This document shows, piece by piece, positions 1 to 39,807 of a stretch of 39,807 bases of DNA (positions are counted from its first letter, which is position 1; each line of letters starts with the position of its first letter). Position numbers and translations under genes: made by a program. The stretch is taken from the NCBI GenBank assembly GCA_044229975.1, contig JBGARZ010000032.1, forward strand, positions 1 through 39,807, in the 5' to 3' direction. The notes under the pieces were generated by a model. That model was not told the DNA's origin, ran no database searches, and saw nothing but the letters and a program-made list of their open reading frames with translations. Source of the DNA: Polyangiales bacterium. GTDB taxonomy: Bacteria > Myxococcota_A > Polyangia > Polyangiales > Ga0077539.

Positions 1-311
1 TCGGCACGTCGGTGGCGGCGTCGCTCATAGGCTGCGACTACAGAATCCCGGAGCTCCCGTCCAGAGGGGCGACGGCACGCTGGCGGTTGATACGCTGCGG
101 GCGAAGCGGCGCTCAGCTCAGCCACTCAACCCTGCTTAGGCGGACGATTCTCATCGCCGCCGGTGTCCACGGCCCTTGGGGAACACCGTAGTGCAGGAGT
201 CGACGAACACCCCTTCCTCGACCCTCCGGGACGGTGACGCCTCGCGTCTCGCTGGTGCCGCAGACGGTACGCCTTGTCAGGCCAGGAAGAAGACGATAGC
301 AATGCGCCAGC

Positions 312-3300
312 GTGGACGATCTGCACGACGGGGAGGAGCCTGCATCGACCGTGTTCGAAGCGTGGCGCTACGCGTTGCCTCATGCGCTCAGCGCCCACCA
401 CAAGCGACGGTTCGAACAGCACGACGACAACCGCCGACTCCAGTGCGCCATCGGCCAGTTCGAAGCGACCATGGAGTTCATCGCGGCGGTCGCGCTCGCC
501 GACCTGATGTCGACCCTCGCGGCCGAAAGGCTTTCGGAATGCAGCGCGATCGCGTGGACCTTCAACGCCGCCGGTCCGGGCAAACTCATGTCGCTCGTCG
601 ACACCATCGCCCAGCAGATGGCCCGCGACGGACGCCGACCCTTCGTCGCGGGGCTGACGAACCTCGCCGATCGCCGATCGCCGGCTCGCGTCTCGGTCGA
701 CGCGCTCATCGAGGTTCGCAACAGGGTCACTCACGACCTCCGCCTGCCCACGCCGGCGCAAGCCGCCCAGAGCTGGCGCGGCATCGAGGAGACCTTCGCC
801 GTCTTCGAAAGCGCCATCGGCCACGCCTTCTCCGAACACCTGCTCGGCTGGGCCGACTCCCCTCGTCGACTGGGCGACGGCTACCAGTACGCTTTCTATC
901 CTATGCGGGGGGCGTATCGGGTCAACGACCTCGTATGGCTCCGCGGGGCGACTTCCTTGCCCGATCGGGTGCCGCTGTTGTTGTCCGTCGATCGCAGCGA
1001 GGCACTGACGCTTGATCCGCTCCTGCAGTGGGTCGAGCCCCGGTCAGTCGCTTACGCGGACGCCGGGGAGCATCGCTGCGTGGTCCTTAGCTCGATCGAC
1101 GGTAGCAAGGAGGCGCCGACGTTTCGCTTTCGTGACCCCGTCGATCATTGCACTGTCCAGTACAACGCCGAAGCACTGCGCCACGCACTCAAGGCGAGGA
1201 CTGCGGACGCCGCGCTGCAGCGTCCCCGACGCCACGCGACCGGATTCGACCCGGATTCGGTCGCGAAGACCCGCCCTCCGATGATGGGACCGACGCTGTT
1301 GAGGGAGACGTACCGCTTTCACGGCATGATCGGGCGCGGCGCTTCGGGCACCGTCTGGGCGGCATCGGATCGACGAAACAGGCCGTGCGCCATCAAGATC
1401 CTCGACCAACGACTCGTGAACGACCCCAACGCGCGTCGCCGCTTCGATCGGGAGTATTCGATCCTTACGACGATTCACCACGAGGGCATCGTGAGGTGTC
1501 GGCGCTTGGACCACGACGCGCAGGGTGCCCCGTACCTCGAGATGGAACTCGTCGAGGGGCAGAGCCTTGATCGCTACATGGAGGCTTCGGGCCCGGTGGC
1601 TCCGCCCGACGCCGTCGCCTTCGTGCTGGATCTCCTCGACGCCGTGGAGGTCGCCCACAACAACGGCGTCTACCATCGCGACATCGGTCCCCGGAACGTC
1701 CTCCGACGGCCCTCGGGACGGCCCTGCCTCATCGACTTCGGCGTTGCGAGCGTGGTCGACGGCACCCGCCTCACGCGGCACGGCATCGGCACCGACCGTT
1801 TTTCGGCGCCCGAACAACTCGCCGGCAGTCAGGCCACGCCAGCAGCCGACGTCTACTCGGTCGGAAGGCTGCTTCAGGCCCTCCTCCACGGCGGAGACCC
1901 CGACCAGCCATCCATGCCTGTTTCCATTCCTCCAGACTTGGCCGGCGTGATTCGCCGGGCCACCGAGGCCCACCCGACGAAGCGCTACCCGACCGCGGTG
2001 CAGATGCGCGAGGCGCTGCTGTCCGCCATGCGTGATCCGCCTCAGCCGCCCGAGCCTCCCACCCCACCCCCAGGAACGACCATGACGCCGACCGCCGATT
2101 CCGTCCGCGCTTCGTCTCGCAGGCTCCGCCTCTGGTTCGACGGCTCCTTTCAGCCCTTCCTGCAACGCTGGGACAGCGTCGAGCGTGCGGCCAGCCTCTC
2201 CCAGCGCCTGCAACGGGTGGACGAGCTCGTCGAGCGTTGCGGCGAAGAGCAGGCCTTCTGCTTCCTGGGCGCCTCCGGCGTCGGCAAGAGCACCCTCATC
2301 AACGCGCTGGCGGCGCGCAACCACACGGTGCTTCCCCACGGCGGCGTCGGGCCCCTGACAGCCCAGGCGACCGTCGTGCGCACGTCCGCGACGCGGACGA
2401 TCAAGGTGCGATACGCCGAGCCGCAGAAGCTCGATCAGGTGCGGTTCGCCCTGGAGAGCCAGATCGAGCGCTCGATCGGCGCGTCGGCGGTGCCCGCGCC
2501 CCAGGCGGCTGAGAGCGCTGCCGATGAGCTGGGAGAGAGTCGCATCGAGCTGCTCCGTCGGCAGGCGATGCTGCTCGTGACGGGGGAGCAGTTCCTGTCC
2601 GATCGCCCCGAACCCTCGCTTCGCTATCTGGCCCAGGCCCTGCGCCGCGCGCTCGGCAGCGAACCCCGCTGGGACGAGGACCTCTCGCCGGAAGACCTCA
2701 AGCGGGTCGAGCGCGTGCGGGAGGCGTTGGGCTACGCCCGTCGCGGCGAGGACTACGAGCCGGACTTTTCGAACGACCCCGTCGCGTTCCGGCGGGAGGT
2801 GTCGCTGCACGCCAAGGGGCACCTCGCTCCGCTGATTCTCCAGCTCGAGGTCGGCTGGCCCTCCGAAGACGTCGAGACGGGGATGGCGCTCGTGGACCTC
2901 CCCGGTCTCGGCGTAGCCGGCGACAGCTACCGCTCGGTCGCGGACGAGTGGGTCCGGGTCCACGCGCGCGCGGTGGTGCTGGTGGTCGACCGGGCCGGCG
3001 TGACCGAGGCGGTGGCGCGGCTGCTGCGCACGAGCGGCTTCTGGGGGCGACTGCACCACTTCGCCGGTGACCTCTCGGAGGTGCCGTCGTTATTGATCAC
3101 GATGGTCAAGGCCGACGAGGTCGCGACCGCCAATCGGCGGCAGGAGCAGGAGACCCTCGGCAAGGGGGCGGCTCGCTCCTGGGTGCAACACCTGGAGGCC
3201 GTACGCCAGGAGGCCGAAGGCGTCATCCGCGACCAGATCAGGAACCAGCTCCGGGCGCTCGTCACCGAGGAGGACCAGGGGGAGATGAGCGGGGAGCGCC

Positions 3301-4481
3301 TCCAGATCGTGGACGCGTTACTCCAGCGGGTGCAGGTCCACACCGTCGTCGCGACCGAGTACCAGGCCCTCTTCGACGACGACGAGGAGACCCGACCGAA
3401 GATCCGCGACGCCGAGGAGAGCGGCATCCCCGGACTCAACCGCAGCCTGGCGCTGATCGCCGCCGGGCGGCGCGGCTCACTCGTCGAGCGCGCTGAACAA
3501 GAGGTGCGGGAATTCGAGTCCAGCGCGCGCGCGGAGATCTCGGTGATCCGGTCCCGTTGGGAGGAAGACGTCCGCGCGAGCGAGGAGGTGGAAAAGCTCA
3601 GCGTCGCGCTGGGGGACTTTCTCGCCCCCCTCCGATCGCAGCTCGACGTCCGTCGAGGGGCGTTTCGAAACTACCTGAGGGAGACGGTGCCGGCGCAGGT
3701 GGAGCTGCGGTCGAGGGAGGCGGCGCACGAAGCGGAGAAGCAGATCCGTTCGTACCTCCGTAAGCTCGGAGTCGGCGACTGGAGCTACCGCACCCTACAG
3801 GCCGCGGTACGGCGCGGCGGGACCTTCCACGGCTCGAAGAGGGTCGACTTCCCCGAGGACTTCTCGGAGCGGCTGGAGGAGCAGATCGCCGTGGTGTGGT
3901 CGAAGCAGCTCCTGACCCCGATGCGGAGCGAGACCCGGAACCTCGGCAAGGCCTATGAGCAGACCGTCGCGGTCATCGCCGATTGGGCGAAGCAGCAGGG
4001 CGCCCGGGCCAGACCGCAGGCCGTGGAGCGACTGAGCGAACAGCTCTCGTCCGAGGCGCGCAACCTGGCCGCGGTCGGGGGCGACGCGGTGGAGGACATC
4101 CGCAACGCGGTGACGCGGGAGCTGCACGAGGTCGTCCGCGACGCGGTCAACAGTCGTTGCGAGTCCTTCGTCGCCAAGGGCAAGGACGTCGGCGCGGGTG
4201 TGAAGGTGCGGATCATCGATCTGCTGTTCGAAGACCTCGTGCCGACCGCCGTCGAGGCCGCACGGCTGAGCGCAACCGAGCTCCTGCGGCGTCAGTCGGG
4301 GCGGGTCTCGAACGCGGTGGAGGAGGCGCTCAAGAGCCTGCCCGACCCCGTCGAGGGGGCGCGTGAACTCGTGCTGGCGCAGGCCGAACGCAAAGCCGCT
4401 CGCGAGCAGGCCAAGGCGCGCGACGGCGTGCTCTCGGCGCTGACCGACCTTCGCGAGACGCTGTCCTCGGCGCCCGCGTAG
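312..4481 (+). CDS. Fusion: HEPN-like N-terminal domain + Hanks Ser/Thr kinase + dynamin-like GTPase with helical stalk
   Basis: RNRVTH (Rx4H) at 717-734. Kinase motifs GRGASGTV, AIKIL, HRDIGPRN, DFG, APE. Pro-rich linker. GTPase G1 GASGVGKST, G3 DLPG, G4-like VKAD. An in-frame TAG at 297-299 limits the start. Confidence 0.85.
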   Translation: MDDLHDGEEPASTVFEAWRYALPHALSAHHKRRFEQHDDNRRLQCAIGQFEATMEFIAAVALADLMSTLAAERLSECSAIAWTFNAAGPGKLMSLVDTIAQQMARDGRRPFVAGLTNLADRRSPARVSVDALIEVRNRVTHDLRLPTPAQAAQSWRGIEETFAVFESAIGHAFSEHLLGWADSPRRLGDGYQYAFYPMRGAYRVNDLVWLRGATSLPDRVPLLLSVDRSEALTLDPLLQWVEPRSVAYADAGEHRCVVLSSIDGSKEAPTFRFRDPVDHCTVQYNAEALRHALKARTADAALQRPRRHATGFDPDSVAKTRPPMMGPTLLRETYRFHGMIGRGASGTVWAASDRRNRPCAIKILDQRLVNDPNARRRFDREYSILTTIHHEGIVRCRRLDHDAQGAPYLEMELVEGQSLDRYMEASGPVAPPDAVAFVLDLLDAVEVAHNNGVYHRDIGPRNVLRRPSGRPCLIDFGVASVVDGTRLTRHGIGTDRFSAPEQLAGSQATPAADVYSVGRLLQALLHGGDPDQPSMPVSIPPDLAGVIRRATEAHPTKRYPTAVQMREALLSAMRDPPQPPEPPTPPPGTTMTPTADSVRASSRRLRLWFDGSFQPFLQRWDSVERAASLSQRLQRVDELVERCGEEQAFCFLGASGVGKSTLINALAARNHTVLPHGGVGPLTAQATVVRTSATRTIKVRYAEPQKLDQVRFALESQIERSIGASAVPAPQAAESAADELGESRIELLRRQAMLLVTGEQFLSDRPEPSLRYLAQALRRALGSEPRWDEDLSPEDLKRVERVREALGYARRGEDYEPDFSNDPVAFRREVSLHAKGHLAPLILQLEVGWPSEDVETGMALVDLPGLGVAGDSYRSVADEWVRVHARAVVLVVDRAGVTEAVARLLRTSGFWGRLHHFAGDLSEVPSLLITMVKADEVATANRRQEQETLGKGAARSWVQHLEAVRQEAEGVIRDQIRNQLRALVTEEDQGEMSGERLQIVDALLQRVQVHTVVATEYQALFDDDEETRPKIRDAEESGIPGLNRSLALIAAGRRGSLVERAEQEVREFESSARAEISVIRSRWEEDVRASEEVEKLSVALGDFLAPLRSQLDVRRGAFRNYLRETVPAQVELRSREAAHEAEKQIRSYLRKLGVGDWSYRTLQAAVRRGGTFHGSKRVDFPEDFSERLEEQIAVVWSKQLLTPMRSETRNLGKAYEQTVAVIADWAKQQGARARPQAVERLSEQLSSEARNLAAVGGDAVEDIRNAVTRELHEVVRDAVNSRCESFVAKGKDVGAGVKVRIIDLLFEDLVPTAVEAARLSATELLRRQSGRVSNAVEEALKSLPDPVEGARELVLAQAERKAAREQAKARDGVLSALTDLRETLSSAPA

Positions 4482-4548
4482 ACGTCGCGCGACAACGACC
4501 CTTCAAACTCTATTCACTCCCATTCCGTCTTCATCCGCGAGGCTGCGC

Positions 4549-7299
4549 ATGGCGTCCACTCTCGTCTTCAAGGTGCCGAACCAGGAGGGGCCGTACGCGC
4601 TCCTCAACGAGCGCGACAGCTTCGGCATCCCGGAGGTCGACCTCGCCTCCGCGCCGGAGCGCTTCTGGTCGGGCGTCCCGGCCCCCGCGCCCGTCGAGTG
4701 GCAACTCGATCGCCTGCGCGTCGATGCGATCCCGACGCCGTGCGAGGCGCTGTCCCGCCCGCTCGACGCGGGGGCGATGGCGATGAGCCGTCAGTCCCTC
4801 GCGAGGGCGTGGGCGTGGCTGCTGGTGTGCGGCGACCCGCAGCGCCGCCTCGAGGCGACTGCCGTGCAGCCCCTCTCGCATCAGGCTTCGCTCGTGGCTC
4901 ACGTGCTCGAACGGCCCGAGCTCTCGCGCGTTCTCATCGCCGATGAGGTCGGGCTCGGCAAGACCATCGAGGCCGCGCTCATCGTCCGGCAACTGCTGGA
5001 GCGGGCGGGCGGGCTGCGGGTGCTGTACCTCGCGCCGGCGCGGCTGGTGCACAACGTCCAGCGGGAGTTCACCCGACTCGGGCTGCGGTTCCGGCGCTGG
5101 TCCGCCGGGCTTCAGGGGGACGCGCGCATCGAGGAGGACGACCGGGTCATCGCGAGCATCCACCGCGCGTCGCACGGCGACAACCTCGAGCGCGTCCTGG
5201 GGGCGCGGCCGTGGGACGTCATCGTCGTCGACGAGTGCCACCACATCACCGACTGGGCCGAGGGCGGCGGCAAGCCTGTGCGCAAGTACACGCTGGTGGC
5301 GCGTCTCATCGAGAACCAGGGCCCCGACGGGCGGGTCATCCTGCTGAGCGGCACGCCCCACCAGGGGCACCGGTCGCGCTTCGAGAACCTGCTGCGCCTC
5401 CTACGCCGGCCGCACGAACCGGAGGCCCTCACGCGGGGAAGGGTGATCTACCGGACCAAGGAAGACGTGCGCGACTGGGAGGGCCGACCGCTCTTCCCCG
5501 GGCGGCAGGTGCGCGAGCCGATCGTCGTCGACCTCGGGGCCGAGCACCGGGCGTGGCTCGAACACATCCACGACCTCTACGTGCCGCCGACCGACGTGAA
5601 GCAGGCGCGTCGTCGCGCGTCGGGGTGGCGCTGCGCCCAGGCCCTGCAATGGGCGACGTCGAGCGTGGAGGCGGGCCTCGGGTACCTCGTGCGGCAGGCC
5701 ATTCGCGTCGGATGGACGCCAACACGCGGCGCCCTGCGCGACGCCCTCGCCGCCCTGCGCCCGTACCGACAGGGGCCTGCCGACGAGGCGATCCCGCAGC
5801 TCTTCGGGCGCATCCAGGCCGAGGTCGCCCGCCAGCAGGCCGCGAACGACGACGACGACCTTGAGGAGGTCGAGGAGGAGGAGCCCAGCTGGCGACCCGA
5901 CGCGGGGAGGCTCGAAGCCCTGCTGCGCGAAGGGGTCACGCTCCTACACTCGGTAGGCGACACGAAATGGAGGGTGATCGACGAGAGGATCCTCCGGGCG
6001 TCGGAGGGCGAGCCGGTGGTGCTCTTCGCGCAGCCCATCGAGACGGTCACCGCCCTCGCGCGGTACCTCGAACGCGCCTACAACGAACGGCCGGCGCTCA
6101 TCATGGGCGGGCAGAGCGACGAGGAGCGCGAGGCCGAGGTCGGCCGCTTCACCGCGCGTGGCGGCCCGCGCTTTCTCGTGTCGTCGCGCGCAGGCGGCGA
6201 GGGCATCAACCTCCAGGTGGCGCGGCGGCTGGTGCACGTCGACGTCCCTTGGAACCCCATGGAGATGGAGCAGCGCATCGGGCGCGTGCACCGCTTCGGG
6301 TCGCGCCGGACGATCCTCGTGGACACGCTCGTGGTGCGCGACAGCCGCGAGGTCGACGCCCTGCGCGTCGCGCGACAGAAGCTCTACGAGATCGCGCACT
6401 CGCTCGTGCCAGAGGACCGCTTCGAGGCGCTGTTCGGACGGGTGATGTCGCTGATCCCGCCGCAGGAGTTACAGGAGGTACTGACCCTCCGAGCGCTCGC
6501 CCCGCTCGACGAAGCCGCCCGGCGCAGGCTCTCGGAGTTGGTCACCGAGGGCTTCAACCAGTGGCACCGCTTCCACGAACTGTACGGCGTCGAGCAAAGG
6601 CGAATCGCCGCGCTCAACCCAGGGGACGCGACCTGGGAGGACCTCCAGGCCTTCATCACCGACCACCTGTCCGGCGCCCCCGCCGCGGGGTTCCGCAGCC
6701 TGCGGTTCACGGTGAAGGACGATCAGGTCGTTGAACGACCGGTCGACGCGCGCGTGATGACCGTGCGCGCGAAGGACGGGTCGGAGCGCCGACTCCTCGT
6801 CGAAGACCACGGCGGGATGCCCGTGACAGATGACGCTGGCAACACCGCGTCGCCGGCCGGGACCAACTCGGAAGAGATCGCCGTTGCCTTGCGACGCCTG
6901 GGGCTGGGCGAGGGGATCACGGGGGCGGCCTGGTTGCGAGGGTCGCCGGAAGTGGCATGGCCCGCGGGATGCCCCGCTCTGCCCTTCATCGCCCTGTTGG
7001 CGGGTCGGGTCACGCTGCGGTTCGCGGGAGCGGCGCCCGTGCACGAGGGGGCCACCTTGCGGGCCGTGGTCGTCGACCGTGAAGGGCGGGGCCACGAGGT
7101 CAACGCTGGTGGGCTACTGCGCGCCCTGCGTGCGTGTGGCGTGAGGTCGAGGGGGGAGGTCGACGGCGAGCTGCTACGGGCCGCTCGGGGGGTCGAGGAA
7201 ACCATGAGCGGAGAGTGGCGTCGGCCGACTGTCGACGAACGGAGCGCACGACGCGGACACGGGGTGTTCCCGCTCTTGGCGGCCGTAGTGACGCCGTAG
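4549..7299 (+). CDS. SNF2/RapA-like superfamily 2 helicase
   Basis: ADEVGLGKT, DECHH, LSGTPHQG, GGEGINLQ, PWNPMEMEQRIGRVHR; GAGG before the ATG. Confidence 0.9.
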   Translation: MASTLVFKVPNQEGPYALLNERDSFGIPEVDLASAPERFWSGVPAPAPVEWQLDRLRVDAIPTPCEALSRPLDAGAMAMSRQSLARAWAWLLVCGDPQRRLEATAVQPLSHQASLVAHVLERPELSRVLIADEVGLGKTIEAALIVRQLLERAGGLRVLYLAPARLVHNVQREFTRLGLRFRRWSAGLQGDARIEEDDRVIASIHRASHGDNLERVLGARPWDVIVVDECHHITDWAEGGGKPVRKYTLVARLIENQGPDGRVILLSGTPHQGHRSRFENLLRLLRRPHEPEALTRGRVIYRTKEDVRDWEGRPLFPGRQVREPIVVDLGAEHRAWLEHIHDLYVPPTDVKQARRRASGWRCAQALQWATSSVEAGLGYLVRQAIRVGWTPTRGALRDALAALRPYRQGPADEAIPQLFGRIQAEVARQQAANDDDDLEEVEEEEPSWRPDAGRLEALLREGVTLLHSVGDTKWRVIDERILRASEGEPVVLFAQPIETVTALARYLERAYNERPALIMGGQSDEEREAEVGRFTARGGPRFLVSSRAGGEGINLQVARRLVHVDVPWNPMEMEQRIGRVHRFGSRRTILVDTLVVRDSREVDALRVARQKLYEIAHSLVPEDRFEALFGRVMSLIPPQELQEVLTLRALAPLDEAARRRLSELVTEGFNQWHRFHELYGVEQRRIAALNPGDATWEDLQAFITDHLSGAPAAGFRSLRFTVKDDQVVERPVDARVMTVRAKDGSERRLLVEDHGGMPVTDDAGNTASPAGTNSEEIAVALRRLGLGEGITGAAWLRGSPEVAWPAGCPALPFIALLAGRVTLRFAGAAPVHEGATLRAVVVDREGRGHEVNAGGLLRALRACGVRSRGEVDGELLRAARGVEETMSGEWRRPTVDERSARRGHGVFPLLAAVVTP

Positions 7300-7312
7300 G
7301 GGGATTGCCCCC
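7299..7312. terminator. Small hairpin between convergent genes (possible terminator)
   Basis: GGGGG-ATTG-CCCCC right at the helicase stop; no U-tract. Confidence 0.25.
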
Positions 7313-7367
7313 AGCGACAACACCGAGCCCCGCGAGGCGTGTGCGCCACCGGGCGTAGGGTGGACCT

Positions 7368-7991
7368 TCAGGGGACGACGATCCCCTGTGCAAAGGGCAC
7401 TTTCGCACGGCGGACGGCCTCGCCCGTCGCGTCGAGCACCGCCCGCGCGACCTCGGCAGGCGGCCGCTCGTCGGTCGCGAGGGGCGGCAGCACCGTCAGT
7501 CCCCAATCCCGCGCGAGTGCCTCCGCGGCCTCGCCCACCCCGCGAAAGAACGTCACCAACGCGTCGGCGTCCGGCCCCGGTTCGGTGAGGCGGGCGCGTG
7601 CGGTGTGAGGTCCGATGCGCAGCGGTTGCACCAGCACGATTGAGCCGGCGACCGACGCCGCCGCGCGCATCACTGCGAGGTGTCGCGCGACCACCTCCGG
7701 CGAGCGCGCCAGGGCATACGCCGCGTTGCCTGGGTGCCACGTCTCCACCACGCGCCACGCGACGCCCGTGCGCTCCTGGTCGCGGGCGAACTCCCGCCGG
7801 AAGACCTCCTCGTCGAAGCCCCCCTGGCTCAGCATCGCGTGACGGCCCGGGTCTCGCGCCAGGGCCTCGCGACGGAGCCGCGCGCCGATCTCCTCCTCGA
7901 AGGGGCAGCCCACCCGCTCCGCGACGAGGCGCCCGACGGTGGTCTTCCCCGCGCCGTGCGGTCCCACGAACACCAGCGTCACGCCGCCCAT
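7368..7991 (-). CDS. P-loop nucleoside/nucleotide kinase-like protein (207 aa)
   Basis: C-terminal part of track ORF 7368..8681. ATG at 7991 overlaps the radical SAM stop (TGATG). N-terminal Walker A LVFVGPHGAGKTT; lid-like ARARL. Confidence 0.75.
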   Translation of the reverse strand: MGGVTLVFVGPHGAGKTTVGRLVAERVGCPFEEEIGARLRREALARDPGRHAMLSQGGFDEEVFRREFARDQERTGVAWRVVETWHPGNAAYALARSPEVVARHLAVMRAAASVAGSIVLVQPLRIGPHTARARLTEPGPDADALVTFFRGVGEAAEALARDWGLTVLPPLATDERPPAEVARAVLDATGEAVRRAKVPFAQGIVVP

Positions 7992-8890
7992 CACACCGCC
8001 TCCATCCAGGCCCGCAACATCATGGCCGCGGGCAGATCGCCGCCGCCGATCACCGGCGCGAGGTCGAGCGCGAGGTCGCTGCGATCCATGCACGGTCGGA
8101 AGAGGCCCGTGTGGGTCAGGCGCAGCGCCACGATGCCCTCCTTGCACCGCTCCCGGACCGGACACGCCGCGCACGCTTCGTGGGGCGCCACCTCGCCGAG
8201 CCGCTGGTGCTTCAACTCGACCTGCAACCCGTCGTTCCAGGTCAGCAGGCGCGTGGCGAGGCTGTGGACGTCGGGCGCTGTCTCGACCCGCGCAGGCGCA
8301 CCTCGCAATGTGACCAACACGCCCATGAGGTCGCCCCACGAGAGGGCGCCGCCCAGGTCGTCGAGCAGGCCGACCACCACGGCCCGCCCCGCCGCCCACG
8401 ACAGGAGCGCCGCGAGGTCGTCGCGCTGCGCGGGCCCGCCGTAGACGTAGTTGATCTTCATCGGGACGCGCCGCGCGGCCGCCTCCGATTCGGCTGCCGC
8501 CACGAAGGCTTCGCGCTGCTCGAAGGCACCACGGGCGCGGTTGTTCTCCGCGAAGGCCGCGCGGCCGAAGCCGTGGAAGGAGACGTTCACGCGGTCGAGC
8601 CCCGCCGCGTAGGCGTCGTGCAGCCGTTCGACCGGCACCGCCCCGGCGGTGATGACCGAGAGGTCGGCTTCGGGACACCACCCGCGCACCGCACGAACGA
8701 TCTCCGGGAGGTCCCTGCGCAGGAAGGGCTCGCCGCCGAGGAACTTGATCTTGCGCGCTCCCGCCAGTGTCGCGCAGCGCAGGAGCGGGAGCAGTCGCTC
8801 CAGCGGCAGCTCCGGGGCGGCGCCCTGCGCGTGAGGGTCGCCCTCCATGTGGCAGAACCCGCAGCGGTAGTTGCAGCGCGTGGTCACCAC
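7991..8890 (-). CDS. MoaA-like radical SAM enzyme with C-terminal auxiliary Fe-S (Twitch/SPASM-like) cysteines
   Basis: CNYRCGFC, GGEPFLRRDL, RVNVSFH, KINYV, CAACPVRERC...LRLTHTGLFRPC. Lacks the C-terminal GG of bacterial MoaA. Start uncertain. Confidence 0.85.
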   Translation of the reverse strand: MVTTRCNYRCGFCHMEGDPHAQGAAPELPLERLLPLLRCATLAGARKIKFLGGEPFLRRDLPEIVRAVRGWCPEADLSVITAGAVPVERLHDAYAAGLDRVNVSFHGFGRAAFAENNRARGAFEQREAFVAAAESEAAARRVPMKINYVYGGPAQRDDLAALLSWAAGRAVVVGLLDDLGGALSWGDLMGVLVTLRGAPARVETAPDVHSLATRLLTWNDGLQVELKHQRLGEVAPHEACAACPVRERCKEGIVALRLTHTGLFRPCMDRSDLALDLAPVIGGGDLPAAMMLRAWMEAV

Positions 8891-8909
8891 GACGCGCAGT
8901 AGGTCGACC

Positions 8910-9503
8910 TCACGCCCACGCCGACGCTCCGTTGGCCGCCAGCGACTCGCGCACCTGCTGCACCGTCGCCTCCACGGTCCGCGCCGCGGTGTCGATGCGC
9001 AGCACGCGACCCGCGAAGGGCGTCGCGAGCAGCTCGTCGTAGCAGCGGGCGAGGGCCTCGCCGTTCAACAGGCTCCGCTCGTCGGCGTTGGTCGCGCCGC
9101 GCGCCCGGATCCGCTGCCGTCGCAGCGGCTCGGCCGCCGTGAGGAAGACGGTGAGGTCCGGTCGTAGGAGGCCGGGCTCGACCGCGGAGAGGTCGATGGA
9201 CCCCGCCGCCACCCGGGCGTAGGCGACGGTGGAGAACCAGTAGCGGTCGATCACCACCGAGCGTCCGGCGCCCAGCACGCGGCGCGCGCGGTCGGAGGCC
9301 TCGGCGACGGTGGCCGCGTAGAAGAGCTGCCGGGCGCCTGGGCTCGCGTCGAAGGCCGCATCGACGAGCGGCCGCACCGTCGCGAGAGCGGCCGGGGGCG
9401 TGCGCAGCAGCTCGGCGCCCAGGCGGCAGGCAAGCGCGGCGGCCACGGTGGACTTGCCGGTCCCGTCGAGTCCCTCCAGGGCGATGAAGGTCGCGGGGCT
9501 CAC
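8910..9503 (-). CDS. Thymidylate-kinase family NMP kinase, CMPK2-like
   Basis: FIALEGLDGTGKST, LLRTPP, RQLFY, VVIDRYWFSTVAY, PDLTVFL. The GTG start overlaps the upstream TGA (GTGA). Confidence 0.88.
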   Translation of the reverse strand: MSPATFIALEGLDGTGKSTVAAALACRLGAELLRTPPAALATVRPLVDAAFDASPGARQLFYAATVAEASDRARRVLGAGRSVVIDRYWFSTVAYARVAAGSIDLSAVEPGLLRPDLTVFLTAAEPLRRQRIRARGATNADERSLLNGEALARCYDELLATPFAGRVLRIDTAARTVEATVQQVRESLAANGASAWA

Positions 9504-10018
9504 TGCTCTTCCGGCGACGCCGCCTCAATGGAGATGACCTCGAGCTCGCGCCGCCGTCCGCCGACGCTCACCGCGCGCACCTCGCCGATCTCCGCGCCCA
9601 GCAGCGAGGAGGCCAGCGGCGCGGTGTACGCCACGCGACGTCGCTCGGGCTCGCCGTCCTCGTAGCCCGCGATCACGAAGCGCTCGGTGCGGGCGCCGTC
9701 GTCGACGGTGACCGCGCTCCCGAGGCCCACGCGCGACGGCGAGGGCGGCGGGACGACCACCTGGAGGCGGCGCATCGCCTCGGTGAGGTCGCGCACGCGG
9801 CGGGCGAGCTGGTGCATCTGCCGCTGGTTCTCTTCGTAGGCGAAGTTGTCGTGCCAGACCGAGTTGTCGCCGGCCTCGGCGGCCTCGCCGTTGCTCGCGG
9901 TGACGGCGTCGTAGGCGGCGCGCGCGCGGTCGAGCCGGTGGCGGAAGCGCTCGTACCCTTCGGCCGTGGTGAAAAGGCGCTCGTCGCCGGGCGACGCGTG
10001 TCCAGAGGGGTGGGTCAT
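9500..10018 (-). CDS. GreA/GreB-family transcription elongation factor-like protein (172 aa)
   Basis: C-terminal part of track ORF 9500..10600 from ATG 10018. TAEGYERF, coiled coil with acidic tip GDNSVWHDNFAYE, VGLGSAVTV, VAYTAPLASSLLGAEIGE. Confidence 0.85.
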   Translation of the reverse strand: MTHPSGHASPGDERLFTTAEGYERFRHRLDRARAAYDAVTASNGEAAEAGDNSVWHDNFAYEENQRQMHQLARRVRDLTEAMRRLQVVVPPPSPSRVGLGSAVTVDDGARTERFVIAGYEDGEPERRRVAYTAPLASSLLGAEIGEVRAVSVGGRRRELEVISIEAASPEEQ

Positions 10019-10026
10019 GCCCGAAA

Positions 10027-10053
10027 GACGGGCGGTCGACCAAGACCCTGACA
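10027..10053 (-). promoter_or_regulatory. ECF-type promoter motif copy 1 (TGTCAG-N17-CGTC), upstream of greA-like operon
   Basis: Minus strand TGTCAG GGTCTTGGTCGACCGCC CGTC, then 8 nt to the ATG. Confidence 0.75.
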
Positions 10054-10139
10054 GACGCCGACGAGGCGCGTCGCGTGGCCCGACGAGGCCCATTTTCGGT
10101 GGCACCCGGTGTACCGTCAGCGCTCGCAGGGAGGACGCG

Positions 10140-11915
10140 TTGCTCGATCGAACCACCGCCCGCCACGGTCTTCCGCACCCGCTGGCGCTGCTGTACGACC
10201 GCCTCAACCAGCACGACCCGCGGGTGAAGCTCACGGAGCTGTTGCGCTTCGCCGAGGGCACCGCGCGCTTCCTCGCGTGGGTGCTCGTCGCCGAGGCCGC
10301 GGCCCGCGGGCTCCCACCCAGGTCGCTGCGAGACCTCGTGAAGCCCGGCGCGGGCTTCGGCTTCTTCCTCCACGTGATCGAGCGCACCATCCGCGAACGG
10401 CGGTCCCGGCCGGACGGTTTCTTGCGCCCGCTCGACGCCTTCCTCGACGACCCAGCGTGGTCGGCGTTGCAGGTCTTCAACGAGCTGCGCAACGAGGTTG
10501 CGCACCACCGGCTGTCGAGCTCCGCGGAGACGGCGCGCGCCCTGCTCGCCGCGCACCGCGACCACCTCCAGCACCTGCTCGACGGCGTCGCGTTCCTCAC
10601 GCGCTACCCACTGGGGGTGCCGCGCGGCCCGCGCGTCGGGCTCGACGGCGTGGTGACCGCGCACTGGTTCGCGTGCCGCGGGCTCTCGCTGCACAGCGGC
10701 AACATCGAGATCGCCGACGCAGCCCAGCTCCCGAGCGAGCAGCTCCTCCTCGTCGACCCCGACGCGCGCCTCGCGCTGACGCTGACGCCCTTCCTCCTTT
10801 GCACCGAGCAGGCCTTCTGCTGGCTCGACCTGCCGAGCCCTCACGACACCAGCCCGCGGTCGGTCTACGCGCGACCCCTGTCCGGCGATGCGCTCCCAGC
10901 CGGGACGCCCTCGGGCCTCCTCGACGCGACCGGCGCGTCGCCGGATGGGTTGAGCCTCGACGCGTGGCTGGCCGACCCCCGACAGCGCGGGCGCCTCGTC
11001 CCGCTCCGTCTGGATGCGCCGTCGCTGCGCGCGATCGTGCAGAGCGCGGCGCCGACGCAAGCCATCGAGATGCAGCCGGGCCCGGCCGCGTGGGTCATCA
11101 GTTCCGAGGCCCCGGCCGCGCCCGCACCCAAACTGGCCCCGGCCGCGCCCGTGCCGTGGGTGCCGACGATGGTCATACACTCAGTGCCCGTGCCGCTCAC
11201 GTCGATCGAGAGCATGGCGCCCGTGGCCAGCGAGCGACCCCGCTCCGCGGACGGGAAGTCGGACGGGCGAGCGCTGCCCCTGATCCTGGTAGCCGCGATC
11301 GGAACGACCCTGGCAGGGACGATGCTCGTGCTGGCCCTCCTCCGCGGCACCCATCCGCGTGAGCCCCTCGCGTGGTCATCCTCGCCGACGGCTTCGCCGG
11401 CGGCCTCGCCGCCTCCGGCGCCAGCGCTGCTTTCCTCGAACCCTTCGTTGCAGCAGTGGGTGCAGACGTGGCTGCCCTCCCTCGATCGCCTCGACGACCG
11501 CATGCGCGCTCGCTACGCCGACCGGGTGGCGTTCCACGGCATGTCGCGCAACCAGGACCCGTCGTTCATCCTCGGTCGCTGGCGCGAGCGCCTCCTGGCC
11601 GGGACCTTCGCCGTCGATCTGGCGCGCTCGACCTGGTACGAGACCGCCGAGACCGAAGCCAACGTGCCGGCGGCGTGTCGCGACCTACCCGGCGCCGACC
11701 CGGGGGTCACGCTGGCGCGACTCGAGGCCGACGAGGACGGCGCGCCGCAAGGACGGTCCTTCGCCACGAGCGGCGTCTGCTCGCGGGTGCGAGGTGCCTA
11801 CCTGCTGCGCTCCCGCGTCGTCGCCGGCCGTCGGATCATCTGCCATGAGACCTGGCATCAGGAAGCGGTCTGCCGCTCGTGTCCGGGCTTCTCCAACTGC
11901 TCTCGCGGTCGGTAG
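10140..11915 (+). CDS. HEPN-like N-terminal domain + Pro/Ala linker + single TM helix + Cys-containing extracytoplasmic domain
   Basis: TTG at 10140 after GGAGGA, in frame with track ORF 9966..11915. RNEVAH at 10488-10505. TM segment LPLILVAAIGTTLAGTMLVLALL. Several Cys in the C-terminal domain. Confidence 0.7.
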   Translation: MLDRTTARHGLPHPLALLYDRLNQHDPRVKLTELLRFAEGTARFLAWVLVAEAAARGLPPRSLRDLVKPGAGFGFFLHVIERTIRERRSRPDGFLRPLDAFLDDPAWSALQVFNELRNEVAHHRLSSSAETARALLAAHRDHLQHLLDGVAFLTRYPLGVPRGPRVGLDGVVTAHWFACRGLSLHSGNIEIADAAQLPSEQLLLVDPDARLALTLTPFLLCTEQAFCWLDLPSPHDTSPRSVYARPLSGDALPAGTPSGLLDATGASPDGLSLDAWLADPRQRGRLVPLRLDAPSLRAIVQSAAPTQAIEMQPGPAAWVISSEAPAAPAPKLAPAAPVPWVPTMVIHSVPVPLTSIESMAPVASERPRSADGKSDGRALPLILVAAIGTTLAGTMLVLALLRGTHPREPLAWSSSPTASPAASPPPAPALLSSNPSLQQWVQTWLPSLDRLDDRMRARYADRVAFHGMSRNQDPSFILGRWRERLLAGTFAVDLARSTWYETAETEANVPAACRDLPGADPGVTLARLEADEDGAPQGRSFATSGVCSRVRGAYLLRSRVVAGRRIICHETWHQEAVCRSCPGFSNCSRGR

Positions 11916-11948
11916 CGCCGCGCGAACTGTTCGCGTCTCTTCAGTAGC

Positions 11949-11975
11949 TGTCAGGTCGGATCGTCGCCTTACGTC
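11949..11975 (+). promoter_or_regulatory. ECF-type promoter motif copy 2, upstream of UvrD-nuclease
   Basis: TGTCAG GTCGGATCGTCGCCTTA CGTC in the intergenic gap. Confidence 0.75.
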
Positions 11976-12045
11976 AACGGGACAACGGCCCCCCAGACGA
12001 GCTCCTCGCCGTCGGGGTCGACCACTTCTCCCTGGAGGTCCTCCG

Positions 12046-14829
12046 ATGACGCAATCCGCGTTCGCCGCCGTCGCCCCGAAGCCCCTCACGTACTCTCCCG
12101 AGCAGCGGCGCATCATCGAGCACCGCGACGGTCACCTCCAGGTCGTCGCTTGCGCCGGCTCGGGCAAGACCGAGACGGTCTCCATGCGCGTCGCTCGCCT
12201 CCTCGCGGAGGGCGTCGCGCCCTCGGGCATCGTCGCGTTCACCTTCACCAACGCGGCCGCCGACTCGCTCAAGACCCGCATCCTGAAGAAGGTCCAGGAG
12301 GTCGATCCCGGCCGCAACCTCGACGCGCTCTCGCCGATGTTCGTGGGCACCATCCACGCATTCTGCCTGCGCTTCCTGCAAGACCGCGCGCCCCGCTACG
12401 CGACCTTCGACCTCTACGACGAGCACCGCCTCGCGGGGTTGCTGACCCGCGAGTACCGGGCCGTCGGCCTCGACAGGCTCGGCACGCGCAACATGACCGC
12501 GGCGATCCAGGAGTTCCTGAGGACCGCGGCCATCGTCGAGAACGAGATGATCGACCCGCGATCGCTCCCGGAGTGCGCCTTCACGGACTGCTACCGCCGC
12601 TACCTCGACGTCCTCGACCGCTACCACGTGCTCACCTTCAACCAGGCCATCGCCCGGGCGGTCGCCGAGGTCTCCAAGGAGCACGTCCGCGACGCCTTCC
12701 GCGCGGGCCTGCGCCACCTGATCGTGGACGAGTTCCAGGACATCAACCCCGCCCAGGCGCGGCTCATCGAGCTGCTCGGCGCGAGCCCGGTGCGCACCTG
12801 CGTGGTGGGCGACGACGACCAGGCCATCTACCAATGGCGCGGCTCCTCGGTCGGGTACATCCAGCGATTCCAGGCGCAGTTCCGTGCGCACCGCGAGACG
12901 CTCGCGGTCAACCGACGATCCCGCCGCGCCATCGTCGACGCGGCGGCGCGCTTCGCGGCGTCGATCCCCGCGCGCATCCCCAAGGACGTCTCCGCCTCGC
13001 GCGACGACCACGAGCGGGCCGTGCAGCGCTTCGTGGCGCCCGACGCGGCCGCCGAGGCCGGGATGATCGCCGACGCCATCGCGCGGATGCACGCCGCGGG
13101 CGTCGCCTACCGCGACGTCGCGGTGCTGCTGCGCTCGATGAAGTCGTCGGGCGGGGCCTTCCTCGACGCCCTCGACGCGCGCAACATCCCCTACCAGTGC
13201 GACGGCCGCGCGGGGCTCTTCCTGCAACCCGAGGCCGAACTCCTCGGCGACCTCTACGCCCACCTCGCGGGCCGCGACGAGTTCTGGAACGCCCGCGCCC
13301 GCGAGATGCAACCGGTCACGCTCGACGCGCTCCTGCCGCGGGTGCAGCAGGTCTTCGGGCTGCCCAAGGGGAAGCTCCCGCTGGTGAAGAGCCAGCTCGC
13401 GACGTGGCGCGTGCAGCTCCCGACGCTGCGCGACGCCGACCTCGTGGGCAGCCTCTACCGGCTGCTGCACCTGCTGGGCGTCGACGCCTGGGACGCGGGC
13501 GACCCGGCGGTGGCGCGGCGGCTGGGGGTCCTCGCGCGCTTCAGCGGGCTGCTCGCCGACTTCGAGAGCGTCACGCGGCGCGCGCGGAAGGTCGACGACC
13601 CGGCGGCGGGGCGGGTGGTGCGCGGAGGGCAGGCGGGCGGCGCCGAGTACCTCGACAAGCTGGCCAACTACATCTCGTACTACGCGCAGGGCGCCTACGA
13701 GGACTTCGAGGGTGAGCCCGACTTCGACGTGGACGCCGTGACCATCAGCACGGTCCACGGGGCCAAGGGGCTGGAGTGGCCGGTGGTGTTCGTGCCGTGC
13801 CTGTCGGGCAAGCGCTTCCCGTCGATGTTCGCGGGCCGCGTGCAGCCGTGGCTGCTGCCGCGGTCGCTCTTCCCGGCGGCGCGCTACGAGGGCTCCGACG
13901 ACGACGAGCGCCGGCTCTTCTACGTGGCCGTCACCCGCGCGCGCGACCACGTCTTCCTCTCGACGCACGAGGCCGTGACGACCGCCCGCGTGGCCCGGTC
14001 GCCGTACTTCAAGGAGGTGTGCGGCGCCGACGTGGCGGTCTCGCCGAAGCCCATCTGGGTGCCGACGAGCCTACCCCCGCGGGGGCCCGAGGCCGACGAG
14101 AAGCCGACCTTCTCGTTCTCGGAGCTCGTCCAGTACGGCAACTGCCCGATGCAGTACCGGCTGCGCAACCGCATCGGCTTCCAGCCGCCCGCGGTGAAGG
14201 AGCTGGGCTACGGCAAGGCGGTGCACCACGTGCTGCGGCGCCTCGCGGAGTACGTGCGCGACCTGCACGCGCTGCCGACCAAGGCGGAGGTGGACGCCAT
14301 CTTCGACCGGGAGTTCTTCCTGCCCTTCGCGGACAGGCCGGCGTGGGAGACGATGGAGGCGGCGGCGCGCACGCTCGTCGGCCGCTACACGACCGACTTC
14401 AAAGCGGACCTTCAGCGGGTGTGGGAGGTGGAGCGGTCGTTCGAACTGCACCTCGAACACGCCAACGTGAAGGGTCGCGCGGACGTCATCCTGGACCGGG
14501 AGGACGGCATCCCGGGGGGCCTCGCGCTGGTGGACTACAAAACGCGGGGGGTGTCGGCCGACGACGCGGACATGGACCTCCAGTTGAAGGTCTACGCGGC
14601 GGCGGCGCGGGGGGAGGGCTTCGACGTGCGCGCGGCATACCTGCACGACCTGACGGCGGCGAAGGGCGCGGCGCGGGTGAGGGTGGCCGTCGGGCCGAAG
14701 GAGGTCGCGGCGGCGACAGAGCGGCTGTCGGAGATGGCGCGGGGGATCCGGGCGCGGGAGTTCCCGGCGAGGCCGGGGGCGCAGTGCGAGCGCTGCGACG
14801 TGCGCGGGGTCTGCGGGAGCGCGGGGTAA
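12046..14829 (+). CDS. UvrD/REP SF1 helicase fused to C-terminal PD-(D/E)xK nuclease with 4-Cys Fe-S motif (AddB/Cas4-like)
   Basis: ATG 12046 after GGAGG. ACAGSGKT, VDEFQD, VGDDDQAIYQWRG, TVHGAKGLEW, RRLFYVAVTRAR. Nuclease motifs NCP, GRADVI, VDYKT, QLKVY, CERCDVRGVC. Confidence 0.92.
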   Translation: MTQSAFAAVAPKPLTYSPEQRRIIEHRDGHLQVVACAGSGKTETVSMRVARLLAEGVAPSGIVAFTFTNAAADSLKTRILKKVQEVDPGRNLDALSPMFVGTIHAFCLRFLQDRAPRYATFDLYDEHRLAGLLTREYRAVGLDRLGTRNMTAAIQEFLRTAAIVENEMIDPRSLPECAFTDCYRRYLDVLDRYHVLTFNQAIARAVAEVSKEHVRDAFRAGLRHLIVDEFQDINPAQARLIELLGASPVRTCVVGDDDQAIYQWRGSSVGYIQRFQAQFRAHRETLAVNRRSRRAIVDAAARFAASIPARIPKDVSASRDDHERAVQRFVAPDAAAEAGMIADAIARMHAAGVAYRDVAVLLRSMKSSGGAFLDALDARNIPYQCDGRAGLFLQPEAELLGDLYAHLAGRDEFWNARAREMQPVTLDALLPRVQQVFGLPKGKLPLVKSQLATWRVQLPTLRDADLVGSLYRLLHLLGVDAWDAGDPAVARRLGVLARFSGLLADFESVTRRARKVDDPAAGRVVRGGQAGGAEYLDKLANYISYYAQGAYEDFEGEPDFDVDAVTISTVHGAKGLEWPVVFVPCLSGKRFPSMFAGRVQPWLLPRSLFPAARYEGSDDDERRLFYVAVTRARDHVFLSTHEAVTTARVARSPYFKEVCGADVAVSPKPIWVPTSLPPRGPEADEKPTFSFSELVQYGNCPMQYRLRNRIGFQPPAVKELGYGKAVHHVLRRLAEYVRDLHALPTKAEVDAIFDREFFLPFADRPAWETMEAAARTLVGRYTTDFKADLQRVWEVERSFELHLEHANVKGRADVILDREDGIPGGLALVDYKTRGVSADDADMDLQLKVYAAAARGEGFDVRAAYLHDLTAAKGAARVRVAVGPKEVAAATERLSEMARGIRAREFPARPGAQCERCDVRGVCGSAG

Positions 14830-14835
14830 GGCGGG

Positions 14836-17800
14836 TCAGCGGAAGCGCAACACGAGCGCGGCGAGGCGTGGCTCGGCGTCCGGTTCGCAGTGCGCCACTG
14901 CGGCGCAGAAGCGCTCGACCATGTCGACGCGGAGCAGCGGCCCGAGCGAACGCACGAGCGCGCGGACCAGGGACGGGTCGACGATCTCGATGGCGGCCTT
15001 GGTCAGCGCCAGGAGCGCCTCGGCGGTGTCGTCCATCTGCCGGGCCAACCGGACGGCACCGTCATGGTCGCCCGAGCGGAGGAGCGTCACCGCGACCTCT
15101 CGTTGGACCTCGACGAGGTCGTGCTCCTCGACGGTGAGATCGGACAACTTCATGGCCTCGTCGAGGCGCCCCACGTGGGCGAAAGCCTTTGCGACCTCAG
15201 CGCAATACCCGCTCCCCTTGATCGGCTCGCCGTCCCAGGTTTGGACCATCGTGCGGGCCTCATCGAGGAGAGCATCCACCTCGGAGGCGAAGCCACGGCC
15301 GGAGAGTTCCGCGGCGAGTTGGGCCATGAGCACCGGCTTGCTGGTGGCGTCCAACTCTCTCGACATGGCAATCGCCAGCATCGGGGCACGCCGGGAGACG
15401 CCGCGCAGGACGTCCGAGACGTCGGCTTCGTCGAAGGGGAAGCCGTAGTCGTCGTCCGAGCGCGTCAAGATCGCCTGTGCGACGTCTCGCGCGCCCGATT
15501 CTGGCGCTACGTCATCAACTCGGACGTCGAAGGCCTCCGTCAGGGCCACCATCAAGCGGATTCCGTCGAGGAGGGCCGCCTCGCTGCCAGCTTCCGACGC
15601 CCGTGTACACCAGTCGTAGGCCGCCCGAGACAGCGCGGAAGTCGGGATGTCCGCCGCCGAATGCCCCAGGATCAACGCGCTCGCGAGCGAGAAGTCGCCT
15701 CCCCGTGCGACCTCGGAGGCCAGGGACCAACGGGTCGTGTCGGGCAGGTCGAGCGCGCCTTCGCGGCCGCGGCCGATCGCCTCCAGGCGGACCGCAAACT
15801 CTTCGGCGCGCTCTGCCCGCACGGCCCGCGCGAGCACAATCACTTCGGGAACGACGGCCACCCGAGCCCTCGCGCGAGCGCGCGTCGTCGGCCACCAATC
15901 GTGTCGATCATGGGCCCTTGCCACCGACCAGTTCGCCCAGAACCTCAGCACCCGCAACGCACTCTCCCCGTCGTCGGGCCGCGCGTGGAGATGCTCGTCG
16001 AGACGTTCGAGCGCGACCGAGCCGTCGCCACGGAGGAGTGCCGACAACGCCTCGTCGGCTGCCGTGCGACCGGCGAACAAACCGCCGGCGAGCGCTCGGA
16101 CGATCGCCGCCTGATCTTCCCGCCACTCGTTGCGTCCTCGAGAGAACAAGATCTCGCTGACATCCGGCCTCTTCGTCTTCAGGAGCCGCGCCACCTCCTT
16201 CCGCACATCGCGCAGCCCGAGACGTTCTTCCGCCGCGAGCACGATCGTCGTCGCCGGGCCGATGTCCCATTCCCACTCGCGAGGCAGCCGCGCACGCGCG
16301 GCATTGGCGCCGAGAGTGAGCAGGGCCTCTTCAACTCGCTCGAACCCTCCCGGCCAGGCGACGAAGCTCCCCGTACGATCTGTGGTCGCGTGCGTCTCGC
16401 CGAGGGGGCCCGCCTCGATCGGAGTCAAGCCCGACAAGACGTCGAAGAGTTTGCGCCGACGTTGTTCCCAGAAGTCCTCAGCCGGCCCCATCCGCCACGT
16501 TGCATCCCGCGAGATCCCGATGGCGTCGATGGCCGCGCTACCGAGAGCGTAGAAGTGACCTGCCTCGCCCCAAGAGTGCAGCCGTCCCATCTCGAGCTCC
16601 ACCTCGCCCCGTCGTGCGCCGAACTCCTCTACCTGACCGGTCGCGGCGAGCTCCCAAAGCAAGAGCAGCTTCCAGCGGGTCGCCTCTCTCGGCTTCAGGC
16701 GATCGGCCAGCGCCCAGGCCGACGCGCCCTTCCCCGCCCGGAGCAGGTCGAGAGGGTCACTCGCTTTGACCAACACCTCCCCCCGCCGCCGAGCCCCCAC
16801 CGCCCATGCTTCGGCCGCCCGCAAGAGGTCTCCGTCCGCGAAGGACGCCTCCGCGGCGCCGTCGATCCAGCGCAGTGCACTCGTCGCATCGCCGTCGTCT
16901 GCCGCCGTCAACGACGTCAGGAAGTCTTCATCCGTGCCGAGGGAGATGCGCAGACTCCGGGCATCACGAGAGAGAGTCTCGTCGGCGTCCGCCTCGATGC
17001 GGGGGAGCACGATTTCAGCTTCCCGCAGCACCGGCACGCGGACCTCGTCGGGGGCCTCCCCCCAACGCTCGATCGCGCGGAGCCACGCCTTGCGCGACCA
17101 CCAGCGCACTGCCCTGATCTCCGCGGCGTGGTCGAGATAGAAGCGCAGTGTTTCGTGCCGTAGCGACCACCGACCGTCCGTCCTTCGCAGGTAGGTCGAC
17201 CCGAGGTCGAGCGAATGGGCCAGAAGATCCTCCCAGACCGGCGCCCCGCGGAGCATGTGCGTCGACAGCAGCGCCTCCAGGGTCCCGTGCGGCAGCCCCG
17301 GGGCAGTGGCCAGCACCGACATCGCCGCGATCAGGACCGAGCCTGTGTCGCCGATCTGGCTTCGCCGGAGAGAGCGGCGGTACGCGTCTTCCAGACCGGT
17401 CGGCAGCTGCGCGGCGTCGAAGGGGGCCCGTCCCGCCGCGAGGTCCGCCACGACGGTCGCGAGATAGAGTGGGATCCCCCGCGCCTGGTCGGCGACCGCC
17501 GCGATGAAGGCCTCGAACCCCTCCGCGCCCCGCTCGAAGAGCACGTACCGGCGGGGGCCGAGGGCGTCGCGCAGGTAGGCCATGGCGTCCTCGCGGGCGA
17601 GGGGGCGCAACCCCTCCGGGAGCGGCCGCACCGCGTCGACCAACGCCTCCGTCAACGCGCGATCGGGCCGACCGGAACAGACGACCCCGACGCCATCCCC
17701 CGCGAGGCCGACGAAGGATCGCGCGAAGCCCGCGGACTCCTCCTCGATCTCGTCGAGGGCGTCGACGATCACGACCACGGGCCGCCGTCGAGCGTGCGCC

Positions 17801-19008
17801 AGGGCGCGAAGCCGGTCGCGCGCCCGTTCGATGAGGGGCCGAGGCTCCGCTGGGTCCTCCTCGGGGCCGAGCCGCTCATCGACGAAGCGACACAGTTGTC
17901 GGTTGAACGAGCGAGCCAGCAGCGCCGCGCCGCCCGGCTCCGGGAAGAACGGAACGACGAGCCGTTGCGTCGTATCGAGAAGCTCGGCGGTGACCGAGGC
18001 CAGGAGCGCCGACTTCCCGACGCCCGGTTCGCCTGGGAGCCAGACGACGTCGTCGGGGTGGTTCGCGATCGACGCGAGGAGGGAGGCTCGGTCCGCCTCG
18101 CGTCCGACCAAGCCCTCCGAGAGTTGTCGCAGTCGGTTCGCCAACGCGTCGGGGCCGCGCGCGTCAGGTGATCGATGCCGGTTCGGCCCGAAGGCGTCAT
18201 CGACGCTTCGACCGACGTCTCCGGCCAGTCGGATGGGCGGCAGATCGTCGCCGGGCACGCAGTACTCGACCCCGCCGGGCGCCTCCCGCCGGAAGTACAC
18301 TAGGAGCGCGGTCCGGGGCGGCGCGTCGGGCTCCACGGGGGAGCTCACCGATTCGAGACGAATGAAGGGCGACGCCGAGCAGCGCCCCTCGGACCACGCG
18401 ATGCTCACCGCGGAGTCGTGCGCGCCGTCGTCGACCGCTCTGGCACCTCGGAGCGGTATCGGCGTTCCGTCCGGGCGCTTCCCTTCCAGCGAGACCGCCG
18501 ACAGGAAGTCGAGTCGAGAGAGCGCCTCGTCGAGGCGGTCGCGCCACCGACGCCACCACGCATCCGTCGTCTTCGGTCCGAGCGGGCCGACGTGGGCGAG
18601 GCGGTTGCGGAGCGCCAGAAGCGACTCTTCGGGCCGCTCGCGAGCGACACCGAGCAGCGGGGCGAGGTCACGCTCGGTCCAGGAGCGCAGGGTCAGCAGC
18701 ATCGGTTCCGGCTGCCGTGGGTCTTTGCCCGTGAGGCGCTTCAGCGCGGACGACCAACTACCCAGCGAGGGACGGTCGAGCCCTTCCAGCAATCCGCTCG
18801 CGCCGAGGTCTATGCCCGCGGCGCGAAGCGCGCAAAGGTGCAGCAGGGTTCCGAAGCGAACCGCCGCCTCGATCGCGTCGCACCCGCGCCACAGCGCCTC
18901 CCAGGGATTGTGCGCCAGCGCGTACTGCGTGACGGGTCCCGCCACCGGCGTCGGCCAGCGGTTGGCGAGGGCGCGCAAGTGCGATGGCGGGAGAGGGCGC
19001 TCCTCCAT
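14836..19008 (-). CDS. STAND/NACHT-like P-loop NTPase with N-terminal HEPN-like domain and C-terminal TPR-like repeats (Avs-like architecture)
   Basis: RNRLAH at 18592-18609; LVGRE; Walker A GEPGVGKS; Walker B VIVDALDE; GIPLYL; HETLR; helical repeats such as AHVGRLDEAMKL and SGDHDGAVRLA. ATG abuts the upstream stop. Confidence 0.82.
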   Translation of the reverse strand: MEERPLPPSHLRALANRWPTPVAGPVTQYALAHNPWEALWRGCDAIEAAVRFGTLLHLCALRAAGIDLGASGLLEGLDRPSLGSWSSALKRLTGKDPRQPEPMLLTLRSWTERDLAPLLGVARERPEESLLALRNRLAHVGPLGPKTTDAWWRRWRDRLDEALSRLDFLSAVSLEGKRPDGTPIPLRGARAVDDGAHDSAVSIAWSEGRCSASPFIRLESVSSPVEPDAPPRTALLVYFRREAPGGVEYCVPGDDLPPIRLAGDVGRSVDDAFGPNRHRSPDARGPDALANRLRQLSEGLVGREADRASLLASIANHPDDVVWLPGEPGVGKSALLASVTAELLDTTQRLVVPFFPEPGGAALLARSFNRQLCRFVDERLGPEEDPAEPRPLIERARDRLRALAHARRRPVVVIVDALDEIEEESAGFARSFVGLAGDGVGVVCSGRPDRALTEALVDAVRPLPEGLRPLAREDAMAYLRDALGPRRYVLFERGAEGFEAFIAAVADQARGIPLYLATVVADLAAGRAPFDAAQLPTGLEDAYRRSLRRSQIGDTGSVLIAAMSVLATAPGLPHGTLEALLSTHMLRGAPVWEDLLAHSLDLGSTYLRRTDGRWSLRHETLRFYLDHAAEIRAVRWWSRKAWLRAIERWGEAPDEVRVPVLREAEIVLPRIEADADETLSRDARSLRISLGTDEDFLTSLTAADDGDATSALRWIDGAAEASFADGDLLRAAEAWAVGARRRGEVLVKASDPLDLLRAGKGASAWALADRLKPREATRWKLLLLWELAATGQVEEFGARRGEVELEMGRLHSWGEAGHFYALGSAAIDAIGISRDATWRMGPAEDFWEQRRRKLFDVLSGLTPIEAGPLGETHATTDRTGSFVAWPGGFERVEEALLTLGANAARARLPREWEWDIGPATTIVLAAEERLGLRDVRKEVARLLKTKRPDVSEILFSRGRNEWREDQAAIVRALAGGLFAGRTAADEALSALLRGDGSVALERLDEHLHARPDDGESALRVLRFWANWSVARAHDRHDWWPTTRARARARVAVVPEVIVLARAVRAERAEEFAVRLEAIGRGREGALDLPDTTRWSLASEVARGGDFSLASALILGHSAADIPTSALSRAAYDWCTRASEAGSEAALLDGIRLMVALTEAFDVRVDDVAPESGARDVAQAILTRSDDDYGFPFDEADVSDVLRGVSRRAPMLAIAMSRELDATSKPVLMAQLAAELSGRGFASEVDALLDEARTMVQTWDGEPIKGSGYCAEVAKAFAHVGRLDEAMKLSDLTVEEHDLVEVQREVAVTLLRSGDHDGAVRLARQMDDTAEALLALTKAAIEIVDPSLVRALVRSLGPLLRVDMVERFCAAVAHCEPDAEPRLAALVLRFR

Positions 19009-20745
19009 TCAATACGGATACTCCCGAGCGAGGCGGCGGCCCTGCTCGACCGGCGTGATGTCGGGCGCGAAGAGCCAGCGCACGCCCTGGGGGTTCGCAT
19101 CGCGAATCGCCGCGATCGCCGGGGTCGGGTCAGCGCCCTGCTCCAGCGCTTCATCCAAGCGCGCGAAGATGCTCTCGATGGTCGGCCCGCCACCGTCGTC
19201 GAGCTCCGCGTGCAGGGCGGCCCTGAGCTCCTTCGCGCGGGTCGCCTGCCCGCTTGCGACCCGCGCGATCGCGTCCCAACGCCGGGCCGAGCGCCAGAGG
19301 AACGGCGGCACGTGTCTGCGATCGATGCTCGCGAGATGGTGGAGGCCCGCCGCGAAGTCCCCGCGCGTGACGAGCCCACGACCGAGCGCGAAGCGCACGA
19401 AGGCCGGGCCGAGGTCCGCGGGATCGTCGGCCGCGAGGTATGGCGCCGAGCAGCCGACCGCTTCCGACCAGCGCGACTCGTCGTCCGTGATCGCGGCGAC
19501 CCGCAGCCATTCGCTCAACGGGTAAGAAGCTTCTGCCACCCCGCCGTCGTCGAGCCAGCTCTGCGTCGCGGGCGCGAGGTGTCGCGCGGCCTTGGCGTAT
19601 CGCCGTTGCGCCGACAACGCCCGCCCGACCGCGCCTGCGAGCTTGCGCTCGGCAGGACCGTCATGGCCGTGACCCAACAGCGACTCGGCGCGCCGCAGGC
19701 AGTCGTCGATGGCGGCGACGCCCGCGTCCGCGGCGGCCTGCACCACGTGCGCAGCCATCTCGCAGTCGTAGGCGGGAACCACCGCCTCGTCCCAGTCGAT
19801 CGCGATGGACTCCCCTTGGGCGTGGCGGCGCGCGATCTGCGCCGCGACCCGCAATCGCGACGTCATTGGCGACCCGAGGTCGCTGCGCGCCGCGAGCCAC
19901 TCCGCCGAGCGGACGACCGCGCCCCAGAGCGGCAGCGGCGCGCCCTTGCGGCACAGTTCGATCAGGTCGTTGATGACGGCCCGCGCCCCGCCGCCCTCCC
20001 ACGCCGCGGGTGGCGCCTCGCGCGCCTCGGGAAAGACGCGCCCGACCGCTTGCGAAACGCTCGCGAGGCCGATCACCCGAACCCGGCGGGGCTGCCCCGC
20101 GAGCAGCGACTCGGCCTCGGCCGCCTGCTCCTGCGCCACGAGCACGGTGTCCACGGCGAGGGCGTTCTCGACGATCATCGACAGCTTGCGCTCGAGTCCG
20201 TCGACCCGTCGCAGCGAGCCGTCCGCATCGACGATCGCCGAGGCCGCGAGGCGCTCCGACACCGGGCGGCCCATGAGCTCCGAGGCCGCCGCCAGGGCGA
20301 GCGAGAGCCCGTAGGAGCGGTCGTCGAGCACGCGGTCGAGGTCGTCGCCGCGCTTGCAGATCCGCAGCGCGCTCCGCGGCCACTGCGAGGGCATCGCCGG
20401 GGCGATTGTGTGGAGGTGCGGGACGGCGCCCGACGCGCATCGGGCGGCGCGCTCCAGGCTGACGCCCATGGTCGTCCCGAAAGGGACGCCCGGCTGATGG
20501 AGCGGGTGCTTCCAGCGGAGCGCCCACAGCCCTTCCCGCGCGGTCCCTTCGGCGACCGACACCAGCAACACCTCGCCGCGTTTGGGGGGCGCTGGCGGCT
20601 GTGCGGCGTAGCTCCGCGCTGTCGCCTGCAGGGTCAGATCGCTCGGCCAGCACCAGGGAAAGGAGAGGGCGTTCTCGACGGCGCCGCGCAGGTAGGGCGG
20701 CACCGGGGCGCCGCCGAGGGCCTCGCGCACCGACAGCCGGTTCAC
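19009..20745 (-). CDS. Stand-alone Lon (S16) protease domain, no AAA+ module, followed by TPR-like repeats (578 aa)
   Basis: GTG 20745 overlaps the upstream TGA, after GGAGGAG. In DDRSYGLSLALAAASELMGRPV...VDADGSLRRVDGLERK the Ser and Lys are 43 residues apart, as in E. coli Lon S679/K722. No Walker A motif. Confidence 0.78.
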   Translation of the reverse strand: MNRLSVREALGGAPVPPYLRGAVENALSFPWCWPSDLTLQATARSYAAQPPAPPKRGEVLLVSVAEGTAREGLWALRWKHPLHQPGVPFGTTMGVSLERAARCASGAVPHLHTIAPAMPSQWPRSALRICKRGDDLDRVLDDRSYGLSLALAAASELMGRPVSERLAASAIVDADGSLRRVDGLERKLSMIVENALAVDTVLVAQEQAAEAESLLAGQPRRVRVIGLASVSQAVGRVFPEAREAPPAAWEGGGARAVINDLIELCRKGAPLPLWGAVVRSAEWLAARSDLGSPMTSRLRVAAQIARRHAQGESIAIDWDEAVVPAYDCEMAAHVVQAAADAGVAAIDDCLRRAESLLGHGHDGPAERKLAGAVGRALSAQRRYAKAARHLAPATQSWLDDGGVAEASYPLSEWLRVAAITDDESRWSEAVGCSAPYLAADDPADLGPAFVRFALGRGLVTRGDFAAGLHHLASIDRRHVPPFLWRSARRWDAIARVASGQATRAKELRAALHAELDDGGGPTIESIFARLDEALEQGADPTPAIAAIRDANPQGVRWLFAPDITPVEQGRRLAREYPY

Positions 20746-21806
20746 GGCTCCTCCACGAACGCCGCCCACCACGCGTCGGGCTCCTGCCAGGAGATGGCCA
20801 CCAGCCGCGGAGAGGCGATCGGCGCCAGGGCTCCCCAGGTCGTGGCGTGAGTGCGTGCGTGACGATCGAGGGGCTCCAGCCACGCGCGCAGCGAAGCGAC
20901 GCCGACCGCGGTGAGCAGCGTCGCCACGGAGGCCAGGTCGTCGCGCCGCTCCAGCCACGCCCGCGCGTCGTCCCGCGCGGCGAGCAGGTCGTCAGTCGCC
21001 CCGGTCGCGAGCGGCTCGAGCGCGAGGCCGAGCGCGTCGACTTCGAGCCGCGCGAGTTCCGCGGCGGCGCGGCTCGTGTCGGGCGGCAGGGCCCGCGCCC
21101 AGGCGATCGCCCGCGCCAGGGGGTCGTCGTTCGCCCGCACGCGCGCGAGGGCTGCGGCGGCGGTCGTGCGGGTGCCGCGGGGCGACCAGAGCCGTCCGAG
21201 CGTGCCGACCGCGGCGACGACGGCGAAGGCGTCCAGATGCAACGTCGGGTCGAGCGGCGCGGTCAACCAGGCTGGCGCGTCGAAGCCTCCGAGCAGCGCG
21301 TCCGCACCGGGCGACGTGACCAACGGACGCTCAGATGGCACCCCCGCGGCCATGGCCAGCAGCTCTTTCGAGGCCGCGGACACGACGCGCCCCCACTCGA
21401 CCTCGGACCCCTCGAAGCTCAGCAGGGCCTGCCCCGACGGGCCCGACAGGACGAATCGTACGTCCTCCTTGCGGGCGTCGATCAGCCAGCAGTCGGGGCG
21501 TTCGACCGCGCCACCGAGGACGTCGACCGACAGCCCGCCCGGCGTCAGCAGGAAGAGCCACGACGCCAGATCACTGCGCGCGAGCGAGGCCTCGGGCGCG
21601 CCCAGCCGCTCGGCCGTCGCCCCGAAGTCGCCGACGAGGCTCATCGCGGTTTCGAGATACTTGAGGTCCCGGGGAGCGTCGTCGGCGTGGGAGGCGAAGC
21701 CCAGTCCCACGCCGCTGTCACGCGGGAGGTTCTTGCCTTCAATCTCGATCAGGGTCCCGGGGGGGAGCCCCAGTTGCTGTCGTTGCTCTTCCGTCAGCGG
21801 CCTCAT
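20742..21806 (-). CDS. Hypothetical protein (354 aa); candidate anti-sigma factor or protease substrate by position only
   Basis: ATG 21806 after GGAG, in frame with track ORF 20742..21896. Coupled to the Lon gene. No recognisable motif. Confidence 0.7.
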   Translation of the reverse strand: MRPLTEEQRQQLGLPPGTLIEIEGKNLPRDSGVGLGFASHADDAPRDLKYLETAMSLVGDFGATAERLGAPEASLARSDLASWLFLLTPGGLSVDVLGGAVERPDCWLIDARKEDVRFVLSGPSGQALLSFEGSEVEWGRVVSAASKELLAMAAGVPSERPLVTSPGADALLGGFDAPAWLTAPLDPTLHLDAFAVVAAVGTLGRLWSPRGTRTTAAAALARVRANDDPLARAIAWARALPPDTSRAAAELARLEVDALGLALEPLATGATDDLLAARDDARAWLERRDDLASVATLLTAVGVASLRAWLEPLDRHARTHATTWGALAPIASPRLVAISWQEPDAWWAAFVEEP

Positions 21807-21868
21807 CCCAATGCTCCGATCTCGTTCACGGCGCCCCGGAGGGGGAGCCTTGTCCCGGTGACCTGGCG

Positions 21869-21895
21869 GACGACGGTGGCCCGACCCACCTGACA
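21869..21895 (-). promoter_or_regulatory. ECF-type promoter motif copy 3, upstream of hypothetical-Lon-STAND genes
   Basis: Minus strand TGTCAG GTGGGTCGGGCCACCGT CGTC, just downstream of the sigma gene stop. Confidence 0.75.
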
Positions 21896-21912
21896 CCCGC
21901 CCGGACGATTTC

Positions 21913-22611
21913 TCACCGCCGACGGAATTCCAGCACCACGCGCTCGAGCAGCGCGAACTCGTCCGCGCTGCGGCGCCCGTCCCGATGCTGGCGTGCAGCC
22001 GTGGCGATCAGCGCCTCGCGGGCCCGCTGGTGGTTCTTCATCGCGGCGTCCATGGCGCGCTTCAGATCCGCCGCGGGCGTGTCGTCGGGCAGGTTCCCGT
22101 CCCGCATGACCACCGCGGCCACGGTGACGTCGCCGTCGAAGAGCTCGAGCATCTGTCGGATCGCGTGGGATCGGCCCTCCCGATACCGCGGCTCGGTCTC
22201 CTTCAGCGTCTCGGCGATGGTCTCCTCCAGCAGCGCCATCGCGCGCCGTCGACCCTCCTCCTCGTCGACCGCGTCCGCGAAATGGACCCCTCCGTCCGCC
22301 GCGTCGTCGAAGACCTCCGGTGACGTGGGGGCGTAACGGCGGACCTTGCGGTGGCCGTCGTGCCAGCCGTTCTGGACCATGCGGTCGACGTACCGGACCA
22401 CCGCCCCGTCGTCGGTGCGCTCAAAGGACAGGGTGCCCTGCCGGGCCCGCTGCGCGAACTTCAGGAGCACATTCTGGCGGGCCTCGTCGCGGTCGACCGG
22501 GTTGTTGATCCGCCGCTCCGCCCGATCGCGCACGAGGCGGTCGAGGGCCTCCCAGGCCTCCTCGGCGTTCGCGTCGCCCTGGAGCGCCTGGATGATCTCC
22601 GAGGGCCTCAC
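21913..22611 (-). CDS. Divergent ECF (sigma-70 group 4) sigma factor (232 aa)
   Basis: C-terminal part of track ORF 21913..23541; GTG 22611 overlaps the upstream TGA. Region 2-like AWEAL..DRDEARQNVLLKF..VVRYVDRMVQNGWHDGHRK; region 4-like AIRQMLELFDGDVTVAAV..AMKNHQRAREAL. Confidence 0.72.
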   Translation of the reverse strand: MRPSEIIQALQGDANAEEAWEALDRLVRDRAERRINNPVDRDEARQNVLLKFAQRARQGTLSFERTDDGAVVRYVDRMVQNGWHDGHRKVRRYAPTSPEVFDDAADGGVHFADAVDEEEGRRRAMALLEETIAETLKETEPRYREGRSHAIRQMLELFDGDVTVAAVVMRDGNLPDDTPAADLKRAMDAAMKNHQRAREALIATAARQHRDGRRSADEFALLERVVLEFRRR

Positions 22612-23759
22612 TGCGCCCCCCGCACGGCGTGCGCCACCGCGATCCACCGCTGCGCCTGGTCCACCTCCCAGGAGCGCCCGCGCAACGCGTCGCTCGCGGC
22701 GGATCGACCGCGAAATGCTTCGGCGATCGCGTCTCTCGCGGGCCCGGCGGCTGCGATGGTGGGCTGGGCCCCGGAGCCGGGGTTCACCCTCGGCGGCACC
22801 ATGACGGACAGCCCGGTCGCGGCGGTCGCCTCCGCGCTCACGCCGTCCCACTGGTCGCTTCGCGTGATGACCCCGCGGAGTCGGTTGGCCACGAAGTCGG
22901 CGAGCGCCACGCCCGGCGCGACCTGCTCCCGGTAGGCCACCGCGCCCCACGGCAGGATGCGCACGTTGCCGTCCGGCGGCGGCACGGGGGCCAGCAGCGG
23001 AAAGGCCTCCGCCCGACGGACGCACGCCCCGAGGTCCTGGGGCATGAGCATGCGGCGCCGGGGCAGTCGGGCGTCGGTCACGTGGCGCTGCGCGGCGACG
23101 ACCCGCACCTCGTGCGCCTGCGCCGGGTTCGCTCGAAGCAGCGCGAACACCCGCTCGAAGAGCGCCGTGAGGAGCGAGAGGTACCGGTCGGTCCCGTCGA
23201 CCGCCGGGCCCCCGCCGTCGACCGCGGCGAGGATGTGACAGCGGGCGTCTCCGTACACGGCCCGCAGTTGCACGCCGAGGGCGCGGTAGCGGTCCTCCGC
23301 GCCGCGGGCCAGCGCCTCGAGCTCGGCGTAGATCATCGGGCTGGCGGCCCGCAGCCAGCGGCTGGCCGATTTGAGCGCGTCGTAGTCGGGCATCTGACCC
23401 TGCCGTAGTGCGTCGGCCATGCGGGCCAACGAGCGGTCGGGCAGCGCCCGTTGCAGCGCGGCCGCCGCGCGATCGAGGACAAGCCGGGCCGGGTGGGCGG
23501 CTCGCACGGCCGAGTCCGCCAGCGCCCAGCGGGCAATCCACCAGGCGGTCTGACGAAGCTCCGTCGCGTGGGGCGGGTAGGGCACGAGGGGGTCGAGGCG
23601 TCGAAGCGCGGCGCCGAGCATCTCGTCGGCGGCGCCGGAGGCGGCCTCTTGCAGCATCAGCCCGGCGATGAGCACGGTCTCGCCCGGAACGGCGAAGTCC
23701 CCCGACTCGTCGAGATGAAGCGTCCAGCGGGTCGGGCGACTGCGAGCGGCGTTCCCCAT
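22608..23759 (-). CDS. DUF3800-like (predicted RNase H-fold) protein
   Basis: C-terminal part of track ORF 22608..25259 from ATG 23759 (start uncertain). LHLDESGD near the N-terminus and GVALADFVAN near the C-terminus. Confidence 0.68.
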   Translation of the reverse strand: MGNAARSRPTRWTLHLDESGDFAVPGETVLIAGLMLQEAASGAADEMLGAALRRLDPLVPYPPHATELRQTAWWIARWALADSAVRAAHPARLVLDRAAAALQRALPDRSLARMADALRQGQMPDYDALKSASRWLRAASPMIYAELEALARGAEDRYRALGVQLRAVYGDARCHILAAVDGGGPAVDGTDRYLSLLTALFERVFALLRANPAQAHEVRVVAAQRHVTDARLPRRRMLMPQDLGACVRRAEAFPLLAPVPPPDGNVRILPWGAVAYREQVAPGVALADFVANRLRGVITRSDQWDGVSAEATAATGLSVMVPPRVNPGSGAQPTIAAAGPARDAIAEAFRGRSAASDALRGRSWEVDQAQRWIAVAHAVRGAQ

Positions 23760-23855
23760 GAGCTGCGCGGCGGAGGGTACACGCGGCCCGCGCGGCCTGG
23801 CCAGGGGGGAGCTTGCGCCACTGATGTCGTCGACGGACGCCGCTTGCTGATTGGC

Positions 23856-23882
23856 AGTCAGGCTGCGCGCCTTCGGCGCGTC
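23856..23882 (+). promoter_or_regulatory. ECF-type promoter motif copy 4, upstream of DEAH helicase
   Basis: AGTCAG GCTGCGCGCCTTCGGCG CGTC, then 9 nt to ATG 23892. Confidence 0.72.
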
Positions 23883-23891
23883 CCTCCAGGC

Positions 23892-26408
23892 ATGAACACC
23901 TCGTCGTCTCTGCCGTTGGCCCGTCACCTCCACTCCTCGCTCTCCTCCCAGGGCTTCGCCCTCGTCGGTCAGACGGACCTCCCCGCCCGCGCCGCGCGCC
24001 TCGTCGCGCCCCCGTCGGCGCTCGACGCCAGGGTCCGCGCCCGACTCGAGGACGCCTACCCCCGAGGCATCTACACCCACCAGGCCGAGGCCCTGGGCCT
24101 CCAGGCCGACGGCCACGACGTCTGCCTCGCCACGCCGACGGCCTCCGGCAAGAGCCTCGTGTTCATGGGCGCGGCGCTCGACCTCGCCCTGCGCAACCCA
24201 TCCGCGCGCGTGCTGGTGCTCTACCCCATGCGCGCACTGCTCCAGGACCAGGCTTCGCGCTGGGGCGCCTTCCTCGACGGGAGCGGCGTCTCCCACGCGG
24301 TCGTCGATGGGGGCGTTCCGGTCGGTCAGCGGGCGGCGCTCCTCCGCGACCACCGGGTGGTGCTGATGACGCCCGACGTGTTGCACGCGTGGCTCCTGTC
24401 GCACCTCCACGTCCCCGAGGCGGCGGACTTCGTCGCCCGGCTCGGGCTCCTGGTGCTCGACGAGGCCCACGCCTACGACGGCGTCTTCGGCACCAACATG
24501 GCATTCCTCCTTCGCCGGCTGCGCGTCGCCGCCAGGGACCACCGGCTGATCGCGAGCACCGCCACGATCGACGACCCGGAGGGCTTCCTCCGGCGCCTCG
24601 CGGGCCGCACCGTCGCGGTCGTCGGACCCGCCGCCGACGGGTCCTTCGCGCCGGCCCGCAGCATCCTCCACCTGCGGGCGGACAAGTCGAAGCGCGACCG
24701 CAACCGCGCCATGGCCAACGTCGTAGCGACGCTCGCCGAGGGCGACCAGCGCTTCCTCGTGTTCGCTGACTCGCGCAAGGGGGTCGAGCAGATCACCGCG
24801 CTGGCCCACGAGCGCATGCGCCGCATGAGCGCGGAGGTGTCCGAGGAAGGCGCGGGCCCCGAGGCCCGGGTGCTGCCCTACCGCGCGGGATACGAGACCG
24901 AGGACCGCGTGGCCATCCAGCAGGCCCTCGCCAGCGGGACGCTCGTTGGCGTGGTCGCCACCGCTGCGATGGAGCTCGGCCTCGACATCGGCGAGATCAA
25001 CGTGGTCGCCATGATGGGCGTCCCGGCGACGGTCAAGTCGTTCCGCCAGCGGCTCGGTCGCGCGGGGCGTCGCGGCCCGTCGGTCTGCCTGCTGTGCGAC
25101 GTCGATCAGGCGCTCGGCGCCGGGCCCGACGCGCTCGCCGCGTACCTCGCGCGCCCCGCGGAGCCGAGCTGGGTCTACCTCGACAACCGCTACCTCCAGT
25201 ACGCCAACGCGCTCTGCGCGGCGGTCGAGAGCGCGACGCACGGCCGCGGCGCCGGGCACTCCGCCTACGACGACCTGCCCGACGCCTTCCGCGCGCTACT
25301 GGCCAACGAGCTCGACCCGCAGACCCTCGTCGCGTCCGACCTCTATGAGCTCAAGCAGCGCGCCGCGAACGGACCGCACATGGTCTTCCCGGTGCGTCAG
25401 GGGATGGAGCAGAGCTTCGAGGTTCGCGGCCCCGGGGAGCTACCGCTCGGTCAGGTGTCGTTCTCGCAGATGCTGCGCGAGGCCTACCCCGGCGCGATCT
25501 ACCTGTACAAGGCCGTGGCGTGGCGGGTGCGCAGAATGGACGCCGCGAAGGGGCGCATAACCGTCGCGCGCGATAGGCGCGGCGAGACGCAGCCGACGAA
25601 GCAGTCGAAGGTGTTCCCCGAGTTCGCCGGGGCCATGCAGATGCAGCGCGGGGACCTCGGGTTCGTCACCGAGGCGCCGGTGCAGGTGAGTGAGAGGGTG
25701 CTGGGCTTCAGCGAGGGCCGCGGCGGCACGAAGGTCGTGCACGAGTACGGTCCGGCCTCGCCGTTCTCGCAGCGGCCGCTGAACCACTTCTTCCCGACCA
25801 CCGGGGTGTGCTGGTACTTCCCGCCGAAGGCCGTCGTCAGCGAGGGCGTGGCGGAGGCCATCCGTGCGGCGTTCTGCGAGCGCTTCAACGTGCACGAGAG
25901 CGACGTCGGGGTGGGAACGTTCCACTCGAAGGCTTCGCCTTTGGGCGCGCAGACCTGCGAGGGCATGTGCCTGTACGACGCGGTGCATGGCAGCCTGCGC
26001 CTGACCCAGCGGCTCGCGGAGCACTTCGGGGAGGTCGTCGGGCTCGCGCTCGAGCGGGCCAGGAGGGAAGGGCTCACGGGGCGCGTGGCCGACCTGACGA
26101 CGCTGGCGGGCTACGTCTCCACGACGCGGCCTGCGGTGACCCCGGCGACGGCATCGGCGCCTCTCACCTCCGAGGAGGGCGACTGGATGGACGTGGTCGC
26201 GGACGGCGAGACAGCCATGCTGACGCAGGGCGGGAACGCGCGGGAGGTCACGATCGTGGGGTTCCGGTACACGGCGCGTGGGCCCCTCTACGAGCTGACG
26301 CCCGAGGCGCCCGGCGTGCGGCAGTGGGTGGCTTTCGGAGCGGTGCAGCCCATCCACGGTCAGACCCGGGTCGAGCGGCGCAACCTGTTGACCGACGCCG
26401 TGGCGTAG
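23892..26408 (+). CDS. MrfA/SftH (YprA)-like DEAH-box SF2 helicase
   Basis: YTHQAEA, TPTASGKS, LYPMRALLQDQ, LDEAHAYDGVFG, YRAGY, MELGLDIG, QRLGRAGRR, EAYPGAIYL, LYDAVHG. Confidence 0.88.
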   Translation: MNTSSSLPLARHLHSSLSSQGFALVGQTDLPARAARLVAPPSALDARVRARLEDAYPRGIYTHQAEALGLQADGHDVCLATPTASGKSLVFMGAALDLALRNPSARVLVLYPMRALLQDQASRWGAFLDGSGVSHAVVDGGVPVGQRAALLRDHRVVLMTPDVLHAWLLSHLHVPEAADFVARLGLLVLDEAHAYDGVFGTNMAFLLRRLRVAARDHRLIASTATIDDPEGFLRRLAGRTVAVVGPAADGSFAPARSILHLRADKSKRDRNRAMANVVATLAEGDQRFLVFADSRKGVEQITALAHERMRRMSAEVSEEGAGPEARVLPYRAGYETEDRVAIQQALASGTLVGVVATAAMELGLDIGEINVVAMMGVPATVKSFRQRLGRAGRRGPSVCLLCDVDQALGAGPDALAAYLARPAEPSWVYLDNRYLQYANALCAAVESATHGRGAGHSAYDDLPDAFRALLANELDPQTLVASDLYELKQRAANGPHMVFPVRQGMEQSFEVRGPGELPLGQVSFSQMLREAYPGAIYLYKAVAWRVRRMDAAKGRITVARDRRGETQPTKQSKVFPEFAGAMQMQRGDLGFVTEAPVQVSERVLGFSEGRGGTKVVHEYGPASPFSQRPLNHFFPTTGVCWYFPPKAVVSEGVAEAIRAAFCERFNVHESDVGVGTFHSKASPLGAQTCEGMCLYDAVHGSLRLTQRLAEHFGEVVGLALERARREGLTGRVADLTTLAGYVSTTRPAVTPATASAPLTSEEGDWMDVVADGETAMLTQGGNAREVTIVGFRYTARGPLYELTPEAPGVRQWVAFGAVQPIHGQTRVERRNLLTDAVA

Positions 26409-26430
26409 TCGCGCGGTTGGGATCTCCTCC

Positions 26431-26454
26431 GACGGCGTGTTGCGAGACGCCGTC
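26431..26454. terminator. Inverted repeat between convergent genes (candidate bidirectional terminator)
   Basis: GACGGCGT-gttgcgag-ACGCCGTC, a perfect 8-bp stem. Confidence 0.45.
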
Positions 26455-28645
26455 AGCGATCCACGGCCGGCACCACGACGGGGAAGACCCGCAGGGGGTT
26501 CGACAACGGCAGCATGTGGTACTGGCGCCCGATGACCAGATCGACGGGGGTGTGCAGGCGCTCCTCCCGCCCGTCGTCGTCGACCGCTAGATAGAGCCTG
26601 CGCCCGAAGTCGTCCTCTTGCACCCCGCGAACCCGTATGACGAGCGGGAAGAGCGGCCGGTCGGTGTCGGTAAAGAACCTCACCAGTTCGTCGGCTTCCG
26701 AGAAGAACTTCTGCGCGTCGCCCACGACGTGTGGACGGTCGTGCACCGCCATGTTGCGAATCCTGGGCAGGACGCTCTCGCCCTTCGGCAGCAGGCGGCG
26801 ATCGCCGTAGACGGCGTGAAAGCTCTTCCAGGCGCTCCCGCTCTCCTTGTCGTGCAGAGCCTTGTCGAGCAACTGGAGCGCGGAGAACAGCGACCCCAGC
26901 GTGAGCCGGTCGACGCCTCCGTTGTGCGGAGGCCAGCCCTTCGTTCGCGCGACCTCCTCGAAGGGCAACTCGAAGTGCGCCCGGCAGTGGAACTCAAGTA
27001 CGACCTTCAGGATCCGCTCGAGGACGCGGGACGCCTCGCCCACGCGCACCAACCCGTCGGCCTGCTCGAGCTCCGCCTTGCGCCCTGCGAGTTCGAGTCG
27101 ACGTCGCAACGCCCGGACGCCTTCCGGGGCGGGCGTCGCCTTGAACCCGAGCCAGGCGAGCAGCGCGGCGCGGACGGCAGCCTCGTCGCCCAGCAGATCG
27201 TCCCCGACCCCCGCCCTTCGTCTGGCCAACTCCCACCGGCGTTCGAGCGGGAGGTGGGCGAGCAGCGCGTTCGGGTCCCCGTCGAGCGAGTATTCGATGA
27301 GACGATGACGGAAGTCTCCCTTGAACGCCTTGCGATCGACCGCTGCGGTCAGGAAACGGAGCTCGGATTCGGTCAGCTCGGCGAGCAGCAGGTCACAGAG
27401 CCGAGACGTCGGCGTTTCGCCCGGGCGCTGCACCCGCGGTGACGCTGTCGGCCCGGGAGGAGGCCCGGCGGGCTGATCAGGGGGTGGCTGCGCTGGCACC
27501 GGCTCGTCGGGAACGACCTCGGTGGCCGAAGTCTTGAGGCGATTCCAGGCAGCGCCGAGCACACCGGCCAAGGGGAGAAGAGCCGAAACGCCCGAACCCG
27601 CGCCTGCGATCACTCCCGCTCTGACGAGAGCTTCCGTCTGGTGCGTTGGGAAGGCCATCGGTCCGACGGCGGCGACGAGGTCGACCCACTCCGAGATCGG
27701 CAGCCCGTCGAGCACGCGGAACAGGTCACGCCATACGGGCACCCACGCGACGCCCTCCCCGGCGGCATCCTCTTCGCTCGCGGCGAGCAGCGCCCGGAGG
27801 GTGGGGGCGACCCGGGCGCCGCGGCGCGTGCCCTCAATGCGATCAATGCACGTCGACACGATCTGTCGACGTAGCGCGCGCGGGAGCGACAGCCCGACCG
27901 GGAGGCCCGGCGCGACGACGACACGGGCGCGGTCGACGATTGCGTCGAGGAGAGCGTCGAGGGCTCCACGGACGGAGTGCGCCGAGAGGTTCTCCCGCAG
28001 GGCGCGCTCGATCGCGGTGACCAGTTGGGCGGACCACTGCGCCGCCACCACGAGCGGCGATCGGGGCTCTCGCACCGACGCGCCGAGCTCGTCCAGCCAA
28101 CCCGTCGGCAGCTCCCAGGGCGACACCAGGACGACTTCGCGGAGAGCGGTGCGAGCGCGGGCGTGCTCGACCAATGCCGCGCGGAAGTGCAGAAGGAACT
28201 CTTCGAACGGAACGTTCGCCCTGCCGGTTCCGACGGTCGGGAGAACGATCGCGGCGAGACCCAGCGAGGCGGCTTGGTCCAGCACCCGGAGCAGGAGCTG
28301 AGCGAGCAGTTCATGGCGGACGACCCGGCTCTCGTCCCAGTCCGCGACGACCGCGTGGATGATCCGCTCCGCCCCCGTGTCGCCGCCGGGGGTAACGACG
28401 GTGCAGGCCAGCGGCAGCGCACCGTCGGCCTGCCGAACGAGTTCGTCCATCGCCGCGCGAACGGGGGCCCCGGCGTGCTTGGCCACGGACCATGAGACGC
28501 CCCCGCCTGCCGACAGCCAGGTGTCGTCCGGGCTGACGATCGCGTACGGGCAGTGCAACGGCTTGACGACGACCAGGTCGGGCGAGGAGTCGAAGCGAAC
28601 CGTCAGGCTCCCGACGACGGCGGAGATGGTCATGGGCCCAGCCAT
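26453..28645 (-). CDS. Macro (ADP-ribose-binding) domain + helical region + C-terminal HEPN-like domain
   Basis: ATG 28645 with GGAG 8 nt upstream (track start 28717 is also possible). AIVSPDD..AGGGVSWSV, TPGG, IIHAV, LPTVGTG. LERILK..LTLGSL..RNMAVH (26741-26758). Confidence 0.8.
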   Translation of the reverse strand: MAGPMTISAVVGSLTVRFDSSPDLVVVKPLHCPYAIVSPDDTWLSAGGGVSWSVAKHAGAPVRAAMDELVRQADGALPLACTVVTPGGDTGAERIIHAVVADWDESRVVRHELLAQLLLRVLDQAASLGLAAIVLPTVGTGRANVPFEEFLLHFRAALVEHARARTALREVVLVSPWELPTGWLDELGASVREPRSPLVVAAQWSAQLVTAIERALRENLSAHSVRGALDALLDAIVDRARVVVAPGLPVGLSLPRALRRQIVSTCIDRIEGTRRGARVAPTLRALLAASEEDAAGEGVAWVPVWRDLFRVLDGLPISEWVDLVAAVGPMAFPTHQTEALVRAGVIAGAGSGVSALLPLAGVLGAAWNRLKTSATEVVPDEPVPAQPPPDQPAGPPPGPTASPRVQRPGETPTSRLCDLLLAELTESELRFLTAAVDRKAFKGDFRHRLIEYSLDGDPNALLAHLPLERRWELARRRAGVGDDLLGDEAAVRAALLAWLGFKATPAPEGVRALRRRLELAGRKAELEQADGLVRVGEASRVLERILKVVLEFHCRAHFELPFEEVARTKGWPPHNGGVDRLTLGSLFSALQLLDKALHDKESGSAWKSFHAVYGDRRLLPKGESVLPRIRNMAVHDRPHVVGDAQKFFSEADELVRFFTDTDRPLFPLVIRVRGVQEDDFGRRLYLAVDDDGREERLHTPVDLVIGRQYHMLPLSNPLRVFPVVVPAVDR

Positions 28646-28757
28646 ATCACGAGCTCCAGGCACCGATTGTCGAGAGTCCAGATCTCTCTCCGCCCGCGGC
28701 CGCTGTTCGGCGCTCACCCACGCGTACCGGCCGATGCCTTCCGAGCGGCCGCGCCAC

Positions 28758-30785
28758 TCAGTCCGCCAGCCGCCATGCTCCGAGCTGCGTCAGGCCGGGG
28801 ACGTAGGCGTTGTATCGCGTGCGCACCTCCCGCCCAGCGGAAGCGCCTCCGGCCCCAAGAAGTGCACGCACGCTGCCGGCGCCCACCGCGAAGCCCGAGA
28901 TCAGCTGCGCGCCGTCCCCGTCGCCCGCGTCGATCGAGTACACGAGGAGGTGCGTATCCGTCCCGGCCTTCGGCAGTTCGATGAGGTCCGTGCGGCAGTC
29001 GATCTTCCGTGCCTCGGCGCCGGACGGGCTCACCGTCTCGACGACGCGGTGACGGCGGAAGCTTCCGTATGGGAGTGCGTGCAGCGCGGGCGGCACTCGC
29101 GCCTCGAAACCCTTGAGTCGGGCGAGCGGGGCATCCTCGCCCCGGAAGGCAAGCTGTCCGAAGAGCCAGGTCACGTTGGTGAGCAGCGTCCCCTCGTCGG
29201 GGGTCGGACCCAGCATTCCGGCGGGGAGTCCGAAGGAGAGCGCAAGCTCGGGGCCGACCCAGCGCTGGCGCTTGTAGCCGAACGATGTGCGCAACAGGCT
29301 GAACAGGTACCCGTAGGTGTGGGTCAGCCCGGCGTGCCACGCGGGACCGGCCGCGGTCTCCCCCGCGATAGCGGCGACCACGCCCAGGATTGTCGGATCG
29401 ACGATGGCCGCCAGAGCGAGCTCGTCGAAGTTCAAGCAGCGTCCCCACGACTCGAAGCACCCCTGGCACTCCCGCGCCCGGGCGATGTCACCGGCGATAC
29501 GCGGCGCTTGGGCCCGCAGTAGTTCCACGACCGCCGCGGGACTCGCGACCGCGACCATCGATCGAGCGAGGCCAGCCCAGGGGCAATCGAGCGCGCTCTC
29601 CCCTCGCGCGTGGTCGGGGCACTCGGGGTGCGAAGGTGCAACGGGCCAGCCCGGCTTAGGGAGGTCGCCATCGGCCCATTGAATGGTCGCCCCTTTCGGG
29701 TCGAAGAGGCCGTCCTTCTCCAACGCCGCGAGCCTGCCCAGCTCAGGCAGCAGGTGCGCGAGGGCGACGCCCGCGTTGTGCGCGGCAGCGAAGTTTTGGG
29801 AGTACTTGCGCGGCGTGACCTCGGCGTTGAAGTTGGGCACCCGGTCGGTGAGCGCCGACACGAAGAGGAAGGGCGTGTCGTGCCACACCAGCCGGATCAG
29901 GCCGTGGGTGGTCTCGGCCGATCCGATCTCGCGCTGCCTGACTTGAGTCTCGAAGCGGCGGTGCGTCTCCTCGTCGGCCCAGACATAGTCGTCATAGTCG
30001 CAGATGTTGAGCGTGCCGAGCGAGGCGTACCCGTGGCCCGCCAAGATGCGCGGAGGTCGCGCCGGATTGATCGGCGCCTCGATGAAGCGCCCTTCGGCGG
30101 CGTGCCGGCTCTCGACCGACACGCCCGTCGCGAAGAGCGACGCGCTCAGGCGCGGACAGTCGAGGCGCTTGTCGAACCAATCCGCGAGCGGCGCGTGCAA
30201 CAGGGGACCGAAGCGCCTCTCCTGCGTGGCGACCTCGTCCGGCGAGGCGTCGTGCCAGGGGTCGTGGATGTACGCGCGGCTGCCGATCGTGACGCAGCCG
30301 TTGAAGGTCTGATCGGCGGGGATACCCGCGGTGCCGAACGCGATGACGAGGTCGCAGCCCTGGCCCTCGAAGGCCCGTGCGCGGATGATGGGCAGCGCCA
30401 CAGTGAACTTCTCATGGCTCGACGAACCGCTGACCGGGGCGAGGCCGTCGGCGATGTGGCGCTGACGACGCATCCAGTCCTCGACGCACCACACCTCGAC
30501 CACGGCGACAGGGGCTTTGTGAGGGCCGACGTCGAAGGAGAGCCGGGAGCGGGCGGGGAGCGCGCTGCGCAACGCGAGCCCCTCCGCCTCCGGGGGTAGC
30601 GTCGGTGCGAGGCCGGTCGACGGATCGATCGCGGGGGCCCTTCCCGCCGGGTCGAAGCCACGCACGAAGTTGCCCAGCAGGCCTCCAGGCGGACCGTCCT
30701 TCGACAGCAGCACTGCGATCAGCGGATCACACTCCCACGTCTTGTTGGCCACGATCAGGATGCGGATGGGGGCGTTCGCCATCAT
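28758..30785 (-). CDS. Divergent purine/uridine phosphorylase (PNP_UDP_1)-fold domain fused to an unknown C-terminal domain
   Basis: ATG 30785 after GAGG. ILIVANKTWE, DLVIAFGTAG, GSAETT, PFLFVSALTD, AAAHNAG follow the order of nucleosidase-fold elements. The C-terminal domain has HAGLTHTYGYLFS. Confidence 0.6.
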   Translation of the reverse strand: MMANAPIRILIVANKTWECDPLIAVLLSKDGPPGGLLGNFVRGFDPAGRAPAIDPSTGLAPTLPPEAEGLALRSALPARSRLSFDVGPHKAPVAVVEVWCVEDWMRRQRHIADGLAPVSGSSSHEKFTVALPIIRARAFEGQGCDLVIAFGTAGIPADQTFNGCVTIGSRAYIHDPWHDASPDEVATQERRFGPLLHAPLADWFDKRLDCPRLSASLFATGVSVESRHAAEGRFIEAPINPARPPRILAGHGYASLGTLNICDYDDYVWADEETHRRFETQVRQREIGSAETTHGLIRLVWHDTPFLFVSALTDRVPNFNAEVTPRKYSQNFAAAHNAGVALAHLLPELGRLAALEKDGLFDPKGATIQWADGDLPKPGWPVAPSHPECPDHARGESALDCPWAGLARSMVAVASPAAVVELLRAQAPRIAGDIARARECQGCFESWGRCLNFDELALAAIVDPTILGVVAAIAGETAAGPAWHAGLTHTYGYLFSLLRTSFGYKRQRWVGPELALSFGLPAGMLGPTPDEGTLLTNVTWLFGQLAFRGEDAPLARLKGFEARVPPALHALPYGSFRRHRVVETVSPSGAEARKIDCRTDLIELPKAGTDTHLLVYSIDAGDGDGAQLISGFAVGAGSVRALLGAGGASAGREVRTRYNAYVPGLTQLGAWRLAD

Positions 30786-30904
30786 GGGTCTACCTCGACC
30801 TCTCGTTGTACGAGATCGTCCCGTCGGGGCGGAAGCGCATGCGCTGCGCCGCCCGTCATCCGTGTCGCCCCGATCACACCGCCGATGGGAATAGGCATTG
30901 CGGC

Positions 30905-30931
30905 TGTCAGCAGACCGCGGCACGCGCCGTC
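30905..30931 (+). promoter_or_regulatory. ECF-type promoter motif copy 5, upstream of DUF697 gene
   Basis: TGTCAG CAGACCGCGGCACGCGC CGTC, followed by GGAGG and ATG 30958. Confidence 0.72.
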
Positions 30932-30957
30932 ATGCCCTCCATAAACGGAGGTCCGCC

Positions 30958-31326
30958 ATGACCGTCTCCACTCAACGCATTCACGGCATCATCCACCTCG
31001 CCTCGGCCTCCGCGGCCGCCGTCGGAGCCGGGCTCGCGCAGCTCCCATGCGCCGACTCCGTGCCCATCACGAAGATCCAGACCGTCATGATCGTCAGCAT
31101 CGCGTTCGAGCACGGCTTCGATCTGCCGCGATCCGCGGCGCTGAGCCTGCTTGCCACCGCCTTGGCTACCATGGCGGGGCGCGGCCTCTCCCAGGTCTTG
31201 CTCGGCTGGATACCGGGCTACGGCAACGCTCTCAACGCCGCCACGGCCGCGACCGTCACCGAAGCCGTCGGTTGGTTCGCCCACGCACAGTTCAGTGAAG
31301 GGGGCCAGGCGCGTCGCTCAGTCTGA
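30958..31326 (+). CDS. DUF697-like small hydrophobic protein (122 aa)
   Basis: ATG after GGAGG. IIHLASASAAAVGAGLAQLPCADSVPITKIQTVMI...WIPGYGNALNAATAATVTEAVGW. Confidence 0.8.
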   Translation: MTVSTQRIHGIIHLASASAAAVGAGLAQLPCADSVPITKIQTVMIVSIAFEHGFDLPRSAALSLLATALATMAGRGLSQVLLGWIPGYGNALNAATAATVTEAVGWFAHAQFSEGGQARRSV

Positions 31327-31485
31327 TCCCTCCGACCGGGCCGGTTGTGCGCTCCGCTGTATGGAGCGAGTCGCCATCGTGTTTCGTTGGAACAGCAAAT
31401 CCCGCGCGGCACCCGAAGTGGGTCGGCCACTTGCTCGGGATCGATCTGGTTCTACTCCCTCGACACGATTTGGCTGTCGCTTGCC

Positions 31486-32676
31486 TCAGCTCGCGTGTTC
31501 CATCAAGAACACCACTTCGCCGACCGGGGTCGCCTCGAGCGCGCGGTCCCACTGCTGCGGGGTGAGGTTGAGCCGTTCGCTTGCTTCGTACTCCGCGCGG
31601 AGTGTGGCCAGCAGCTCGAATACCTCCGCTGCTTGGCGGGCTGCCTCGACGCGCGTGAGCCATGCGTCGATCTCGGCCCGGAGGCTGCGGAGCCTGGCGA
31701 TCGTGGCGGCGTCCCCCTCGCTGACGCGCTCGGTCCACTGCTCGCGCAGCACCCGCAGAGCCACGTCGGCGGCCGACTCGGGCGTGAGGAGTCGTGCAAT
31801 CGCCGCCGCGTTGGCCTTCCCGATGGCCCCATCGACCTGGCGCGCGCCCAGCATCGACGGCATGCCGTCGAGGAGCTGAAGGGCGACCTCCTGGCTTGGG
31901 CGCAGGAGCTTCCCGGAGGTGGCCTCGAGCCGCTTGATGGCCGTCCTTGTGTCGCCCGCCACGCGGAGGCAACGCGCCTCCGTCAGCGCCGCCATCGCGG
32001 CCACGGCGACGTACGCGCGCAGCGCGACGAAGCGCGCGTCGGACACCGGGAGCTCGCGCGGGTTGGACCGCTCGACCATCGCGAGGCAGTAGAGGCGGAC
32101 GCCCTGCGCGCGCTCGGCGTGCGCCCGGTACCACGACGCGTCGTGCGCGGCGCCCGCGGGGGCCTCCGCGAGCTGCTCGAGCGCGAGTGCGAGCGGCACG
32201 AACTGGGCGACGTCGATCTGCGAGGCCACGCGATCGACCTTCTCCTCGACGCGCGCGAGGTCGGCTTGCGACCGCAGCCCCAGGAGCTGCAGCCCCACGA
32301 GCCGAGCCTCCACGCTGTCGAGACGGCTCGACACGCTTGTGAAGCCGTTGCGCACCGCCGCGTCCAAGAGGCGGATGCCCTCCTGCACCTTCCCGAGCTT
32401 GCGGTAGAGCAGCGCGAAGCCGGCGACGCTCACGCCCAGGTTGAGCAGCGACGCCGCGCTCCCCAGGCTCACCAGCGTCGACAGCGGGCCGAGCCGTGAC
32501 GGGTCGACCACCTCGGACCCGCTCTTCAAGAGCGCGAAGAAGCGCTTGGTGCCGGTCTCTCGGATGACGCCCCCGTCCTGGTAGAGCGTGCCGTCGTTGA
32601 TCCCTCGGAGGATCGCGGTAGCCCGGTCCGGCGGCAAGATGACGAGCGGGTTGAAGCCTGGCGTGTCTGGACTCAT
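31486..32676 (-). CDS. Hypothetical membrane-anchored coiled-coil protein, third gene of the dynamin operon
   Basis: ATG after GAGGGAG, 12 nt after the dynamin stop. Hydrophobic LGSAASLLNLGVSVAGFALLY followed by heptad-rich helices. Confidence 0.75.
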   Translation of the reverse strand: MSPDTPGFNPLVILPPDRATAILRGINDGTLYQDGGVIRETGTKRFFALLKSGSEVVDPSRLGPLSTLVSLGSAASLLNLGVSVAGFALLYRKLGKVQEGIRLLDAAVRNGFTSVSSRLDSVEARLVGLQLLGLRSQADLARVEEKVDRVASQIDVAQFVPLALALEQLAEAPAGAAHDASWYRAHAERAQGVRLYCLAMVERSNPRELPVSDARFVALRAYVAVAAMAALTEARCLRVAGDTRTAIKRLEATSGKLLRPSQEVALQLLDGMPSMLGARQVDGAIGKANAAAIARLLTPESAADVALRVLREQWTERVSEGDAATIARLRSLRAEIDAWLTRVEAARQAAEVFELLATLRAEYEASERLNLTPQQWDRALEATPVGEVVFLMEHAS

Positions 32677-32688
32677 TCGATGGCTCCC

Positions 32689-35283
32689 TCAGTTCAAGAC
32701 TCGAGGCGCGCGCGACATCATCGACGACTCGCGCGCCACCTCCGCCACTTCCCTGGTCATCTCGGCCGCCCGGGCATCGATGCGCTGACCGCGCCCAAGC
32801 AGGTCACGGAGCTTCGCGCGCTCTGCCGCGATCCGGCGCTGCTCGTCGGCGAGGACGCGGTCGATCCAGGTGTTGTACTTGCGGACCTCGTCGTCGAGCG
32901 TCTCGCGCAGGGCTGTGATTGCGCTCCCGTGGACCCGGTTGGCGAGGCTCTGCAACAGCTCGCAGGTGTCATGCGCGGTCCGCTCGGCGATGGACGAGCA
33001 ACCCGCCGAGACCTTGGCCTTGAGATCGCCGAGGCCCGGACTGAAGAGCCACCCCGCTACCCCGCCCAGCAGCCCCCCGATCACCGTCCCGACGCCGGGC
33101 AGGAGGACCGTGCCGATCGCGGCCCCGGCTCCGGCTCCGACGCCCCCCGCGAGGAGTTCCTTCTCGAGGTGTGAGCCGAAGGCGGCCGCCACCTGCGCCA
33201 CCCCCGTTGCCTGCGTCGCCCCCAGGTCCAGCTGGAGCGCCGGCACCGAGACCTCGCCGATGCCGAGGTTAGCGACGATGCGATAGCGCTCGTGAACCTC
33301 GGAAGCCGCGGATCGGACCTCGGCTCGCACCCCCTTTGTGCAGGCAGCAGCGAAGTCGTCGAGCGCCTCCTGACAGCGCCTTGTCAGGGTCTCCGTGCGG
33401 GTCTCGATGACGTTCTTGACGAACTTCTCGAGCGCGTCCTTGTCCCGGGCCCCCTGGACCTCGCTCTCCACCTCAGCCGACCATGCAGCCGTCGCGGACC
33501 GGACCGCGCTCGCGGCCTCCCGGGTGTTCCGCTCGATCGCCTCCTCAAGGGTTGGCCTGTGGGTCTTGGCGATCCTCTCCACCTCGGCCCTCGGGTCTGG
33601 CAACCGCTCGGATTCCAGCCGTTGGATGCGCTCGTTGTAGACCCCCTCGAGGCGCGTGACCTCGCCGCGCACCTCCCGCGCCACCTCCTCGCCGATGCGA
33701 GCAGCCCGCACGCCGAGCACCGCGACGCGCTCGCCCGCGAGCACGCGAGTGAGGCGCGCAACCATGGCCTCGAACTCCTTCGCCCGGCGCGGGTCGAAGC
33801 TCTTCCCGCCCGCCGTCGCGCGCTCGGCCGCCGTCGCGATCCAGACGACGTCAGACTCGGCGCGGCCCATGTCCTGCGCGAATCGCTTCACGCACTGTTG
33901 GAGCGCCTCCTTCACCTGCGCTTCGATCTCCCCCGGGTCGTCCGAGAAGATGTCTTCTTCGACCTTGTCCGCCTTGGTGATCGCGAGCGCGACGTGGGGG
34001 ACGTACTGGCACATGCGCCTGAGCGCCTCGCGCGTGGACCTCGCCATCGCCTGCCCCGCGGGGGTGAGCAGGATGCAGGCGTCTGCGTCGCGCTCGATCG
34101 CGGCCCACGAGCGCTCCTCGTACTGCTTCTGAGGCGTGTTCAGTCCCGGCGTGTCCATGAGCACGAGCCCGCGTGCGAGCAGTGGCGAGGGGTACCGGAT
34201 CGTCGCCGTGCGGACGACGCCCCCGCGGCGGTCGATCGCGGCAAGTTGCCGCACGTTCTCTACGAACGTCGCCAGCCGCTCCCTCTCGTGCTGACCGAGC
34301 GCGGCCCGTGCCTGTTCGAGCGCCGCGGCGGCATGGGCAAGACTTCGCTCCGCAGCGACGACTGCTTCTCTCGCGGCCCCACGCGCGGCGCCGGCTTCTT
34401 GAAGCGAACTCTCGGAGGTGGCCCTCGACCACCCAGCCCTCGTGGCGCTCGCGTTACACTCTCCGAGGCCTGCCTCCGCCTCGCCCCGGGCCCGCTCGGA
34501 GGTGACGCGAGCGTCGAAGGCGACCCTCCACGCCTCCTTCGGCTTCCGCCATGTCCACCCGAGCAGCAGGCGTACAACCCACAACCAGAGCGCCCACCAC
34601 GGCGGCGTGGAGCGCACGAACGCGGGGACGAGCGCCGCGGATCGAGTCTCCTCCGACACCGCCAGGGCGAGTTGCGCACGTCGCTCCACGGCTACCCGTC
34701 CCGCGGTGTCGACCTGGCGCAGGCGCGCGCTCTCGTCCGCGCGCGCGTGCTCGAGCGCGACGCCGGCACGCTGGGTGCGGACGGTGGCCTCGTCGTAGGC
34801 ACGTCGCCTCTCGGCGAGTTCCTGCGTTGCCCGGACCTCGGCGGCCTCCGCAGTCTTTGCCCGCTGCCGCAGCGCAGGCCTCAGGTCCGGTACCTCGTCG
34901 GCGAAGCGGACCACGCGGCCGGAGTCATTCTCGTAGACGTAGTCCGGCTCGTCGCCGTGGCGCAGCACCGTCACCACGCCCGTGAACTCATGAACGGAGG
35001 TGCCGAGCACCCGCGCGCCGAGGATGGCGTTCAGGAAGGTGCTCTTGCCCGCGTTGAACTCGCCCACCACGGCCACCCAGAGTTCGTCGCGGTCGAGCCT
35101 CCGGCGGATGTCCCGCGCGGCGCTCTCCATGCGCATGCGCCGGTCGCGGTCGACCTCGGCGTGGGCCGTGGCCAGGCTATCCAGTTCATCCACGAACGCG
35201 CGCACGACGCCCAGCAGCGCCGACGCCCGAGTGGCGTGCGCGACATGGGTCGCCCGTGGGCCGGCGGCTTCAGCTGCCACCAT
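32689..35283 (-). CDS. Bacterial dynamin-like GTPase 2
   Basis: VVGEFNAGKST, DTPG, TKAD; Gly-rich hydrophobic paddle GAGAAIGTVLLPGVGTVIGGLLGG. ATG 35283 overlaps the end of the upstream gene. Confidence 0.88.
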   Translation of the reverse strand: MVAAEAAGPRATHVAHATRASALLGVVRAFVDELDSLATAHAEVDRDRRMRMESAARDIRRRLDRDELWVAVVGEFNAGKSTFLNAILGARVLGTSVHEFTGVVTVLRHGDEPDYVYENDSGRVVRFADEVPDLRPALRQRAKTAEAAEVRATQELAERRRAYDEATVRTQRAGVALEHARADESARLRQVDTAGRVAVERRAQLALAVSEETRSAALVPAFVRSTPPWWALWLWVVRLLLGWTWRKPKEAWRVAFDARVTSERARGEAEAGLGECNASATRAGWSRATSESSLQEAGAARGAAREAVVAAERSLAHAAAALEQARAALGQHERERLATFVENVRQLAAIDRRGGVVRTATIRYPSPLLARGLVLMDTPGLNTPQKQYEERSWAAIERDADACILLTPAGQAMARSTREALRRMCQYVPHVALAITKADKVEEDIFSDDPGEIEAQVKEALQQCVKRFAQDMGRAESDVVWIATAAERATAGGKSFDPRRAKEFEAMVARLTRVLAGERVAVLGVRAARIGEEVAREVRGEVTRLEGVYNERIQRLESERLPDPRAEVERIAKTHRPTLEEAIERNTREAASAVRSATAAWSAEVESEVQGARDKDALEKFVKNVIETRTETLTRRCQEALDDFAAACTKGVRAEVRSAASEVHERYRIVANLGIGEVSVPALQLDLGATQATGVAQVAAAFGSHLEKELLAGGVGAGAGAAIGTVLLPGVGTVIGGLLGGVAGWLFSPGLGDLKAKVSAGCSSIAERTAHDTCELLQSLANRVHGSAITALRETLDDEVRKYNTWIDRVLADEQRRIAAERAKLRDLLGRGQRIDARAAEMTREVAEVARESSMMSRAPRVLN

Positions 35284-37243
35284 AGGCCCGGACCCGGTCA
35301 AGCTGCGGCTGCAGGAGGTCGACCTGGGCCCTCATGGCGAGGAGCTTCGTGACCCTCCGGTCCACGTCTTCGCGCCGCTCGGTGAGGTCGCGCAGAGCGG
35401 CCTCCACCTGCCCCTGGACCTCCTCCATCATCAGCCGGAGTTCGCCATCGACCTTGTCGCGCAGGTCGTCGAACTTGGCATGGACGTCGGCCCGGAGTCG
35501 GCCCTCCACCGCCGACGAGGACTTCAGGAGTTCCTCGCGGAAACCCTTCAAGAAGCGCCCTTTCACCTCCCGCGCCATCGATCCACCCTGGGCGGCTGTC
35601 AGACCGAGGCCGGAGACCAAGCTGAGAACGATCGCGCCGATCGGGTTGAGGCCCAGCGCGAGCGCCCCGATGAGGAGCGTCAGGTGCAAGCCCATGCCGC
35701 CGAGCATGCGCTTGAAGCCCATGGCGCCTCCCATCACGGCCCCGCCGACCCCGCCCAGCGCGAGGCCACCGGCGGCCGCGAGCACGCGGCCGAAGATGCT
35801 CTCGTCGGCCTCTTGCACCTTGACGGCAGGCACGCCGCCGACGATCGAGTCGCGGAGTCCCTCCAGCTCACGAACGTACTCCGCCACGCCTTCGTGCAAG
35901 TAGTCCTCGAGGCCCTGCACGGTGCGCTCGACGGTGGGCGACACGGTCCCCTTGCTCCATCCCTGCAGGAGCTCGCCGAAGGCGTCGGAGAGCGTCGACT
36001 GCAGGCGCTCGCCGAGCTCCTGCTTGCTCCAGAGGATGTCCCAGAAGCCGACGTCCTCCTTCTCGACGGCGGCTTCCAAGGCGGGGCCAACCCCGGCCAG
36101 GAATCCGCGGTAGCTCTCGACGAGGCGGTCGGCGAGGTCGTCCCGGGTCCGCTCGATCCTGCGACGGATCTTCTCTCGGTCCCGCGCGAGCTTCTCCAGC
36201 CGCGGGCGCGCGGCGTCGTAGCGCTGCTGGAGTGGAGCGACGTCCGCCTGCAAGAGGAGGCTCCGGCGTTCGATCGCGGGACCCAGCTCGCGGAGTGCCC
36301 CGGCCGCCGCGCTCAGGGGGTTCCGCAGCTTCAGCGCGCCGCGCTCCGAGGTGAGGAACGACTCGAGAGCGCGCTCGAAGGTGGGGAGCCCCGACCGCTC
36401 GACGAGCGCGGGGTTGTTGCTGTGCCGTCCCCTCAGCGCCTCGAGCGCCGACACGTAGAACACCCTCGACCCGCCGCCGACCGCGGGTTCCAGGAACCTC
36501 CGAGAGCGCTCGCGAATGTCGCGGTCGTCCTCCTCGCTGTCGCGGACGGCCTCGTAGCGGTTCCAGACCACGAAGACGTTGCGCGAGTCATGGCCGTGCT
36601 GGGCAAGGGTGTCAGCGACGAAGCTTTGCTCGGTGCTGCTGAGCGCCTGCTCGCAGTTCAGCACGAGCAGCAGCGCGTCGGCCTCGGTGAGGAAACGCAG
36701 CGAGACGTCGGTGCGGGTCTCGTGCTCGTTGAGCCCGGGGGAGTCCGTGAGGGTGACGCCGTTGCGGCAGAGGGCGAGCTGCGCGTCGACCTCCATTCGG
36801 GAGTACTCCCCGCTGCGCACGGCGCCGCGCTCTGTGCCGCCGTCGTCGATCACCACGTAGTTCCGCAGCTCGGCGGCGGGAACCTCCTTGGGAGGCCGCT
36901 GCGGATCCTGGTAGTAGAGCCTCGCGACCTCGCGCTCGCCGTAGTGGACCTTGGTGATGACCGCGGTGCAGGGCGCGACCTTCGCGGGCAGGAGCTGCTT
37001 GCCAAGCATCGCGTTGATGAGCGTGCTCTTGCCACGCTTGAACTCGCCCACGACCATGAGGTTGAACTCATCTTGCTGGAGGTGGTCGGCCATCCTGCGC
37101 AGCTTGTCCCCGCGCGAGGCGCTGTCGTCCCCGCCGATGCCAGGCCCGACCTCATCCCAGACAGAAGCCATGCGCCGCAACGCGTCGCCAAGCAACTCCG
37201 AGACGCTGCGGAAGTCCGCGTAAGAATGCTGCTGGTTCGTCAT
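35270..37243 (-). CDS. Bacterial dynamin-like GTPase 1
   Basis: VVGEFKRGKST, PCTA, DSPG, G4 variant NRYE, FYVSA; Gly-rich hydrophobic paddle. ATG 37243 after a purine-rich RBS. Confidence 0.9.
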   Translation of the reverse strand: MTNQQHSYADFRSVSELLGDALRRMASVWDEVGPGIGGDDSASRGDKLRRMADHLQQDEFNLMVVGEFKRGKSTLINAMLGKQLLPAKVAPCTAVITKVHYGEREVARLYYQDPQRPPKEVPAAELRNYVVIDDGGTERGAVRSGEYSRMEVDAQLALCRNGVTLTDSPGLNEHETRTDVSLRFLTEADALLLVLNCEQALSSTEQSFVADTLAQHGHDSRNVFVVWNRYEAVRDSEEDDRDIRERSRRFLEPAVGGGSRVFYVSALEALRGRHSNNPALVERSGLPTFERALESFLTSERGALKLRNPLSAAAGALRELGPAIERRSLLLQADVAPLQQRYDAARPRLEKLARDREKIRRRIERTRDDLADRLVESYRGFLAGVGPALEAAVEKEDVGFWDILWSKQELGERLQSTLSDAFGELLQGWSKGTVSPTVERTVQGLEDYLHEGVAEYVRELEGLRDSIVGGVPAVKVQEADESIFGRVLAAAGGLALGGVGGAVMGGAMGFKRMLGGMGLHLTLLIGALALGLNPIGAIVLSLVSGLGLTAAQGGSMAREVKGRFLKGFREELLKSSSAVEGRLRADVHAKFDDLRDKVDGELRLMMEEVQGQVEAALRDLTERREDVDRRVTKLLAMRAQVDLLQPQLDRVRAYGGS

Positions 37244-37492
37244 GCCCTTCCCATCCCTCTTAGACACTGGTGGCACGGGGAAGCGTTCGCCGTGCGTCCC
37301 CCGTGTCGTGCGCATGCTCGCTTGCTGCCCTCCGGTCACGTCCCGCCGCGAGCCCTACTTTCTAGTGTCCGGGACTATATGTCAGCGTCGGCGTGCCGTC
37401 AGAGGAAAGACCGCTTGGCTTCAAGACGCGCGGCTACTTCACGTCACGAACGGTCGTGACGTCTCTCGGCGGCGATCCCCTGCATGCGCGGC

Positions 37493-37747
37493 CTACTGTC
37501 GGCGACCCAAGAGTCGCGAAAGAGCTTCCAGAGCGACCTGTGCCGCATCCACGTCGCCTGCTGTGCTCGCGTCCCTCACGGCGTCCGTCAGCGAGCCGAT
37601 GAGCGTTCCTCTTGGGTCTGTCGCCGCAGCGGGCCGAGCAGTCCCCTGCACTTTCGGGACGGTGATCGGCTTCATCAGCGGCACGGGTCGTGGAGGTCGA
37701 GCAGCAGCAGGTCGCGCCTGCACGAGCAGGATGGCCTGCTCGGTCAC
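37493..37747 (-). CDS. Small hypothetical protein next to att site
   Basis: GTG overlaps the integrase TGA; amphipathic C-terminal helices. May not be coding. Confidence 0.3.
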   Translation of the reverse strand: MTEQAILLVQARPAAARPPRPVPLMKPITVPKVQGTARPAAATDPRGTLIGSLTDAVRDASTAGDVDAAQVALEALSRLLGRRQ

Positions 37748-39141
37748 GGCTGTTTTCCCGCGCTTTCCGACGTTCCGAGCAGGCTGTGACGTATCTGTGA
37801 CGGCACCCTTCGGGCGACCCCGATTCGCCTTGGATTCAAGCCCCGCGCTCGCATCCCTATGCGGCTTGAAAATCCCCGTGTCGGCAGTTCGACTCTGTCT
37901 CTGGGCACTAAATCACCGGTGAATTGCGACTCCAGGGGGTCCAGGGAGTCCAGGGAATCCACGCCAGAGCGCGGAGTCTGTCCCAAATGTGTCCCACGGG
38001 GTTCGGGCTGCTGAAGGCGGTGCTCGGGCCGGACGTGGGCCGTCGCCTGGGTCAGAAGCTCCTCGTCGTCGAGCCGTCCGTAGACCCGCTCGACCATGCG
38101 TGAGTCGCGGTGGCCCATCATCCGCGCGACGTGCGCGTGGGGGAGGCCGACGTCGAGGTGGTGGTGCGCGAAGGAGCGGCGCAGATCGTTGGGCGAGCAC
38201 GGGGCGATCGCCGCCTTCTCGCACTTGTCGCGCGTGCATGAGGAGCGGCGCGTGGCGTCCGCCTCCTTGACGCATCCCGTCCGCAGGCAGCCGACGCGTC
38301 GGCAGGCGTCGTGAAGGTCGCGACGGACGTTGCCCCACGCACTGAAGAGCAGCCCGTCGACCCCGTCAGCGTTCTTGCGGGCGAAGTCCAACATCGTGCT
38401 CTGGGCCTGCGTGAGTACGGGGACCTTGCGCCAGCGCCGCGGGTTCTTGGTGCCCCTCAGTGCGACCGCATCGTTCCCCGTGCCCAGATCCTCCCGCCGC
38501 GCCCGAACGACGCAGCCCCACTCGGCGGACGTCGCGACGATGAACGCCACGACGGCGGCGCGGTGCCTGGGCAGGACCTTCATCAAGAGGTCGACTTCTT
38601 CGCGCGGGAGCCAGCGCTCCACGGGCTCGTACGCGGGGCTGAACCGCGTGGGCAGAACCTTCGCGAGGTCCCCGTCCCAGAGGCCGTGACGCTTCGCTAG
38701 CTTGAGTGCCTTCCGCAGGACCGTCAGCTCCTTGTGGATGGTCCCGTCGCCAACCCCCTCTTCCCGGCGGGTGGCGATGTACCGGTCAACCCGCCGTGCG
38801 TCGACCTCGGCGAGCGGCAGCGGGGCGTGACCGACCTGCGCGTTGGTCTCCAGCAGGCGCACCCAGTGGCCGGCCTTCACTTTGTAACAGTCGACCGTGT
38901 CGTCGCTGCGTCGGCCTGCCTTGGCGTGGGCCTCCTCTGCGTCGAGCATCGTCTTCAGGGCTTCTCCGAGGGACGCGGCTTTCTTGGCTGCGTGATCCGG
39001 ATCGGCGGCGTCCCGCTCCCACTCGCGGGCGCGGGCTTCCGCCGCGCGGCGGTCGGTGCACTGGGTCGTGCGCTTGATGCGCCGCCCCTGGTTGTCGAAG
39101 AACCAGCAGTACCAGACGTCGCCGCGCTTGAAGAACCGCAT
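37744..39141 (-). CDS. int: Tyrosine recombinase/phage integrase; the att core lies within its 3' end
   Basis: N-terminal arm-binding-like domain, GTIHKELTVLR, GTKN, PNDLRRSFA, MMGH, VERVY. GGAGG before the ATG. Confidence 0.9.
   Translation of the reverse strand: MRFFKRGDVWYCWFFDNQGRRIKRTTQCTDRRAAEARAREWERDAADPDHAAKKAASLGEALKTMLDAEEAHAKAGRRSDDTVDCYKVKAGHWVRLLETNAQVGHAPLPLAEVDARRVDRYIATRREEGVGDGTIHKELTVLRKALKLAKRHGLWDGDLAKVLPTRFSPAYEPVERWLPREEVDLLMKVLPRHRAAVVAFIVATSAEWGCVVRARREDLGTGNDAVALRGTKNPRRWRKVPVLTQAQSTMLDFARKNADGVDGLLFSAWGNVRRDLHDACRRVGCLRTGCVKEADATRRSSCTRDKCEKAAIAPCSPNDLRRSFAHHHLDVGLPHAHVARMMGHRDSRMVERVYGRLDDEELLTQATAHVRPEHRLQQPEPRGTHLGQTPRSGVDSLDSLDPLESQFTGDLVPRDRVELPTRGFSSRIGMRARGLNPRRIGVARRVPSQIRHSLLGTSESAGKQP
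37784..37802. repeat. Direct repeat CTGTGACG x2 (11-bp period), candidate arm-type site left of att core
   Basis: CTGTGACG-tat-CTGTGACG. Confidence 0.5.
37866..37910 (+). mobile_element. att site: 3' half of a tRNA-Phe(GAA)
   Basis: TTGAAAATCCCCGTGTC GGCAG TTCGACT CTGTC TCTGGGC A: anticodon loop, T-arm and 3' acceptor strand. The 5' half is absent. Confidence 0.88.
37931..37962. repeat. 9-bp tandem repeat TCCAGGGRR, about 3.5 copies, beside the att core
   Basis: TCCAGGGGG TCCAGGGAG TCCAGGGAA TCCAC. Confidence 0.7.
37979..37996. repeat. Direct repeat TGTCCCA x2 (11-bp period), candidate arm-type site right of att core
   Basis: TGTCCCA-aatg-TGTCCCA. Confidence 0.55.
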
Positions 39142-39329
39142 CCAAAAACCTCCTGAACGTACGACTCCCAGACCTCAATCGGAACGCGAAGCAGACCGCG
39201 CACGCCGGGCCCTCGCCCTGCCGCGCGGCGCAAATGGAAGTAGGCCAACGAACTCGAGCATCCCAGCGCCTGCATGACCTCCACCGACCCGACGTAGATC
39301 GTCAGCGCGATGCTGCGCGGCGCCGTCAC
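38955..39329 (-). CDS. Excisionase-like HTH protein overlapping the integrase start
   Basis: VEVMQALGCSSSLAY helix-turn-helix, then LRVPIEVWESY. Lies directly upstream of int; GTGA-coupled to the upstream ORF. Confidence 0.6.
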   Translation of the reverse strand: MTAPRSIALTIYVGSVEVMQALGCSSSLAYFHLRRAAGRGPGVRGLLRVPIEVWESYVQEVFGCGSSSAATSGTAGSSTTRGGASSARPSAPTAARRKPAPASGSGTPPIRITQPRKPRPSEKP

Positions 39330-39589
39330 GAGGACCTCGCAGTGGTGGTCGTGTGCCTGCCTGCGATCGACGACTCGTCCACTGGTCGAGAAGGCTGACG
39401 TTCAGGGCCATCGCTGCCCGCGCCGTCATCGCCTTCTTCGCCTGCGGTGACCCGCCGCGGAGTCGCCTTTCGCCGAGGCGTACGTGCCCGCGGTCGGCCC
39501 GTGGCGGAAGGCTTGCCGGGTGCCTTCTTGGCCTTCGTCGCACGCAGTGTGAGCACCTTCGCGCGCTTCGGCTTCTTGCTCGCGGACAT
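39326..39589 (-). CDS. Small Lys/Arg-rich hypothetical protein
   Basis: MSASKKPKRAKVLTLRATKAKKAPGK from ATG 39589; its stop overlaps the xis-like start. Confidence 0.45.
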   Translation of the reverse strand: MSASKKPKRAKVLTLRATKAKKAPGKPSATGRPRARTPRRKATPRRVTAGEEGDDGAGSDGPERQPSRPVDESSIAGRHTTTTARSS

Positions 39590-39807
39590 GGTCGGCGGAA
39601 ACGGCTGTGAGACGCCCGAGGCCACGACCCTGATCCGCGAGGCGTCGGGAAAACCAGCGAGTGCAAGGTAAGCGCTGCACGAGCCCGCGTTCTTCCGTTG
39701 TCGATTCGTCGGAGGCAGGGTTCGCGGTATGGCGATTGTCTCTTCCAGAAAGATGTCCGGTTCGGTTCCTTCCACGGTGCAGCGATGGCGAGAGCGGGTG
39801 GACGCAT

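Follow-up and report, generated by a model that had tools for sequence, protein, structure and literature searches.

How bacteria coordinate many unrelated and costly defence systems is largely an open question. The 39.8-kb contig analysed here (the window, taken at its full length) raises this question in a specific form. A promoter-like sequence recurs in front of different genes, and a sigma factor gene is found among them. The preliminary description proposed that this sigma factor switches on the dispersed genes together. The reading favored here is that the sigma factor reads the motif, that the adjoining gene T encodes its anti-sigma factor, and that a Lon-type protease releases the sigma; judged from sequences and structural models, this combined reading may be given a probability of about 0.45.

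A recurring motif in the window

The pattern WGTCAG-N17-CGTC, which was itself originally picked from this window, occurs there six times, against a mean of 0.37 in 100 shuffled sequences (maximum 2; 0 of 100 reach six). Among spacers of 12–23 nt, N17 gives six matches, N14 gives one and the other lengths none. Five of the six sites are intergenic, with intergenic DNA making up 4.3% of the window; gene bounds and start codons are those of codon-model gene calls made for this analysis. Comparison with random sequence and intergenic bias were among the checks asked for in the preliminary description, and its five copies are present at the coordinates and on the strands it gave (Table 1). All five face the next gene, as described, and their 17-nt spacers are indeed unrelated, being pairwise alike at just 3–8 bases. 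The statement that every copy is intergenic holds for these five and fails for a sixth, overlooked copy inside a kinase-GTPase gene. This copy is possibly an internal promoter of that gene. TGTCAG-N17-CGTC is found at the equivalent place in the G015 homologue; AGT, which bears on the in-frame site, represents 1.5% of Ser codons.

Table 1. Features of the window. Distances are from CGTC to the start codon.
Feature	Positions	Strand	Remarks
Sixth site	1827..1853	+	In frame within kinase-GTPase gene; pattern scan
GreA-like, dTMP-kinase-like, radical SAM, 207-aa ORF	7368..10018	-	Target unit; kinase-like gene PADLOC PDC-M51B, E 2.8e-52; radical SAM weakly viperin-like
Predicted promoter TGTCAG-N17-CGTC	10027..10053	-	9 nt before greA-like/dTMP-kinase-like/radical SAM unit
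Predicted promoter	11949..11975	+	71 nt before UvrD/PD-(D/E)XK gene
UvrD helicase with PD-(D/E)XK nuclease domain	12046..14829	+	Target
STAND/NACHT-type NTPase	14836..19008	-	Directly behind Lon; Pfam-type domain scan
Lon-type (S16) Ser-Lys protease domain	19009..20745	-	No AAA+ or SAVED; C-terminal region TPR-like by eye
Gene T, candidate anti-sigma	20742..21806	-	354 aa; beta domain, disordered linker 146-157, helical domain; no known family
Predicted cassette promoter	21869..21895	-	17 nt past sigma stop codon, facing T-Lon-STAND; 63 nt before T
Divergent ECF-type sigma	21913..22611	-	232 aa; sigma2 clear, sigma4 divergent with insert and helical tail; profile and model comparisons
Gene X, DUF3800-like	22608..23759	-	383 aa; invariant acidic residues; overlaps sigma start by 4 nt
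Predicted promoter, AGTCAG variant	23856..23882	+	10 nt before DEAH/MrfA-like helicase
DEAH-box helicase	23892..26408	+	Target; weak MrfA Zn-binding match
Predicted promoter	30905..30931	+	27 nt before gene for 122-aa hydrophobic protein
122-aa protein	30958..31326	+	Target; no family match

It is very improbable that the motif serves repression or recombination, or that it arose by chance and was chosen post hoc. The origin of the pattern in this window speaks for such an explanation, as does the genome-wide count, where about half of the 40 matches are background and five are copies of one repeat. These five AGTCAG sites (C4, C14, C32 and two in C34) share flanks, and the copy on C4 stands before a group II intron reverse transcriptase; they represent one event, probably due to chance. 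Against this explanation, the motif is non-palindromic and strand-oriented, with free spacers of fixed length, and stands 9–71 nt ahead of start codons. An ECF promoter tested by experiment has the same geometry, and the motif is found again in a second, independent cassette of this genome as well as in 27 of the 28 cassettes compared (see below). Thirteen N17 sites in this genome are intergenic and gene-facing, compared with 0–5 at each of the nine other spacings.

The sigma factor

The preliminary description linked the sigma factor to ECF-type promoters, and the protein is indeed ECF-like. Its family profile matches RpoE, SigH and SigL (E 7e-6 to 1e-4), and sigma2 of the predicted model resembles that of ShbA (Z 9.9, rmsd 3.4, 95 aligned positions). 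The sigma2 region is thus of the kind seen in ECF (group 4) sigma factors. PF04542 matches 17 of 63 family members and a paralogue on contig C19 scores above the Pfam sigma cut-off; for the window protein, Pfam gives no sigma match. The predicted sigma4 region is similar to SigL sigma4 with a Z of 5.9 (rmsd 4.4, 80 aligned), a weak likeness that counts against the favored reading. There is no sequence match to this region among solved structures, and an H-x-R-x-R motif is invariant in it. A Foldseek search with the sigma model shows nothing at E ≤0.001; ECF sigmas nonetheless occupy the top rows. As a sigma factor, the protein would bind RNA polymerase and start transcription.

The likeness of the motif to an ECF41 promoter had been pointed out, and the geometry is the same: in the available part of PMC3426412, CGTC of TGTCACA-n16-CGTC likewise follows the first base of the -35 box at 23 nt, and both motifs have TGTCA and CGTC as cores. 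The sixth -35 base is G here and C there, the window sigma has no SnoaL extension, and there are many targets here versus one. ECF41 promoters stand upstream of the sigma gene or of its COE neighbour, whereas no site precedes the sigma unit of the window. The window sigma is not ECF41, having 232 aa, an all-helical model and no TIGR02957 match; no flavoprotein/COE gene is adjacent to it. A chromosomal ECF41-type sigma as the reader of the sites, which the preliminary description named as a refuting case, is rejected for this genome: no TIGR02957 match over cut-off was found in the genome and TGTCAC sites are without excess.

Cassettes in related genomes

The gene order DUF3800-like X, sigma, promoter, 354-aa T and Lon-type Ser-Lys protease is conserved. 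The DUF3800 label for X is weakly supported: of 11 homologues, PF12686 matches 3, with an E of 5.9e-4 at best, and it does not match the window protein. The paralogous cassette on C19 has 36% identity and four motif sites of its own within 40 kb.

Of 28 sigma-T cassettes in relatives, 27 have a match of at least 9/10 at the 3' end of the sigma gene, compared with 34 of 1500 random windows. Among 18 held-out distant cassettes the number is 8, compared with 51 of 2000; the other 10 are without a 9/10 match, which counts against the favored reading. So does the dependence among these counts, since the cassettes are related and the promoter is inherited along with the adjoining sigma gene. Fifteen cassette motifs fall inside the sigma coding tail, one of these in a different reading frame. 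The dipeptide CQ, the translation of TGT CAG, is present within the C-terminal 40 aa in 57 of 150 family proteins; a control segment has it in 3. Across Myxococcota the motif is associated with this sigma family, as was expected for loci with sigma homologues. In a sigma tree, N16 cassettes and CATC cassettes group by clade; co-inheritance is by itself enough to explain this. Covariation of the -10 box was rejected as support: six sigmas are followed by the CATC variant, but no corresponding cluster of CATC sites lies nearby. In G025, the gene that follows the second sigma is not clearly homologous to T.

Based on these sequence comparisons, TGTCAG-N17-CGTC is quite probably the -35/-10 promoter read by the cassette sigma. 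It is unlikely that another ECF sigma, widespread in Myxococcota, reads the motif, in which case T-Lon would be a further target and the cassette sigma would have another promoter or none. The genome holds 54 Sigma70_r2 matches that could provide such a sigma, but a 9/10 site is near the C19 cassette sigma only, and near 0 of the 53 others. TGTCA...CGTC-like promoters are listed for ECF37, 41, 42 and 131 in the portion of the PMC7826278 supplement available; the lack of a TIGR02957 match over cut-off and of a TGTCAC excess stands against an ECF41 reader. There is no site upstream of the sigma unit, unlike most autoregulated ECFs; the 300 nt upstream of X-sigma are without any match of 8/10 or more, in agreement with the earlier observation. 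The site clusters of this genome, on the other hand, center on its two cassettes.

Genomes without a detected T also bear on this alternative. The number of N17 sites compared with frame-matched N20 sites is 269 to 137 in 16 genomes with a T match, and is also in excess in 12 same-family genomes without one (117 to 79), which counts against the favored reading. The corresponding numbers are 23 to 8 in G043 and 19 to 3 in G044. A cassette search in five excess-site genomes without a T match found none, and a site in G012 precedes a GT4-radical SAM gene. The MAGs are incomplete, however, and mobile defence genes may bring orphan promoters.

Spacer and cassette change together in two genomes, which argues for the cassette sigma as the reader. 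Within 60 kb around the N16 cassette of G233 there are six N16 sites and no N17 sites; G330 has 22 N16, 4 N17 and 6 N19. This shift is seen in 2 of 5 N16-cassette genomes, a proportion that counts against the favored reading; those without the shift have N16/N17/N19 counts of 6/12/8 (G285), 3/2/7 (G111) and 26/28/17 (G184). G184 has an N16 cassette, yet N17 clusters precede Cmr2 and a GTPase. This also weighs against the favored reading and fits a different sigma; a search for a second family sigma in G184 found none.

Gene T and the Lon-type protease

An ECF sigma gene is usually adjoined by its anti-sigma gene. T follows the sigma gene in the cassettes almost without exception; X and Lon are less constant. 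It has no Pfam match, no PDB sequence match and no fold match at Z ≥8. The best fold-search Z is 6.5, to generic helical bundles, and the beta domain reaches just Z 5.4 with 1wv3 (rmsd 3.5, 89 aligned); the ESM Atlas gave no usable match. The predicted sigma-T complex has a score of 0.50, with 0.00 for the best of three controls; at least 46% of contacts agree between runs and partner pLDDT is at least 77. In the calibration of this score, 116 of 157 solved pairs and 2 of 215 mismatched pairs attained the mark; with scores of 0.60 or less, just 18 of the 157 solved pairs and both of the mismatched ones did so. The modeling thus gives weak support to a sigma-T complex.

The protease has an intact Ser-Lys dyad, S143 and K186, invariant among 12 Lon homologues. 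No SAVED domain was found in the window Lon protein with Pfam or NCBIfam, and its family profile matches protease domains only. Five of the 28 close cassettes have, in place of Lon behind T, a gene for a hydrophobic protein of ~90 aa, and Lon was not found at 8 of 20 distant loci; both observations count against the favored reading. The STAND gene is not kept after Lon in the other cassettes examined. A conserved sensor gene at this position was looked for and not found; the 17 following genes include no STAND counterpart.

In the favored reading the sigma would be expressed from a separate, non-cognate promoter and restrained by T. Production of T from the sigma's own promoter would constitute negative feedback; feedback on the presumed regulators was part of the preliminary description, and one site does face T and Lon. 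An infection signal would trigger the protease through its C-terminal region. The protease would then cut T in the disordered linker and free the sigma, which would turn on defence genes across the genome and not in the island alone.

It is doubtful, by comparison, that the sigma reads the promoter while T and Lon are outputs or activators, e.g., an effector and its processing protease, with the sigma controlled otherwise, for example by X, by its own helical tail or by a kinase. All the promoter evidence also fits this arrangement, T is unlike solved anti-sigmas, the complex is weakly supported, several clades are without Lon, and X overlaps the sigma start. The steady position of T behind the sigma, the complex score relative to controls, and the usual placement of an anti-sigma beside its ECF sigma point the other way, to T as the anti-sigma.

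Comparison with known systems

Known systems are compared as described in the available parts of the respective papers. In Myxococcus xanthus, the DdvS promoter is GTAA-n16-CGT and DdvS controls its own gene; its anti-sigma, DdvA, is a transmembrane TPR-CHAT protein (PMC6061681, PMC11506125). As with DdvS (CBASS, type III-B CRISPR), the arrangement of sequences here suggests one ECF sigma with several promoters across a myxobacterial defence island, and control through an anti-sigma and proteolysis is proposed. The differences are the TGTCAG-N17-CGTC motif, its place behind the sigma gene, a 354-aa partner of no known family and predicted targets on several contigs; no CHAT domain was found in the window proteins.

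CalpL-CalpT-CalpS (bioRxiv 10.1101/2024.05.08.593097) is similar in that an ECF-like sigma gene adjoins genes for a Lon-type protease lacking AAA+ and for a candidate anti-sigma/substrate. Here no SAVED was detected, T has no MazF-like or DUF2080 match, and the cassette has no link with a type III CRISPR locus; there are no cas genes among the 22 window proteins scanned. No CalpS promoter motif was found in the accessible part of that preprint. The proposed mechanism would work like that of DdvS or CalpL/T/S, but the cassette belongs to neither.

In Craspase Csx29-Csx30-CASP-sigma (PMC10028731), an ECF sigma is likewise released by a protease, and its cognate motifs precede defence genes within the same locus. 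The protease there is a caspase-like TPR-CHAT protein activated by Cas7-11, whereas here it is a Ser-Lys protease and there is no Cas7-11; PDB searches gave no match between T and Csx30. The SAVED-CHAT/PCaspase/PCc-sigma system of Haliangium ochraceum, in which a Myxococcota defence locus likewise combines proteases with a sigma factor, is a caspase cascade triggered by cyclic oligoadenylate, whose authors leave the sigma targets open (bioRxiv 10.1101/2023.06.23.546230). As far as these sources show, DdvS, CASP-sigma, CalpS and PCc-sigma act in one locus or are without known targets. A literature search, which covered subscription journals thinly, found no paper on the X-sigma-T-Lon cassette or on the TGTCAG-N17-CGTC motif.

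Genes behind the sites

The sites had been described as island-wide and expected to be confined to the island. This does not hold, as sites on other contigs of the same genome precede HsdR, HsdM, a GTPase and Cse1; the second cassette (C19) could serve the same sites. An hsdR site lies on C19 and an hsdM site on C8. The label DUF697 for the 122-aa target was also not upheld, the protein having no Pfam match. GreA genes of G025 and G027 and UvrD-nuclease genes of G003 and G025 are also preceded by a site. With relatives included, targets include HsdR (two), HsdM, Cse1, Cmr2 (three), bpMoxR, GT4-radical SAM and Cas6.

If correct, the favored reading would make the cassette sigma a common on-switch for anti-phage defences. 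A broader and tentative possibility is that a mobile four-gene cassette represents a stand-alone immune master switch of Myxococcota, in which a nucleotide-independent Lon-type protease frees a new family of sigma factors. The promoter, often within the sigma coding tail, might equally tentatively be a shared standard: restriction, CRISPR, MoxR and helicase-nuclease genes would bring it with them on transfer and so join a single inducible regulon of defence genes spanning the genome. The sigma family offers a precise predicted promoter, natural N17/N16 variants, a protease as candidate trigger and, in T, a candidate anti-sigma whose fold matches none known. A further use of the motif is in searching for new defence genes; of the 49 proteins behind it, 25 are without a Pfam family, a share that is uncorrected for the defence-gene density of these loci and that also counts against the favored reading.

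Motif sites in the window

The window, which is the entire contig C18 of a 10 Mb assembly (71% GC), has six matches to WGTCAG-N17-CGTC. The chance level from 100 dinucleotide shuffles is a mean of 0.37 and a maximum of 2, and spacers of any other length between 12 and 23 yield a single match altogether. Five of the six were named in a preliminary description as ECF-type promoters, and these sites are real. Intergenic DNA accounts for 4.3% of the window, yet five of the six sites are intergenic. The 17-nt spacers are unrelated, as described, with 3–8 of 17 positions identical. The proposed intergenic, gene-facing placement holds for the five, which have start codons 9–71 nt downstream according to gene calls from our own codon model, but not for the sixth, which could serve the GTPase half of its gene and the downstream helicase as an internal promoter. 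The homologue of this kinase gene in genome G015 has a TGTCAG version at the matching position. No copy is found upstream of the sigma unit, also as described.

Positions of sites and genes (L, fetched loci in other genomes or contigs)
Feature	Location	Strand	Remarks
Motif site	10027-10053	-	
Motif site	11949-11975	+	
Motif site	21869-21895	-	
Motif site	23856-23882	+	
Motif site	30905-30931	+	
Sixth motif site	1827-1853	+	In frame in kinase domain; rare Ser codon (1.5% of Ser)
GreA-like, dTMP-kinase-like, radical SAM (weakly viperin-like) unit	7368-10018	-	Counterpart in G003 72-92% identical
591-aa protein	10140-11915	+	Hydrophobic stretch, Cys-rich end
Lon-type protease	19009-20745	-	
T, candidate anti-sigma	20742-21806	-	
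Sigma	21913-22611	-	
X	22608-23759	-	
Dynamin-like GTPase pair and 396-aa partner	31486-37339	-	LeoA/LeoBC-like matches
Integrase	37744-39141		
Second, more distant sigma	L052 14091-15783 (G025, contig C46)		4.7 kb from cassette; ends in perfect out-of-frame site
~90-aa hydrophobic gene replacing Lon	L041 1733-2002		
~90-aa hydrophobic gene replacing Lon	L039 6941-7210		
~90-aa hydrophobic gene replacing Lon	L042 18339-18620		
~90-aa hydrophobic gene replacing Lon	L045 1535-1813		
~90-aa hydrophobic gene replacing Lon	L046 18235-18492		
Related ~400-aa gene after Lon	L002 9430-10674		
Related ~400-aa gene after Lon	L034 5659-6951		
Related ~400-aa gene after Lon	L036 2749-3936		

Sites in the genome and in relatives

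The whole genome has 40 matches at N17 and 8–26 at other spacers. Intergenic sites with a gene within 250 nt ahead number 13 at N17 (five on C18, four on C19, two on C8 and one each on C29 and C36) versus 0–5 at nine other spacers. Contig C19 has a sigma paralogue (36% identity), with neighbors as in the window cassette and four sites within 40 kb. Off the island, genes behind sites include those for type I HsdR on C19, for HsdM and a GTPase on C8, and for Cse1 on C11; the regulon is therefore not confined to the island. The Cse1 site falls within the 3' end of the gene before it, which is probably cas3. Five of the 40 matches share flanks and represent one repeat; its near-identical copies (C4, L094 1581-3093; also C14, C32 and C34) carry AGTCAG-N17-CGTC about 118 nt before an ORF, and the C4 copy encodes a group II intron RT.

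In relatives, 59 genes lie behind sites, and 49 were scanned after removal of nine T genes and one duplicate. The tallies are from loci picked for cassettes or site clusters, with no matched control: 24 of 49 targets match a Pfam family and 25 match none. The matches are three type I restriction subunits, four CRISPR genes (three Cmr2 and one Cse1), bpMoxR, GT4-radical SAM, five helicases or nucleases, two DUF4258, two GreA and six others. A second target set has Cas6, Cmr2, a GTPase and a SLOG protein, although Hsp70, a peptidase and a GGDEF protein are in it as well. The earlier interpretation, an island regulon of the island's own sigma, is supported in part, and the regulon likely extends genome-wide as a defense regulon.

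Association of the motif with the sigma

T is directly behind the sigma in 28 of 35 sigma-like loci examined. Of the 28, 27 have a motif match of 9/10 or 10/10 between -96 and +70 nt of the sigma stop codon (background, 34 of 1500 random windows). The spacer is N17 in 24, N16 in two and N18 in one; 12 sites are intergenic and 15 are in the sigma coding tail (14 in frame, one not). One of the seven loci without a T match has a 10/10 motif, out of frame. The dipeptide CQ is present in the last 40 residues of 57/150 sigma family proteins versus 3 in a control segment, and may represent the -35 box of the motif. In a held-out set from a phylum search, 20 of 22 further T places were fetched and 18 have a sigma match upstream; 8 of these 18 distant cassettes show a 9/10 match (five at N16), against a background of 51/2000. 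In genome G233, 60 kb around an N16 cassette has six N16 sites, one before Cas6, and no N17 site. G330 has 22 N16 (three tandem copies), 4 N17 and 6 N19 sites; no spacer shift was seen in the other three N16-cassette genomes. A nearby site is seen for just one of the 54 Sigma70_r2 matches in the source genome, the sigma of the C19 cassette. The cassettes counted here are related to one another, and the tallies therefore overstate independence. We put the probability that the sigma reads the motif at about 0.7.

Some observations count against this reading, and sites without a matching cassette could be due to other sigmas that share the specificity. Same-family genomes without T have 117 N17 versus 79 frame-matched N20 sites (12 genomes), compared with 269 versus 137 in those with T (16 genomes). 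G043 (23 versus 8) and G044 (19 versus 3) show the excess with no cassette found by search, and G184 has N17 clusters before Cmr2 with no second family sigma found. The missing site upstream of the sigma unit also favors this explanation, as do the TGTCA-type -35 boxes used by several ECF groups (accessible text of PMC7826278). Incomplete assemblies or orphan promoters on moved genes could also produce such sites. Many sites in G043 and G044 read TGTCAGTC-N15-CGTC, which suggests another sigma with related specificity. A chromosomal ECF41-type sigma was rejected as reader: no ECF41-type model is over the cut-off in the genome, and TGTCAC has no genome-wide excess (17 sites, 1 intergenic and gene-facing). 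Behind the second sigma in G025 lies a 324-aa gene without clear homology to T.

Proteins of the cassette

The sigma is 232 aa and has no sigma match in Pfam or NCBIfam. Sigma70_r2 is matched in 17 of 63 aligned relatives, and the C19 paralogue passes its cut-off. The family (169 representatives at 50% identity) has a profile that matches RpoE, SigH and SigL. The predicted model (mean pLDDT 77.6) resembles sigma2 domains (Z 9.9, rmsd 3.4, 95 residues). Its C-terminal half weakly matches SigL sigma4 (Z 5.9) and has no sequence match to solved structures. The SnoaL extension of ECF41 is absent.

The gene order X, sigma, T, Lon recurs across relatives. T is present in 24/101 relatives and 23/301 phylum genomes, both counts including the source genome, and is nearly always behind the sigma. 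In 28 close cassettes, Lon follows T in 18 and is on the opposite strand in one, a hydrophobic gene replaces it in five, and four end at a contig or fetched-stretch edge before its position; Lon is found in 12/20 distant loci. In the one clade where this conserved hydrophobic protein stands in for Lon, CATC is the -10 box sequence. The protease domain matches E. coli Lon (E 8.8e-8), with Ser and Lys invariant across 12 sequences; domain searches found neither AAA+ nor SAVED in the window protein, and its C-terminal part looks TPR-like by eye. The T model (pLDDT 86) has a beta domain, a disordered linker (146–157) and a helical domain, and fold comparison gave no clear structural relative. X is weakly DUF3800-like.

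Proposed mechanism

The sigma is most likely produced together with X, under a separate promoter, and most likely bound by T. The predicted sigma-T complex weakly supports binding (score 0.50, best control 0.00; runs share at least 46% of contacts, with a partner pLDDT of 77 or more). The calibration mark is reached by 116/157 solved and 2/215 mismatched pairs, but scores up to 0.60 include just 18 of the 157 solved pairs and both mismatched ones. If it acts as in CalpL/T/S and Craspase, the protease would cleave T upon infection and free the sigma, which would transcribe the dispersed defense units and also T-Lon, resetting the switch. We regard this whole chain as tentative, at somewhat below even odds.

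The proposed arrangement resembles that of DdvS, an ECF sigma with four GTAA-n16-CGT promoters in a defense island (accessible text of PMC6061681 and PMC11506125). The cassette would work like CASP-sigma (PMC10028731) and CalpL/T/S (bioRxiv 2024.05.08.593097), and the motif has the geometry of the ECF41 promoter (PMC3426412), but the cassette lacks defining features of each of these four systems. The accessible parts of PMC12839542, bioRxiv 2025.11.14.688446 and bioRxiv 2023.06.23.546230 have no description of it. A literature search gave no paper on the cassette, though supplements of ECF re-classifications may classify the sigma.

Island content

The island looks defensive and mobile. By mostly domain-level matches below family cut-offs, its genes include a kinase-GTPase, SNF2-type helicase (DrmD-like), radical SAM with kinase (PDC-M51B, weakly viperin-like), UvrD-nuclease, STAND NTPase, DEAH helicase, macro domain, dynamin pair and integrase. 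No motif was found upstream of the dynamin-like pair. The motif is also ahead of GreA genes in G025 and G027. Homologues of the 591-aa protein are near cassettes on C19, in G003 and in G027.

Follow-up and report, generated by a model that had tools for sequence, protein, structure and literature searches.

A conserved four-gene unit encoding a predicted protease-released sigma factor in a Polyangiales bacterium and its relatives

In a 39,807-nt contig of a Polyangiales bacterium (the window), a gene for an ECF-like sigma factor lies among genes for a DUF3800-like protein, a 354-aa protein, a Lon-family protease and a large STAND NTPase, which raises the question of how such a sigma factor would be held in check and what would release it. 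A sequence-only reading had proposed an NLR-like cascade without CRISPR, in which the STAND protein is the sensor, the protease cleaves the 354-aa protein as an anti-sigma factor, and the sigma factor induces a five-promoter regulon. The five open reading frames (Table 1) all lie on the minus strand and have the codon-position GC pattern typical of real genes. Their coordinates bear out the co-oriented order read from the sequence, with three of the four junctions tight: 4-nt overlaps (GTGA) join the DUF3800-like gene to the sigma factor gene and the 354-aa gene to the Lon gene, and the Lon and STAND genes abut, compared with a gap of 106 nt between the sigma factor and 354-aa genes. An alternative GTG start of the Lon gene at 20769 would give a protein of 586 aa. 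No cas genes were recognised in the window with Pfam and PADLOC, a repeat search of the window found neither a CRISPR-like array nor an informative repeat, and Cas10 was not found in the host genome (93% complete). A CRISPR-like array is present elsewhere in the host genome, on contig C11. The description of the locus as free of CRISPR holds for the window, but not for all of its relatives, some of which adjoin type III genes.

Table 1. Genes of the locus and predicted sigma-dependent promoter sites in the window
Feature	Position	Strand	Description
DUF3800-like protein	22608..23759	-	383 aa; core gene 1; predicted RNase H-fold nuclease
ECF-like sigma factor	21913..22611	-	232 aa; atypical C-terminal region; core gene 2
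Predicted anti-sigma factor	20742..21806	-	354 aa; core gene 3
ATPase-less Lon (S16) protease with C-terminal TPR-like helical solenoid	19009..20745	-	578 aa; core gene 4
STAND NTPase with HEPN-like N-terminal domain and helical C-terminus	14836..19008	-	1390 aa; locus-specific, variable slot behind Lon
Predicted sigma-dependent promoter TGTCAG-N17-CGTC	21869..21895	-	before anti-sigma, Lon and STAND genes
Motif copy	10027..10053	-	before greA (start 10018), thymidylate kinase, viperin-like radical SAM and small kinase genes
Motif copy	11949..11975	+	before UvrD-PD(D/E)XK gene (start 12046)
Near match AGTCAG-N17-CGTC	23856..23882	+	before divergent MrfA-like DEAD helicase gene (start 23892)
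Motif copy	30905..30931	+	before 122-aa gene of no assigned function (start 30958)

The conserved unit consists of four genes, encoding the DUF3800-like protein, the sigma factor, the 354-aa protein and the Lon-TPR protease. This order is repeated in the host genome (G000:C19) at 37-48% identity, with a different gene in the STAND position of the paralogous cassette. The 354-aa family is present in 29 of 401 genomes across the phylum, the cassette order being kept across family and phylum, and occurrence is patchy (three of eight other genomes of the genus). Among Lon-family loci having 1.5 kb or more of DNA upstream (n=49), the 354-aa family was found in 41 and either this family or the sigma factor in 45, counts that overstate independence because the loci are kin; in 40 of the 41, no more than 150 nt separates the stop codon of the 354-aa gene from the estimated start of Lon. 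The anti-sigma search led to 32 of the 52 Lon loci; those reached from the Lon side (n=20) include 11 with the anti-sigma factor recognised by HMM and four more with the sigma factor. The sigma, 354-aa and Lon triplet, whose recurrence in other genomes the sequence-only reading had left to be checked, is thus strongly conserved. A search for related loci with the single Lon protein returned nothing. No description of the four-gene module was found in the literature, where supplementary neighbourhood tables could mention such a module.

The DUF3800-like gene, which had been treated as peripheral, lies upstream of Lon in 28 of the 49 loci and is more constant than the STAND gene. Its product is likely an active nuclease. 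Acidic motifs are conserved at both ends, D-E-S-G at the N-terminus and A-D at the C-terminus: in an alignment of 38 relatives, every non-gap position retains D17 and E18 (34 of 34) and D288 (33 of 33). Pfam DUF3800, described as having an RNase H fold (PMC12669027), is matched weakly by four of 13 members (best E 6e-4), and not by the window protein.

Assignment of the 232-aa protein to the ECF sigma factors, already made from sequence, agrees with matches of the family profile to SigH (E 9.7e-5), SigL (E 1.1e-4) and RpoE in the PDB over the N-terminal two thirds. TIGR02937 is matched by 10 of 22 family members (best E 5e-9), and Atlas neighbours were found at 0.96-0.97, one cluster having Sigma70_r2 in 16% of its members; by profile, TIGR02937 and Atlas, the ECF region 2 domain is present in the window protein. 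No match to region 4 was detected beyond about residue 158, using the profile against the PDB, NCBIfam and the TIGR02937-matching members. The C-terminal part contains a conserved block at residues 187-198, in which R198 is invariant.

The 354-aa protein is predicted to be an anti-sigma factor that binds the sigma factor via its C-terminal helical domain. Its AF2 model (pLDDT 86.7) comprises an N-terminal beta domain with a conserved, flexible Gly loop (residues 32-43), a linker and the helical domain. The structure prediction suggested in the sequence-only reading yielded a complex with the sigma factor at a score of 0.86, compared with 0.00 for the best of three controls; the mark used for such scores was reached by 116 of 157 solved pairs and two of 215 mismatched pairs, counts that are rough with author-made alignments. 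Complex runs had at least 32% of contacts in common, with partner pLDDT of at least 79. In the predicted complex, the helical domain, which has an invariant W-Q-x-P-x-x-W-W end, would cover residues 43-83 and 180-232 of the sigma factor. In addition, two proteins (P0083 and P0148) are sigma/anti-sigma fusions, so that the anti-sigma role, which had been proposed from gene position, is now also suggested by the predicted complex and these fusions. The family (1155 representatives at E<=1e-3, 50% clustering) is predicted to belong to no recognised one: no match was found for the protein in Pfam, NCBIfam or PADLOC, or for the family in the PDB by sequence (two alignments) or by Foldseek on the AF2 model, and an Atlas search gave no usable match. 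Its helical domain may resemble the N-terminus of Csx30; no Csx30 likeness of the anti-sigma factor was detected by NCBIfam, PADLOC, PDB sequence searches or Foldseek against the PDB.

The motif TGTCAG-N17-CGTC is predicted, from its sequence and position, to be the promoter of the window sigma factor. Four exact copies and one near match are present in the window, in line with the proposed five-promoter regulon, the exact copies comparing with 0.13 expected. Counted in the same loci from which it was derived, the motif accompanies the stop codon of the sigma gene in 22 of 46 (spacer 17 in 16 and spacer 16 in six, with 0-1 at other spacers), 24 being without it at spacer 16-17, and spacer-17 sites number 30 compared with 0-4 at 15 other spacers (353 kb, 21 loci). 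The motif is conserved across genomes, before neighbouring defence-like genes as well as at the sigma stop. Throughout the host genome enrichment is modest (24 sites versus 4-18 at other spacers); a gene-start filter retained seven of the 24 compared with 1-3 of 13-18, which is indicative only, as two known window sites were missed. The motif resembles the ECF41 site TGTCACA-n16-CGTC (PMC3426412), and other ECF sigma factors may read similar sites.

The protease has a Ser/Lys dyad and lacks ATPase and SAVED domains, as its sequence had indicated. All 27 aligned homologs have both S144 and K187, which are 43 residues apart. Of 52 relatives, 50 keep the whole dyad, and the two without Ser are orphans that lack sigma partners. 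Lon proteolytic domains are matched by the family profile (E 5e-9) and are the top Foldseek matches (prob 1.00) of the AF2 model (pLDDT 91), and no ATPase or SAVED match was found in Pfam, NCBIfam or PADLOC. The C-terminal part is all-helical in the model, a predicted solenoid whose only Pfam match is TPR_12 at E 0.84. Relatives exchange this TPR part for CARF, or probably for NACHT: L096, which has the same DUF-sigma-anti-sigma context, matches the PADLOC CARF_LON model over its length (E 1.7e-37), L081 also bears CARF, and L087 has a Ser/Lys motif 43 residues apart followed by NACHT. Links to the variants L096, L087 and L033 are based on motifs and position, with the PADLOC match in addition for L096; in hhalign, L096 (E 0.011) and L087 (E 0.14) were weak matches of the Lon alignment, and the second partner of L033 (E 0.024) was a weak match of the anti-sigma alignment.

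On the anti-sigma factor, the Gly loop is the most likely candidate for the cleavage site. In aligned sequences, the loop Gly is found in 35 of 42 Lon-linked compared with one of 12 Lon-less anti-sigma factors, the latter set representing few clades only, after removal of six loci (L026 and L028 at contig ends; L087 and L096 with variant proteases; L089 and L097 with Lon elsewhere in the genome). A regex applied to sequences that had not been aligned failed to distinguish the two groups (18 of 42 versus nine of 18).

The four-gene unit is therefore proposed, with a probability of about 0.64, to be a cytoplasmic alarm switch that does not depend on CRISPR: the anti-sigma factor is predicted to block the sigma factor until the protease would cut it. 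The conserved triplet, the predicted anti-sigma binding and the conserved motif all argue for this part of the original interpretation, but not for the STAND protein as its sensor. An infection cue would bind the TPR-like solenoid and activate the ATPase-less Ser/Lys protease, the presence of CARF or a NACHT NTPase at the same position in relatives marking it as the input slot. The activated protease would cut the anti-sigma factor, most likely in the Gly loop; because a long distance separates this loop from the domain that binds the sigma factor, further breakdown by host proteases would be needed, as shown for CalpT. Free sigma factor would then read TGTCAG-N16/17-CGTC, so that anti-sigma factor and protease would be remade (feedback), and would induce genes behind Lon along with scattered island genes, which in the window would be the HEPN-like STAND gene, the UvrD-nuclease, the DEAD helicase and the greA/kinase/viperin-like cluster.

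The Lon gene itself is located downstream of the sigma motif, a position that also fits an output role. Lon-TPR would then act on some other substrate, as an effector or quality-control protease induced by the sigma factor, and a ligand or host protease would release the anti-sigma factor. In 12 loci the anti-sigma gene has no adjacent Lon, so that release is apparently possible in another way, in L088 Lon lies on the opposite strand, and a toxic role has been speculated for the CARF-Lon protease (PMC9704534). However, such an output role is unlikely, given the tight coupling of anti-sigma and Lon genes in 40 of 41 loci, the loop Gly that tracks Lon, the loss of the catalytic Ser in orphan Lons, and the precedent of CalpL (10.1101/2024.05.08.593097).

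For the fifth gene, the label HEPN-STAND-TPR is supported in its central part, with Pfam AAA_16 over the cut-off, Walker A at 326 and Walker B at 413, but not at either end in Pfam: no HEPN match was found, the HEPN-like assignment deriving from an RNRLAH motif (134-139), and residues 641-1390 have no TPR match and resemble a repeat-rich homolog over a short stretch only. With its putative N-terminal effector, STAND NTPase and long helical C-terminus, the protein is like Avs/STAND antiviral ATPases, from which it differs in lacking a match to the PADLOC Avs models and in having three homologs found. As a sensor, it would oligomerise on a phage cue and activate Lon-TPR; the zero gap to Lon is consistent with this, as are the apparent fusion of a Lon-like domain to NACHT in L087, the STAND-type genes of L084 (convergent, 1.1 kb) and L073 (upstream), which lie close to the cassette, and a third, divergent Lon-TPR in the host genome that is flanked by two nSTAND1-WD40 genes. 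In contrast, among 38 loci whose downstream DNA extends for 1.5 kb or more, the window locus is the only one in which a STAND gene immediately follows Lon in the same orientation; a homolog was found in one of 60 relatives, away from the cassette; and the paralogous cassette has another gene in this place. The gene also lies behind the sigma-type motif, in a slot that holds cas10, Csx1, nucleases and kinases in relatives, and its own HEPN-like effector motif is kept in the three homologs. STAND was thus rejected as a core part, and its role as a dedicated sensor is improbable; it is likely a switched-on cargo gene, not the trigger, in agreement with the caveat of the sequence-only reading that it may be an output.

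Other cargo behind Lon includes cas10 of type III-D, Csx1 with III-B, Csx1 and CARF-RelE, Csx20, an REase and a kinase-helicase-HNH gene, and some cassettes adjoin type III, BREX-like or type I RM-like genes. Some genes downstream of Lon look housekeeping (flavin oxidoreductase, glutaredoxin/MauE), and no co-oriented downstream gene was called in 20 of 38 loci. A switch that answers a general stress or developmental cue, with defence neighbours reflecting island co-location, would suit the several loci with non-defence neighbours, the motif before greA and a glycosyltransferase-methyltransferase gene, and the comparable developmental logic of HetZ/PatU3 (PMC13342950), but is improbable, given the patchy occurrence, the type III, BREX-like and type I RM-like genes beside some cassettes, and the CARF-fused variants.

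CARF-Lon proteins (PADLOC CARF_m2, CARF_LON) are of the same broad Lon lineage as the window protease, which unlike them has no CARF; its match to the CARF_LON model (E 4e-5) is limited to the Lon part, and CARF_m2 membership was rejected on this basis. In the portion of PMC9704534 consulted, CARF-Lon is uncharacterised and no sigma link is given. A bolder and tentative extension of the alarm switch is that Lon-TPR acts as a pattern-recognition protease, which binds a phage protein directly through its solenoid and cuts the new anti-sigma family, within a general plug-in master switch of defence-island transcription whose input (TPR, CARF, NACHT) and cargo (type III CRISPR, STAND, nucleases, RM) are freely exchanged and which forms a CRISPR-independent source pool of CARF-Lon effectors. 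If true, this would also reveal what the uncharacterised CARF-Lon proteins cut.

By analogy, the logic of the module is likely that of CalpL-CalpT-CalpS, with an anti-sigma factor of no recognised family. Both have an ATPase-less Lon-family protease beside an anti-sigma factor as well as a sigma factor of the ECF-like kind, and CalpT, too, is a two-domain anti-sigma factor with its likely cut site off the sigma interface; CalpL cleaves at an LAAA motif (10.1101/2024.05.08.593097). They differ in that CalpL carries SAVED in place of a TPR-like solenoid, and CalpT consists of MazF-like and DUF2080 domains, whereas the window anti-sigma factor has beta and helical domains (AF2) and no PDB chain match. 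The window module also has the extra DUF3800-like gene, occurs in mostly CRISPR-free loci and lies in a host in which no Cas10 was found. Membership of CalpLTS was rejected, as SAVED, Cas10 and a MazF-like/DUF2080 anti-sigma factor were all absent from the searches and model. Most immune proteases known to free a sigma factor are CRISPR effectors (CalpL, Csx29); the module would be a widespread version that can do without CRISPR, with an unnamed anti-sigma family, bearing on the timing of defence-island expression in bacteria and offering CARF-Lon a substrate. As promoter, interface and cleavage loop are all predicted, each step is testable.

DdvA-DdvS of Myxococcus xanthus likewise pairs an ECF sigma factor and an anti-sigma factor over several defence-island promoters, with a TPR-protease as presumed sensor; DdvA is a single transmembrane protein with periplasmic TPR-CHAT, a zinc-binding anti-sigma domain and release by RseP (PMC11506125). 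In the window, by contrast, two different genes encode the anti-sigma factor and the protease, and the latter is of the Lon type.

HetF is a CHAT protease. In cyanobacteria, HetF-PatU3-HetZ also combines a CRISPR-independent protease with an anti-sigma factor and an atypical ECF sigma factor (PMC13342950, PMC9457339), but has a developmental role and a -35 element TCCGGA, and homology to the window module was not detected.

Type III-E Csx29-Csx30-CASP-sigma shares the protease/anti-sigma/sigma logic and has sigma motifs inside the defence locus (PMC10028731). Its protease is a His/Cys CHAT in place of a Ser/Lys Lon, and III-E membership was rejected, with no TPR-CHAT or Cas7-11 found in the window by Pfam, NCBIfam or PADLOC. 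The best NCBIfam match of the window sigma factor is the III-E sigma model, far under its cut-off (14.9 versus 100 bits).

A protease/anti-sigma/sigma switch with a role in defence is the probable function of this locus (roughly 0.64), and its four-gene core recurs well beyond the window, which is a complete 39.8-kb contig of a 10-Mb genome of 93% completeness. All five minus-strand ORFs were borne out as real genes, joined by two GTGA overlaps and one abutting junction, with a 106-nt gap between the sigma and 354-aa genes. Contig C19 of the same genome carries the DUF3800-like, sigma, 354-aa and Lon genes in identical order (37-48% identity, tblastn) and lacks the STAND gene. In the relatives set, 19 of 61 genomes have the 354-aa family, as do 29 of 401 genomes of the phylum, and at E<=1e-3 it has 1155 representatives among 1.84 billion proteins. 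The sigma-354-aa-Lon triplet, whose conservation the sequence-only reading had marked for checking, recurs on C19, in relatives and across the phylum. Surroundings were retrieved for the 354-aa matches and for 20 extra loci reached by starting from Lon; 18 of these came from a search with 46 matching genomes and two from another, about ten weak or partial matches being left out. The retrieved set includes 52 Lon-family loci, 49 of them with at least 1.5 kb of upstream DNA. Upstream of Lon, these 49 encode the 354-aa family in 41 cases, sigma in 40, either in 45 and the DUF3800-like protein in 28. Because 32 of the 52 loci were reached through the anti-sigma search, the Lon-first set gives a fairer figure: among its 20 loci, the anti-sigma was detected by HMM in 11, sigma in four more, and neither in five. 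Two of these five encode a permuted partner and have the promoter motif, another begins at a contig end, and the last two are orphans.

Features of the window and their coordinates (nt, forward-strand numbering)
Feature	Position	Strand	Remark
Kinase-dynamin fusion	312-4481		RNxxxH
greA, thymidylate kinase, viperin-like radical SAM, small kinase	7368-10018	-	behind motif copy
Open frame, 649 aa	9966-11915		RNxxxH
STAND	14836-19008	-	RNxxxH
Lon-TPR	19009-20745	-	
354-aa protein	20742-21806	-	
Sigma	21913-22611	-	
DUF3800-like	22608-23759	-	
Macro-domain protein	26453-28717		RNxxxH
Two large ORFs, open frames of 721 and 396 aa	28758-30923, 31486-32676	-	
Two dynamin-like genes (PADLOC LeoA/LeoBC-like) and tyrosine integrase near contig end	32689-37339, 37744-39141	-	

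For the sigma family, matches to ECF region 2 were obtained, and no region 4 was detected. The 354-aa protein, for which family databases, PDB sequences and Foldseek returned no family or structure match, is modelled with a beta domain at residues 1-143 that a low-confidence linker connects to a helical domain at 168-350. Its predicted complex with sigma scored 0.86 (runs of 0.78, 0.86 and 0.88), while the highest-scoring of three controls gave 0.00; the runs shared at least 32% of contacts, and the partner pLDDT was at least 79. Of solved pairs, 116 of 157 reach the score mark, as do 2 of 215 mismatched pairs; with the alignments used here, these counts hold only roughly. The predicted complex supports binding, the interface setting sigma residues 43-83 and 180-232 against the helical domain, including invariant W340, Q341, P343 and W346. 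An anti-sigma role, previously argued from gene position only, is now also backed by this prediction and by two proteins (P0083 and P0148; 605 and 623 aa), apparent fusions in which sigma and anti-sigma share one reading frame.

In the N-terminal domain, G36 is the most conserved residue after the start (86% of 118 aligned members) and falls within a low-confidence loop. Gly at positions 35-37 was found in 35 of 42 Lon-linked versus 1 of 12 Lon-less loci, with six ambiguous loci left out and the loci being kin rather than independent. Since CalpL cuts an Ala-rich loop distant from the sigma interface (10.1101/2024.05.08.593097), the Gly loop around G36 is proposed by analogy as a candidate cut site. 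In a sister type that shares the promoter motif (L164, L165, L166), the partner starts with the helical domain and ends with a beta domain, and an Ala-rich stretch resembling the CalpT cut site connects the two; in another locus (L033:5089-6784), a second sigma pair of this type lies directly behind Lon.

S144 and K187 of Lon-TPR align with the Lon dyad, and both are kept in each of 27 homologs. In the model (pLDDT 91, pTM 0.86), a helical solenoid comes after the Lon proteolytic domain and there is no ATPase, in agreement with the dyad-without-ATPase architecture first read from the sequence. Of 52 relatives, 50 have an intact dyad; the two that do not, L157 and L159, are orphans, as expected if the protease had a dedicated substrate, although these are two cases only. 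That Lon is an output instead of the releasing protease is considered unlikely. Because CARF (L096 and L081, gene context unchanged) and probably NACHT (L087) occupy the solenoid position, the part behind the protease domain looks like an input slot; the NACHT domain of L087 comes after a Ser/Lys motif with a spacing of 43 residues, and the Lon assignment there is weak by hhalign. In the proposed switch, a trigger would bind the solenoid, the protease would cleave the anti-sigma, and the released sigma would then use its regulon, presumably in the service of defence. L087 and L103 (G438:C52, another genome) hold a cassette with a 1934-aa Lon-like/NACHT protein, then BREX-like genes (by eye), with MoxR-vWA on the opposite side. 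Elsewhere in the source genome (C36 197390-212020, L168), two HEPN-like nSTAND1-WD40 genes flank a third, divergent Lon-TPR, after which comes a kinase whose N-terminus looks sigma-like by eye; no anti-sigma was seen at this locus. At L090:4782-7547, a reverse transcriptase-AEP primase fusion is convergent with a Lon-TPR cassette.

The predicted promoter TGTCAG-N17-CGTC occurs four times in the window versus 0.13 expected, plus one near match, each with its motif start 35-97 nt ahead of a gene start; one copy lies between the sigma stop and the anti-sigma. At the sigma-stop position it was found in 22 of 46 loci (spacer 17 in 16, spacer 16 in six, other spacers 0-1), and 21 close loci have 30 sites at spacer 17 versus 0-4 at other spacers. 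Of the 24 genome-wide sites, nine fall inside the window or no more than about 26 kb from the C19 cassette. We infer that the window sigma reads this motif, which resembles the ECF41 promoter (PMC3426412). One copy (C19 20077, plus strand), 25 kb away from the paralog cassette, precedes an apparent type I restriction-modification operon, and in several of L032-L040 the sigma gene itself contains the -35 box TGTCAG, which encodes the conserved R-C-Q end of the protein.

The STAND protein, with intact Walker motifs and an RNRLAH motif, had been proposed as the trigger of the switch, a role now judged improbable. STAND-type genes do lie near or are fused to the protease family in L084, L073, L087 and contig C36, suggesting that coupling may exist in some members. 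However, of the 38 Lon loci whose downstream DNA extends for at least 1.5 kb (next gene co-oriented in 18, convergent in 10, none called in 10), only the window has STAND behind Lon; the protein search returned three homologs, and the single one among 60 relatives is on a contig without the cassette, in a genome whose Lon gene precedes those for a metallophosphoesterase and an AAA protein. Other occupants of the slot include cas10 with III-D genes, Csx1 with a III-B operon, Csx1 with CARF-RelE, and Csx20, as well as an REase, kinases, a kinase-helicase-HNH and some ordinary enzymes. The position of this slot downstream of the sigma motif makes induced cargo, with an effector domain of its own, the preferred reading of STAND. 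RNxxxH (HEPN-like) motifs occur in four window genes (see table), three of which (kinase-dynamin, 649-aa frame and STAND) are linked by pairwise similarity with STAND homologs; these regions, which have no Pfam name, are possibly one unnamed effector domain family.

The five genes sit in a defence-type island with helicases, a macro-domain protein, a viperin-like cluster, dynamins and an integrase, the dynamin-like genes and integrase at the contig end suggesting that it is mobile; a switch serving some purpose other than defence is the least probable alternative. Consistent with the earlier description of the locus as CRISPR-free, no cas gene was recognised in the window, and Cas10 was not found in the 93%-complete genome. 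The proposed switch would work like CalpL-CalpT-CalpS and Csx29-Csx30-CASP-sigma (PMC10028731), but lacks the defining features of both. Sigma control of defence islands (DdvA-DdvS; PMC11506125) and CRISPR-free protease/anti-sigma logic (HetZ-PatU3; PMC13342950) are already known in principle. No description of the four-gene module was found in the literature searched.

Contig C11 carries a CRISPR-like array at about 433820, with about 59 repeats at 61-nt spacing; the repeat looks like that of type I-E. The 721-aa and 396-aa open frames have no Pfam match, NCBIfam match or paralog. The thymidylate kinase of the greA cluster matches PADLOC PDC-M51B (E 3e-52), and in L160 a kinase/radical SAM cluster resembling this one adjoins the cassette.
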